Source: Isurus oxyrinchus | Taxonomy: Eukaryota | Direction of reading: 5' to 3' | NCBI GenBank assembly: GCA_026770705.1 | Contig: JANJGN010000009.1 | Location: forward strand, 163,866,001-163,930,000 | Length of the DNA: 64,000 bases | Shown here: positions 1 to 64,000 of the stretch, one piece after another | How the letters are laid out: every line of letters begins with the position of its first letter | How positions within the stretch are numbered: the first letter of the stretch is position 1 | Notes under the pieces: generated by a model | What the model was told of the DNA's origin: nothing | What the model saw: the letters and a program-made list of their open reading frames with translations, nothing else | Databases searched by the model: none | Position numbers and translations under genes: made by a program

Positions 1-19
1 AAATACTTCCACAGGTCAT

Positions 20-280
20 GAAATTATAAGCTTGGTCTTTCAAGTGGTTTCCTGATCCATGTGGAACGTTTTAGTTTCACGACCTCAGATTCTCTGACAG
101 GAACCACAGTCTCTGCAATAACATCAGGTACCTCATTAGGCACAGGCAGATCAGTGTCGTCCACTCCGACAGAGACATCGGGCATGACTATCCTTGGCTG
201 TACAATTTTAACAGGAACAACAGGTTCAACAATGGCTACAATTGGAACATCATTTTGTGGGGTATCTCCATTCTTTTTAA
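20..280 (-). mobile_element. Gypsy-like LTR retrotransposon pol C-terminal remnant
   Basis: ...KRSTWIRKPLERPSL* tail typical of Gypsy integrase ends; fuller copy at 42642-43215. Confidence 0.55.
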
Positions 281-629
281 ATCAATCAGATGCTAATGGG
301 TGATCTACAAAGATTAGCAAATAAAACCAAAATGTTAAGAAATCTCTGTATTCAATTTGACAACTAAATTTCAGAAATGAAAAAAGTACTTCTGTTCCTG
401 TGGGGTTTGTGGAAATTGGGAGGGGGTTCCTGTTCTAACTCACCTCACAATTCAGTATCAATACTAGCTCAGCTCATCATTATCCATATGTTCTAACATT
501 TTAACATTCTGGTTTTCAGGATTTTATATCCTCAATGAAAATTAGATTTGTTCTTTTGTTAAATATAACTGACAGAAGTTCACGTTCTTAGGGGTCAGAT
601 TTCATCAGATGCCTTAATATGGCTTCATG

Positions 630-760
630 ACCTGGCTTCCTGCTATCTTCTTCCTCATTTAAATTCCTTGTATCATTTATATTAGACACTTACTTCGATG
701 TGAGAAACAAGAGCTGAGTGTCTGGAAACAAGTTCTGTCCTGATCTTTGTGAACAAAACG
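630..760 (+). promoter_or_regulatory. Putative proximal promoter with ETS/PU.1-like sites (duplicated at about 43565-43694)
   Basis: cttcctg (636-642) and cttcctcattt (650-660, reverse AAATGAGGAAG) about 100-125 bp upstream of the ATG; motif match only. Confidence 0.35.
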
Positions 761-797
761 ATGTGGATTTTGATTCTCCTCATTAGTTCTCTGCCCG
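761..797 (+). CDS. Receptor A exon 1, signal peptide (MWILILLISSLP/V)
   Basis: ATG at 761, hydrophobic leader, phase-1 donor G|GTGAGT; joins exon 2 in frame to give LPVSGALW. Confidence 0.9.
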
Positions 798-904
798 GTG
801 AGTGACAGCCAGAGCTGGATGTTCCGATATTCTGAGTTGGTTTAACTCTCGTGCGCTGGTTATACAGGAGATGTTTAAATATTTGGAGACATGCAAAGGC
901 ACAA

Positions 905-1160
905 GAGAGGTCTTGGGCTCAGTGGGTAGTGTCTCTGTATCTGAGCCAGAAGCTCTGTGTTTGAGTCCCACTTCAGTTCTTGTTGAGAATGGAAGGCGCG
1001 TTCTAACCAGGCCCAACAGGTTGATTATCAACCTGAAAATCTTCCAACAGACCTAAGGCTGGTGGGAAGAGGGTTTGAGATCCCAGTGCAACATGTTTGA
1101 TGTGGAGTGGTGCCGCTCATTCTGTTGCCTCCGGAGGTTGTGACCTGTTCCAGGGAAAAC
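905..1160 (+). mobile_element. tRNA-derived SINE remnant in intron 1 (also about 43840-44095)
   Basis: A-box-like gggctcagtggg and B-box-like gtttgagtccc at tRNA spacing. Confidence 0.45.
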
Positions 1161-2659
1161 AAGCTTTGGAAAGCAAAAGTAAACATGTGCTTTGTCTGCC
1201 GCATCCGTCTCTAGATGTGGGAAGTCTCCTAAGTCTAAAGGCACAAAATAGTCAGCAAAACCAAATGAATAATAATTGTGAAATATATTATTACCCTGTG
1301 AATTTACTATCACACCATGGGAATAGTTAACAAATAAACTGAACTGCATTATTAATTATGAATGATAAGTAAAGGAGAATTCAATTTTCAGAAATCTATG
1401 CAAGCAACATTTTGAAAATGAAAACCTGTTTTAATTGGTAATTTTCAATATAATCTGATGTCCAGTATACACTGAAAACTGCAGCGGTAATAATCCCACA
1501 AATAAAACATGTCCCAAGTTGGCGAATATTTCTGTTTTTTAAAGTACAGTTGATGAAATATTGTGTTATGAGGCTCTCTCAGTGACACTGTTCCTCACTG
1601 GTAGATGGTTGGTCTACATCACTCTTCTCATAAGTAGCCTTTTCTTGTTCATTCTTTAACTTTAAGAAACTTGATTTTCCTCATCACTCAGTATTGCCAC
1701 CTCTCCATCATTTTCAATGAATGTATTTTATAACACACAATGTTAAACTCCCAGCCCCATCTGCTCTAAGCCACTACTTTAACTTCCGCAAAATATTTTG
1801 TGCCTCTAGCTTATCAATTTTATGCAGAATACTTGATGTACTTATGGACAGGAAACTGAATCATGTTTCTGTCGGTTTGGCAATCTTCTTCTTTTCAATC
1901 CTTCCTCTTTCTGATCTGATCTCTTTCCCATTTGCTTTTCAACTGTAACTTTTCCTGTATCTTTTTCCTTTTCTTTACTTCTCTCTAGCCATTTAATTAT
2001 TTTCAATCTCTCTTTTGTTATTTTAGTGCAAACTCTTTCTCCACAGCATGAGTTTCTCTCCCAGCAAGGCCATTGGTCTCATGAACGTTCAAGTCAAGGC
2101 ATCCAAATCCCTACCTCAGGAATCCATCCATCCTTCAAGGCCACCTATCACACAACCTCTCAAACCTTCAAGGCCTTCAAATCCTACCTATGGACATCCC
2201 TAACTCATTCAAGATCTGAACACCCCCTCCTGCAAGGACCCAAGCATCCCCCGCACCCCACCCACCTCAGATCAGAGCAGGGAACTGTCGGCTCCTGTGA
2301 CCCCCTCCACACTGCTCCCCAACCAACTGCAAATCAGGCCTGTCAATCAGACTGGTTTCTGGAACCTCTTGATGATGTCATACGCAGTCTGGGGTTAAAC
2401 CCTACAGTATGGGGCAGAACCTCAATTTCCAGGTTCCCCACACTCTACCAACCCCTGCCAATAAGTCAAGAAAATGTCCCAATTATCTCACGAGTATATC
2501 ATTGTCTGAGACGTGCTTTGGAACACAGTGAGGCTCTGATAAGTGTCTATATGAATGATTACTCTCATCACAAACTTGATGGAATTTAACTCATTAAAAT
2601 GCATCTGTTTGAATTAAGCAGTTATTTCCTGTTCAGTTTCTCAAATGTTGTCTCCTCAG

Positions 2660-2974
2660 TTTCAGGTGCATTGTGGGCAAAAAAAGAAGTAACAGGAGTT
2701 GTGGGAAGAGCGATCACAATAGAATGTCACTATGATGCACGTTACAAGTCACATATAAAATATTGGTGTTGCGGCTGGAGTCGCCAGTGTAATATTTTAG
2801 TATTGAAAAATCAGCAAAATGGAAGAATATCGATCACAGATAACAAGGCAACAGGAATATTTATTGTTACTATGGTGGATCTTCACTCAAGAGATACAGG
2901 ATGGTACAGCTGTGGTATTGACAAACCTGGCCTCCTCGATTCAATGTTTGCTGTCTGGCTACAAATATCTTACG
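2660..2974 (+). CDS. Receptor A exon 2, V-type Ig domain of CD300/pIgR/TREM (MDIR-like) type
   Basis: Acceptor tctcctcag|, donor tacg|gtat; ITIECHY...KYWC...C...DTGWYSCG with the extra Cys pair typical of CD300/pIgR V domains. Confidence 0.92.
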
Positions 2975-3873
2975 GTATATTTCTTACTGATTTTCTTTAT
3001 TATTCTCAACTGAAATGTCTGCTCAATGTTTTATCTGGGAGGAAACATGACAGCTCCGATATCCCGAGGCTCCACAGCAATGCAGAGACTTAAAGGTAAA
3101 GGGCAGAGGTCGGGAAATCCAACTCATGTTACCCAAACCCAATTCATGGCCTGTCAAACATGTCAGAGTTGAACTTTACAAGTGAACTAAACGGAAATTG
3201 AGAAGTTGTTTTGATGGTAAAAGAAGCCTCTTTATTAATTGTTGAGACATTGGGCTGGATATTCAGCCTCAAAGCGGGTAGGGGCAATTCGGAAAATTCC
3301 CCGCTCGGCCTTGGAAGAAAGTGCCCACAAAGGTGGGATTTCCATTGCTGGGAGCTGTGCCCAGGCTGCAGTCTGGCCAGCCACACCAGGAAGAAATGCA
3401 GAGGCAGCCACAGGGACTGCCGGCTGCGGAGACGGGCTGTTTCAAAGGCCCCTCCTTAATGCCCTTGGACTTTGTAACAGCTAAACTCAAAACACAAAGG
3501 CCCTTCACCCCTCACCCCCCACAGCCCACAAAGAGGGTGGGTATAAGGGGAAAATTTGTCATGAGAGTTCTTGGAGGTGGGTGGAAGTGTACAGCTTGAA
3601 GTCAGGAGCATGATGGATTATAAGGCGTGGGTAAAGGGACATAGGGGGCATTAACGGCCAAACGTGATGGATGAGGATGTGACTTGACATAGGGGGCATG
3701 AGATGGACCTTTTGAACTTAGCTCTTAAAAGGTCCCCTCATGCAAACCAGTGTTTACAGCTCCTCTGAGGGGCTTTGGACTACGACTCATTCAAAACCTG
3801 GCCCGAGTCCATGAAAATTGCAGAGGAGTAGGACGTGTCCATCTCCACAATGGAGGCAGCCAGGTTGGAGAGT

Positions 3874-6800
3874 AAAAAACAAAAATACAAACAAAAAACT
3901 GCGGATGCTGGAAATCCAAAACAAAAAGTAAGAAATACCTGGAAAAACTCAGCAGGTCTGGCAGCATCGGCGGAGAAGAGCACAGTTGATGTTTCGAGTC
4001 CTGATGACCCTTCAACAGAACTAAGTAAAAAGAAGAGAGGGGTGAAATATAAGCTTGTCTAAGGGGTGGGGGTGGGGGTGCGGGTGGTGAGAGAAGGGGA
4101 GAGGTGGTTGTTGGGACAAGCAAGCAGTGATAGGAGGAGATAACCAAAAGATGTCACAGACAAAAGAACAAAGAGGTGTTGAAGGTGGTGATATTATCTA
4201 AAAGAATGTGCTAATTAAGAACGTATAGCAAGACAAGCAAGGTACAGATAGGTCATGTGGGGGTGGGGTGAAATAAGACTAAAAGGGCATAAAATGTATA
4301 GATAAATGATCAGTGGAATACATTAAAAATATTGCAAATAGGTGGGAAAAGAAAAATCTATATAAATTATTGGAAAAAAGAAAAAGGATGGGGAAGAAAT
4401 GGAAAGAGGGTGGGGATGGAGGAGGGAGTTCAAGATCTAAAATTGTTGATCTCAATATTCAGTCCGGAAGGCTGTAAGGTGCCTAGTCGGAAGATGAGGT
4501 GTTGTTCCTCCAGTTTGCGTTGAGCTTCACTGGAACAATGCAGCAAGCCAAGGACAGACATGTGGGCAAGAGAGCAGGGTGGAGTGTTAAAATGGCAAGC
4601 GACAGGGAGGTTTGGGTCATTCTCTGCGGACAGACCGCAGGTGTTCTGCAAAACAATCACCCAGTCTGCGTTTGGTCTTTCCAATGTAGAGGAAACTGCA
4701 TTGGGAGCAACGAATGCAGTAGACTAAGTTGGGGGAAATGCAAGCGAAATGCTGCTTCACTTGAAAGGAGCGTTTGGGCCCTTGGACGGTGAGGAGAGAG
4801 GAATTGAAGGGGCAGGTGTTGCACCTTTTGCGTGGGCATGGGGAGTTGCCATAGGTGGGGGTTGAGGAGTAGAGGGTGATGGAGGAGTGGACCAGAGTGT
4901 CCCAGAGGGAACGATCCCTATGGAATGCCACCGGGGGGGTGAAAGGAAGATGTGTTTGGTGGTGGCTTCATGCTGGAGTTGGTGGAAATGGCGGAGGATG
5001 ATCCTTTGAATGCGGAGGCTGGTGGGGTGATAAGTGAGGACAAGGGGGACCCTATCATGTTTCTGGGAGGGAGGAGAAGGCGTGAGGGTGGATGCGCTGT
5101 AGATGGGCCAGACACGGTTGAGAGCCCTGTCAACGACCGTGGGTGGAAAACCTCAGTTAAGGAAGAAGGAGGACATCTCAGAGGAACTGTTTTTGAAGGT
5201 AGCATCATCGGAACAGATGCGACGGAGGCAAAGGAACTGGGAGAATGGGAAAGTGTCCTTACAGGAAGCGGGGTGTGAGGAGCTGTAGTCGAGGTAGCTG
5301 TGGGAGTCGGTAGGCTTGTAGTGGATATTGGTTGACAGTCTATCACCAGAGATTGAGACACAGAGGTCAAGGAAGGGAAGGGAAGTGTCAGAGATGGACC
5401 ATTTGAAAATGATGGAGGGGTGGAGATTGGAAGCAAAATTAATAAATTTTTCCAGGTCCAAACGAGAGCATGAAGCGGCACCGAAGTAATCATCAATGTA
5501 CCGGAGAAAGAGTTGTGGGAGTGGGCCGGAATAGGACTGGAACAAGGAATGTTCCACATACCCCATAAAGGGACAGGGGCTCATGTGGGTACCCTTAGTC
5601 ACACCTTTTATTTGGAGGAAGTGAGAGGAGTTGAAGGAGAAATTGTTCAGCGTGAGAACAAGTTCAGCCAGACGGAGGAGAGTAGTGGTGGATGGGGATT
5701 GTTCGGGCATCTGTTCGAGGAAAAAGCTAAGGGCCCTCAGACCATCCTGGTGGGGGATGGAGGTGTAGAGGGATTGGACGTCCATGGTGAAGAGGAAACA
5801 GTTGGGGGCAGGGAACTGGAAATTGTTGATGTGACGTAAGGTGTCAGAGGAATCACGGATGTAGGTGGGAAGGGACTGGACAAGGGCAGAGAAAAAGGAT
5901 TCAAGATAACGAGAAATGAGTTCCGTGGGGCAGGAACAGACTGACACGATCAGTCTGCCGGGACAGTTCTGTTTGTGGATTTTGGGTAGGAGGTAGAAGC
6001 GGGCCGTCCGAGGTTGGGCGACTATCAGGTTGGAAGCTGTGGGAGGAAGATCCCCAGAGGGGATGAGGTCAGTGACAGTCCTGGAAACAATGGCTTGATG
6101 TTCAGTGATGGGGTCATGGTCCATGGAGAGGTCGGAGGAAGTGTCTGCGAATTGACGCTCAGCCTCTGTGAGGTAGAGGCCAGTGCGCCAGACAACAACA
6201 GCACCACCCTTGACAGCGGGTTTGATGACAATGTTGGGGTTGGATCTGAGGGAACGGAGTGCAGTAAGTCACAAAACAACTGTTTGCTGAAATGCTAAAC
6301 AAAGATAAATATTGAGATAAAAGCAAAGAACTGCGGATGCTGGAAATGCAAACCAAAGACAGAAATAGAAATATCTGGAAAAACTCAGCAGGTCTGGCAG
6401 CATCGGTGGAGAAGAGCACAGTTGATGTTTCGAGTCCTCATGACCCTTCAACAGAACTAAGTAACAATAGGAAAGGGGTGAAATATAAGCTGGTTTAAGA
6501 GGAAGGTGGGTGTGTTGTTGGGACAAGAAGCCAGTAATAGGTGGAGATAACCAAAAGATGTCACAGACAAAAGAACAAAGAGGTGTTGAAGGTGGTGATA
6601 TTTTCTAAAGGAATGTGCTAATTAAGGGTAGAAAGCAGGACAAGCAAGGTACAGATAGACCTAGTGGGGGTGGGGTGGGGTGAAGGAATACTAAAAATTC
6701 TAAAAATTAGAGATTAACAGTGGATGGAAATACATTTAAAAATAATGGAAATAGTTGGGAAAAGAAAACTCTATATAAACTATTGGAAAAAACAAAAAGT

Positions 6801-9309
6801 GGAGGAAGAAAACGGAAAGGGGATGGAGATGGTGGTTGGGGCCAGAGAACTGGAAATTGTTGATGTGACATAAGGTGTCAGAGGAATCACGGATGTAGGT
6901 GGGAAGGGACTGGACAAGGGGAGAGCGAAGGGAGTCAAGATAATGAGAATTGAGTTCCGTGGGGCAGGAAGAGGCTGACACGATCAGTCTGCCGGGACAG
7001 TCTTGTTTGTGGATTTTGGGTAGGAGGTAGAAGCGGGCTGTCCGAGGTTGGGAGACTATCAGGTTGGAAGCTGTGGGAGGAAGATCTCCAGAGGAGATGA
7101 GGTCAGTGACAGATCTGGAAACAATGGCTTGATGTTCAGTGGTGGGGTCATGGTCCAGGGAGAGGTAGGAGGAAGTGTCTGCGAGTTGACGCTCAGCCTC
7201 CACAAGGTAGAGGTCAGTGCGCCAGACAACAACTGCACCACCCTTGTCAGCGGGTTTGATGGCAATGTTGGGGTTAGGCCTGAGAGAATGGAGTGCAGTA
7301 TGTTCAGAGAGAGACAGGTTAGAATGGGTGAGAGGAGCAGAGAAATTGAGACGACTAATGTCACGCCGACAGTTCTCAATGAAAAGATCAAGAGAAGGTA
7401 AGAATCCAGAGGGAGGGGTCCAGGTGGAGGGAGAATATTGGAGGTGGGTAAAAGGATCCGTTGAATGGGGAGAGGACTCCTGCCCAAAGAAGTGAGCCCG
7501 GAGACGAAGACGGTGGAAGAAGAGTTCAGCATCATGCCGAGCCCGAAATTCATTGAGGTGAGGACGTAAGGATATGAAACTAAGTCCTTTGCTGAGCACT
7601 GAACGTTCAGCATCAGAGAGGGGAAGGTCAGGGTGTATAGTGAATACCCGACCGGGGCTGGGATTGGAAGATGGTGTGGGGACAGAGGGACAGGCAGGGT
7701 TGGAGGGTCCTGGATGTGTGTTGGTATCACTGAGTTGTTGCAGCTTGCGTTCCTTAGCACTTGAGAGAAAGAGAAAAGGTTTCTTGTTGAGGCGACGGAT
7801 GAGACGAAGAATAGAATGAAACTGGGGGCACGGGCAGCTTTGGAAAGGGGTACGGCGATGCTGCTGGAGGGAGAGGTCGAATGTGTTCATATGGCAGCGC
7901 ATGGCACTGAGTGTGGATCTCAGAATGCAACGGGAACAGTATTCCGAGGAATGTTGTATGTCCCAGAGATACCTGTAATCCTGGGTTGGTTCGAATCCGA
8001 TGGAATTTCAGTTGAGATCCACATGGGGTAAGTCGGAGACGGAGACAGTCACTGAGAAAGGAAATATGGCTGTGAAAGTGGGTTTTAGTAAACACCTTGT
8101 CAAACAGCAGGAGAGAAATGGAAAGCAATGAAGGTAAATAAGGCAAAAGAGAGATATGAAAATCCTGACGGAGAGTAGTACAAAACTTCTTTAAGGTAGG
8201 GATGTCTTGAAGAGAAGTGGCAGTCAATTAAACACGGATAAAAGCAAAAAACTGCGGATGCTGGAAATTCAAAACAAAAACAGAAACATAAATAGCTGGA
8301 AAAACTCAGCAGGTCTGGCAGCATCAGCGGAAAGAGCACAGTTGATGTTTCGAGTCCTCATGACCCATCAACAGAACTAAGTAAAAATAGGAGAGGGGTG
8401 AAATATAAGCTGGTCTAAGGGGTGGGGGTGGGTGGTGGTGGAGGGAGAAGTTGTTGGGACAAGCAAGCAGTGATAGGAGGAGATAACCAAAAGATGTCAC
8501 AGACAAATGAACAAAGAGGTGTTGAAGGTGGCGATATTATCCAAAAGATTGTGCTAATTAAGGATGGGTAGCAGGACAAGCAAGGTACATGGTGGCATCA
8601 TGCTGCAGTTGGAGGCGGAAATGGCGGAGAATGATCCTTTAGTGCGGAGGCTGGTGGAGTGATAAGTGAGGACAAGGGAGACCTCTTCATGTTTCTGGTA
8701 GACTTGCTGCCTTCTTCCAGTGAAGCTCAATGCAAACCGGAGGAACAGCACCTCATCTTCCGACTAGGCACTTTAGAGCCATTGGGACTGAATATTAAGT
8801 TCAACAATTTTAGATCATAAACTCCCTCCTCCATCCCCACCCCCTTTCTGTTTCTTCCCCCTCCTTTTTCCTTTTTCCAATACTTTATATAGATTTTTCT
8901 TTTCCCACCTATTTCCATTATTTTTAATGTATTCCACCGATCATTTATCTATACCTTTTAAGCCCTTTAAGTCTTATTTCACCCCACCCTCCACTAGAGC
9001 TATCTGTACCTTGATTGTCCTGCTATCCATTCTTAATTAGCACATTCTTTTAGATGATGTCACCACATTCAACACCTCTTTGTTCTTTTGTCTGTGACAT
9101 CTTTGGGTTATCGCCTCCTATCACTGCTTGCTTGTCCCAACAACTACCGCCGACTTCTCTCTCCACCGCCCCCCCCGCCCCCCGACCCATTAGACCAGCT
9201 TATATTTCACCCCTTTCCTATTTTTACTTCGTTCTGTTGAAGGGTCATAAGGACTCTAAATGTCAACTGTGCTCTTCTCCGCCGATGCTGCCAGACCTGC
9301 TGAGTTTTT
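3874..9309 (-). mobile_element. Composite Penelope-like element (Neptune type): partial-tandem ORF pieces, three pseudo-LTRs and one inverted pseudo-LTR
   Basis: RT with YIDD (5153-6124), CxxxxCxxC linker and GIY-YIG endonuclease (LVYCIRC..C..LYIGKT, 4430-4931), N-terminal ORF part 6830-8240; 14-bp TSD ccaggttgg(a/g)gagt at 3860-3873 and 9310-9323; frameshifted and deleted. Confidence 0.93.
3984..4022 (-). ncRNA. Minimal type I hammerhead-ribozyme motif in Penelope pseudo-LTR (also 6420-6458 and 8340-8378; B copies 46918-46956, 49354-49392, 51274-51312)
   Basis: agtt-CTGTTGA-a-gggtc-loop-gactc-GAAA-ca-TC-aact; stems I and II pair. Confidence 0.6.
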
Positions 9310-9692
9310 CCAGGTTGGGGAGTTCTGGGTGTGGCTTTTGAATGAGCCAGCCTGTATCCTTTAAAGCTGCTCCCAAAATCACACAACCCAGGAACGCAGT
9401 TGGGAATCCCAGAATTAGGACACACCCGCCATTTTTAAAGGGCTCCTGAATCAACCCAAGTTGGTGAAATCCAGGCCGTCACTTTGGTCTGAAGGCTGCA
9501 CAAAGCACAGGGTAGAGGCCCTGGACTGAGACACCTGCCTTTATCTTGTACAGAAAGTGTTCACATGTGAGTGACATGAACATTGCTCATCAAAACAAGG
9601 AGCGATAGGCAGGGAGACATTCTTTGGAGTTTATTGACAATAATGAACAGTATGTACAAGTGATTAACACCCGTGCCCAGGACGTGCAACTG

Positions 9693-9764
9693 GCCTAAAT
9701 AGCCAAGTGGTTATGGTACTGGGTTTGTAACCCCAAGATCAGGAATTCAAATCTCACAATGGCA
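9693..9764 (+). pseudogene. tRNA-Thr(UGU)-like pseudogene or SINE head (duplicate 52625-52696)
   Basis: 72 nt, A box TAGCCAAGTGG, anticodon arm ggg-tt-TGT-aa-ccc, TTCAAATC T-loop; acceptor stem pairs only 3 of 7. Confidence 0.6.
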
Positions 9765-9824
9765 AAATATGAAACAATGTAACTTGATCTGAATAGGAAC
9801 AGATGGAAATGTGTTTGTACTCAA

Positions 9825-11091
9825 AAGAGTTACATTTCCTCAACTCTCGAGGCCTTCCGTGCTCAGTGGGGACTGGGGTGCTTTATTGACCCCTTTTAGC
9901 ACTTTTTGGTTTAAAGTTGTAAGTTTCCTTTAAACTTCGTTCTTGGTTTTACAGCTGACCTAAATTAGGGGCTGTCCCTTATTTATCCTAATTTTGTAAA
10001 TTTAGTTTAATTGTTTTGACTCTATAAGAGTTACATCTCCTCAACCCCCGTAATATGAGCCGCCTCGGGGACATGTTCTCTGTGCCATTTGGCACAGCAA
10101 AGAGGAGCTTTTTGTACGGACTGCTGCTGCACATCTTCCATTTTCTCGCCCTTCTCCGCCGCCTGGATATGCCCTGGCATGCCTTGTTGCCTTCCGGCAG
10201 CGGAGGCCCCCGATGGGAGGCCCTCTGAGGAGGTGTCCTCCCCCTTTCTATCGGGGACCTGGGTTCGAGGGTGTTGCATGCAGCAGTCCCCTATAATAGG
10301 AGAATTCATAGGTTCACGGACTCCCAAGACACATGCCCTTTTCGTGGTCTTGTGGAGTCCGTGGACCATGCATACATAGGGTGTGGTAGGTTGCACTCCC
10401 TTTTCAGTTACTTGATGAACCTTTTGTTAATGTTTTGTTTGCACTTCAGCCCCACGCTCCTGATCTATGGACACCCGGTGCGGAAGGGGGTCGGAAAGGA
10501 GGAGGACCTCCTCGTGAACCTGCTCCTGGGCCTGGCCAAGTTGGCCATTAACAGGTCCAGGCAGCAGGCGATCGAAGGGGGAGTCCCGCCCAATTATTTA
10601 TCCCTCTTCCGCGGCTACGGTCGCAGCCGGATGTCCCTGGAAAGGGAGCATGCGGTGTCTGCCGGCACTCTCGAACCCTTCCGTGCTCGGTGGGCACCGC
10701 GGGGACTGGGGTGTTTTGTTGACCTCTTTTATCACATTTTGGTTTAAAGTTGTAAGTTTCCTTCAAACTTTGTTCTTGGTTTTACAGCTGACCTGAATTA
10801 GGGGCTGTGCCTGATTTATCCCAATTTTGTTAATTTAGTTTAATTGCTTTGACTCTATAAGAGTTACATCTCCTCAACTCTCGAGACCTTCTGTGCTCGA
10901 TGGGTGACCACGGGGGTTGGGGTGCTTTATCCAGCCTCTTAATCACATTTTGGTTTGATGTTGTAAGTTTCCTTTAAATCCTGTCTTTGGTTTTGCAGTG
11001 ACCCTAACTTAGGGGCTGCGTTTTATTCTGTTCCTCATTTTGTTAATTTAGTTTATTTGTTTGGCTTTAAAAGAGCTACATCTTCTCAACT
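9825..11091 (+). mobile_element. Three tandem 5'-truncated Tx1-clade non-LTR retrotransposon 3' ends separated by a 21-bp direct repeat
   Basis: ORF2 C-terminus CPF.G..ESVDHAYIGC..L..LF...NLLLGLAKLAI..SR; shared T-rich 3'UTR; repeat aagagttacatctcctcaact x4. Confidence 0.8.
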
Positions 11092-12622
11092 TTCCTAATC
11101 CTCCCGCTACATCTTGGTGCTCCGCAGACATCCAGAGTGGAAGTAAAGACAGTCTGCAGACTGCTATGCTCTGTCTGTGATAATTTTTGGCGGGCGTCCT
11201 CTGGAGGCCTGAGGCCTGGAGGGCCCCGGCTTCCTTTCGAGGTCCTGCTGTGTGGCATTACCACCCTCCTTGGCCTGTGGACCTGGAGCTGTCAAGGTCA
11301 CAGTAAGAGGGGAGTTACCAGGATGAATGGCCCCGGAGGGTACACATGTTGATCCTTCTCGCTATTGGCTGAATTAGCGAGCAGCAGGGGTAGCTGAAGT
11401 GAGATTGAGCTGCCCGCACCCCTCTCTCATACACACTGTCAGGGGCCAACTATACATCAGCAATGGAGTTCAGCCCCACAGCAGTGTAGGAACGGTGCCC
11501 TGGACCAACATCTCCAAGGCACCTACGATCCTACCAGTGTTGACCTTGGTGCATTGACATGCCAGCGCTATCACCTCAGAGTGCAGGTGGATGGATTCCT
11601 CCATATTAACTGAAAATTTTATTTAAAAAGAGAGAAGGTCACCATCTAATCCTTTATTAACTGTGTTTAATTGTATGCAGTGGTAGCATTAAACAGATGT
11701 CTTCAGGTCTGGGCCTTGTACACACTGTCTCCTGGGAGTTCTGACCAGCTACCCTGCTGTCTTCAGGGAGATCTGGCCAACCATCCTGCTGTGTTCTGGG
11801 AGATCTAAGCAGCTACCCCCTCACATAGGCTTCAGTATTCCCTTAAATGTGTTTCTTCTCTTTCATCTCTCTTTGTTGCAACCAGTCTGAAAAGAAATGC
11901 TTTTCTTCAAAGGATTGATTAAATCAATCTTTACCTCTTAGACTTGTAAAAACAAACTTACTCTATGTTTATGTCACGTCCTTACACCTTTTTACAACCT
12001 GCATATATCTCCCTTTGAACTAAAACAACACAATTCAAACTATTTCTGTTATTGCTTCATGTACAAGTCTGTTGTAGTTCTTTTTTGTTTATTAACATAT
12101 CAAAACCACTTCAAATTGTTGACTTTTGACCCTATCCACTGATGAGGCAGTCCATGTCATGGAACCATAACCTTAAATCTGGAGATAGGCTCGTCAGGGA
12201 TGTCAGGAATCACTTCTTCACGCAAAGTATAGCGGAAATCAGGAACACTCTCCTCAAAAAAGCTCTTGAACTTAAATGAAAATTTCAAAACTGATTGACA
12301 GATTTTATCTGGTAGCAATATTCGGGTTATGGGACCCCGGTAGGTAAATGGACAGAAGATACTGGTCAGTTGGGATTTAATTGAATTGTGGAACAGGCTG
12401 AAGGGGCTGCATGTCCGAATCCCTTTTCCATGTTCTGGAGCCCCAGTTAATTTTTCAGTGGTCTGGGCCTTGTGAGTAACAATGTGCTGTGAAACAAGCT
12501 CACAAACAGTTAGCATTTCAAAGAGACACTTTCCAATCACCAGGCAAACTGTGACCTGTGTTGTTTCAGAGTACAGTTTGTGACAGTGAAAGCAGTGAAG
12601 GCCTGCCAAACCTCATTAAAAT

Positions 12623-12762
12623 CAAGTTCTGTCGAAGGGTCATGAGGACTCGAAACGTCAACTCTTTTCTTCTCCATCGATGCTGCCAGACCTGCTGAGT
12701 TTTTCCAGGTAATTCTGTTTTTGTTTTGGATTTCCAGCATCCGCAGTTTTCTTTGTTTTTAT
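12623..12762 (+). mobile_element. Short Penelope pseudo-LTR 3' fragment with hammerhead motif at 12625-12663 (duplicate 55549-55688)
   Basis: 11-bp TSD ctcattaaaat at 12612-12622 and 12763-12773. Confidence 0.85.
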
Positions 12763-14231
12763 CTCATTAAAATGTTGGTGAAATTGTCACTTTTCTCTGG
12801 CTAATCCCTTGACCAAAGAGGGAATTTTAATTCCCCTCCCCCATCCTGCATCGTGTTGAGGCATGATGGGATTTGCTGGATCCAGAACCTTCTCCAGCAC
12901 GGCTTGTGATCCAGGAGACACACGAAAGCTTCACCCCCACCCCCAGGCAAATGTTTTATACAATTTCTCCCTCCCCATGATTGGCCAATCCTGCCCCAAG
13001 CAGCAAAGTCACCCTGACTCCCTCCTCGCTGTTGTGCTCCGAGGCAACATTCCCACCAATTTCCAAACTTTTACCATAACGTTCCTACTTGGAAACCAGC
13101 CAAACATTCAATCAGTGTGCAAGAATTCTGGTGAGATTTTGCTGTTAAATTCGGCACAAACTCAACATTCCTGGTATTTCCAGCTTTCTCACCACCCCAC
13201 GCACAGTCCCCCCTCTCGTCTCCACGTACCAGGGTTGAAGTGTTCTATCGCAGCATGCAGAGAACCAGAGCCAATCACATTTACATTCTTATCCAAAGCT
13301 ACAAAACATGTAACCGATATCTGACAACATTTTGCCCTCATTTTACCCTTTGCTTTTCTAAGATTCTCTCCAACCAATTCACATTCAACTCACAAACAAT
13401 GAAACAGCATTGGAGGCTCACTACCAGCTACGAAGAGATATTGTTCACCATGATATTCATGTTAACATACTCTCAGTATCATAGCTGCTGTTCTGATCTG
13501 GAGACCTGATATGTTCTGATATAATGGCTGAAAGGGTAACTCAGGCCTCTAAGAGGATGGAGAGATATGGGGATGGATTTTTAAAAAGTATGGTGTCAGG
13601 ATTAGAGATGGGTGGGTGTGAAATTTGACACCGCTGGTCTCCATGCCAATTTACTGTTACAATCCCAAGCCCGAAACATTTAGAAAGCAGGCGGCTTGCA
13701 GTCAAGTGGTGGGCAGCTAACTTAGGAAATAACATTTACCAAAGGGGCCAATTAAAGACCCATTCCTGCGCCCACTGGGATTTCATTCAGCAATGCAAGC
13801 AGACCACATTACCCCTTCAGGATCATGGCCCGGCAGCTGCCGGGTTTTGAAACATAAAATAAACTTACCTGGACTTTCCCCTTGCTGTCTCCATGCTCAG
13901 GTCAGCAACTCCCACCTCACCTGGTGAGGCCCTCTAGCATCAGGAGCCCGCCCTCTGTCCCTGATTGGATGGTGAGCCAGTTCCAGTCTTTTGATTGGCT
14001 AGAACATTGAAAATTGCAGTGGGCATGCCTAAAGAATGGTGAATGGTGTCAGGACCTGAAACTATCTCCCATGTCCAGTTCCCAAACCCAAATTTAACAT
14101 CCACCCCATAGAGTGGTAGATGTGTTGGTGAGATTCCAACATGGCAGAGCCTGGCTGAGATGAAGTGCAAAGTTTGAAGAGTATTTGATTATTAAATGTT
14201 CAGTATCTGAATGTTTCTTTCTTTCCAACAG

Positions 14232-14561
14232 AACCCGTGTCTGTTCCTGTGCTTAGATTTTCATCACCAGCAAATGTCTCATGTTCTGGGGGTTCAGTGT
14301 CCGTCTCCTGTGAGTCTGTCCAGGGATCCCTTCCCATTCAGTACACATGGTATGAAAAGAACCTGTCTGAAGATTCAAAGATCTCTGACACCAATAAACT
14401 GGATCTACATTGTCAATCCTTCAAACAGCAACATCATCAATATTACTGCACAGCCTCAAATAATCAGGGAGTAAAATCCAGTGACACTGTCACTGTTAAC
14501 TCAACACTCATGAATGTAACAACGAAAAGCTACAGTTATGTGATACAAATTGGAAACATTG
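14232..14561 (+). CDS. Receptor A exon 3, C2-type Ig domain
   Basis: ccaacag|AACCC acceptor, attg|gtaagt donor, phase 1/1; EPVSVPVL...VSCES..GSLPIQYTWY...YYCTASN. Confidence 0.92.
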
Positions 14562-14949
14562 GTAAGTGTTACTTTCTACAAACAACGTGGCGAATGAATG
14601 TTTAAAATTCATGTCTATCCAAACTGGTCACTGTTTCAGTTCCTTCAGTTTATCTGAGAAATTGCAGCTGGCCAAATTCACTCTCTCTGGTTCCTCAAAC
14701 ATTCTGAACAAGGTCACTAAGTTGCATTTTTCATGAAAAATGGACAGGATCAGAAAATATCCCCAAAACATGCAAAAATATTGCAGAATCTCCAATAAAC
14801 CCATCGAATCAAAATAGCATTTGATTGACAGAGCTTTCATAAAGCAATTTGTCTATTTCCAGCAGATGGAATTGTGAAATGCAACCTCCAACTGTTGTGT
14901 CCTAGTTTGGGAAGGATATCACTGATAGAATAGAGAAGAATTGAATTAA

Positions 14950-15345
14950 AATGAACCCTTGGATGAGAGGTTTTAGTCATGAGGAAAGTATCATCACAAC
15001 TGAGGTGAATGACCAGCTGGAGGACGTGGAAATTGTTAGAAATTTGGATAAGATAACTCTAACTATTTCCACTAGTCAGTGAGTCAGCAACAAGAGAGCA
15101 TTAACTTTAAAATTATCACTAAAAGGACAAAGGGAGAAATTTGGAGAATTTTATTGATGCAAACTGTTTTTAGGACATGGAATGCCCAACTGAAATAAGT
15201 TTACAAACAAATTTAATAATAGATTTTAAAAGGGAAACAAATGTATGAGGGTGTGGGAAAAGGACAATGAAATGGAATTAAATGAGGAGATCATTCAGAG
15301 AACCAGCATTGGAGCGATGGGCTGAATTCCCTCCCCTGTGTTGTA
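14950..15345 (+). mobile_element. Decayed CR1 3' fragment (duplicate about 57880-58275)
   Basis: CR1-like RT end and 3' tail (gatgggctgaat...). Confidence 0.45.
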
Positions 15346-15829
15346 AAAATTCCATCATTCCAGACAAAATCTCAACTTATCCTGTCTAAAAAATTAACTA
15401 TTCCCTCCCCATAAAACAATGACCCTGGTTCTGAAACAAGGAGGACTTTAGCCTATTTGAATGTAGCGGTTCAATTTTCTGCAGAGTGGGTGCAGCATGT
15501 TCACCGAGAAACACCAACATGGGCACAAAACAAAGAGAATCACATTTTCACCTGAGCAGCAGGAGACAGGAATTTACATATGCAAATATATTGACTCTGG
15601 TCATGTGGTCTCTTGCCTCAGTTGTCAGGGAAGAAGGGTGGAATTTTACACCCCCATTGCGCCAGGGACTGGGCTGTAAAATGCAGCCAGCCATTCTAAA
15701 CTCCATGCACTCCAGCAGGACCATAAAATCCCACTGTCACAAGGCTCTGAGCAAAGGCTGTCAGCAGCAGGTAGAAATTACACCTGTAAACTGTGTTTGT
15801 ACTGGAGTTGTCAGCAGGGACTCAGTTGC

Positions 15830-16310
15830 ACTCTGACCTTTGATGCCAGTCTTTTGTAGTTACAAGTTCCCCTTAAGAGTTAAAATTCGGGCTGATACCA
15901 TGATCCAGCACTGAGGTAGTGCTATACTGGTGGTGGTGCTGCTGTGTAGATGAGGTATTAAACTGAGGATCCACGTCCCCGTTAGGTAGATGTAAACATT
16001 TCCAGGGTATTATTCACAGAATAGGGAAGTTCTCCTGGTGTCCTTGACGCCTTTATTCCTCAACCAATACACACAAATTGGGAGCAGGAGCAGGCTATTT
16101 GGTCTTTTGAGCCTGTTAATGTCACTAGAAAACAGATCATCTAGTGAATGTTTTACTGATGTTTGTGGGGCTTTGCTGTGTACGAATTAACTTCCACGTT
16201 TCTTGATATTAAAACTGTGGCTTTACTTCAAAAAAGTACTTCATAGGCTCTGAAGCACTTTGGGATATCCCAAGGTTGTGAAAGGTGATGAATCAACACA
16301 CATTGTTTCT
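15830..16310 (+). mobile_element. Decayed DeuSINE (SacSINE1-like) (duplicate about 58760-59240)
   Basis: Similar to the SINE copies at 17980 and 21955. Confidence 0.55.
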
Positions 16311-16870
16311 TACTTTTTGAAACAAATGATTTATTAAAATACATCTGAACCAATTATCTGAGTGCAAACGGCAGGGGGGAGGGGGAGGGAGGAGCCAGTC
16401 CCAGCAGCAAGGTGGGTCATTATAATTAAATGGACAGAAAATCACTGGCAGGTTTGAGACATTCATGGTCTGTTGGTGAAGATTCTCATCTTTACTGCAA
16501 GCTCAGAAAACTGCCCCCAAAGGGCAGAAAGTGACCATTGCCAGTATTAGGATGTGACTGTTTAATGTGTTCACATGAAATTCATGTAATGAAAGTGTAT
16601 CTCTGGATTGTAGTCCACCAACCTGAGCCCTTAACTGGCCCACCAACTCTCAGATATAGTAAAGAAAGTGGAATTACCAGTAAAGATAGATCACCACCAA
16701 GTATCTGCGACCTCTCCACTTGTGACCAGAGAGGGGTAAATAACACAGAAATCAATTCTACCAGCCAGGCTTTTCCTCAATTAATGAGGTTCCATTTGAC
16801 AATGATGCTCTTTCAGTTGACTACAAGTGAAAATGAGCTGAATCTGAATGTTATTCCCTTGTGTCAACAG

Positions 16871-16988
16871 GACCTGAGTATTTTTGTGATGTTTCTACAA
16901 CAGTATCACCAACTACACATTTGACAAGTACAGATATAATTTCCACTACCAATCGATCCACACCTTCAGATCCCGAAAATCCTGAAAG
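16871..16988 (+). CDS. Receptor A exon 4, Ser/Thr-rich stalk (GPEYFCDVSTTVSPTTHLTSTDIISTTNRSTPSDPENPE)
   Basis: tcaacag| acceptor, aag|gtac donor; phase 1 in, phase 2 out, matching exons 3 and 5. Confidence 0.85.
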
Positions 16989-17979
16989 GTACAATGTTCT
17001 CATGGATTGGCATTGCTTCCATATGTGAGAGATACGATTGGCCAAAGGAGTGAAAGTTGTTCATTAATTTGGAAAGTAGCTCATCAGAATGGAAATGGTG
17101 GCTGGGTTTATATCATGCTGTTGTGTTAGCTTCTTAATGAGGGTGCATTTTTCTGTTGGAAAATACAAGCAAGGAGTGAGCTTTTCCATTGTGTTGCCGC
17201 TCAGATGGTGTTTTTTGCCTTATTCACCTTGATTACTTCACCGCTAAGGTAATCTCACAGTGTGTGAGGAGTTGTACTTGTCAAACTTACCTTGCTGCTG
17301 TCTACACTGACAGAGTACTTGTATTTGGGCTGATGAAAAGGAAGAATTAGCGTGATATATCTGCACATCCTTTGGTTTCACTAATGAGAGACATCTTGCA
17401 GCTCTCGGCCCGTTTCCATATTATAAACCTAAGCTGTTGACGATAAGTAGCAGAAATTGTAGTCCGATGTAAACACTCAGGAATCGGGTCTTTGAAGTTA
17501 CAATGGTGATAAAGAGAAAACGCCAACTAAATGTCAAACAGAAAGAGGGACAGTTGGAAATGGACAGCAGGTATGTCCGCAGCTGTGGAGAAAATAAACA
17601 CGTTCATGGTTTGGGTGCAGACACTTCTTCAGAATTCTAGTCCACACACGAAGTGAAACAGGTCCACTCACCCCACAGATCCCAACTGAGCTGCTGAATG
17701 TTTCCAGAATCTTCTGTTTTCCATTCATATTTCTAGCACATGCAGTGCACTTACTTTTATCCAGATTATTGTCAATGATTTAAGAAGTATAGAAAGTATC
17801 TGATTTTTATTTTAAGACAAATCTCTATGTCTGCTCTGTTGTATAAAGTTGACAACAAAGATCATCTGAATATGAAATCCATATATGTATGAAACAGTTA
17901 TTACTTCCACTTTTTTCAGGGAACATCAGGTATTCTTGCATTTGGATTTTAATAATTAAAACTGACTCAGTATTAAACA

Positions 17980-18410
17980 AGGCTCAGTGGTAACACACTC
18001 ACCTTACATGTCAAAGGCTGTGGGTTCACTTCCACTCCAGAGACCTCAGCACATTATCTTGGCTGACACTCCAGTGCACTACTGAGGGAGTGCTGTGCTG
18101 TTGGAGGTGCCACCTCTCAGATGTGATACACCCAAGGCCCATCTGCTCTCTCAGGTGGGTGTAACAGATCCCATAGTGACATTCATAGAAGAGCAGGGCA
18201 GTTCTCCCTCGAGACCTGGGCAACATCACTAAAAAAAACAAATTATTTGTTCATCCAACTAATTGCTATTTGTGGGAGCATGCTGTGTGCAAATTGAGTG
18301 CCACATTTGCCAAATTACCACAGTTACACTGCATTAAAAATATTCATTGCTTGTAAAGTGCTTTGGGATGTCCTGAGGTCATGAAAGCCACTTTATAAAT
18401 ATCTACCTTT
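17980..18410 (+). mobile_element. DeuSINE (SacSINE1-like)
   Basis: ggctcagtgg head, actgagggagtgctg...gatcccat.g..ac.attc..agaagagcaggg core, ctttgggatgtcctgaggt tail. Confidence 0.7.
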
Positions 18411-18485
18411 AAATATTTCTTTAAACAAATGGCCAATAATCAATTGTGAACCAACACTGTACCTTGTCTATTCTCTGTTTCACAG

Positions 18486-18574
18486 TCTGATTTACATTGT
18501 GCTCGGAGTGCTGGGGGGCATTCTTGTGGTGTTTGCTGTTTCTCTACTTCTGTACCTGAGGCAAATCAACAAGG
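18486..18574 (+). CDS. Receptor A exon 5, uncharged transmembrane helix (SLIYIVLGVLGGILVVFAVSLLLYLRQINK)
   Basis: tttcacag| acceptor, aagg|gtgagt donor; about 24 uncharged residues then a basic stop-transfer. Confidence 0.9.
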
Positions 18575-18714
18575 GTGAGTTTTTATTTCTCTTTAATCAT
18601 TTTATTATATGGCAATAATTTGCTGCAGAAGGAAAGAATATACAGTTTGTTGGATCAATCAACAATCACCCATGACCCTAGTATTCTCATTCTGGTCTAC
18701 ACATATTGAACATG

Positions 18715-19404
18715 GGGCTGAATTTTTCTCTATTCGAGCGGGCGCACACCAGATCCAAACGAGAGTAAAATAGTGCGCGATGAGGTCAGACGAGCGTCTG
18801 GACATTATCGTACACTCTGGCGATATTTCTCTCTGCAGGCACGTGCGAGAGGCGGCAGCATGCCCGCTGACAATGAAGCAACCTATTAAGGCCCTTAATC
18901 AATTAATAGAATTGAATTTTTTGCTGCCTGTCCAACTGTTCGGTTGGTTTGTGGTCAAATCGGCCAATCAGCCTTTGCACTTTTGGCGAAACCTCATCAA
19001 TGGGCGGGATGGGGTTTTGACCAGTGATTAAAGCCAAAACTTTGAGAACTCGTATTTAAATGGCCATGGTCATGTGACAAAGTCATATGAGGGGACATGT
19101 TTTCATTAGTTTTCAATTCTTTATTTCAATTGTTCAAAATCTTCAGCTCCCTGAGGCAGCTCTGAGACTCAGGGAGCTTTCACTGTGAGCACGCGCACAC
19201 ATGCACAAACTTGCACGCTTGCCCTCCTCCCACCCTCACGCCAGCAGTGCTGAGCGTTGCAGCACGTATTATGCACTGACTGGCCATTAATTGTCCAGCC
19301 CGTGTGAAATCGATGTTGGGGCCTGATCGGGGGGCAGTGGTCGGCTTCACAACCACTCCTGAGCCCACCTGCCATGCCCATCCGACAAGGGCAAAATTCT
19401 GCCC
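18715..19404. mobile_element. PIF/Harbinger-type MITE
   Basis: TIRs gggctgaatttt / aaaattctgccc, 3-bp TSD atg on both sides. Confidence 0.75.
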
Positions 19405-19449
19405 ATGGAATAATTAAGTTGAGTATTGCTGATAAAAAATACATTTGAA

Positions 19450-19815
19450 CAGATGAACAAGGAGCAGGAGTAGGCCATTCAGCCCCTCGAGCCTGCGCCG
19501 TTATTCAATAAGGTCATGACTGATCTGATGGTAACCTGAAATCTGCATCCCAGCTACCCCCCACATAACCTATCAATCCCTTGTTTACCAAGAATCTATT
19601 CACCTTCCCCTTAAAAATATTCAAAGACTCTGCTTCCCCCACCTTTTCAGGAAGAGACTTCCAAAGACTCATGACCCTTGGCGTGAAAAAATTTTGCCTC
19701 ATCTCCATTTTAAATGAGGGCGACCCCTTATTTTTAAATAATGACCCCTAGCTCTAGATTCTTCCACAAGAGGAAACATTCTCTCCACATCCAGCCCATC
19801 AAGACCCCTCAGGAT
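19450..19815 (-). mobile_element. CR1 LINE 3' end
   Basis: Minus strand reads EMRQNFFTPRVMSLWKSLPEKVGEAESLNIFK, then a CR1 3'UTR. Confidence 0.75.
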
Positions 19816-20204
19816 TTTATTCTGTTGAAGCAATCAGCACTCTCTTCTCATGCAGTATAAATTGTTGCTCCCTTTATTGTTGGTATTGTTGCAAACTGTC
19901 CTGATGAGAACAAGGCAAAAAGCTTTGACAGTGCGTCTCTTTGAATGAGAAAAATTGGGCCTCTGATTTCTCCCTGTGATGAATTGCTTGACCTTACATC
20001 AATGACACAACATAACAGGTACTTGTATTCAGGATAGAATTGATCAGTTTTTGAAATGCTCAATCCTAAACACACGGGAGTTAATTTTCTCTTTCACATC
20101 ACGGGTGTTAATCTGTCAGAGTGCTAAATAGAAATTAATGGAATGAAATTTGGGTGCGTTCTCTAATAGACAATCTGTTCTGTCAGACAGAAAACGTCAT
20201 ATGC

Positions 20205-20456
20205 TGGTAGTGTAGTTGCTGGTTTCTGGTATGTGTGGCCTATCTTAACGAGAGAAACTAGTGTTACTCTGTGACTTGCTTTAAACTGCTTTATTAACAC
20301 TGTATTTAAGAGAGGTTACAGAGTAGGTATGCCTCCCCTGAGTAGAGTGTTCCATCCTCTCTCCCAGGTAAATAGCACATGACTGCCAATTTCATTGATA
20401 CATCATGGTGTACATCACTCATCAGCATAGCTATTCTATTAACCCATTACACTACA
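20205..20456. mobile_element. Possible solo LTR
   Basis: Terminal inverted gtagtgta...tacactaca, AATAAA on the minus strand; no clear TSD. Confidence 0.3.
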
Positions 20457-20664
20457 AACCCTTTTGTCATGCTATGTATAATAACCAGGCTGATTGTTCA
20501 ATCCATGTTGGAAATCATTGGTGCAATGCAGATGAACACATTTCCATGAATGTGGATCAATGTCAGGTTTAGCACACTTGCAACTCATGTTTAGTTTAGA
20601 GATTTTAAACATATTAACCATTCCTTGTTACAGTTCTTTCAACAGTTACATTGTAATTTTTCAG

Positions 20665-20717
20665 GTACAAACTGCATTCCAAGTCAGCGGAGAGACAAGA
20701 CTCTCCATTATAATCAG
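20665..20717 (+). CDS. Receptor A exon 6, juxtamembrane cytoplasmic (GTNCIPSQRRDKTLHYNQ)
   Basis: tttttcag| acceptor, cag|gtaagg donor; phase 1 in, phase 0 out bridges exons 5 and 7. Confidence 0.8.
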
Positions 20718-20789
20718 GTAAGGATATAAACATTACTTCTCTGAATACTGTTTGGAAATTTGCAAGCTGGTGGATATAGAATTTACTAA

Positions 20790-21215
20790 GAACTTACAGC
20801 CATTCGGCCCATCTGCACGAGGCTGGTTTTTATGCTCCACATGAACCTCCTCTCACCCCTCTTCATCCCACCCTATCAGCATATCCTTCTGTCCTTTACT
20901 CTCTCATGCGCTTATCTAGCTTTCCTTTAAATGCAGCAATCCTATTGGACTCAACTCCTCCCCAGGGAAGGAATAAGGAATTCAGAAGAAACTTCTTTAC
21001 CCAGAGAGTGTCAGAATCTGAAATTCGTTACTTTAAGTCAAAGTTCAGGCAAAAACCATGAATAAAGCTGGATAAAGCTGGATAAGCAGTTGAGGGAGAA
21101 GGTAATAGAAAGATATTTTGAAGAGGTTGGATGAAGAGGGGTGGGAGGAGGCTTGTGAGGAGAATGATACTGGTATAGACCCATTGGGCTGAATTGTTTG
21201 TTCCTGTGCTGTAAA
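20790..21215. mobile_element. Two oppositely oriented CR1 3' tails in intron 6
   Basis: The reverse complement of 20800-20935 resembles 21075-21200. Confidence 0.6.
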
Positions 21216-21347
21216 TAATTTTTAATATCTTGTAATCCTTTATAAACTGATTTATAATAATGGATATATAGCTTTCTCCTCATAACAGCACAAGTCACCA
21301 TTCAGGCTAATCAAAAATAAATGCAATCATTTTTTTAATATATTTAG

Positions 21348-21659
21348 GAATTGGCAGCAGAGGAAGAGGGCACTGTGTATGCAAATGTAAACCACACTCA
21401 AAGGAGCTCGGCAGGAACACACAGAGAGGGAACTGCCGAGTTGAATAATGAGGAAATCACATATGCAGCAGTGCAATTACAAAAGAAATCGTCTACACAG
21501 AGAGGTGAAGGGACAAGTCACTCAGTTAACAACCCGGACAGTGTCATCTACAGTGGAGTCATGATTCACAACCAGCCCACAAAGAAAAACCCTAAAACTC
21601 CATTACATGATACTCCCCAGGAATCTGAAATGGCAATTTATGCTACCGTTACTCATTAG
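21348..21659 (+). CDS. Receptor A exon 7, cytoplasmic tail with ITSM/ITIM motifs (TVYANV, ITYAAV, VIYSGV, AIYATV) and stop
   Basis: tatttag|GAA acceptor in frame with ORF 21351-21659; four YxxV motifs. Confidence 0.9.
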   Translation, partial: ELAAEEEGTVYANVNHTQRSSAGTHREGTAELNNEEITYAAVQLQKKSSTQRGEGTSHSVNNPDSVIYSGVMIHNQPTKKNPKTPLHDTPQESEMAIYATVTH

Positions 21660-21954
21660 CGAAACCATTCGGGTGGCACATGTACTGCCCAGTGCACTTA
21701 ACGTTGCATCTCAGTTGCATTGAATTTCTTCTGCCATGAGCTGTCCACATATTTACTTTAGTCCAATTCTTCCTTTAACTTGGGAATTGTTTCCTCCATT
21801 CCCACCGCTCCTCCCAGTTTGGAATCATCAGCAAATGTAATCAATTCACCTTGAGTTTCAGAGTCCAGGACATTAATGTAAATTAGAGTGGTCCCAATAC
21901 CAGGTCTTATAGCACCACACTCACCAGCCAGACCCCCCACCCCCCACACCCCTA

Positions 21955-22410
21955 GCATTGGTAGCTCTGTTGCTGCTGATTCACAAGTTCCAGGTTTGAG
22001 TTCCATGCCGGGGCTTGAGTGGAAAATTCAAATGTTGACACTCTGTTGTAGTACTGAGGGAGTGCTGAACTGTTGGAGGTGCTGTTTTTTGGGTGAGATG
22101 TTAAACCGAGGTCCCATCTGCCTATTTGAGTGAATGTAATAGATCCCATGGCATTATTTTGAAGAAGAATAAGGGAGTTAACCCCGGTGTCCGGACCATT
22201 ATTTCTCCCTCAATCCACATCACAGAAACAAATAGCCTGATCAGTATCACATTGCTGTTAGTGGGGGTTTGCTGTGCACAAATCGGCTGCTGCATTTTCT
22301 ACATCACAACAGTGACTACACTTCAAAAGTGCTCCAGGGGCTGTAAAGCTCTTTGAGACATCCAGTGATTATAAAAAACATGATAAAAATCCACAGCTTT
22401 CTTTCTTTTC
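21955..22410 (+). mobile_element. DeuSINE (SacSINE1-like)
   Basis: Deu core gatcccatggcattattttgaagaag; tail ctttctttc. Confidence 0.7.
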
Positions 22411-22489
22411 TTTAACACAACCGGCCTAATGGGCCAAATTTGTCTCAGCGTCCAACTCTAGTCTGCAAGTCAGATCGTCATGGGTTACC

Positions 22490-23790
22490 TCCGGGACTTG
22501 ATCATACAATCCAGGCAGATACTTCAGTGCAGTACTGAGAGAGTGCTGCACTGTTGGGACTGCCTTCTTTTAGGTGTGATAGTAAACTGAAGACAAAACA
22601 GAAAGATGGGGGTGTTGAATGGCAAGCAACAGGAAGTTCTGGGTCATGCTTGCGTAGAGACCCCCTTTTTTTTTCCCCAATAAATTATATAGATTTTTCT
22701 TTTCCCACCTATTTCCATTATTTTTAAATATTTTAAAATCTTTTATGCTCCCTCCACCCCCACTAGAGCTGTACCTTGAGTGCCCTACCATCCATTCTTA
22801 ATTAGCACATTCGTTTAGATAATATCACCAACTTTAACTTTAACACCTATGTGTTCTTTTGTACCATTGTCGCTGACATCTTTTGATGATCTGCTTCTAT
22901 CACTGCTTGTTTGTCCACACAACCACCTCTCTCTCTCTCTATCTCTCTGCCCCCCCCCCACACACACCTTAAACCAGCTTATATTTCAATTCTTTCTTGG
23001 ACTCGAAATCAAGTTCTGTCGAAGGGTCATGAGGACTCGAAACGTCAACTCTTTTCTTCTCCGCCGATGCTGCCAGACCTGCTGAGTTTTTCCAGGTAAT
23101 TCTGTTTTTGTTTTAGAGACCAAAGTGGTCCTGCAAAGCGATCACCCCACCCTCACAAGGACCATCTCTCACTTGTTCATGTTGTTCTTTCCAGAGAGCT
23201 TACCCTTGTCCTGTCATTATCACATTCTGCTTTCTGATCTTAATGTCACCATTAGCACCTCCTTTAGCCAGTATCACTATCAAGAAGACCCCTTTGTCCT
23301 TTTGTCTATGACATCTCTGGCAATCTCTCCTTTGCCTCCACCTATCACTGATCTTCTATCCACCTTCACCTGCTCCACCTCCACTTAAACAGCATAAATT
23401 TCATTACATTTTTACTACTCTCTCGGTTCAAGAAGAGTCATTAGGATTCCCTCCACAGATGCTGTTAGACCTGCTGAGTTTTTCCAGCATTTTCTGTTTT
23501 TGTTTCAGATTTCCAGCATCTGCAGTATTTTGCATTTATCTTAGTATTAAACTGAAGACCCTCCTATACCTTAGGTGGATGTAAAAGATCCCATGGCACT
23601 ATTCAAACAGTTCTCCCAGTGTCCTGGTCAATATTCTGCACCCAGTATCGAGTAAAGAGATTACCTGCTTATTCATCCAGTTTTGGGCCCTTGCTGTATG
23701 ATGATTTGTTGCCACATCTCTCTGTTTCAAAAATACTTCATTGGCTGTGAAAGGCATTGTATAAATTGTAAGTTCAACTCTTCTTTCTTT
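22490..23790 (+). mobile_element. DeuSINE interrupted by nested Penelope fragments (22595-23547, itself interrupted at 22663-23113)
   Basis: TSDs taaactgaagac and tagagacc; hammerhead motif at 23012-23050. Confidence 0.7.
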
Positions 23791-24089
23791 TCTAATGAGC
23801 ATTAGTTTCATTTTGTCGTTCAAACAATCTTTTTATCTCAGGGATTACCCTAAATACACAGAGTTTTGGGGATGCCCGGGTTGAGGCCTCTGACCCTGTA
23901 CAAGGAACAGGCTGAAGGGAACAGTACCATTCCTGTGTAAAGGGCAAGGTTGGTATCCCCCAACAAGCCAGTGAGGGGCTAATAAAATAAATGGTATTAA
24001 AATTGTAAGTCCACCTCTGTGGAGGGGTACAACTTCAAATGCAATTTGGCAAATACATTTTGAAAATCAGAACACTTTCCAGACTAGCA

Positions 24090-24860
24090 CTTGTGCTACA
24101 CAAGTGTCAGGCAATGACCATCTCCAACAAGAGAGAATCTAACCATCGCCCCTTGATGTTCAATGGTATTACCATCACTGGATCCCCCACTATCAGTGTG
24201 GAGGCTTACCATTGACCAGAAACTGAACTGGACTAGCCATAGAAATACTGTGGCTACAAGGGCAGGTCAAGGTCAGGGAATCCAGCGGCAAGTAACTCAC
24301 CTCCTGACTCTCCAAAGCTTGTCCACCGTTTACAAGGCACAAGTCAGCAGTGTGATGGAATACTCTCCACTTACCTGGATGAGTGCAGCTCCCATAACAC
24401 TGAAGAAGCTGGACACCGTCCAGGACAAAGCAGTCCGCTTGATTGGCAGCACATCCACAAACATTCAATCCCTCCACCACCGACGCACAGTAGCAGCAGT
24501 GTGTACCATCTACAAGATGCACTGCAGGAATTCACCAAGGCTCCTTAGAAAGCACCTTCCAAACCCACAGCCACTACCGTCTAGAAGGACAAGGGCAGCA
24601 GATAGATTGCAACATCACCACCTGGAAGTTCCCCTCTAAGTAACTCACCGTCCTGACTTGGAAATATTTCACCGTTCCTTAACTGTCACTGGGTAAAAGT
24701 CCTGGAAGTCCCTTCCTAACAGCCCTGTGGGTGTAACCACACCACATGGACAGCAGCAGTTCAAGAAGGCAGCTCAGCACCACCTTCTCAAGGGCAATTA
24801 TTGATGGGCAATAAATGGTGGCCCAGCCAGTGAAGTCCACGTCCCATGAATGAATTTTTA
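24090..24860 (+). mobile_element. CR1/L2-clade LINE 3' fragment
   Basis: IDQKLNWTSH...YKAQV.SVMEYS...LDTVQDKAVRLI; atgaatga tail. Confidence 0.8.
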
Positions 24861-26329
24861 AAAAAATCCAGTGGGGAGATGTTATTCCTCAAAGAGATCA
24901 TGAAGGTTTTCGGCAATATTTTCCCATATCAAACCTATGTTAGTATTTATTTCTCAACTTTACTCCTTTCAATACTTTCTATTACTTGTCATGAATGGAA
25001 GTGAAACTAAAGCTCGTGGGGCACCAATGAAGCAGCTTCTGAAAACATCCCAGGCCTTGTCTGCAGGAGTCACACAGGGGAACTGCTGTAAACCCAATAC
25101 CAATAAAGAAATGACAGAAATATTGGATATCTCTGTCTCAGTTTTTACCAAGTTTTTCACTTGAGGGTGAAGTTAAAAATCATATTAAAGCAGTTGTGAT
25201 AGAAGGGGAGAAAATAATTGACAAAGTAGCAAAACAGAAGGCAGGATAACCCCAGTAGCAGACAGGACGCCCACTAGGTTGCCAACCCTCCAGAATTGGC
25301 CTGGAGTCTCTAGGAATTGAAGATTAATCTCCAGAACATTGCTGTGCGCAACCCTAGAGAAAAATCATTGGGGCTTTAGAAAAGATTGTTCTTTTTTCAT
25401 TTTCTTTGAACATTTCTCTTTATCAGATATGAAAGTATTGAAAATGGAGGGAAACCATTGTTTGGCTAACAGTCAAGCATGATCCAATTGGGTACTGAGT
25501 CATTTTGCTTTCCTTTTGCCATAGGAAGGCAGTGCATTGTAAAGATAGATGTGCTGGCCAACTAATGGCCTGACCATGAGGGTGCGATGAAACCTCCCAG
25601 AATGCATTTAATCACTGGCAACCCTAGCACCCACTGAGAGCCAAGCCCAGCAGGCGTCTGGAAATGACCTGGGGCATCCGTGTGACCTCCTGTTTTAACT
25701 CGCAACTGGAGGTGCAGTCGGCAACACCTGGGGTCACTAGCTTTTATAACAGTGGATAACTCTCCAGAGGGCGCCTCAAAATGGGGGCACCCTTACGTTC
25801 CCCTCTCTGCAGCAGCAGTGCCCACCTCTGCCAGTGGAATTGCACCCCTGCCAAGGCTGCAGGCCCTTTAGCCTGCCCGCCTTCCTCAATCGGATGATAG
25901 GCCCGGGTGTGGATTCTTAATTGGCTGCCTCCAGGAAGGTCTCTCAGGCAGACACATGGGTCGAGAGCCAAATATGGTCCCACGTTTTGATTATTTTTAA
26001 AGGGCACAAGATTCTGCCCAAGGTGTGCAGCCCTCTGAGGGCAATTACTTCTGATGTAAAATACTGCCACTCACATCTTGTAAAGGAAATTCTTCATTTA
26101 TTCTCTTACCTATGAGCAGGAAACATGAATTTTAGTCAGGGTTTGTTGTCCTGAATTTTGCAGTTACTTTGGAGTTCTGAGATTGGTACATTTAGAAAAA
26201 CTTGAAGTGAACTCATTAGCTTCATGATAAGCTCACCGTATGGACTGGTTCTCTGACTGCTCAGAGGCCTGATTTGATGGTTCTTCAAGGGTTTACCAAT
26301 GTCTGACTAAAGTATATATTATTGATCCA

Positions 26330-26520
26330 GCTCTACCCCCCACCCCCTTAAACCAGCTTATATTTCACCTCTTTTCTATTTTTACTTAATTCTGTTGAAG
26401 ATACATACGGACTCAAAACGTTAACTGTGTTCCTCTCTGCAGATGCTGCCAGACCTGCTGAGTTTTTCCAGGTATTTTTATTTTTGTTTTGGATTTCCAG
26501 CATCCGCAGTTTTTTGATTT
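26330..26520 (+). mobile_element. Penelope pseudo-LTR fragment
   Basis: Family sequence; TSD tatatattatt at 26313-26323 and 26521-26531. Confidence 0.75.
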
Positions 26521-26864
26521 TATATATTATTCCATCCAAAGTAAAAGAAGCTATTTAATAAGAATTTCTGTTCGGTGCTCTTGCATTGATATCAATGTGG
26601 TTTACATTTGTAGAAGGAAAACAGAAATTACAAAATAACTTTGTAGAACAGAAAATTTAAATTTTCTGTCTAATTTCTTGCTTCTTGGAGATTTTCTTTA
26701 CATCTGTTGAAATACCTACAGTCATTTCTGTTAAACAGCTGTGAAAATCACCTTAATGTGAACATTAGATTTAGATCTTTCATTCTCTATTTTTGTTTCA
26801 GTGACAATAAGTGAAAATCTTTGTTCCTCATTAATACTGGGAATACATATTATTCAACATTTTT

Positions 26865-27600
26865 ATTCAATCATGGGATGTGGGCATCACTGGCTGGGCC
26901 AGCATTTATTGTCCATCCGTAATTGCCCTTGAGAAGGTGGTGGTGAGCTGTCTTCTTGAACCACTGCAGTAGCGTGGGTACACCCACAGGAGAGAGGTTC
27001 CAGGATTTTGACCCAGCGACAGTGAAGGAATAGCGATATATTCCAAGTCAGGATGGTGAGTGACTTGGAGGGAAGCTTCCAGGTGTTGCTGTTCCTATGT
27101 ATCTGCTGCCCTTGTCATTCAATATGGTGATGGTCAAGGGTTTGGAAGGTGCTGTCTAAGGAACCTTGGTGAGTTCCTGCAGTACATCTTGTAGATGGTA
27201 TTCTGCATTGCCGATGGAGGAAATGGATGTTTGTCGATGGGGTGCTAATCAAGCGGAGCTGCTTTGTCCTGGATGGTATTGAGCTTCTTGAGTGTTGTTG
27301 GAGCTGCCCTCATCCAGGTAAGTGGAGTGTATTCCATCACACTCCTGATTTGTACCTTGTAGATGGTGGACAGGCTTTGGGGGAGTCAGGTGAGTTACTC
27401 GCTGCAGGATTCCCTGTCTTTGATCTGCTCTTATAGCCACAGTACTTATATGGCTAGTCCAGATCAGTTTCTAGTAACCCCCCAGACTGGTAGTGGGAGA
27501 TTCAGCGATGGTAATGCTATTAAATGTCAAGGGCTGTTATTAGGGATGGGCAATAAACGATGGCCTGAACAGTGACACCCACATCCCATGAATGAATTAA
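26865..27600 (-). mobile_element. CR1/L2-clade LINE 3' fragment
   Basis: Reverse-complement match to 24190-24860. Confidence 0.75.
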
Positions 27601-27691
27601 AGAGAAATAATGTCCAGTATGACTTTGACTGAAGTGGAATATTTCCTGATGTTGCAGCTGAAGCAGCTTTAGTTATTAAGATAAACTAAAA

Positions 27692-28408
27692 GGGCAGGAT
27701 TTTCCTGTGGGTTTCAGCATCCCAATGTCGGGATCAAATGGAGCTCCCAAGCTGGCACTCATCCCGAGTGAGATGGAGGTGCAATCTTCCCAGAGGCAGC
27801 CTGCTGATTTGCTGCCTCTGTGTTTGCTGTTCTATTAAGGGTGGTCGGCGTCTCCTGGTGCTCCAGGCTCAGTCAAAGGGCTGCCAGTTCTAGAGCATCA
27901 GTAACTCGACTGGGAGAGGGAGGTGCTACTGAGGCATTTCGGGCCCGTGAGGGTATCTCAATGTGGAGGCACCCTCGCAGATGAAAATTTAAAGGATGAT
28001 TTCAGAGGGACTAAGCTGGTGGGCTCCTTGGAGAGGAGGGGAGACCCTTCTGGTGGAAGTGTCTGGGCCGCGGGTGCAGTCTTTCCTTGGGCCTCCAGCT
28101 CGGATGAATCCCCATCTTGCCAGCCGGGAGGCTGCCTCATCGAGTTGGGGTCACCTGCGCATGGTGAGGGTCCGCTCCGTTACCAACAAAATGCTGGTAG
28201 TGCCACAAAATCACCCGTAATTGGGGCCTTAAATATGTAATTGCCTCCCTGCCTCGGCTCTGTGGGCAGCTGTCCCTTGTCTCAGTCTGTCCCTGGGGAA
28301 ACTTCCTGGCAGCAGGAATGCATCGCGTGTTGCCCTGATGGGCCATTCCCTATTTTCCTGGCTCCTCGGCCTCCAAGACCATCATAACAAGGCAGGAAAA
28401 TTCAGTCC
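27692..28408. mobile_element. PIF/Harbinger-type MITE
   Basis: TIRs gggcaggattttcctg / caggaaaattcagtcc, TSD aaa. Confidence 0.7.
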
Positions 28409-29184
28409 AAAGGGTTGGGCCAATTTAGTTCAGGGCGGTTTAGAGTAAGAGGTAATGTGATAGAGCTGTATAGAATAATGAAAGGCTGGATTCTGTGCTT
28501 ATTGATAGAATTATTTCTGTTTGATAGATTGGAGCATCAAACATGTGTTTAAATTATTCTGCAGTAAGGACAGGCTAGATGTTGGACGATAATTCTTTTC
28601 CTAGAGAGTAGTGTGTCTATGGTGTGGTGGATGCTGACTCTCTGAATGCTATTAAGAAGGAGCTGGATTCTTAGCTGGGGTAGATTTTGCATCACAAAGA
28701 AACTAAGTAGGGTTAACAGTTAACACACACAGTCAGTTTGAACACTGAGGTTCTGCAAAGGGGTTTCAACGAGCTGAATTCTAGGTTAAGGAGTAAAAAA
28801 TCCAACACGATCGGAATTCGGAATTTCTCCCATTTTCACAAACTGGACCAGTCAGGAATGGCAAGAGTAGAATTGTCAATGTCTGTCTGGAAAGATGATG
28901 TAGCAAGCAGGGTTTCAAATTCTTGGGACAGTAGAACCAATTTCAAAGCTAGGGATGGCTGTGAAATGTAATGGCTTTCATGTAAACCAGAGAAACGCCC
29001 ACATCCTTGTGAAAAGTGTGAAAGGGCAATGGGGGAAGATTTAAGCCGGTTAGGGTGATGTGTGAAAAGGAAAATTCACAATATTAGTCAAAAACATGAG
29101 AGAAAAAGAACAGCAGTCTAAATGAGCAGATGTGAAAGATAACTCAGATAAAGTGTCAATTGTGGTTTATATATTGTATTCACA

Positions 29185-29580
29185 CTTCTGAGTCTAAAAT
29201 TCAAACCACATATAATCTAGTGAATCACACATTCTTCAGTGAAGTACTGAGGGAGTGCTAAACGATCAGGGGTACAGTCAATCAGATGGGAAGTTGAACC
29301 GAGGCCCTGTCTGCCCTCTCAGGTGGAGGTAGAGGATCCCATGACACTATTTGAAGAAGAGGAGGGGAATTCTCTTGGTATCCTGACCAATATTGCCACC
29401 ATTATCACTAATAACAAATAATCTGCTCATCAACAAATTGTTGAGAGTGTGTGTGCAAATTGGCTGCTGCATTTGTACATTGCAATAGAGACTGTGTTGC
29501 AAAAGTAAATCATCAAATGTTTTGTGCTTTTGGACATCCTTAGGTCATGAAAGGTGCCAAATAAATGCAAGTTCTTTTTC
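29185..29580 (+). mobile_element. DeuSINE (SacSINE1-like)
   Basis: Same core as the other copies; ataaatgcaagtt tail. Confidence 0.65.
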
Positions 29581-29589
29581 ATTCATATT

Positions 29590-30405
29590 TAATCTTGTAG
29601 TTGGTACATGCTGCTACCACCGTGCGAGGTAGTGGTGGGTGGTGGGGTGGGGGAGAATATTTAAGGTGGTGGATGGGGTGCCTATCAAGGGGATTGCTTT
29701 GTCTTGGATGGTGTTGAGCTTCTTGAGTGTGAGCTGCACTCATTCAGGCAAGCGGAGGGTATTCCACCACACTCCTGACTTGTGCCTTGCAGATGACGGA
29801 CACATTTTGAGGAGAAAGGAGGTGAGTTACTCACCATCGAAATCCAAGCCTTTGATCAGCTCATGTAGCCACAGTTTTTATATGGCTGGTCCAGTCAAGC
29901 TTCTGGTCAATATTAACCTTCAGATATTGATGGTTGGGGATTCAATGGTGGAATTGATGTTGATTATCAGGAGGAAATTGCTTGATTCTCTTGTTGGGGA
30001 TGGACATTGCCTGGTACTTATGTAGTCGGAATGTTATTTTCCACTATCAGCCAAACCTAAATATTGTCCAGGTCTTGCTGCATGTAGGCAAAGACTGCTT
30101 CAGCATCTGTGGAGTCACGATTGGTACTGAAAATTGTACAATAGTCAGTGAACATTCCCACTTCTGACCTTATGCTGGAGTGAAAGTCATTGATGAAGCA
30201 GCTGAAGATGGTTGGGCCTAGGACTTTACCCTGAGGATCTCCTGCAGTGATATCCTGGAACTGAGATGATTGGCCTCCAACAACCACAACCATCTTCCTT
30301 TGTGCTGGGTATGAATCCAGCCCGCAGAGAGTTTTCCCCCGATTCCCATTGACTCCAGTTTTACTCGGGGTCCTTGATGCCACACCCGGTCGAAAGCTGC
30401 CAGCA
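29590..30405 (-). mobile_element. CR1/L2-clade LINE RT fragment
   Basis: AAFDRVWHQG...PQGKVLGPTIFSCFIND...MFTDYC. Confidence 0.8.
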
Positions 30406-30409
30406 ACAA

Positions 30410-31320
30410 CTTGATTTTATGTAGCATCTTTAACGTGGTTAAGAGGGTCCATGGCACATCACAGGAGCATTGTCAAATAACATTTGACACTGGGACACAT
30501 AAGGAGATATCAGGACACATGACCAAAGGCTTCGCCAATGAGGCAGGTTTTAAGGAGCATTTTAAAGGAGGAGAGAGAGGTAGACGGGCAGAGAAGTTCA
30601 GGGAGGGAATTCAAGAGCTTAGGGTCTCTGCAGTTAAAAGTTCAGCAACCAATTCTGCAGTGATTACAATTGGAGATGTGCAAGAGGACAGACTTAAAGG
30701 AGCTGGAGGGCTGGAGGAGAATGCAGAGATAGGGGGAGATGGAGTCATGTAGGATTTTAAAGCAAAGATGAGAATGTTAAAATTGATGTGTTGTTTAAAT
30801 GGGAGCCAATATAAATCAGCGAGCACAGGGGTAAATGGGACTTTGTGCACATTATGATAAGGTCAGCCGCGATTCGGATGACCTCAAGTTTACGGAGATT
30901 GAACATGGGAGGGTGACCAGGAGGGCATTAGAACAGTCGTGTAGAGATTGAAAAAGGCATAGATGAGGGTTTTAGCAGCAGGTGAGCTGAGACAGGGGCA
31001 GAGTGGGGTGATGTTACGGAGGTGGAAAAAGGTGATCTTAGTGATAGCATGGATATATAGTCAGAAGCTCATCTTGGGTTGAAGTATGACACCAAGTTTG
31101 TGAACTGCCTGGTTTAGCCTGAGACAGATGCTAGGGAGTGAGATGGAGTCAGTGTCTAGGGAATGGAATATGTGGCAGGGACAAACAGCAATAGCTTTGG
31201 CTGTCTCGATATTTAGCTGGAGGAAATTTCTGTTCAGGTCGTACTGGGACATGCAGCCTGACAGTTTAGAGACAGTGGAGGGATTGAGAGAGCTGGTGGT
31301 GAGGTAGAGATATGGGTCAG
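30410..31320 (-). mobile_element. L2 LINE 3' fragment
   Basis: NFLQLNIETA...; TPVLADLYWLPFKQHINFNIL. Confidence 0.7.
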
Positions 31321-32089
31321 GTGGAACAATACCACTGGCATTTCTCATACAAGATTTGGAAAATAACTAATAGGAGATAAAATATGCATGTCTGTTTGCA
31401 CTCCTTGTTAATAGATAGCCATTTAAAAAAATCCTGAGTTATATTCAGCCCTCACATCTGTCTCACTCCTATTAAGCCCCTGATCATAAGCATGCTGATT
31501 ATTGCACTGCCACTGCAAGCTTTTAAGCATAAATGAAGTGGTTGAAGGACTTCCTGGCACCGAGGAGCAGAGAACAGTACATGAGCTTTGACTTCTACAG
31601 AGATACACCAGTGAAATGTTATCAAAACTCCAAGGACCTAACTCTCCCTTTCCAGTATAAATTGCATAGCACAGAGCACGCCTCTGAGACACATTTAAAT
31701 ATAAACAGACAGCCATACATTGTGGTGTCGTCATGTGCTCATTAGTCATTCAATACAACCAGAGGAACAGAAAAAAATCTTACAACTGCGATTTTGAAAC
31801 AGGTTTTCTCTTGACTCAACCCTTTCAGCTTCTATTTTTAAACCTCTTACCACTTCTGAATGGGAAGTTGGTGGTTCAACCACGTGGTCCAATTTACTAC
31901 ATCACCGGAATGCTGAACTATTCACGTTCCTTTCCCCAAAGCCACCTGTAATCCTTTTATAGGCATTAAAGTCAGTGCAGTAATTTAATAACAGATCTTT
32001 TAAAAGTCAGTTGTTCATCAAATATCTCTTTATTTTTAGCAACATAATGCAAAACTAATCATGGGGCTGGTATTACATTTTAAACAAAA

Positions 32090-32705
32090 CAAATAACTTT
32101 CACCACCCCAGGAGGTCCCAAAGTGCTTTACAGCCAGTGAAGTAATGGAGGAAACTTAGCAGCCAGTTTGCACATAGCAAGCTCCCATCAAAAGCTATGA
32201 AATAAATGAACAGATCGTCTGCATTTTTAGATATTGGTTTCAGGAGAACTCCTTTGAAAAGTGTGGTGGGATTTCTTTTCCTCTCCACCTTAGAAGGCAG
32301 GCAGCAGGGCTTCATCTCATCAAAAGATGGCACCTACGGACAGTGCAGCATGCCCTCAATACTGCCAGCCTGGACTGCGTACTCAAGTTACTGGATTGTG
32401 ACTTGAATTCACAAACGTTTTGACTCAGAGGTGAGAGTGTTACATACTGAGCCAAGACTGAGATGCGGAGAAACTTCTTTAGCCAGAGAGTGGTGAATCT
32501 ATGGAATTCATTGCCACAGAAGGCTGTGGAGGCCAGGTCATTGAGTGTATTTAAGATGGAGGTAGATAGGTTCTTGATTGGTAAGGGGATCAAAGGTTAC
32601 AGGGAGAAGGCGGGAGAATGGGGCTGAGAAACTTATCAGCCATGATTGAATGGCGGAGTAGGCTCGATGTGTCGAATGGCCTAATTTCTGCTCCTTTGTC
32701 TTATT
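32090..32705. mobile_element. SINE remnant (minus) abutting a CR1 3' end (plus, 32455-32705)
   Basis: TEMRRNFFSQRVVNLWNSLPQKAVEA plus CR1 3'UTR; reversed DeuSINE-like tail. Confidence 0.65.
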
Positions 32706-32709
32706 GTCT

Positions 32710-33298
32710 TCCGGACCGACATATTGACGAAATCATTCTCAATAACTGTCCTGTACATGTCATTCCTATGACCTGTCAACGGCCTATTAAGGTCATTAAA
32801 AAACTGATTGAGGTTATTAATGAACCTGCCCGTCCATGAAACCTCGGGCGGGATGATGTTTCATGAGGGATTTAAAAATCTAAGAATATTTCAAAATAAA
32901 AGTTATGGACATGTCCCAACTCTTGTGTTGGTGTCACATGGGGGGACATTGTAGTGAAATTTATTTCTCAGCTTTATTTAAAGTTTAACATCTGAGCCGA
33001 TCTCCCTGAGGCAGCACTTTTCCTCAGGGAGATCTGTGCACTCCTTCGCGCACTCCTGGCTGAGGGAATTCCCCCCTTCATCAAAACCCCGCCCCCCCCA
33101 CCCACCCACCCCCCCCCCCCCCCCCCCCCCTCCCCACATAGGGAGCGCATAGCACTTCCTGGCGGACATCACGCTGGGCGGGCCTTAATTGGCCTATCCA
33201 CGTAAAATGGCAGCGAGCCCCGACCAGGGGTGCCAATCAGGAACCTGCCCACTGTGCCCACTCCCACACATCCACCTGGCGGGAGGAAAATGTTGCCC
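32710..33298. mobile_element. Partial Harbinger-type MITE related to 18715-19404
   Basis: Shared internal motifs (cctattaagg, tccctgaggcagc) and terminal gaaaatgttgccc. Confidence 0.55.
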
Positions 33299-33364
33299 CT
33301 AGGAATTTTTAGGTTGCATCAAACAGAAAGCATGTAAATATTCAACCCGACAAAAACTTATTTT

Positions 33365-34608
33365 ATTCATTCTTGGGTTGTGGGGACCATTGGCAAGACC
33401 CTGGTGTCCATCCCTTACTGTCCTTGAGAAGATGGTGGTGAGTTGCCTTCTTGAGCCGCTGCTGTCCTTGTTAGGGTGTTAGGTGTTGGGGAGAGAGGTC
33501 GGATTACTGACCCAGTGAAAATGAAGGAACAGCATTATGGTTTCTGGTCAGGATACTGAGTAACTTGGAGAGGAACTTGCACATGGTGGTGTTCCCACAC
33601 ATCTGTTATCTTTATTCTACTAGATGGTAGAATTCAAGTGTTTGGAAGGTGCTGTCGAAGGAGCCTTGGTGAATTGCTATTACCTCAGACTACTTTTAAA
33701 GCATTTAAATTAGACAAAGGCTAGCTCCATTTACAATGTAATAAACTCACATTCAGCTAATACTCAGGCCCATAACAAAAACCTATTTTCGGTGTTAATG
33801 ATTTGGACACTCCGCAAGTTCTCACTTTATTTGTTTGAAGATACAACTATCAAGTGGCACTCACTTAGCAATAACCAGGTGATTGACGCTTAGTTTGGGT
33901 TCCGCCAGGATCATTCAGCTCTGACCTCAAATATGGACAAAAGAGATGAACTCCAGAGGTAAAGCGAGTGTGACTGCCCTTGTCATCAAGGCAGCATTTG
34001 ACCAATCATGGCATCATGAAGCCCCAGCAAAACTGAAGTCATTGGGGATCAGGAGTAAAACTCTCCAATGGTTGGAGTCATACCGAGCACAAAGGAAGAT
34101 GTTTGTGGTTGTTGGAGGTCAATCATCTCAGTTCCAGAGCATCACTGCTGGAGTTTCTCAGGATAATGTCCTAGGCCCAACCACCTTTAGCTGCTTCACA
34201 ATGACCTACCTTCTGCAATAAGGTCAGATGTGGGGATGTTCGCTGATGATTGCACATTCAGCACCATTCATGACATCTCAGGTACTGAAGCAGTCCATGT
34301 CCAAATGCAGCAAGACCTGGACAATATCCAGGCTTGGGCTGACAAGTGAAAAGTAACATTCACACCACACAAGTACCAGGTAATGGCCATCCCCAACAAG
34401 AGAGAACCTTACCATTGCCCCTTGACATTTAATAGCATTACCATCGCTGAATCCCCCACTATCAGTCTGGGGGTTACTAGAAACTGAACTGGACTAGCCA
34501 TATAAATACTGTGGCCATAACAGCAGGTCAAAGACAGGGAATCCTGCAGCAAGTAACTCACCTGACTCCCCCAAAGCCTGTCCACCATCTACAAGGCACA
34601 AGTCAAGG
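33365..34608. mobile_element. CR1/L2-clade LINE fragments (minus 33365-33680; plus 33860-34608)
   Basis: IKAAFDQSWH...SQDNVLGPTTFSCF...MFADDC. Confidence 0.75.
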
Positions 34609-34611
34609 AGG

Positions 34612-34985
34612 CTCAGGTGGACGTGGTGACTGAGAAGGTTGAGGTGGAGGCAGTGGCTGAGGAGAGGCAGTGACTGAGGAGGTTGAGGTGGAGGCAGTGA
34701 CTGAGGAGGTTGAGGTGGGGGCAGTGACTGAGGAGGCTGAGGTGGAGGCAGTGACTGAGGAGGCTGAGGTGGAGGCAGTGGCTGAGGAGGTTGAGGTGGA
34801 GGCAGTGACTGAGGAGGTTGAGGTGGAGGCGGTGACTGAGGAGGCTGAGGTGGAGGTGGTGACTGAGGAGGCTGAGGAGGAGGTGGTGACTGAGGAGGCT
34901 GAGGTGGAGGCAGTGACTGAGGAGGTTGAGGTGGAGGCAGTGGCTGAGGAGGTTCAGGTGGAGGCAGTGACTGAGGAGGCTGAGT
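34612..34985. repeat. 27-bp minisatellite (gaggtggaggcagtgactgaggagg(t/c)t), block 1
   Basis: About 13 tandem units. Confidence 0.95.
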
Positions 34986-35594
34986 TGGAGAGTAAGAGAG
35001 AATGGGAGAGGTGATGAGAGAGAGTGGGAGAGAGAGAGAGAAAGAGAGACCAAGATGGAAAGGTGGGAGAGCGATAGAAGGCGGGAAACTGGAGACAGAG
35101 AGAGAGACAGTGGGAAAGGGGGAGAAAGAGAGTGGGAATGTGGTGGGCAGAGAGAGAGAGAAAGTGGGAAAGGGTCAGGGTGGGAAGGCCAGGCAGGGGG
35201 ATCAGGTCAGGGACACAGGCCCATGCAAGCACATTCCTGGCAGGCCTGAGGGGGAGGGGATGTATCCAGGCTGGTTTGAGGATTGGGTGGTCCTGACTCC
35301 CTCCAGGGGAAGGGGCTGTAGAAGAGAATTGAAAGTGAGAGGGGGGTGAGCCGCAGACTGCTCCGTTGGTCTCAGCAGCACTTTCACCCCACTCCTCCAG
35401 TGAGGGGACTCATACGTTTTCTGGCAGAGGCAGCAACAGCCTCAGAGAAGGCGGCAACTGAGGAGGACACGGCAATGGCTGAAGTGGAGGCACAGAAATG
35501 GAGGTGGAGGCTGCAGGTCTGGCAATACGGCAGAGGAGGAGTTGGCAAGGGCAGCGGAAGCAGAGGTGGTGGTGGAGTTGGCAATAGCAGTGGA

Positions 35595-35965
35595 GTTGAC
35601 TGAGGAAGAGGCAAGAGTGGAGGAGGTTGAGGTGGAGGTGATGACTGAGGAGGTTGAGGTGGAGTCATTGGCTGAGGAGGCTGAGGTGGAGTCAGTGACT
35701 GAGGAGGTTGAGGTGGAGGCAGTGACTGAGAAGGTTGAGGTGGAGTCATTGGCTGAGGAGGCTGAGGTGGAGGTGGTGACTGAGGAGGTTGAGGTGGAGG
35801 CAGTGACTGAGGACGTTGAGGTGGAGGCAGTGACTGAGGAGGTTGAGGTGGAGGCAGTGACAGAGTAGGTTGACGTGGAGGCAGTGACTGAGGAGGCTGA
35901 GGTGGAGGCAGTGACTGAGGAGGCTGAGGTGGAGGCAGTGACTGAGGAGGCTGAGGTGGAGGTGG
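35595..35965. repeat. 27-bp minisatellite, block 2
   Basis: Same unit, about 13 copies. Confidence 0.95.
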
Positions 35966-36546
35966 TTGCCGAGGCGATGGAGGTAGTGAATGTCGGGGTG
36001 GAGGAGGAGACATCAGCAGCGGCAGCAGCAGAGACAGTGGCTGAGGCTGAGGAGGGGGAGGCAGCGGCTGTGACAGTGACAGAGGGAGAAGCAGCGAAGG
36101 CGGCAGCAGCAAAGGCTGAGGCCACAGTGAGGGAGGCTGTGGAGAGGGAGGTGGAGGTGGGGCAGAGGCAGCGAGGAGACGGTACGAGACCAGGAGCAGC
36201 AACAAAACCTGCCTTGTGGTTTGTGAGGCTCAGGGCAATGGCGTCTGTGAGTTGATATCTTCCATGTGTCATGTGTGTGTCTCCGAGTCAGCGCACCGGA
36301 CCACACTGCTTCTGCCCGATTAGGGCGCTTCAGTGGAGTCCGACACCAGTCCAGTGTCACCCAGCTCCCATTCCCGAGGACAGGTGATGGAACCTGCCCA
36401 GTGCCAGGATGAGCTGCTTGGTAAGATCGGGAGGTGGGAAGTAGAGAAGGCAGCCGACCAGGAAAAGCTGGAGGATATCTCCAGGATTACTGACTGTCTC
36501 CAAGAAGAAACTCTTGTAGCCTTCAGGCAGGGTATATATATGTTTA

Positions 36547-36808
36547 AAACAAAAACAGAATTACCTGGAAAAACTCAGCAGGTCTGGCAGCATCGGCGGA
36601 GAAGAAAAGAGTTGACGTTTCGAGTCTTCATGACCCTTCGACAGAACTTGAATCAAAGGCTTTAAATCAAATTGAGTTCTGTTGAAGGGTCATGAGGACT
36701 CGAAACTTCAACTTTGCTCTTCTCCGCCGATGCTGACAGACCTGCTGAGTTTTTCCACTTATTTCTGTTTTTGTTTTGGATTTCCAGCATCCGCAGTTTT
36801 GTTTTGTC
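36547..36808. mobile_element. Head-to-head pair of Penelope pseudo-LTR ends, each with a hammerhead motif
   Basis: Motifs at 36610-36648 (-) and 36675-36713 (+); 14-bp TSD tatatatatgttta. Confidence 0.8.
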
Positions 36809-37465
36809 TATATATATGTTTATATAGCTGCAATTTAAAGTTACCTGCCACATCCCTTTTAACACTTTCTAATGCAGCATCGCTCTGATCAGAATCAGAT
36901 TTATTGGGGTTGTGCAAATGTCTCCCCAGCCTCTGATATAACAATAAAAAGCTGCTTTTTCCTTTCCAGTTGCAGTAAGAGGACTGTCCCAGCCTCTCAA
37001 TGTGACAGGGCAGCCCAGGACTCTGTCTCTCAGTGCAACACCCAGGAACACACACAGTGCAGCCCCCACATTGATTGTTCCAGTTGTGGGGGGAAAGCGT
37101 GCATGTGGAGTAAGTGTACAATTGGGAAGATATTGATTCTCACAACATTTCCACGGCTTTAAATCAAATTGAGTTCTGTTGAAGGGTCATGAGGACTCGA
37201 AACTTCAACTTTGCTCTTCTCCGCCGATGCTGACAGACCTGCTGAGTTTTTCCACTTATTTCTGTTTTTGTTTTATTCTGAATGTTTTGTCTGGAGTCAA
37301 TTACAAGCAGCGTAGACAATGTCTGTGTTTTAATTGTGTGTGGCAGTCCTCGTTTTTCACAATAAAATTTGCCAGGCTTTTACTCAACTTTTATTCTGAG
37401 TGTTTTTTCTGAGTTTATGGAGATATAACCTCATATTCTGCTGAAATGCACTTTAATTCAGAGCA

Positions 37466-37600
37466 NNNNNNNNNNNNNNNNNNNNNNNNNNNNNNNNNNN
37501 NNNNNNNNNNNNNNNNNNNNNNNNNNNNNNNNNNNNNNNNNNNNNNNNNNNNNNNNNNNNNNNNNNNNNNNNNNNNNNNNNNNNNNNNNNNNNNNNNNNN
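37466..37600. other. Assembly gap (135 N)
   Basis: Run of N. Confidence 1.
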
Positions 37601-38397
37601 CCTCAATCACCCACACACACACCCACACACAAATATCCTCAATCACCCACACACACACACACAAACGCAGTCAAACATATGCACACACACAAATATCCTC
37701 AATAACCCCACAAACACACGTACGCACAGACAGCAATATCGTCAATCACCCCACACACACACACACAAACCTAAGCACACACAGTAATATCCTCAATCAC
37801 CCCCACACATACACACACATACACACACAAACCTAAGCACACACAGTAATATCCTCAATCACCCCCACACACACACACATACACACACACACACAAACCT
37901 AAGCACACACAGTAATATCCTCAATCACCCCCAGACACACACACACACATACACACACACACAAACCTAAGCACACACAGTAATATCCTCAATCACCCAC
38001 ACACGCACACATACACACACACATACACACACACACACAAACATAAGCACACACAGTGATATCCTCAATCACCCACACACACACACACACACACATACAC
38101 ACACACACACACAAACATAAGCACACACAGTAATATCCTCAATCACCCCCACACACACACACATACACACACACACACACACACAAAAGTAAGCACACAC
38201 AGTAATATCCTCAATCACCCACACACACACACACACACATTCACACACACACACACAAACATAAGCACACACAGTAATATCCTCAATTAACCCCCCCCCA
38301 CACACACACACATACACACACACACACACACACACAAACATAAGCACACACACTAATATCCTCAATCATCCACACACATACACACACACACAAACAT
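37601..38397. repeat. CA-rich compound minisatellite (gtaatatcctcaatcaccc + (CA)n + aaac.taagcacacaca), unit about 55-70 bp
   Basis: About 13 tandem units beside the gap. Confidence 0.95.
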
Positions 38398-39199
38398 GGG
38401 AATGCGTGATTCAGTTCATTGTTGACATTCTTGATCCTCATTTGGCCCTGCAATATATCAGTGCACGAGCAATAAACATCAACAGATAAACGGGAAAAGT
38501 AACCAGTTTGGACCAGTACTACTTACATCACCAGTATTTCTGGCTGTTCCTACTGGGCGACCGGTAATACCGCTGATATTGACAGTTTTACTGGTCCTAC
38601 CTAGTTCAGAACTGGTCTTGATTTACCAGTTTGGAATTGGGATCTACTGGTACCAGTAATACAGGGACTTCCTTCGGGAATGATAATAAATGAATGTGCT
38701 TCTCAACTCACTGCATTGTCAACCTGAGGTCCATTGCTTTAGACATGTAAGAGTGAAGACTTTACCCATGTGGAACAGATTGCCTTTAGAGGCCTGAGTT
38801 TCCTTCCGGTTTCAATGGTTGAAAACTTTTTGTTGGTGAGGGTGGATGTTCAATCCTAAATGAACGTAGTTCAGTTTCAGCGCAGTTCATTAACTCCACA
38901 AATAATTTAACGGTTGATGACCAACGTAAATAAAGAGTTGAACTCTGAAAAAAATGTTTTCAAAGCTGTTGCACCTTGTCATGTAGATGGTGGCTTGAAA
39001 CCACAAGAAAAATGTGCTGCTATTGTTAGGATTGAGGTGTGACAGAAAGCTGTGAATGTACAACAGGTGTTAGTCACAAAATGAAGGGTTGTGTTTGCAA
39101 ATGGGAGAAGAAGAAGAATTGCATTGTTACAGGGCAAACACGTTGGCAGTAAGTGTTTGAAGGTTAAGCAGCTTCAGCTCAGAACAGACACTGCGACAC

Positions 39200-42100
39200 A
39201 TCAGGGAGAAGGAAAGTTACCTGGATTCTTTGTGCCAGGAGGCAATCACAGCTCTTAGGACAGGGTGAGTGTGACTGCGAGTGCGGCAGGTAAAGGGACC
39301 CAGAGGGCAGGAGCGCAGGAGCCTCAGCTTTTACAATTGTTCTACAGGTCTGAACTTTTCTCAGCTTGTTTAGACAAGAGCAGCGGGTGAGCAGGGGGGA
39401 TGAGCTAACTGACCATGGCACCATGGCACAGGAAGCCATCCAAGTGGGGGAAGCAAACAGGAATGTAGCGGTAGTGAGGGATAGTATATTCAGAGGGATT
39501 GACACCGTTCTCTGCAGCAAACAGCGTGAGTCCACACGAGCAAGTTGCCTGCCCGGTGCCAGGGTGTGGGATGTCGGCTCAGGGCTGGGGAGGAACTTGC
39601 ATTGGGAGGGGGAGCACCCAGTCATCGTGGTCCATGTAAGCACCAACAACATAGGCAGCACAGAGAAGGTGGTTCTGCACAATCAGTGTAAGGAACGAGG
39701 CACCAGATTAAGAAGCAGAACCACAAAGGTCATAACCGATGGATTATTACCTGAGCCATGTGCAAATTGCCACAGGACAAATCAGACTCAGGAGGTGAAT
39801 GTGGCTCAAAGGCTGGTGTGGAAGAAGTGGGTTCTGGTTTGTAGGGCACAACAACCAGTACTGGGGAAAGTGGGATCTGTACCATTGGGATGGTCTACAC
39901 CTGAACCGTGCTGGGACCAGTGTTCTTGCAAGCCACATAACTAGGGAAGTAGAGAGGGTTTTAAACTAAATAGTGGACAACAGATCATATTCGGGATAAT
40001 GTTGTAATTCAATGGGCAGAGACAAGTCAAAAGATAAAGGTATTATTAGGAAAAATGAAAAACAGACACTGACAAGGGGGTATAGTGAGAACAAATCTTA
40101 CAGTAAATCAACAGATGAAACTACAATTTATAAAAAGCATAAAAGGATAAATCTAAAAGCTCTGTATCTGAATGCACGTAGCATTCAAAACAAAACAGAT
40201 GAACTGAGAGCACACATAGAAATCAATAATTACAATTTGATAGCCATTACGGAGACTTGGCTGCAGGAGGACATGGATTGGGATGTGAATATAGAAGGGT
40301 ACAGGGTACTTAGGAAAGACAGGAAGCGAGGAAAAGGTGTAGCGGTGGTTCTGTTAGTGAATGATGGTATTAGTACAAGAGAGGAAGAAATAATTGGAGC
40401 TTGTCAGAAAGTCATGGTGATAATCATGGGAGTTTTTAATTTACATATAGAATGGAAAAGTCAGATGGCCAAAGATAGCCTAGCTGAGGAGTACATTGAA
40501 TGTTTTCAAGATAGTTTCTGAGAACGGCATGTTCTGGATTCAACCAGACAGCAGGCTATGCTAGACCTGCTATTGTGCAATGAGATGGGAGGAATTAACG
40601 ATCTCACCATGAAGATGCCCCTAGGAAACAGTGACCATAATAGGATGAATTTTACATTCAGTTTGAAGGAGAGAGGAGTGGGTCTGAGTCTAAGGCGGGG
40701 ATTTTTGGGCTCTGCTGCTGGTGGAACTCGCTGTGGGGGAGGCAGTTCCCCAGCCAGAAGCCCCGCTGACTTGCGACAGGATAGGAAGGGCCGGCGAGCG
40801 GGTGTGGAAAATCCCACTATAAGTTTTTAAACTTTAATAAGTGCAATTATAAGGACATGAAAGCTGGGATGGCTAAAGTGAATTGGCAAAATAGGTTAAG
40901 GGACAGGTCAATCGAGATGCAATGGCTCATATTTAAGGGGATATTTCAGAATGCACATTCCAACGAGTAAGAAAAAGTCTAAGTGACGGACACACCATCC
41001 GTGGTTAACTTGAATGTTTAAACATAGTATCAATCTCGAAGGAAAAGTATATAATTCTGCAAAGACAGGTGGCAGGTCAGAAGATTGGACAGAATAAAAG
41101 GAACAGCAAAGAATGACTAAAAGACTAATAAGAAGGGAAAATGTAGTTTATGAGAGAAAGGTAGCCAGGAATATATCAACAGATAGGAAGAGTTTTTATA
41201 AATATTTAAGAAAGAAAAGAATGAACAAACTATGTGTTGGTCCTATAGAAGCTGAGCCTGGAGAATTGATAATGGAAAACAAGGAGATGGCAGATGAATT
41301 GAACAGGCATTTTGCACCAGTCATATTGAAAATGTTAGAAGCTATTATTAAAGAAGTTATAGCAGGGCACTTGGATAAGTTCATGGTCATCAGGCAGAAT
41401 CAACATGGTTTTGTGAAAGGGAAATCTGTTCAACCAGTTTTTTGGAGTTCTTTGAGGAAGTAACATGTGCTGTGGATAAAGGCGAACTGGTGGATGTACT
41501 GTACTTAGGTTTCTAGAAGGCGTTTCATAAGTTATTGTGGAAAATAAAAGCTCATGGTATAGGGGGTCACATACTGGTATGGATAGAAAATTGTCTGGCT
41601 AACAAGAAACAGAGAGTAGGCATGAATGAGTCTTTTTTAGTTTGGCAAGATATAAGAGTGTTGTGGCACAGGGATCATTGCTGGGACCTCAACAGTTTGC
41701 ACTTAATATCAACGACTTGGATGAAGGGTTTGAAGGGATGGTTTCTGAATTTGCTGATGACACAAAAATAGGTAGAAAGTAAGTTGTGAGGGGGACATAA
41801 GGAGGCTACAAAAAGATATAGATAGGTTTAGACAGTGGGCACTGATCTGGAAAATGGAGTATAATGTGGGAAAATGTAAAATTGTCCATTTTGGCAGGAA
41901 GAATAAAAGAGAAGCATGTTATCTTAATGGTGAGAGATTGCAGAGCTCTGAGGTGCAGAGGGATCTGGCTGTCCTAGTGCATGAATCACAAAAGGTTAGT
42001 ATGGAGATACCGCAAGTAATTAGGAAAGCTGATAGAATGATTTCATTTATTGTGAGGGAGATTGAATTCAAAAGTAGGGAAGTTATTCTTCATCTGCATA

Positions 42101-42500
42101 GGGCACTAGTGAGACTACATTTGGAGGACTCTGTACAGTATTGGTCACATTATTTAAGGAAGGATGTAAATGCATTGGAAGCAGTTCAGAGAAGGTTTAC
42201 CAGGCTAATACCAGGAATGGGTGGATTGTCTAATGAGGAAACGTTGGACAGACTAGGCTTCTATCTGCTGGAGTTTAGAAGAGTAAGAGGCGAATTGATT
42301 GAAACATATAAGTTCCTGAGGGGAATTGACAGGGTGAGTGCAGAGAGGATGTTTCCTCTTGTGGGAAAATGTGGGGTCACCAATTTAGAACAGAGATTAG
42401 GTGATTTTTTTTAACTCAGAGGCTCGTGAGTCTTTGGAAATCTCTTCCTGAAAAGGTGGTGAAGGGGAGTCTTCGAATATTTTTAAGGCAGAGGTGGAGT
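39200..42500 (+). mobile_element. Decayed CR1 LINE with internal deletions: ORF1 SGNH/GDSL esterase, APE endonuclease, RT
   Basis: VVRDSIFRG..CLPGARV..VHVSTNNI; LYLNARSI..IAITETWL; FADD; LEAVQRRFTRLIPG. Confidence 0.9.
40693..40818. mobile_element. Short Harbinger-type MITE inserted in the CR1
   Basis: gcgggatttt...aaaatcccac inverted ends; GC-rich island interrupting the CR1. Confidence 0.5.
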
Positions 42501-42641
42501 GGCACAAATCAGCAGTAACTTGTGGCAATTCACGATTCATTGGCTTTTTTCTTCATCGCCAAAAGTTGCTGACTGATTTTCACATTAAAAGAGGTGTTCG
42601 TAGTTCATACCCCATTATATTTTCAGTAAGTTCTAGCCCAT

Positions 42642-43215
42642 TGTTATAGAATTGATTTTCCAGGCAACTTTTCTGGGTGGAAACATTGAACTTTATTTAC
42701 AAGACAGCAGCAGCAGCTACATGTGTGTATCTAACTCTATAACTAAAGGACAACTCCCCCATGGAGGTTCCCCATGCTGCAAACTGGTTGGATCACACAG
42801 ATCATGTTCTCTTACCAGAAAGGATTATTCTTAATGTTACAGTCCTACATTGATCAAAACTATAATTATTACATTCCTCACCCTTTACCTTTTCTGTACA
42901 TTTGTATTTACAAGGATGTTGATCTCATGACATTAAAATACTTCCACAGGTCATGAAATTATAAGCTTGGTCTTTCAAGTGGTTTCCTGATCCATGTGGA
43001 ACGTTTTAGTTTCACGACCTCAGATTCTCTGACAGGAACCACAGTCTCTGCAATAACATCAGGTACCTCATTAGGCACAGGCAGATCAGTGTCGTCCACT
43101 CCGACAGAGACATCGGGCATGACTATCCTTGGCTGTACAATTTTAACAGGAACCACAGGTTCAACAATGGCTACAATTGGAACATCATTTTGTGGGGTAT
43201 CTCCATTCTTTTTAA
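42642..43215 (-). mobile_element. Gypsy-like 3' end: pol tail, polypurine tract and 3' LTR (42642-42873)
   Basis: Minus strand: pol tail, PPT aggtaaagggtgaggaa, then a TG...CA LTR containing AATAAA. Confidence 0.65.
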
Positions 43216-43694
43216 ATCAATCAGATGCTAATGGGTGATCTACAAAGATTAGCAAATAAAACCAAAATGTTAAGAAATCTCTGTATTCAATTTGACAACT
43301 AAATTTCAGAAATGAAAAAAATACTTCTGTTCCTGTGGGGTTTGTGGAAATTGGGAGGGGGTTCCTGTTCTAACTCACCTCACAATTCAGTATAAATACT
43401 AGCTCAGCTCATCATTATCCATATGTTCTAACATTTTAACATTCTGGTTTTCAGGATTTTATATCCTCAATGAAAATTAGATTTGTTCTTTTGTTAAATA
43501 TAACTGACAGAAGTTCACGTTCTTAGGGCCAGATTTCATCAGATGCCTTAATATGGCTTCATGACCTGGCTTCCTGCTATCTTCTTCCTCATTTAAATTC
43601 CTTGTATCATTTATATTAGACACTTACTTCGATGTGAGAAACAAGAGCTGAGTGTCTGGAAACAAGTTCTGCCCTGATCTTTGTGAACAAAACG

Positions 43695-43731
43695 ATGTGG
43701 ATTTTGATTCTCCTCATTAGTTCTCTGCCCG
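43695..43731 (+). CDS. Receptor B exon 1, signal peptide
   Basis: Identical to 761-797. Confidence 0.9.
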
Positions 43732-45593
43732 GTGAGTGACAGCCAGAGCTGGATATTCCGATAATCTGAGTTGGTTTAACTCTCGTGCGCTGGTTATACA
43801 GCAGATGTTTAAATATTTGGAGACATGCAAAGGCACAAAAGAGGTCTTGGGCACAGTGGGTTGTGTCTCTGTATCTGAGCCAGAAGCTCTGTGTTTGAGT
43901 CCCACTTCAGTTCTTGTTGAGAATGGAAGGCGCGTTCTAACCAGGCCCAACAGGTTGATTATCAACCTGAAAATCTTCCAACAGACCGAAGGCTGGTGGG
44001 AAGAGGGTTTGAGATCCCAGTGCAACATGTTTGATGTGGAGTGGTGCCGCTCATTCTGTTGCCTCCGGAGGTTGTGACCTGTTCCAGGGAAAACAAGCTT
44101 TGGAAAGCAAAAGTAAACATGTGCTTTGTCTGCCGCATCCGTCTCTAGATGTGGGAAGTCTCCTAAGTCTAAAGGCACAAAATAGTCAGCAAAACCAAAT
44201 GAATAATAATTGTGAAATATATTATTACCCTGTGAATTTACTATCACACCATGGGAATAGTTAACAAATAAACTGAACTGCATTATTAATTATGAATGAT
44301 AAGTAAAGGAGAATTCAATTTTCAGAAATCTATGCAAGCAACATTTTGAAAATGAAAACCTGTTTTAATTGGTAATTTTCAATATAATCTGATGTCCAGT
44401 ATAGACTGAAAACTGCAGCGGTAATAATCCCACAAATAAAACATGTCCCAAGTTGGCGAATATTTCTGTTTTTTAAAGTACAGTTGATGAAATATTGTGT
44501 TATGAGGCTCTCTCAGTGACACTGTTCCTCACTGGTAGATGGTTGGTCTACATCACTCTTCTCATAAGTAGCCTTTTCTTGTTCATTCTTTAACTTTAAG
44601 AAACTTGATTTTCCTCATCACTCAGTATTGCCACCTCTCCATCATTTTCAATGAATGTATTTTATAACACACAATGTTAAACTCCCAGCCCCATCTGCTC
44701 TAAGCCACTACTTTAACTTCCGCAAAATATTTTGTGCCTCTAGCTTATCAATTTTATGCAGAATACTTGATGTACTTATGGACAGGAAACTGAATCATGT
44801 TTCTGTCGGTTTGGCAATCTTCTTCTTTTCAATCCTTCCTCTTTCTGATCTGATCTCTTTCCCATTTGCTTTTCAACTGTAACTTTTCCTGTATCTTTTT
44901 CCTTTTCTTCATTTCTCTCTAGCCATTTAATTATTTTCAATCTCTCTTTTGTTATTTTAGTGCAAACTCTTTCTCCACAGCATGAGTTTCTCTCCCAGCA
45001 AGGCCATTGGTCTCATGAACGTTCAAGTCAAGGCATCCAAATCCCTACCTCAGGAATCCATCCATCCTTCAAGGCCACCTATCACACAACCTCTCAAACC
45101 TTCAAGGCCTTCAAATCCTACCTATGGACATGCCTAACTCATTCAAGATCTGAACACCCCCTCCTGCAAGGACCCAAGCATCCCCCGCACCCCACCCACC
45201 TCAGATCAGAGCAGGGAACTGTCGGCTCCTGTGACCCCCTCCACACTGCTCCCCAACCAACTGCAAATCAGGCCTGTCAATCAGACTGGTTTCTGGAACC
45301 TCTTGATGATGTCATACGCAGTCTGGGGTTAAACCCTACAGTATGGGGCAGAACCTCAATTTCCAGGTTCCCCACACTCTACCAACCCCTGCCAATAAGT
45401 CAAGAAAATGCCCCAAATATCTCACAAGTAAATCATTGTCTGAGACGTGCTTTGGAACACAGTGAGGCTCTGATAAGTGTCTATATGAATGATTACTCTC
45501 ATCACAAACTTGATGGAATTTAACTCATTAAAATGCATCTGTTTGAATTAAGCAGTTATTTCCAGTTCAGTTTCTCAAATGTTGTCTCCTCAG

Positions 45594-45908
45594 TTTCAGG
45601 TGCATTGTGGGCAAAAAAAGAAGTAACAGGAGTTGTGGGAAGAGCGATCACAATAGAATGTCACTATGATGCACGTTACAAGTCACATATAAAATATTGG
45701 TGTTGCGGCTGGAGTCGCCAGTGTAATATTTTAGTATTGAAAAATCAGCAAAATGGAAGAATATCGATCACAGATAACAAGGCAACAGGAATATTTATTG
45801 TTACTATGGTGGATCTTCACTCAAGAGATACAGGATGGTACAGCTGTGGTATTGACAAACCTGGCCTCCTCGATTCAATGTTTGCTGTCTGGCTACAAAT
45901 ATCTTACG
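45594..45908 (+). CDS. Receptor B exon 2, V-type Ig domain
   Basis: No nucleotide difference from 2660-2974 seen; donor g|gtacat. Confidence 0.92.
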
Positions 45909-46807
45909 GTACATTTCTTACTGATTTTCTTTATTATTCTCAACTGAAATGTCTGCTCAATGTTTTATCTGGGAGGAAACATGACAGCTCCGATATCCCG
46001 AGGCTCCACAGCAATGCAGAGACTTAAAGGTAAAGGGCAGAGGTCGGGAAATCCAACTCATGTTACCCAAACCCAATTCATGGCCTGTCAAACATGTCAG
46101 AGTTGAACTTTACAAGTGAACTAAACGGAAATTGAGAAGTTGTTTTGATGGTAAAAGAAGCCTCTTTATTAATTGTTGAGACATTGGGCTGGATATTCAG
46201 CCTCAAAGCGGGTAGGGGCAATTCGGAAAATTCCCCGCTCGGCCTTGGAAGAAAGTGCCCACAAAGGTGGGATTTCCATTGCTGGGAGCTGTGCCCAGGC
46301 TGCAGTCTGGCCAGCCACACCAGGAAGAAATGCAGAGGCAGCCACAGGGACTGCCGGCTGCGGAGACGGGCTGTTTCAAAGGCCCCTCCTTAATGCCCTT
46401 GGACTTTGTAACAGCTAAACTCAAAACACAAAGGCCCTTCACCCCTCACCCCCCACAGCCCACAAAGAGGGTGGGTATAAGGGGAAAATTTGTCATGAGA
46501 GTTCTTGGAGGTGGGTGGAAGTGTACAGCTTGAAGTCAGGAGCATGATGGATTATAAGGTGTGGGTAAAGGGACATAGGGGGCATTAACGGCCAAACGTG
46601 ATGGATGAGGATGTGACTTGACATAGGGGGCATGAGATGGACCTTTTGAACTTAGCTCTTAAAAGGTCCCCTCATGCAAACCAGTGTTTACAGCTCCTCT
46701 GAGGGGCTTTGGACTACGACTCATTCAAAACCTGGCCCGAGTCCATGAAAATTGCAGAGGAGTAGGACGTGTCTGTCTCCACAATGGAGGCAGCCAGGTT
46801 GGAGTGT

Positions 46808-49800
46808 AAAAAACAAAAATACAAACAAAAAACTGCGGATGCTGGAAATCCAAAACAAAAAGTAAGAAATACCTGGAAAATCTCAGCAGGTCTGGCAGCA
46901 TCGGCGGAGAAGAGCACAGTTGATGTTTCGAGTCCTGATGACCCTTCAACAGAACTAAGTAAAAAGAAGAGAGGGGTGAAATATAAGCTTGTCTAAGGGG
47001 TGGGGGTGGGGGTGCGGGTGGATAGAGAAGTGGGGAGGTGGTTGTTGGGACAAGCAAGCAGTGATAGGAGGAGATAACCAAAAGATGTCACAGACAAAAG
47101 AACAAAGAGGTGTTGAAGGTGGTGATATTATCTAAAAGAATGTGCTAATTAAGAACGTATAGCAAGACAAGCAAGGTACAGATAGGTCATGTGGGGGTGG
47201 GGTGAAATAAGACTAAAAGGGCATAAAATGTATAGATAAATGATCAGTGGAATACATTAAAAATATTGCAAATAGGTGGGAAAAGAAAAATCTATATAAA
47301 TTATTGGAAAAAAGAAAAAGGATGGGGAAGAAATGGAAAGGGGGTGGGAATGGAGGAGGGAGTTCAAGATCTAAAATTGTTGATCTCAATATTCAGTCCA
47401 GAAGGCTGTAAAGTGCCTAGTCGGAAGATGAGGTGTTGTTCCTCCAGTTTGCGTTGGGCTTCACTGGAACAATGCAGCAAGCCAAGGAACAGACATGTGG
47501 GCAAGAGAGCAGGGTGGAGTGTTGAAATGGCAAGCGACAGGGAGGTTTGGGTCATTCTTGCGGACAGACCGCAGGTGTTCTGCAAAACAATCACCCAGTC
47601 TGCGTTTGGTCTTTCCAATGTAGAGGAAACTGCATTGGGAGCAACGAATGCAGTAGACTAAGTTGGGGGAAATGCAAGCGAAATGCTGCTTCACTTGAAA
47701 GGAGTGTTTGGGCCCTTGGACGGTGAGGAGAGAGGAATTGAAGGGGCAGGTGTTGCATCTTTTGCGTGGGCATGGGGAGTTGCCATAGGTGGGGGTTGAG
47801 GAGTAGAGGGTGATGGAGGAGTGGACCAGAGTGTCCCAGAGGGAACGATCCCTATGGAATGCCACCGGGGGGGTGAAAGGAAGATGTGTTTGGTGGTGGC
47901 TTCATGCTGGAGTTGGCGGAAATGGTGGAGGATGATCCTTTGAATGTGGAGGCTGGTGGGGTGATAAGTGAGGACAAAGGGGACCTTATCATGTTTCTGG
48001 GAGGGAGGAGAAGGCGTGAGGGTGGATGCGCGGTAGATGGGCCGGACACGGTTGAGAGCCCTGTCAACGACCGTGGGTGGAAAACCTCAGTTAAGGAAGA
48101 AGGAGGACATGTCAGAGGAACCGTTTTTGAAGGTAGCATCATTGGAACAGATGCGACGAAGGCGAAGGAACTGAGAGAATGGGATGGAGTCCTTACAGGA
48201 AGCGGGGTGTGAGGAGCTGTAGTCGAGGTAGCTGTGGGAGTCGGTGGGTTTGTAATGGATATTGGTGGACAGTCTATCACCAGAGATTGAGACACAGAGG
48301 TCAAGGAAGGGAAGGGAAGTGTCAGAGATGGACCATTTGAAAATGATGGAGGGGTGGAGATTGGAAGCAAAATTAATAAATTTTTCCAGGTCCAAACGAG
48401 AGCATGAAGCAGCACCGAAGTAATCATCAATGTACCAGAGAAAGAGTTCTGGGAGTGGGCCGGAATAGGACTGGAACAAGGAATGTTCCACATACCCCAT
48501 AAAGGGACAGGGGCTCATGTGGGTACCCTTAGTCACACCTTTTATTTGGAGGAAGTGAGAGGAGTTGAAGGAGAAATTGTTCAGCGTGAGAACAAGTTCA
48601 GCCAGATGGAGGAGAGTAGTGGTGGATGGGGATTGTTCGGGCATCTGTTCGAGGAAAAAGCTAAGGGCCCTCAGACCATCCTGGTGGGGGATGGAGTTGT
48701 AGAGGGATTGGATGTCCATGGTGAAGAGGAAACAGTTGGGGGCAGGGAACTGGAAATTGTTGATGTGACGTAAGGTGTCAGAGGAATCACGGATGTAGGT
48801 GGGAAGGGACTGGACAAGGGCAGAGAAAAAGGATTCAAGATAACGAGAAATGAGTTCCGTGGGGCAGGAACAGGCTGACACGATCAGTCTGCCGGGACAG
48901 TTCTGTTTGTGGATTTTGGGTAGGAGGTAGAAGCGGGCCGTCCGAGGTTGGGCGACTATCAGGTTGGAAGCTGTGGGAGGAAGATCCCCAGAGGGGATGA
49001 GGTCAGTGACAGTCCTGGAAACAATGGCTTGATGTTCAGTGATGGGGTCATGGTCCATGGAGAGGTCGGAGGAAGTGTCTGCGAATTGACGCTCAGCCTC
49101 TGTGAGGTAGAGGCCAGTGCGCCAGACAACAACAGCACCACCCTTGACAGCGGGTTTGATGACAATGTTGGGGTTGGATCTGAGGGAACGGAGTGCAGTA
49201 AGTCACAAAACAACTGTTTGCTGAAATGCTAAACAAAGATAAATATTGAGATAAAAGCAAAGAACTGCGGATGCTGGAAATGCAAACCAAAGACAGAAAT
49301 AGAAATATCTGGAAAAACTCAGCAGGTCTGGCAGCATCGGTGGAGAAGAGCACAGTTGATGTTTCGAGTCCTCATGACCCTTCAACAGAACTAAGTAACA
49401 ATAGGAAAGGGGTGAAATATAAGCTGGTTTAAGAGGAAGGTGGGTGCGTTGTTGGGACAAGAAGCCAGTAATAGGTGGAGATAACCAAAAGATGTCACAG
49501 ACAAAAGAACAAAGAGGTGTTGAAGGTGGTGATATTTTCTAAAGGAATGTGCTAATTAAGGGTAGAAAGCAGGACAAACAAGGTACAGATAGACCTAGTG
49601 GGGGTGGGGTGGGGTGAAGGAATACTAAAAATTCTAAAAATTAGAGATTAACAGTGGATGGAAATACATTTAAAAATAATGGAAATAGGCGGGAAAAGAA
49701 AACTCTATATAAACTATTGGAAAAAAACAAAAAGTGGAGGAAGAAACGGAAAGGGGATGGAGATGGCGGTTGGGGCCAGGGAACTGGAAATTGTTGATGT

Positions 49801-52241
49801 GACGTAAGGTGTCAGAGGAATCACGGATGTAGGTGGGAAGGGACTGGACAAGGGGAGAGCGAAGGGAGTCAAGATAATGAGAATTGAGTTCCGTGGGGCA
49901 GGAAGAGGCTGACACGATCAGTCTGCCGGGACAGTCCTGTTTGTGGATTTTGGGTAGGAGGTAGAAGCGGGCCGTCCGAGGTTGGGAGACTATCAGGTTG
50001 GAAGCTGTGGGAGGAAGATCTCCAGAGGAGATGAGGTCAGTGACAGATCTGGAAGCAATGGCTTGATGTTCAGTGGTGGGGTCATGGTCCAGGGAGAGGT
50101 AGGAGGAAGTGTCTGCGAGTTGACGCTCAGCCTCCACAAGGTAGAGGTCAGTGCGCCAGACAACAACTGCACCACCCTTGTCAGCGGGTTTGATGGCAAT
50201 GTTGGGGTTAGGCCTGAGAGAATGGAGTGCAGTATGTTCAGAGAGAGACAGGTTAGAATGGGTGAGAGGAGCAGAGAAATTGAGACGACTAATGTCACGC
50301 TGACAGTTCTCAATGAAAAGATCAAGAGAAGGTAAGAATCCAGAGGGAGGGGTCCAGGTGGAGGGAGAATATTGGAGGTGGGTAAAAGGATCCGTTGAAT
50401 GGGGAGAGGACTCCTGCCCAAAGAAGTGAGCCCGGAGACGAAGACGGTGGAAGAAGAGTTCAGCATCATGCCGAGCCCGAAATTCATTGAGGTGAGGATG
50501 TAAGGGTATGAAACTAAGTCCTTTGCTGAGCACTGAACGTTCAGCATCAGAGAGGGGAAGGTCAGGGTGTATAGTGAATACCCGACCGGGGCTGGGATTG
50601 GAAGATGGGGTGGGGACAGAGGGACAGGCAGGGTTGGAGGGTCCTGGATGTGTGTTGGTATCACTGAGTTGTTGCAGCTTGCGTTCCTTAGCACTTGAGA
50701 GAAAGAGAAAAGGTTTCTTGTTGAGGCGACGGATGAGACGAAGAATAGAATGAAACTGGGGGCACGGGCAGCTTTGGAAAGGGGTACGGCGATGCTGCTG
50801 GAGGGAGAGGTCGAATGTGTTCATATGGCAGCGCATGGCACTGAGTGTGGATCTCAGAATGCAACGGGAACAGTATTCCGAGGAATGTTGTATGTCCCAG
50901 AGATACCTGTAATCCTGGGTTGGTTCGAATCCGATGGAATTTCAGTTGAGATCCACATGGGGTAAGTCGGAGACGGAGACAGTCACTGAGAAAGGAAATA
51001 TGGCCGTGAAAGCGGGTTTTAGTAAACACCTTGTCAAACACCAGGAGAGAAATGGAAAGCAATGAAGGTAAATAAGGCAAAAGAGAGATATGAAAATCCT
51101 GACGGAGAGTAGTACAAAACTTCTTTAAGGTAGGGATGTCTTGAAGAGAAGTGGCAGTCAATTAAACACGGATAAAAGCAAAAAACTGCGGATGCTGGAA
51201 ATTCAAAACAAAAACAGAAACATAAATAGCTGGAAAAACTCAGCAGGTCTGGCAGCATCAGCGGAAAGAGCACAGTTGATGTTTCGAGTCCTCATGACCC
51301 ATCAACAGAACTAAGTAAAAATAGGAGAGGGGTGAAATATAAGCTGGTCTAAGGGGTGGGGGTGGGTGGTGGTGGAGGGAGAAGTTGTTGGGACAAGCAA
51401 GCAGTGATAGGAGGAGATAACCAAAAGATGTCACAGACAAATGAACAAAGAGGTGTTGAAGGTGGTGATATTATCCAAAAGATTGTGCTAATTAAGGATG
51501 GGTAGCAGGACAAGCAAGGTACATGGTGGCATCATGCTGCAGTTGGAGGCGGAAATGGCGGAGAATGATCCTTTAGTGCGGAGGCTGGTGGAGTGATAAC
51601 TGAGGACAAGGGAGACCTCTTCATGTTTCTGGGAGACTTGCTGCCTTCTTCCAGTGAAGCTCAATGCAAACCGGAGGAACAGCACCTCATCTTCCGACTA
51701 GGCACTTTAGAGCCATTGGGACTGAATATTAAGTTCAACAATTTTAGATCATAAACTCCCTCCTCCATCCCCACCCCCTTTCTGTTTCTTCTCCCTCCTT
51801 TTTCCTTTTTCCAATACTTTATATAGATTTTTCTTTTCCCACCTATTTCCATTATTTTTAATGTATTGCACCGATCATTTATCTATACCTTTTAAGCCCT
51901 TTAAGTCTTATTTCACCCCACCCCCACTAGAGCTATCTGTACCTTGATTGTCCTGCTATCCATTCTTAATTAGCACATTCTTTTAGATGATGTCACCACA
52001 TTCAACACCTCTTTGTTCTTTTGTCTGTGACATCTTTGGGTTATCGCCTCCTATCACCGCTTGCTTGTCCCAACAACTACCGCCGACTTCTCTCTCCACC
52101 GCCCCCCCACCGGCCGACCCATTAGACCAGCTTATATTTCACCCCTTTCCTATTTTTACTTCGTTCTGTTGAAGGGTCATAAGGACTCTAAATGTCAACT
52201 GTGCTCTTCTCCGCCGATGCTGCCAGACCTGCTGAGTTTTT
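46808..52241 (-). mobile_element. Duplicate of the composite Penelope-like element
   Basis: Same structure and junctions as 3874-9309. Confidence 0.93.
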
Positions 52242-52756
52242 CCAGGTTGGGGAGTTCTGGGTGTGGCTTTTGAATGAGCCAGCCTGTATCCTTTAAAGCT
52301 GCTCCCAAAATCACACAACCCTGGAACGCCGTTGGGAATCCCAGAATTAGGACACACCCGCCATTTTTAAAGGGCTCCTGAATCAACCCAAGTTGGTGAA
52401 ATCCAGGCCGTCACTTTGGTCTGAAGGCTGCACAAAGCACAGGGTAGAGGCCCTGGACTGAGACACCTGCCTTTATCTTGTACAGAAAGTGTTCACATGT
52501 GAGTGACATGAACATTGCTCATCAAAACAAGGAGCGATAGGCAGGGAGACATTCTTTGGAGTTTATTGACAATAATGAACAGTATGTACAAGTGATTAAC
52601 ACCCGTGCCCAGGACGTGCAACTGGCCTAAATAGCCAAGTGGTTATGGTACTGGGTTTGTAACCCCAAGATCAGGAATTCAAATCTCACAATGGCAAAAT
52701 ATGAAACAATGTAACTTGATCTGAATAGGAACAGATGGAAATGTGTTTGTACTCAA

Positions 52757-54023
52757 AAGAGTTACATTTCCTCAACTCTCGAGGCCTTCCGTGCTCAGTG
52801 GGGACTGGGGTGCTTTATTGACCCCTTTTAGCACTTTTTGGTTTAAAGTTGTAAGTTTCCTTTAAACTTCGTTCTTGGTTTTACAGCTGACCTAAATTAG
52901 GGGCTGTCCCTTATTTATCCTAATTTTGTAAATTTAGTTTAATTGTTTTGACTCTATAAGAGTTACATCTCCTCAACCCCCGTAATATGAGCCGCCTCGG
53001 GGACATGTTCTCTGTGCCATTTGGCACAGCAAAGAGGAGCTTTTTGTACGATCTGCTGCTGCACATCTTCCATTTTCTCGCCCTTGTCCGCCGCCTGGAT
53101 ATGCCCTGGCATGCCTTGTTGCCTTCCGGCAGCGGAGGCCCCCGATGGGAGGCCCTCTGAGGAGGTGTCCTCCCCCTTTCTATCGGGGACCTGGGTTCGA
53201 GGGTGTTGCATGCAGCAGTCCCCTATAATAGGAGAATTCATAGGTTCACGGACTCCCAAGACACATGACCTTTTCGTGGTCTTGTGGAGTCCGTGGACCA
53301 TGCATACATAGGGTGTGGTAGGTTGCACTCCCTTTTCAGTTACTTGATGAACCTTTTGTTAATGTTTTGTTTGCACTTCAGCCCCACGCTCCTGATCTAT
53401 GGACACCCGGTGCGGAAGGGGGTCGGAAAGGAGGAGGACCTCCTCGTGAACCTACTCCTGGGCCTGGCCAAGTTGGCCATTAACAGGTCCAGGCAGCAGG
53501 CGATCGAAGGGGGAGTCCCGCCCAATTATTTATCCCTCTTCCGCGGCTACGGTCGCAGCCGGATGTCCCTGGAAAGGGAGCATGCGGTGTCTGCCGGCAC
53601 TCTCGAACCCTTCCGTGCTCGGTGGGCACCGCGGGGACTGGGGTGTTTTGTTGACCTCTTTTATCACATTTTGGTTTAAAGTTGTAAGTTTCCTTCAAAC
53701 TTTGTTCTTGGTTTTACAGCTGACCTGAATTAGGGGCTGTGCCTGATTTATCCCAATTTTGTTAATTTAGTTTAATTGCTTTGACTCTATAAGAGTTACA
53801 TCTCCTCAACTCTCGAGACCTTCTGTGCTCGATGGGTGACCACGGGGGTTGGGGTGCTTTATCCAGCCTCTTAATCACATTTTGGTTTGATGTTGTAAGT
53901 TTCCTTTAAATCCTGTCTTTGGTTTTGCAGTGACCCTAACTTAGGGGCTGCGTTTTATTCTGTTCCTCATTTTGTTAATTTAGTTTATTTGTTTGGCTTT
54001 AAAAGAGCTACATCTTCTCAACT
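52757..54023 (+). mobile_element. Duplicate of the Tx1 tandem array
   Basis: Matches 9825-11091. Confidence 0.8.
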
Positions 54024-57000
54024 TTCCTAATCCTCCCGCTACATCTTGGTGCTCCGCAGACATCCAGAGTGGAAGTAAAGACAGTCTGCAGACTGCTATG
54101 CTCTGTCTGTGATAATTTTTGGCGGGCGTCCTCTGGAGGCCTGAGGCCTGGAGGGCCCCGGCTTCCTTTCGAGGTCCTGCTGTGTGGCATTAGCACCCTC
54201 CTTGGCCTGTGGACCTGGAGCTGTCAAGGTCACAGTAAGAGGGGAGTTACCAGGATGAATGGCCCCGGAGGGTACACATGTTGATCCTTCTCGCTATTGG
54301 CTGAATTAGCGAGCAGCAGGGGTAGCTGGAGTGAGATTGAGCTGCCCGCACCCCTCTCTCATACACACTGTCAGGGGCCAACTATACATCAGCAATGGAG
54401 TTCAGCCCCACAGCAGTGTAGGAACGGTGCCCTGGACCAACATCTCCAAGGCACCTACGATCCTACCAGTGTTGACCTTGGTGCATTGACATGCCAGCGC
54501 TATCACCTCAGAGTGCAGGTGGATGGATTCCTCCATATTAACTGAAAATTTTATTTAAAAAGAGAGAAGGTCACCATCTAATCCTTTATTAACTGTGTTT
54601 AATTGTATGCAGTGGTAGCATTAAATAGATGTCTTCAGGTCTGGGCCTTGTACACACTGTCTCCTGGGAGTTCTGACCAGCTACCCTGCTGTCTTCAGGG
54701 AGATCTGGCCAACCATCCTGCTGTGTTCTGGGAGATCTAAGCAGCTACCCCCTCACATAGGCTTCAGTATTCCCTTAAATGTGTTTCTTCTCTTTCATCT
54801 CTCTTTGTTGCAACCAGTCTGAAAAGAAATGCTTTTCTTCAAAGGATTGATTAAATCAATCTTTACCTCTTAGACTTGTAAAAACAAACTTACTCTATGT
54901 TTATGTCACGTCCTTACACCTTTTTACAACCTGCATATATCTCCCTTTGAACTAAAACAACACAATTCAAACTATTTCTGTTATTGCTTCATGTACAAAT
55001 CTGTTGTAGTTCTTTTTTGTTTATTAACATATCAAAACCACTCCAAATTGTTGACTTTTGACCCTATCCACTGATGAGGCAGTCCATGTCATGGAACCAT
55101 AACCTTAAATCTGGAGATAGGCTCGTCAGGGATGTCAGGAATCACTTCTTCACGCAAAGTATAGCGGAAATCAGGAACACTCTCCTCAAAAAAGCTCTTG
55201 AACTTAAATGAAAATTTCAAAACTGATTGACAGATTTTATCTGGTAGCAATATTCGGGTTATGGGACCCCGGTAGGTAAATGGACAGAAGATACTGGTCA
55301 GTTGGGATTTAATTGAATTGTGGAACAGGCTGAAGGGGCTGCATGTCCGAATCCCTTTTCCATGTTCTGGAGCCCCAGTTAATTTTTCAGTGGTCTGGGC
55401 CTTGTGAGGAACAATGTGCTGTGAAACAAGCTCACAAACAGTTAGCATTTCAAACTTTCCAATCACCAGGCAAACTGTGACCTGTGTTGTTTCAGAGTAC
55501 AGTTTGTGACAGTGAAAGCAGTGAAGGCCTGCCAAACCTCATTAAAATCAAGTTCTGTCGAAGGGTCATGAGGACTCGAAACGTCAACTCTTTTCTTCTC
55601 CATCGATGCTGCCAGACCTGCTGAGTTTTTCCAGGTAATTCTGTTTTTGTTTTGGATTTCCAGCATCCGCAGTTTTCTTTGTTTTTATCTCATTAAAATG
55701 TTGGTGAAAGTGTCACTTTTCTCTGGCTAATCCCTTGACCAAAGAGGGAATTTTAATTCCCCTCCCCCATCCTGCATCGTGTTGAGGCATGATGGGATTT
55801 GCTGGATCCAGAACCTTCTCCAGCACGGCTTGTGATCCAGGAGACACACGAAAGCTTCGCCCCCCCACCCCCAGGCAAATGTTTTATACAATTTCTCCCT
55901 CCCCATGATTGGCCAATCCTGCCCCAAGCAGCAAAGTCACCCTGACTCCCTCCTCGCTGTTGTGCTCCGAGGCAACATTCCCACCAATTTCCAAACTTTT
56001 ACCATAACGTTCCTACTTGGAAACCAGCCAAACATTCAATCAGTGTGCAAGAATTCTGGTGAGATTTTGCTGTTAAATTCGGCACAAACTCAACATTCCT
56101 GGTATTTCCAGCTTTCTCACCACCCCACACACAGTCCCCCCTCTCGTCTCCACGTACCAGGGTTGAAGTGTTCTATCGCAGCATGCAGAGAACCAGAGCC
56201 AATCACATTTACATTCTTATCCAAAGCTACAAAACATGTAACCGATATCTGACAACATTTTGCCCTCATTTTACCCTTTGCTTTTCTAAGATTCTCTCCA
56301 ACCAATTCACATTCAACTCACAAACAATGAAGTAGCATTGGAGGCTCACTACCAGCTACGAAGAGATATTGTTCACCATCATATTCATGTTAACATACTC
56401 TCAGTATCATAGCTGCTGTTCTGATCTGGAGACCTGATATGTTCTGATATAATGGCTGAAAGGGTAACTCAGGCCTCTAAGAGGATGGAGAGATATGGGG
56501 ATGGATTTTTAAAAAGTATGGTGTCAGGATTAGAGATGGGTGGGTGTGAAATTTGACACCGCTGGTCTCCATGCCAATTTACTGTTACAATCCCAAGCCC
56601 GAAACATTTAGAAAGCAGGCGGCTTGCAGTCAAGTGGTGGGCAGCTAACTTAGGAAATAACATTTACCAAAGGGGCCAATTAAAGACCCATTCCTGCGCC
56701 CACTGGGATTTCATTCAGCAATGCAAGCAGACCACATTACCCCTTCAGGATCATGGCCCGGCAGCTGCCGGGTTTTGAAACATAAAATAAACTTACCTGG
56801 ACTTTCCCCTTGCTGTCTCCATGCTCAGGTCAGCAACTCCCACCTCACCTGGTGAGGCCCTCTAGCATCAGGAGCCCGCCCTCTGTCCCTGATTGGAAGG
56901 TGAGCCAGTTCCAGTCTTTTGATTGGCAAGAACATTGAAAATTGCAGTGGGCATGCCTAAAGAATGGTGAATGGTGTCAGGACCTGAAACAATCTCCCAT

Positions 57001-57159
57001 GTCCAGTTCCCAAACCCAAATTTAACATCCACCCCATAGAGTGGTAGATGTGTTGGTGAGATTCCAACATGGCAGAGCCTGGCTGAGATGAAGTGCAAAG
57101 TTTGAAGAGTATTTGATTATTAAATGTTCAGTATCTGAATGTTTCTTTGTTTCCAACAG

Positions 57160-57489
57160 AACCCGTGTCTGTTCCTGTGCTTAGATTTTCATCACCAGCA
57201 AATGTCTCATGTTCTGGGGGTTCAGTGTCCGTCTCCTGTGAGTCTGTCCAGGGATCCCTTCCCATTCAGTACACATGGTATGAAAAGAACCTGTCTGAAG
57301 ATTCAAAGATCTCTGACACCAAGAAACTGGATCTACATTGTCAATCCTTCAAACAGCAACATCATCAATATTACTGCACAGCCTCGAATAATCAGGGAGT
57401 AAAATCCAGTGACACTGTCACTGTTAACTCAACACTCATGAATGTAACAACGAAAAGCTACAGTTATGTGATACAAATTGGAAACATTG
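57160..57489 (+). CDS. Receptor B exon 3, C2-type Ig domain
   Basis: As exon 3 of A except DTNKL>DTKKL; splice sites intact. Confidence 0.92.
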
Positions 57490-59813
57490 GTAAGTGTTAC
57501 TTTCTACAAACAACGTGGCGAATGAATGTTTTAAATTCATGTCTATCCAAACTGGTCACTGTTTCAGTTCCTTCAGTTTATCTGAGAAATTGCAACTGGC
57601 CAAATTCACTCTCTCTGGTTCCTCAAACATTCTGAACAAGGTCACTAAGTTGCATTTTTCATGAAAAATGGACAGGATCAGAAAATATCCCCAAAACATG
57701 CAAAAATATTGCCGAATCTCCAATAAACCCATCGAATCAAAATAGCATTTGATTGACAGAGCTTTCATAAAGTAATTTGTCTATTTCCAGCAGATGGAAT
57801 TGTGAAATGCAACCTCCAACTGTTGTGTCCTAGTTTGGGAAGGATATCACTGATAGAATAGAGAAGAATTGAATTAAAATGAACCCTTGGATGAGAGGTT
57901 TTAGTCATGAGGAAAGTATCATCACAACTGAGGTGAATGACCAGCTGGAGGACGTGGAAATTGTTAGAAATTTGGATAAGGTAACTCTAACTATTTCCAC
58001 TAGTCAGTGAGTCAGCAACAAGAGAGCATTAACTTTAAAATTATCACTAAAAGGACAAAGGGAGAAATTTGGAGAATTTTATTGATGCAAACTGTTTTTA
58101 GGACATGGAATGCCCAACTGAAATAAGTTTACAAACAAATTTAATAATAGATTTTAAAAGGGAAACAAATGTATGAGGGTGTGGGAAAAGGACAATGAAA
58201 TGGAATTAAATGAGGAGATCATTCAGAGAACCAGCATTCGAGTGATGGGCTGAATTCCCTCCCCTGTGTTGTAAAAATTCCATCATTCCAGTCAAAATCT
58301 CAAATTATCCTGTATAAAAAATTAACTATTCGCTCCCCATAAAACAATGACCCTGGTTCTGAAACAAGGATGACTTTAGCCTATTTGAATGTAGCGGTTC
58401 AATTTTCTGCAGAGTGGGTGCAGCATGTTCACTGAGAAACACCAACATGGGCACAAAACAAAGAGAATCACATTTTCACCTGAGCAGCAGGAGACAGGAA
58501 TTTACATATGCAAATATATTGACTCTGGTCATGTGGTCTCTTGCCTCAGTCGTCAGGGAAGAAGGGTGGAATTTTACACCCCCATTGCGGCAGGGACTGG
58601 GCTGTAAAATGCAGCCAGCCATTCTAAACTCCATGCACTCCAGCAGGACCATAAAATCCAACTGTCACAAGGCTCAGACCAAAGGCTGTCAGCAGCAGGT
58701 AGAAATTACACCTGTAAACTGTGTTTGTACTGGAGTTGTCAGCAGGGACTCAGTTGCACTCTGACCTTTGATGCCAGTCTTTTGTAGTTACAAGTTCCCC
58801 TTAAGAGTTAAAATTCGGGCTGATACCATGATCCAGCTCTGAGGTAGTGCTATACTGGTGGTGGTGCTGCTGTGTAGATGAGGTATTAAACTGAGGATCC
58901 ACATCCCCCTTAGGTAGATGTAAACATTTCCAGGGTATTATTCACAGAATAGGGAAGTTCTCCTGGCGTCCTTGAAGCCTTTATTCCTCAACCAATACAC
59001 ACAAATTGGGAGCAGGAGCAGGCCATTTGGTCTTTTGAGCCTGTTAATGTCACTACAAAACAGATCATCTAGTGAATGTTTTACTGATGTTTGTGGGGCT
59101 TTGCTGTGTACGAATTAACTTCCACGTTTCTTGATATTAAAACTGTGGCTTTACTTCAAAAAAGTACTTCATAGGCTCTGAAGCACTTTGGAATATCCCA
59201 AGGTTGTGAAAGGTGATGAATCAACACAACTTGTTTCTTACTTTTTGAAACAAACCATTTATTAAAATACATCTGAAACAATTATCTGAGTGCAAACTGC
59301 AGGGGGGGGAGGGGGAGGGAGGAGCCAGTCCCAGCAGCAAGGTGGTCATTATAATTAAATGGTCAGAAAATCACTGGCAGGTTTGAGACATTCATGGTCA
59401 GTGGGTGAAGATTGTCATCTTTACTGCAAGCTCAGAAAACTGCCCCCAAAGTGCAGAAAGTGACCATTGCCAGTATTAGGATGTGACTGTTTAATGTGTT
59501 CACATGAAATTCATGTCAAGAAAGTGTATCTCTGGATTGCAGTCCACCAACTTGAGCCCTTATCAGGCCCACTAGTAACTCTGTCCCACCAACTCTCAGA
59601 TATAGGAAAGAAAGTGAAATTACCAGTAAAGATAGACCACCAGGTATCAGCAACCTCTCCACTTGTGACCAGAGAGGGGTAAATTACACAGAAATCAATT
59701 CTACCAGCCAGGCTTTTCCTCAATTAATGAGGTTCCATTTGACAATGATGCTCTCTCAGTTGAATACAAGTGAAAATGAGGTGAATCTGAATGTTATTCC
59801 CTTGTGTCAACAG

Positions 59814-59931
59814 GACGTGAGTATTGTTGTGAAGCTTGTACAAGAGTATCACCAACTACATATTTGACAAGTACAGATATAATTTCCACTACCAATCGAG
59901 CCACAACTTCAGATCCCGAAAATGCTGAAAG
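59814..59931 (+). CDS. Receptor B exon 4, stalk (GREYCCEACTRVSPTTYLTSTDIISTTNRATTSDPENAE)
   Basis: Same length and splice sites as A exon 4; 10 substitutions. Confidence 0.85.
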
Positions 59932-60742
59932 GTACAATGTTCTCATGGATTGGCATTGCTTCCATATGTGAGAGATACAATTGGCCAAAGGAGTGAAAGT
60001 TGTTCATTAATTGTAAAGTAGCTCATCAGAATGGAAATGGTGGCTGGGTTTATATCATGCTGTTGTGTTAGCTTCTTAATGAGGCTGCATTTTTCTGTTG
60101 GAAAATACAAGCAAGGAGTGAGCTTTTCCATTGTGTTGCCGCTCAGATGGTGTTTTTTGCCTTATTCACCTTGATTACTTCACCGCTAAGGTAATCTCAC
60201 AGTGTGTGAGGAGTTGTACTTGTCAAACTTACCTTGCTGCTGTCTACACTGACAGAGTACTTGTATTTGGGCTGATGAAAAGGAAGAATTAGCGTGATAT
60301 ATCTGCACATCCCTTGGTTTCACTAATGAGAGACATCTTGCAACTCTGGTCCCATTTCCATATTATTAGCCTAAGCTGTTGACAATAAGTAGCAGAAATT
60401 GTAGTCCGATGTAAACACTCAGGAATCAGGTCTTTGAAGTTACAATGGTGATAAAGAGAAAATGCCAACTAAATGTCAAACAGAAAGAGGGACAGTTGGA
60501 AATGGACAGCAGGTATGTCCGCAGCTGTGGAGAAAATAAACACGTTCATGGTTTGGGTGCAGACACTTCTTCAGAATTCTAGTCCACACACGAAGCGAAG
60601 CAGGTCCACTCACCCCACAGATCCCAACTGAGCTGCTGAATGTTTCCAGAATCTTCTGTTTTCCATTCATATTTCTAGCACATGCAGTGCTCTTACTTTT
60701 ATCCAGATTATTGTCAATGATTTAAAAAGGATTGAAAGTCTA

Positions 60743-61020
60743 TGGTCTGAATTTTCCGCTCGGCGGGGGTGGGGGTGGGGTAGAGCGGGAGCGAGCACGG
60801 GCAGCTGTGGACCCCATCGCCATCCACCATTGGGTTTTTGACGCCATTTTGCGCGGGCGGCCAATTTAGGCCATCCCAGCGTATTTCCCGGCTCCCGAGG
60901 ATAGCGGCAGTGGGCGAGAAGCGGGGAGTGTGCACAGACAACCGGGTCCAATGGTGACCCAGCGGCCTGTTTAAATGAAGGCCTGGCAGCCTGTTCCAGC
61001 TGCTCACAATGGCCAGTGCA
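60743..61020. mobile_element. Truncated Harbinger-type MITE at the duplication breakpoint
   Basis: Begins ggtctgaattttcc (family TIR), GC-rich body; no right TIR found. Confidence 0.55.
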
Positions 61021-61275
61021 AAGAATTTTCACTTACAATTTAGCTTTGTATTACAGTTAGACATTATGGACATGCTAAAGAAATTTGCTTCGTTTGATTT
61101 TTATCTAACGATCATGAAGTTGATAAGTAAAACTTTAGCTGATTCTTTCAGCTAAAGTCCCTTGTCTACTTTATGTTGCTGCAAAAAATTACAGTGTAAA
61201 GCAGAGAGTCATGTTTCAAAAATGAAACAGTCTCATTTCATTTAAATGGTTTGATATTTCTTCTCTTTTGCTCAG

Positions 61276-61366
61276 TTACATTATCTGGGATGTGATACGC
61301 TGGGTGCTCTTTACTCTCCTGGTGATTTGTGCTGTTTCAGGCACATGGTGTACGAGAAAATCTAAG
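61276..61366 (+). CDS. Receptor B exon 5, transmembrane helix with charged residues (SYIIWDVIRWVLFTLLVICAVSGTWCTRKSK), activating type
   Basis: ttctcttttgctcag| acceptor in phase 2 matching exon 4; aag|gtgaga donor; hydrophobic helix with Arg near its N-terminal end; no similarity to A exon 5. Confidence 0.8.
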
Positions 61367-61411
61367 GTGAGAGTTATGGACTGTATAAGAATCATTATGG
61401 GCAGTTTGCAA

Positions 61412-62336
61412 TGTTATGATGTGGCAGATGATGTGTGTCAGGCAGACCAAATCCACGAGTGAAACTTGGTCGAGCTGTCACAACGGTTTTGCAATTTATA
61501 TTTATTATGAGATGCATGCACTGAATTCAGACACCATAAGTCTACCAAACTTTTAGAGATTTAAAAAATATATCGTTAAATATATTTATTAGCAAAAGAT
61601 AGATTTCAATTACATACATAAGTCTACTAATTTCTTCTATAATAACTCGTAAAATTCCTAATTAGCCTCACTCCCAGTTACACCTCCTTTAAGGCAACTG
61701 TACAAAGAATAGATATTAGGTTTCAAGCAGATCCAGCAAATTGACACAATGATCTAGACAGTGGAATTCCAAATGGCTTTCACCAGCTTCAGTTTCGTTA
61801 GACAGCAGGCTTATGCACAAATGCTGGAGGCTTCATTAAGGCTACTTCAAACACATCTGTTAGGTCTCATATGGACTTCTCCTGACACATAGCCTCATTC
61901 TCCTTTATATATGTTTCCCTCTATTTAACATGTAAACCCTATTGTTTCAGATACCTTTGAAACTGTGTCTTCCTCACAATGTAAAAACTTTCATGTCGAT
62001 ACTATATATTGTCAGTAACCTTTGAGATAAAGAAACACATTCCTTCATCTTGCTTAGCTGCCTAATTGTGAAGAGACTAAAATACTTTTGAAATCCAAAT
62101 CTCCCTTCATTTATCTAAAAAGGCAAATTCCCTTTACACTTTACTTGCTAAACCAGTATCCATGTTTACTCATTAGCATGTCAAATACCTAGCTTCTTTT
62201 GTTGAGTTATATCATGCCATCTACCTGATCCCAAATGTAATTAAATCTCACACAGACAGACCCAAACACTTACCCCCATAAACCGACTCCACAATAAAGC
62301 AGAAAATATTATGAAAATTATTATACTTTCATGACA
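61412..62336. mobile_element. Probable solo LTR (about 925 bp) just downstream of receptor B TM exon
   Basis: tgttatga...tcatgaca inverted termini; flanks gcaa/gtaa as an imperfect 4-bp TSD. Confidence 0.55.
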
Positions 62337-62654
62337 GTAAATTCTCCATCAATTATTTCAAAAACATTGATCACAGATATTGTCAAGAAAAACTTGCATT
62401 GATGTTAAGGTCCACAGATTGAAACAAGGTGTTTTACAGATTCTATGGGCAGAATCATCTGAGATTTGCACAAAGTGCGGTAGTGAGTGGGAAAAAGGAC
62501 ATCCCGGGTGTGAAAAAACAGCACAGACCAAGACCCTGATTTCCCAGTTTTTACTGGTGTTCCATGTTAAAGTATACGAGCCCCACTCAGGCCCGTATTC
62601 TTATTTCCCATCTTTTACTGTTTTTCCCTTCTGGGATATTATCCGCCGGCTGCA

Positions 62655-63310
62655 ATGGCAGATTTTCACACCTTATTATCCTATTCCTGGCACGTCCCAC
62701 CTCATTAATTATGCGTTCACTGGAAACACACCGGGTCGCTGGTGGGAAGGCCTCTGACGCGCCACCCCACCGTCACCTCAGGCCTTCATTTATCCAGACG
62801 CCCTATTTAAAGGCCGTTTCTGCAGAGAGATGGCTCTCTCTCTAGGCATCAGAAACTGCTAGGAATTCATAGCTGCCAAAGGGAGGAAACATGTTGCATC
62901 CAAAATTTAGCACTGCCTCCCTCAGCCTACTGGGCACTGTGAGAGCTGCCGTGAAGTCCTCTACCCCAATTCTAGGCGAAGACCAACAAGCATGGCAACA
63001 AATCTAGCATGGGAGGTGGTGGCAGCAGTGGTCAGTGCCAATGCACTGCTAAAGAGGACAGCCACCCAGCGCTGAAAGAGGATGAATGGTCACCTTCTTT
63101 CTGCTAGGTTAAATCACTTTTCTCATCACTCACAACTCAAAAACCCATCACACATTCACTGGGATCTCACTCAATACCAGTTCAAAGGACATCACCATTC
63201 TCCCTCTCACACACACCTTCCTCTGCCCTGCCGTTCCTGTCCTCATCCATGGCACCACTTACCACCCACACGTGCCGGGTGCCCTTCTCATGTGACCTGG
63301 CAGGCACCCT
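62655..63310 (+). mobile_element. Decayed Harbinger element with Myb/SANT-like ORF remnant (about 62880-63108)
   Basis: REVLYP...AWEVVAAVVSANALLKRTATQ.*KRMN resembles the Harbinger Myb/SANT DNA-binding protein; stop and frameshifts present. Confidence 0.55.
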
Positions 63311-63439
63311 GCTTACGCTCTCTCCATCTGTATTCCTGCAGAACAAGCTGGATGATGTCAGGGATCTGACACTTACTGAGAATATAGGAGTCACGGACAC
63401 TCCCTTGGAATCGCACGCAGACCCGTGGAAGCTCTTGCT

Positions 63440-64000
63440 GTTTGTTTAAATATTTCTTGCCATTCCATCTCATAATCATCTTTCTCCCTCTTTATTCGTT
63501 TTTTGGTCATCTGCTGCTGGTTCCTAAAAAGTTCCTAATCCTCAAGCATACCATTAGTTTTCCCCCCTTTTTATACTTTAGTTGTTGATTGGATACTCTC
63601 TCTGACTGCCGTCGTTAACCATGGGTGGTTCATCCTTCTCATCAAGTCCTTCCTTTTGAGCGGGATAAATTTTTTCTGAGCGTTATGAAATATTTACTTA
63701 AATGTCTGCCACTGCTCACCCACTGACCTTCCTGTTAGTCTATTCTCCCAGCCAACTCTTCCTTCATAACTCTGTAATTGGCCTTATTTAGGTTGAGGAC
63801 ACTGGTTTTAGAGACGAGCTGCTCACCCTCAAACAGAATTTCAAATTCTACAATGTTGTGTGATCGCTATCCCCTAGAGGATCCCTAACTACACGATCTC
63901 TTATGAATCCTACCTCATTACGCATTGCTAGATGCAAAATAGCCTGTTCCCAAGTAGGTTATGCAACATATTGCTGAAAGAAACTATCCTTGGTACACTC
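63440..64000 (-). mobile_element. CR1 LINE endonuclease-to-RT linker fragment
   Basis: Minus strand resembles 40500-41010 (DPLGD, W, HPWLT motifs). Confidence 0.55.

Follow-up and report, generated by a model that had tools for sequence, protein, structure and literature searches.

In mammals, Siglec-5/Siglec-14, KIR, LILR, PIR, and SIRP carry near-identical outer domains, their likeness maintained by gene conversion or recent duplication, on either an ITIM tail or a charged transmembrane segment (TM) to which an ITAM adaptor binds. In these systems homology breaks off between the ectodomain and the signaling exons, as it does at the locus described here, but they are unrelated mammalian Ig-domain families and the likeness is one of design only. 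Paired receptors have mostly been discussed in mammals; here the same design is described in genomic detail in a shark, within a stretch of DNA of 64 kb (the window) holding an inhibitory-type gene, A, and an activating-type gene, B.

Two further families resemble the locus in their V domain. CD300 (CMRF35-like) receptors share the V domain type with an extra WC...C disulfide (CD300f, 1.4e-16; CD300a, 8e-13), and their inhibitory members (CD300a/f, with ITIMs) and activating members (CD300b/c/d/e, with a charged TM) likewise lie in one cluster. However, CD300 proteins consist of a single V domain without C2, and the activating members mostly use Lys or Glu in the TM. The window genes, by contrast, place a C2/Ig_3 domain after V, and the relationship shown is a V-domain resemblance. 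Among solved structures, the V exon is matched best by the polymeric Ig receptor, or pIgR (four pIgR domains summed, 5.5e-40), yet in mammals this receptor has four or five V-type domains in tandem and a long tail free of ITIMs, and lacks a C2 domain and a charged TM, whereas the window genes are V-C2 receptors with an ITIM tail or an Arg-bearing TM.

The family closest to the locus has been known since 2006, chiefly through skate cDNAs, as the skate modular domain immune-type receptors, or MDIRs (Cannon et al., 2006, Immunogenetics 58:362, as cited in PMC3031540). Judged by sequence, A and B are members of this cartilaginous-fish family, with a CD300/pIgR-like V domain and a C2 domain. Skate MDIR2 (P0197; 416 aa) is like A in architecture (V-C2, uncharged TM, tyrosine tail), carries the A-type membrane module, and is 62% identical to the window genes in V and 59% in C2. 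Skate MDIR5 (P0160) is like B in ending in a W-x-V-G-R-W TM module of B type, and is 66% identical in V, 70% in C2, and 58% in the TM. The order of modules, V then C2, is common to the window genes and the named skate proteins. The present locus differs in its shark host and in placing both signaling types on a common genomic cassette of 17.8 kb that is >99% identical. An earlier note on this DNA had called the pair CD300/MDIR-like; the direct matches to MDIR2 and MDIR5 raise the MDIR part to membership, while the CD300 likeness is limited to the V domain.

Database queries, made with single exons or database proteins (exons were joined locally for frame and motif checks), matched shark and ray proteins by the dozen, with both signaling types among them. 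ITIM-bearing and charged-TM members both occur in at least 15 shark and ray species. MDIR homologues already stand in public annotations as pIgR-like, FcRL5, CMRF35-like, and CXADR-like, which are misleading similarity names; "pIgR-like", given automatically to many homologues, is a similarity label.

Architecture of Genes A and B

Gene A is modeled with seven exons on the + strand, all with GT-AG splice sites, giving an open frame of 417 aa. Exon 1 (761-797) holds the ATG and leader and ends in phase 1; the leader plus VSG matches homologues. Exon 2 (2660-2974) encodes the V-set Ig domain of pIgR/CD300 type (Pfam V-set, 1.2e-8), with the additional WC...C cysteine pair in the motif KYWCCGWSRQC and PDB matches to pIgR, CD300f, CD300a, NKp44, and TREM2. 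Exon 3 (14232-14561) encodes the C2/Ig_3 domain (Pfam Ig_3, 1.5e-7); its end is set by an RNA joint on copy B, which gives 14561/57489 and rules out the candidate donors 14515 and 14534. The stalk exon, exon 4 (16871-16988), is followed by exon 5 (18486-18574), an uncharged TM (SLIYIVLGVLGG...) that shares 90-93% identity with its counterpart in inhibitory homologues from catshark and great white. At the sequence level, the junction 16988>18486 is compatible with the splice sites and the reading frame. Exon 6 (20665-20717) is a small cytoplasmic exon of 53 nt, phase 1 to 0, located by tblastn with homologues and bounded by AG/GT sites, and exon 7 (21348-21659, stop codon 21657-21659) encodes the tail, which is 52-62% identical to shark inhibitory tails. 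A six-exon model joining 18574 in frame to an alternative acceptor at 21358 was replaced by the seven-exon model because homologues carry an extra segment of about 18 residues.

The tail contains four tyrosines, assigned at the level of motifs: Y325 in TVYANV is of ITSM type (TxYxx[IV]), Y353 in ITYAAV and Y382 in VIYSGV are ITIMs ([SIVL]xYxx[IVL]), and Y412 in AIYATV is ITIM-like. The uncharged TM and four-tyrosine ITIM/ITSM tail attributed to A in the earlier note are therefore present, with the 53-nt exon added from homologues.

Gene B, also on the + strand, begins with the same ectodomain. Its leader (exon 1, 43695-43731) shows no differences from that of A, and its V exon (exon 2, 45594-45908) is identical at 315/315 nt. 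The C2 exon (exon 3, 57160-57489) is 99% identical, with 2 nt differences and a single residue change (N172K, K being the residue in B). The stalk exon (exon 4, 59814-59931) differs at 10/118 nt, all 10 of them non-synonymous, leaving 29/39 residues identical (74%) and giving B three stalk Cys against one in A. The "virtually identical ectodomain" of the earlier note, with its common leader, identical V exon, and one-residue C2 difference, thus holds for V and C2 and fails for the stalk.

After the stalk the two genes part. Exon 5 of B (61276-61366) encodes a TM with Arg and Asp in the motif WDVIRW (SYIIWDVIRWVLF...TRKSK); the exon closes in phase 0 at the donor GTGAGA and is 87% identical to the TM of catshark XP_038676045. 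This Arg-bearing TM had been described as unrelated to that of A, and indeed no significant similarity was found between the two TM exons. A search of the 64-kb window also revealed no relic or extra A-type TM/ITIM exon near B and no B-type TM exon near A.

The joints 57489>59814 and 59931>61276 were found exactly as predicted in contigs of runs X1, X2, and X9, which come from one sample and are likely, though guessed, to be RNA. The GT..AG joint 59931-61276, singled out earlier for checking, is accordingly seen in three runs of one sample. The joint-bearing contigs are B-type, with 0-1 differences in the B stalk and TM exons, and do not distinguish B from an upstream twin copy; one likely-RNA contig carries 7 differences in the C2 exon. 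Some contigs read through the B TM donor site (61340-61442), which indicates that unspliced B-type forms exist. The joint-bearing contigs extend 167-289 nt past 61366, onto sequence absent from 57100-63099, so the last exon of B must lie beyond 63099 and probably outside the window. Tails of four homologues gave chance-level matches only when searched against 61300-64000 by tblastn; the best of these, 63100-63132, does not fit the frame of the sole nearby acceptor and was rejected. In B-type homologues, the tail is 13-25 aa long.

The Duplicated Cassette

Self-BLAST of the 64-kb window reveals a direct repeat of 17.8 kb, 1-17813 versus 42936-60755, that is 98.6% identical. Copy 1 (1-17813, + strand) comprises 760 bp of 5′ flank, the four exons that encode leader, V, C2, and stalk, and some of intron 4; it touches window position 1, and the 5′ end of the repeat is therefore out of view. 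Copy 2 (42936-60755, + strand) forms the front of gene B. In the MAFFT alignment of 17,797 bp, the copies differ by 198 substitutions and 39 gap columns. The differences are unevenly spread: the copies diverge by 0.81% over the first 15 kb and by 3.06% from a change point at about 15.3 kb in the cassette (likelihood ratio 72), and homology ends in a sharp breakpoint at 17.8 kb, in the intron 3′ of the stalk exon. The low divergence over 15 kb and the rise to 3% just before the breakpoint bear out the earlier claim of recent copying or homogenization, and it is supported that a gene front of 17.8 kb was copied or homogenized recently between two genes, one of inhibitory and the other of activating type. 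Unequal crossing-over or gene conversion is the most likely route of this exchange. Repeats able to mediate exchange were sought at the breakpoints, and none was found besides a short interspersed element at 18064-18387.

The identity of the V exon shows recency and not selection, since it lies within expectation from the 0.8% background divergence. Relative to the neutral background, its identity has a probability of about 0.05, and exons 1-3 together carry 2 differences where 5.7 are expected from the introns (P=0.08). The comparison of exons with introns in the two copies thus gave no sign of selection for matched ectodomains. The stalk exon departs in the other direction, with a difference rate 3x that of its flanks (Fisher p=0.005).

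These figures bear on the possibility that the cassette is a young neutral duplicate in a birth-and-death cluster, in which one or both genes are not matched partners and may be decaying. A coding identity no higher than the intron background predicts is what such a duplicate would show, MDIRs form a large family with rapid turnover, and the 3′ end of B is outside view. Nevertheless, we regard this explanation as unlikely: both genes retain open frames and intact splice sites, B-type message is spliced, several shark lineages repeat the pattern of an activating and an inhibitory receptor with similar ectodomains, and a stalk in which every difference changes an amino acid is unlike the simple decay of an unused copy. 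The preferred reading is that A and B are probably paired inhibitory and activating MDIR genes with near-identical V-C2 ectodomains, whose front cassette was recently copied or homogenized. The paired design proposed in the earlier note is seen in the sequence, with the same ectodomain joined to an ITIM/ITSM tail in A and to an Arg TM in B, and spliced contigs contain the B junction. The observed pair is confirmed as real, and is a new instance of the well-known paired-receptor design and no new kind of system.

Conservation and Exchange Across Cartilaginous Fishes

Both signaling modules are conserved beyond this locus. The activating TM keeps V, R, W, and L without exception in 20 distinct shark and ray segments. 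The shark TM has an Asp three residues N-terminal of the Arg, at a position that varies among segments (D, K, S, N, or E) and is not kept in rays. The four-tyrosine tail occurs also in the chimaera Callorhinchus. The ectodomains cluster by lineage and not by signaling type. On the C2 tree, signaling type requires at least 7 changes and clusters no more than with shuffled labels, and activating and inhibitory sisters within one species occur in Heptranchias (95), Scyliorhinus (94), and this window (99). Ectodomains that follow lineage, together with signaling modules conserved across sharks and rays, indicate that ectodomain exchange recurs.

A broader proposal can be put forward only tentatively: the 5′ flank and ectodomain, always ending at one 3′ boundary within intron 4, may together form a standing exchange unit, a front cassette that is repeatedly copied among at least 3-4 alternating activating and inhibitory genes of this array. 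Similar swapping of ectodomains between two signaling modules, each of an age above 300 million years, seems to take place in all shark lineages examined. If this were true, MDIRs would be the oldest known paired-receptor system held matched by concerted evolution, and the invariant V-x-R-W motif would point to an adaptor interface of cartilaginous fishes that is new to experimental study. The locus offers a clean breakpoint between binding and signaling, two conserved modules, and ectodomains that switch partner recurrently. It is a tractable system for addressing the age of adaptor-coupled activation, the adaptor of the Arg motif, and whether pathogens drive ectodomain matching.

Proposed Signaling Mechanism

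Because the exchanged cassette runs from the 5′ flank through the leader, V, and C2 to the stalk, with its 3′ limit in the post-stalk intron, both proteins present one V-C2 binding surface. Once phosphorylated, the A tail, with its two ITIMs, one ITSM-type tyrosine, and one ITIM-like tyrosine, would attract SH2 phosphatases and dampen cell activity. B carries the conserved elasmobranch activating TM, V-x-R-W, in which the Arg sits within the helix's outer third, and its homologues predict a short tail. Its Arg may pair with an acidic-TM ITAM adaptor of FcR-γ or DAP12 type, by which the cell would be activated. We infer recruitment of phosphatase and adaptor, opposite signaling, a shared ligand, and a rationale in pathogen-driven selection or decoys. 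Literature searches returned no ligand-binding data for any MDIR, nothing specific on FCER1G/TYROBP in sharks, and nothing specific on shark CD300/MDIR paired receptors, the original 2006 skate account being outside that last search.

Alternatively, B could be a signaling-poor decoy, or its Arg/Asp pair could serve another partner or self-association, so that the pair acts by ligand competition. The Asp three residues ahead of the Arg might neutralize it, the extra stalk Cys of B suggest disulfide-linked forms, and a 2014 survey reported FcR-γ to be absent from sharks (PMC4016189). This alternative is nonetheless improbable, as an Arg that is invariant in sharks and rays beside an Asp position that varies is the pattern expected of an adaptor contact. 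Mammalian receptors of the FcR-γ-type arrangement, moreover, likewise place their Arg in the outer third.

Linkage of A and B in the Assembly

A and B lie 43 kb apart on the same strand of one scaffold, with an assembly gap, a run of N found by sequence inspection (37466-37600), in the intergenic region between them. Since continuity across the gap cannot be shown, their adjacency is given as scaffolded. It is highly improbable that A and B represent alternative haplotypes, or one contig duplicated in error and set in tandem across the gap: although the copies are >99% identical over 15 kb and separated by the gap, they end in different signaling modules that are each conserved on their own, their divergence forms a gradient with a sharp breakpoint and not a uniform allelic difference, the 3′ breakpoint of copy B is bridged (60710-60858) by a DNA contig from an independent run of another study (X3), and Chiloscyllium punctatum has activating and inhibitory genes annotated side by side (locus tags 0012807 and 0012808). 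Neither gene has an exon or frame that crosses the gap, which lies 15.8 kb past the A stop codon and 6.1 kb ahead of the B ATG and whose right flank leads directly into a 72-bp CA-rich minisatellite.

Structure of the Receptor Pair

In a self-comparison of the 64-kb window, the dominant feature is a direct repeat (1-17813 versus 42936-60755) with 98.6% identity over 17.8 kb, and the regions between the copies and 3′ of copy 2 are unrelated except for dispersed repeat fragments. Each copy is a cassette comprising the front of a receptor gene (5′ flank, leader, V, C2, stalk, and part of intron 4), copy 1 belonging to the inhibitory-type gene A and copy 2 to the activating-type gene B. Since copy 1 touches window position 1, the 5′ end of the repeat lies outside view.

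Both genes are on the + strand and open with leader (A 761-797; B 43695-43731), V (A 2660-2974; B 45594-45908), and C2 exons (A 14232-14561; B 57160-57489) ending in phase 1, followed by a stalk exon (A 16871-16988; B 59814-59931) ending in phase 2, all with AG/GT sites. Gene A continues through an uncharged transmembrane (TM) exon (18486-18574), a 53-nt exon 6 (20665-20717) recognised because a homologous segment is present in all inhibitory homologues, and a tail exon (21348-21659; stop codon 21657-21659). The predicted gene has seven exons and an open frame of 417 aa, its tail exon carrying the tyrosine motifs TVYANV (Y325), ITYAAV (Y353), VIYSGV (Y382), and AIYATV (Y412). Two acceptors lie in frame at this last exon (21346-21358); splicing past exon 6 to AG 21356-21357 also leaves the ITIM frame open and could yield a shorter isoform. 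Gene B continues into a 91-nt TM exon (61276-61366) that reads SYIIWDVIRWVLFTLLVICAVSGTWCTRKSK, ends in phase 0 with a GTGAGA donor, carries Arg, and is unrelated to that of A. No second copy or relic of either signalling module was found anywhere in the window. Exons were searched singly in databases and joined in local scripts for the frame check only.

Family Membership and Signalling Modules

Pfam places the V exon in V-set (1.2e-8) and the C2 exon in Ig_3/Ig_2. Among solved structures, the V exon finds pIgR domains, CD300f (1.4e-16), CD300a, NKp44, and TREM2, and a search of 1.84 billion representatives gave it 2,194 matches, the best at 60-67% identity. Named relatives are without exception cartilaginous-fish proteins, carrying the automatic names pIgR-like, CMRF35-like, FcRL5, and CXADR-like, and they include the clearnose skate entries "Modular domain immune-type receptor 2" and "5" (MDIR2 and MDIR5). 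Skate MDIR2 has the architecture of gene A, whereas MDIR5 ends in the TM type of gene B. In protein collections that lack Isurus oxyrinchus, the nearest match is a protein of the great white shark, with 80-84% identity in V and C2. MDIRs are multigene activating and inhibitory receptors, kin of CD300, TREM, and pIgR (PMC3031540).

The earlier note had described an MDIR-like pair of activating and inhibitory receptors, A with an uncharged TM and four-tyrosine tail and B with an unrelated, Arg-bearing TM. This observation is confirmed and the paired-receptor interpretation is supported, the pair adding a genuine new case of an already known design in an already described family.

At the B TM exon, identity is 87% with a 304-aa protein of the small-spotted catshark, whose C terminus lies 15 residues past the TM exon, and 58% with the skate and manta counterparts. 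V7, R9, W10, and L16 of the activating TM are invariant in 20 distinct shark and ray segments, an invariance only partly built in, as the search pattern admitted R/K and V/I/L at those positions; the Asp position is variable in these segments (D, K, S, N, or E). The A TM is 90-93% identical to those of catshark and great white inhibitory genes, the A tail shares 52-62% identity with shark tails, and its four-tyrosine layout also occurs in a chimaera protein. By analogy with mammalian receptors, the ITIM/ITSM tyrosines of A would recruit SH2 phosphatases, and the outer-third Arg of B would pair with an acidic-TM ITAM adaptor. FcR-gamma was reported missing from sharks in a 2014 survey (PMC4016189).

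Divergence and Exchange of Ectodomains

Between A and B, the leader and the 315-nt V exon differ at 0 nt and the C2 exon at 2 nt, changing one residue (N172K), just as had been read beforehand. Against a non-coding background of 0.83%, a complete match across the 352 nt of leader and V has P = 0.054 and at most two differences in exons 1-3 have P = 0.08, so the identity reflects recency, and selection is not demonstrable. In the stalk exon, 10 of 118 nt differ, each change non-synonymous, a rate three times that of its flanks (50/1679; Fisher p = 0.005). The B stalk has three Cys and that of A one, and an NRS glycosylation site in A is absent in B. By-eye polarisation with the great white shark homologue puts five or more of the stalk changes on the B side, including a new Cys and the NRS site loss. 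The V domain also has an extra Cys (2800-2815; WCCGW, nearly all homologues having WCHGW), which adjoins the CD300-type second disulfide and is possibly unpaired.

An alignment of the cassette copies over 17,797 bp contains 198 substitutions along with 39 gap columns. The first 15 kb have diverged by 0.81%; beyond a maximum-likelihood change point at ~15.3 kb the figure is 3.06% (likelihood ratio 72), and homology breaks off abruptly at ~17.8 kb, inside intron 4. The recent copying or homogenisation previously proposed is upheld by this pattern, whose step from 0.8% to 3% points to two or more exchanges that differed in length. The B breakpoint at 60755 is spanned by a DNA contig of another study (run X3, 60710-60858, 11 differences), evidence against a chimeric junction that exists in this assembly alone. 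A repeat at the breakpoint that would account for its position was looked for and not found. Most likely, unequal crossing-over or gene conversion within an old neighbourhood of activating and inhibitory genes recently swapped the front of one gene for that of the other, with the boundary in intron 4. Transitions and transversions among the 198 substitutions (1-17797 versus 42936-60739) number 101:97, a ratio unusually low for neutral vertebrate divergence.

A shark tree built from membrane-proximal C2 domains needs at least seven changes of signalling type among 25 typed rows, at least four of them forced by well-supported branches, and the count is no lower than with shuffled labels. The V tree likewise mixes the types. 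In Heptranchias (support 95), Scyliorhinus (94), and this window (99), activating and inhibitory genes of the same species group as sisters. Ectodomains do not track signalling type. Ectodomain identity within species is 65-67% in Scyliorhinus and in Chiloscyllium punctatum (consecutive locus tags, V domains nearly identical) and 86% in Heptranchias, and bamboo and epaulette shark comparisons give 80-82%; the A/B pair is the extreme case of such within-species identity among the sequences compared. The sister pairs and type mixing imply that two old signalling modules repeatedly gain the same ectodomain. This recurrent exchange and the conserved Arg motif are worth following up.

Probable Transcripts of Gene B

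Read contigs were examined over the 3′ half of B (57100-63099). Spliced contigs came from three runs of one sample labelled "RNA?", and an exon match of at least 99% indicates that they derive from this species or a very near relative. They show GT..AG joints at 57489>59814 and 59931>61276, the latter as predicted by the earlier note. They differ from the B stalk and TM exons at 0-1 positions, where the A stalk would give 10, and do not discriminate B from a twin copy further upstream. One contig has seven differences in the C2 exon, thus further paralogues are expressed. Two contigs continue 167 and 289 nt beyond 61366 onto sequence absent from 57100-63099, placing the last exon of B further downstream; it was sought in 63100-64000 and not found. 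High-copy repeats begin ~45 bp past the TM exon (61412-63099; summed contig word depth thousands to ~100,000 in the DNA run X3), making the terminal exon hard to find. Low-depth likely-RNA contigs cross the TM donor unspliced (61340-61442), and read-through (61340-61531) would give 31 extra residues, then a stop, without tyrosine signalling motifs.

Assembly Gap and Repeats

The single N run of the window (37466-37600) is intergenic, 15.8 kb past the A stop codon (21657-21659) and 6.1 kb ahead of the B ATG (43695), with a non-coding left flank. No exon or reading frame of A or B crosses it, so both gene models are unaffected; continuity over the gap cannot be shown, thus the A-gap-B order is only as scaffolded. 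A CA-rich minisatellite of 72-bp period (37601-38396) begins exactly at its right edge and is a likely cause of the gap.

A + strand ORF run of LINE-like look (39354-42411) stops just short of the start of copy 2 at 42936; a FADD-type motif was read in its translation, for which Pfam gave no match at 1e-3. Intron 2 (2975-14231, 11.3 kb) is packed with retroelement fragments, among them a minus-strand reverse-transcriptase ORF (5156-6268; Pfam RVT_1, under gathering score) and internal inverted and direct repeats (3937-4547/8703-9315; 5801-6269/6835-7303), every one of them present in both cassette copies. A GC-rich tandem array at 34600-36100, with strong G skew and long acidic EVEAVTEE-type ORFs on the + strand, is probably a satellite and not a gene.

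Follow-up and report, generated by a model that had tools for sequence, protein, structure and literature searches.

How does one and the same V domain come to stand in front of two signalling tails of opposite type? The question is raised by two adjacent genes, A and B, that lie in the same orientation in a stretch of Isurus oxyrinchus DNA (the window, 64,000 nucleotides in all) and whose V exons differ at none of 315 bp. Immune gene families are known to recombine heads and tails. An initial annotation of this DNA proposed recent 5' exchange between two such genes on top of an older duplication. Part of this holds, as the receptors are of paired type, their 5' parts changed partners recently and the split between their tails is old; the two-gene pair does not, as we find an array of 27 assembled copies instead. 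We put at roughly 80% the probability that B is best explained by the whole array and by unequal crossing-over within it, B being a mosaic in which a V1 head of the inhibitory family is joined to a stalk and tail of the activating family.

Two receptor genes with tails of opposite type

In both A and B the exons follow the order leader, V, C2, stalk and transmembrane segment (TM) (Table 1). The best PDB matches of the gene A V domain are pIgR and CMRF35-like molecule 1 (CD300f), and skate MDIR2 matches it at 61% identity. Neither A nor B has a Pfam match in its TM and tail exons. In the tail of A lie TVYANV, ITYAAV, VIYSGV and AIYATV, which we take to be ITSM/ITIM-like motifs. The TM of B has the same motif class as that of skate MDIR5, and its cytoplasmic exon matches the tail that follows a B-type TM in public protein P0003. 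In a putative RNA run (X18), one contig has C2, stalk and B-type TM spliced together at GT..AG; with 7 C2 differences from B, it derives from another copy. Given these motifs, the two genes are predicted to pass opposite signals from behind the same V domain, as other paired receptors do.

Table 1. Coordinates in the window of the features of genes A and B.
Feature	Position	Strand	Basis
Gene A exon 1, leader	761..797	+	ATG and GT donor; translation
Gene A exon 2, V-set Ig domain of pIgR/CD300 type, V1	2660..2974	+	Pfam V-set, E=1e-8
Gene A exon 3, C2-type Ig	14232..14561	+	Pfam Ig_3/Ig_2; 73% over 89 aa to skate MDIR5
Gene A exon 4, Ser/Thr-rich stalk, 1 Cys	16871..16988	+	A/B divergence peak
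End of shared block in A, intron 4	17797	+	older paralogue colinear through this point
Gene A exon 5, uncharged transmembrane helix	18486..18574	+	translation
Gene A exon 6, cytoplasmic, predicted	20665..20717	+	AG/GT, open frame; residue similarity to public protein P0011
Gene A last coding exon, with TVYANV, ITYAAV, VIYSGV, AIYATV	21348..21659	+	translation
Gene B exon 1, leader	43695..43731	+	
Gene B V exon, V1 head	45594..45908	+	
Gene B C2 exon	57160..57489	+	donor site used in spliced contig, putative RNA run
Ancestry-switch zone of B (A coordinates 14586-16264)	57514..59192	+	triplet max-chi breaks
17-bp indel, present in B, absent from A	59563..59579	+	A/B alignment
Gene B stalk exon, 3 Cys (YCCEAC)	59814..59931	+	spliced to C2 and TM exons, run X18
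Truncated dispersed repeat, left end at breakpoint	60742..61015	+	dispersed matches
Activating-type 3' part of intron 4 in B	61003..61275	+	similarity to older B-type paralogue
Gene B TM exon, Asp and Arg in helix (IIWDVIRWVLF)	61276..61366	+	translation; spliced contig
Gene B cytoplasmic exon without tyrosine, 3' end uncertain	63342..63449	+	translation

Two further observations concern gene A. In its intron 4, ten bases between AG and GT (window 17921-17930) resemble a micro-exon and are partly kept in the older A paralogue; the reading frame runs from exon 4 into the TM exon even when they are left out. Compared with older paralogues (L096-L097, L001), the C2 core (14234-14482) differs by 3-5%, with third positions differing at 3-5 of 83, and the A-type TM exon with 55 bp of intron (18431-18573) by 3.5%, and the flanks of both islands differ by 18-27% (p<=1e-4). 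Such exon-sized islands of identity with distant paralogues fit short-tract conversion reaching beyond the array, or unusual constraint.

Divergence along the shared block is a step and a peak

Window positions 1-17797 (copy A) and 42936-60739 (copy B) align as a 17.8-kb block at 98.6% identity. The shared DNA reaches more than 5 kb 5' of the window start for A and to ~35.6 kb on the B side, more than 23 kb in total and mostly non-coding. It takes in the promoter, the leader, an intron of 11 kb filled with TEs, and the C2 exon as well as the V exon, which contradicts the proposal that exchange was limited to the ligand-binding exons. The block's largest indel being 17 bp, all TE insertions are common to A and B, as the initial annotation had seen; the indel is the one it had placed near 59573 at about 15 bp (Table 1). 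The shared head unit has, close to its 5' end, two G+A-rich tandem repeat copies and a CA-rich minisatellite (34600-36070, 37600-38400).

Divergence is not uniform along the block. The sliding-window comparison that had been suggested bears this out, as the observed 1600-bp maximum was reached in 0 of 5000 uniform simulations. The denser substitutions noticed by eye from ~16.2 kb are likewise real: the 16199 bp before position 16200 hold 142 (0.88%) and the 1598 bp that follow hold 56 (3.5%; Fisher p=3e-15). By segment, divergence is 0.80% in 1-14561, 1.47% in 14562-16263 (the rise begins at ~15.3 kb) and 4.45% in 16264-16870; it reaches 8.47% in the stalk exon, 16871-16988, and then drops to 2.35% in intron 4 up to the break. 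What had been read as a gradient of identity toward the break is a step followed by a peak, with divergence falling again beside the break. A monotonic A/B gradient is ruled out by the step at ~16.2 kb, the stalk peak and the low value in intron 4. The DNA up to ~15.2 kb had been described as differing only at scattered positions; a second island of divergence lies within it.

This island (4.3%, window 4983-5515) lies inside the TE-rich intron 2; the B alleles in it are common to array members g06 and g18, and partly to g02, and A differs. The A/B differences in 15001-17797 are rich in transversions (49 of 77, against 48 of 121 in 1-15000).

Homology does end at 17797/60739, within intron 4. 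The diverged part before the break includes one exon of the ectodomain, that of the stalk.

The array combines two heads with two tails

Searching the genome gave 27 long matches at 94-100% identity within 0.9 Mb. A (g16) and B (g17) are two of these 27 assembled tandem copies of pIgR/CD300-like (MDIR-like) genes. Exon mapping divides the assembled array into 13 genes with tail A, a neutral TM and ITIM-like motifs, and 14 with tail B, an Asp/Arg TM without such motifs. The heads fall into classes V1 and V2, and all four combinations with the tails are present: 7 V1-A, 3 V1-B, 4 V2-A and 11 V2-B, besides one A-tail gene with a mixed V and one without V. Between V1 and V2 the difference is 11% for the V exon against 4-5% for the flanking introns (p<3e-5 in 3 of 3 pairs), a figure at odds with concerted evolution of V exons across the array, and pN exceeds pS (0.128 vs 0.054, significant in one of three pairs).

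The array shows further irregularities. In the V exons of g02, g08, g10, g21 and g22, V1 and V2 alleles form a patchwork whose tracts span tens of bases. Three genes at the array's left end, g02, g03 and g04, are inverted (C9, 163.40-163.46 Mb); exon mapping found neither a leader nor a V exon in g04. Genes g11 (C9, 163.70 Mb) and g23 (C9, 164.13 Mb) each have two C2 exons and a truncated first stalk, and their products may be V-C2-C2 receptors in which an A-like stalk precedes a B tail. A 53.8-kb block is present twice at 99% identity (C9, 163724067-163777812 and 164186427-164240207) and stops exactly at the intron-4 break, past which g13 proceeds into an A tail and g26 into a B tail. This pair may represent a tail swap at the same position, and the two blocks are possibly alleles.

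One junction in intron 4 is common to all B-tail genes

All 14 B-tail genes match across the B junction at 96-100%, which indicates that it arose once. B is the derived side, as an older A-type paralogue ~220 kb left of the array is colinear with A, aligning unbroken across 17797 (17038-18654, 74%). Further 3', positions 61003-61411 of B are 80.6% identical to an older B-type paralogue and have no match in the A tail. At the break itself lies a truncated repeat, 60742-61015, with 26 dispersed matches at 76-81% among the 40 scored. All eight copies of it that were fetched start at the breakpoint and continue for 400-680 bp, beyond the cut in B. The cut falls where ~9 bases are common to the repeat and the older B intron, which suggests that the junction was made by a microhomology-mediated join. 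Since the tails are non-homologous beyond the intron-4 break, exchange halts there. A 149-bp read contig covers 60710-60858 with 11 differences; only ~30 of its letters lie left of the break and it is not counted as junction support.

Does selection hold the stalk to the tail?

The peak of divergence at the stalk exon allows two accounts. Selection may tie the 3-Cys stalk to the activating TM, for example through a disulphide-linked dimer, so that the stalk would resist exchange; alternatively, the stalk is neutrally linked to a non-homologous tail. The first is compatible with a mosaic origin of B, and we hold it to be possible, at somewhat less than even odds. In its favor, net divergence between A-tail and B-tail genes peaks not by the break but at the stalk: it is 4.4% there, 2.3% immediately before it and 1.1% where intron 4 approaches the break (p=0.002 for the stalk compared with intron 4). 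Of 118 bases in the exon 10 differ between A and B, all 10 nonsynonymous, and three cysteines are found, almost invariant, in 12 of the 14 B genes and in none of the 13 A genes. Divergence peaks of this kind under gene conversion are described as a signature of selection in the accessible part of PMC3924837. Against it, the statistics are borderline (p=0.058 both for the ten nonsynonymous differences and for the stalk against upstream intron 3), and A stalks differ by 4.9% among themselves, so that the exon may be loosely constrained. Moreover, g11 and g23 join a B tail to a 1-Cys stalk, and B units of basking shark and sawshark have A-like stalks.

B is a mosaic of two array families

With which members of the array does B share its parts? 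Up to position 14586 (A coordinates) B is closest to g18 and g06, both V1-A, at 0.54-0.55%; A comes fifth, at 0.80%. From 16264 onward B differs by 0.26-0.33% from g25, g26, g12 and g24 and by 3.66% from A. The change is seen most directly against g12, a V2-B gene, which differs from B by 4.23% up to 14586 and by 0.33% from 16264. Triplet max-chi analysis places the breaks in B at 14586-14604 (against g12) and 16217-16264 (against g09), at values reached in 0 of 500 permutations. Because ancestry switches inside B, the apparent A/B gradient is simply the point at which B ceases its kinship with A. Sites diagnostic of tail type, comparing A-tail with B-tail genes, cluster on the far side of the switch, with 28 of 29 within 16264-17791. 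Switch points vary by gene: g10 changes after 16370, g11 and g23 after the stalk exon, and g24 breaks against g12 at 15466-15662. The differing break in g24 and the breadth of the switch zone in B (14.6-16.3 kb) point to more than one event in the history of B. The three V1-B copies, B, g24 and g26, are 0.68-0.84% apart and have in common eight private alleles that flank the 14.6-kb switch on both sides, which disfavors an assembler chimera for B.

It is likely that this mosaic arose by unequal crossing-over between array members, although a single assembly fits crossover and long conversion tracts alike. No V1 exon linked to a B tail was found among the reads and transcripts. A stable pair of genes, in which conversion of the ligand-binding exons recurs and fades toward the tail as in the SIGLEC5/14 model, might be expected from the proximity, common orientation, identical V exons and opposite tails of A and B, and short conversion-like tracts do exist in the array, such as the V patchwork in g02, g08, g10 and g22. 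Yet A is just the fifth-nearest relative of the B head, the 3' part of B is close kin to four other array genes and no decayed copy of A, divergence drops again beside the break, and more than 23 kb of mostly non-coding DNA are shared; we therefore regard such a pair as very improbable.

How many copies are real?

Read depth in another sample speaks to the copy number. The array is covered at 3.3-3.6 reads per run against a nominal 0.38, which corresponds to ~9 copies; control bins give 1.8 reads per run and an array/control ratio of ~2, but at 4.7 times nominal depth this single-copy control fails to calibrate. The depth bins were chosen by eye and repeat-rich ones dropped (of 30, 20 were used for the shared block, with 2 for the B tail; in a second set, 8 and 5 of 30). 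In run X1 contig depth is 9-13 in four single-copy pieces, 20 and 43 in two others and 99-124 in two array pieces, values that are not copy numbers. By depth the copies would number ~9 or fewer, and the assembly may overcount them at 27. Five gene pairs in the assembly are only 0.07-0.28% apart and mostly colinear. Low depth together with near-identical pairs would fit either a tandem joining of two haplotypes or true differences from animal to animal.

Very improbable, to our mind, is that B itself is an assembly artefact, in which the head of a V1-A gene was wrongly joined to the tail of a V2-B gene during assembly of 97-99% identical repeats or of two haplotypes: the depth, the near-identical colinear pairs and a short run of N (mask or gap) between the two genes speak for it, but the private alleles that flank the switch in three distinct V1-B copies, the mixing of heads and tails in independent assemblies of other species and the splicing of a B-type exon chain in another sample all speak against it. 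An overcounted copy number is likely, and is a separate issue from B being false.

Heads and tails in other cartilaginous fish

The closest public proteins to these receptors come from white shark and basking shark. The public set held 150 proteins, 147 of them labelled by species, with 68 units in which V, C2 and a recognisable TM follow in order. The ectodomain tree has 74 rows: 67 public chondrichthyan units, left after removal of one whose stalk was aberrant, and 7 of the 26 array genes that have a V. Public protein models are automated and some fuse neighbouring genes, a warning that automated shark gene models merge adjacent array members.

Tail type changes 15 times on this tree (bootstrap 14-16; shuffled mean 23.9), and fully supported clades containing both A and B units occur within sawshark, sevengill shark, zebra shark and epaulette shark. 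In sawshark an identical run of 48 residues stands ahead of either TM. The cross-species comparison of V and TM that the initial annotation had suggested comes out in favor of exchange on these grounds, though for V and C2 a B unit is closer to an A of its own species than to a B of another in no more than 7 of 13 species, and for the stalk in 5 of 13. TM similarity tracks type in 13 of 13 species, which is partly circular, the TM having set the label. The TM tree, with one change, is circular as its labels were taken from the TM motif, and is not used as evidence. A check independent of that label is the presence of at least one tyrosine motif, found in all 27 A units and in one B unit out of 40. 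Ectodomains cluster by lineage; skate MDIR2 and MDIR5 fall within a ray/skate clade, and one-to-one orthology of array genes to a skate gene did not emerge from the tree. The two TM modules persist across sharks and rays.

These results suggest an order of events. The two TM/tail modules would be ancient. An inhibitory-type 5' region through intron 4 would then have been joined once to an activating tail, at the truncated repeat, a non-homologous point that exchange could not cross. Sequence just 5' of the junction would have diverged between tail types, and later crossovers, at various points in introns 3 and 4, would have swapped heads, one of them producing the ancestor of B, g24 and g26.

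A wider picture can be drawn, and taken jointly we consider it tentative, indeed doubtful. Two ancient signalling cassettes may have been refitted, lineage by lineage, to the current ectodomain with intron 4 as the hinge. The activating cassette would have captured a Cys-rich stalk under selection, yielding a dimeric activating receptor, and V exons would diversify under ligand pressure. The array would then be a germline system of mix-and-match, its copy number varying between individuals.

Comparison with known systems

The nearest known system is the MDIR family of the clearnose skate, described as a multigene family of activating and inhibitory receptors in the accessible part of PMC3031540. 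The likeness is broad: the V domain is 61-62% identical to MDIR2/MDIR5 and the C2 domain 73% to MDIR5, the V is related to CD300/TREM/pIgR, and the layout V-C2-stalk-TM is the same (as read in MDIR2/3/5). MDIR5 carries a W..V.RW TM, MDIR2/3 carry a neutral TM and Tyr tails, and both forms are mirrored in the array, again a multigene family with activating and inhibitory forms as predicted from motifs (here 14 B-tail and 13 A-tail genes). MDIR-type genes are annotated as 'pIgR-like' or 'CMRF35-like' in shark and ray genomes. Unlike MDIR, the genes studied here are single V-C2 genes in an array that is young and specific to its lineage; they are 94-99.9% identical, and their points of exchange can be seen in the genomic DNA. 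A search of listings of mainly open-access literature found no paper on head/tail exchange in the shark pIgR/CD300-like family, and the accessible part of PMC6795676 holds nothing on that family.

SIGLEC5/SIGLEC14 and SIGLEC11/SIGLEC16 resemble A and B in being adjacent genes with a near-identical ligand-binding domain, opposite tails and 5' exchange; as in SIGLEC5/14, sequence motifs set an ITIM-like tail against a charged TM with a short tail. According to the accessible part of PMC4042635, SIGLEC5/14 is a two-gene pair with conversion over the first two domains only and with fusion alleles. In contrast to these two-gene pairs, the shark family comprises many copies with heads of two classes, changes over at several different points and shares over 23 kb of DNA.

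A closer pattern is found in CEACAM arrays. KIR fusion genes, for their part, were formed by unequal crossing-over. CEACAM shows concerted evolution in a multigene immune family, in which CEACAM32 co-opts a different TM exon (PMC7042247, accessible part). Both CEACAM and KIR are mammalian Ig families unrelated to the shark family, which, unlike them, keeps two TM modules across sharks and rays. The case also carries a warning: identity plots of two copies taken from within a large array show ancestry switches that resemble gradients. The array offers matched test material: one V domain comes with tails of both inhibitory and activating type, and one tail comes with two different stalks. It is a real and well-resolved case of a known mode of immune-receptor evolution, and extends the head/tail shuffling of paired receptors, known in mammalian Siglecs and CEACAMs, to a shark family in which the points of exchange can be read base by base.
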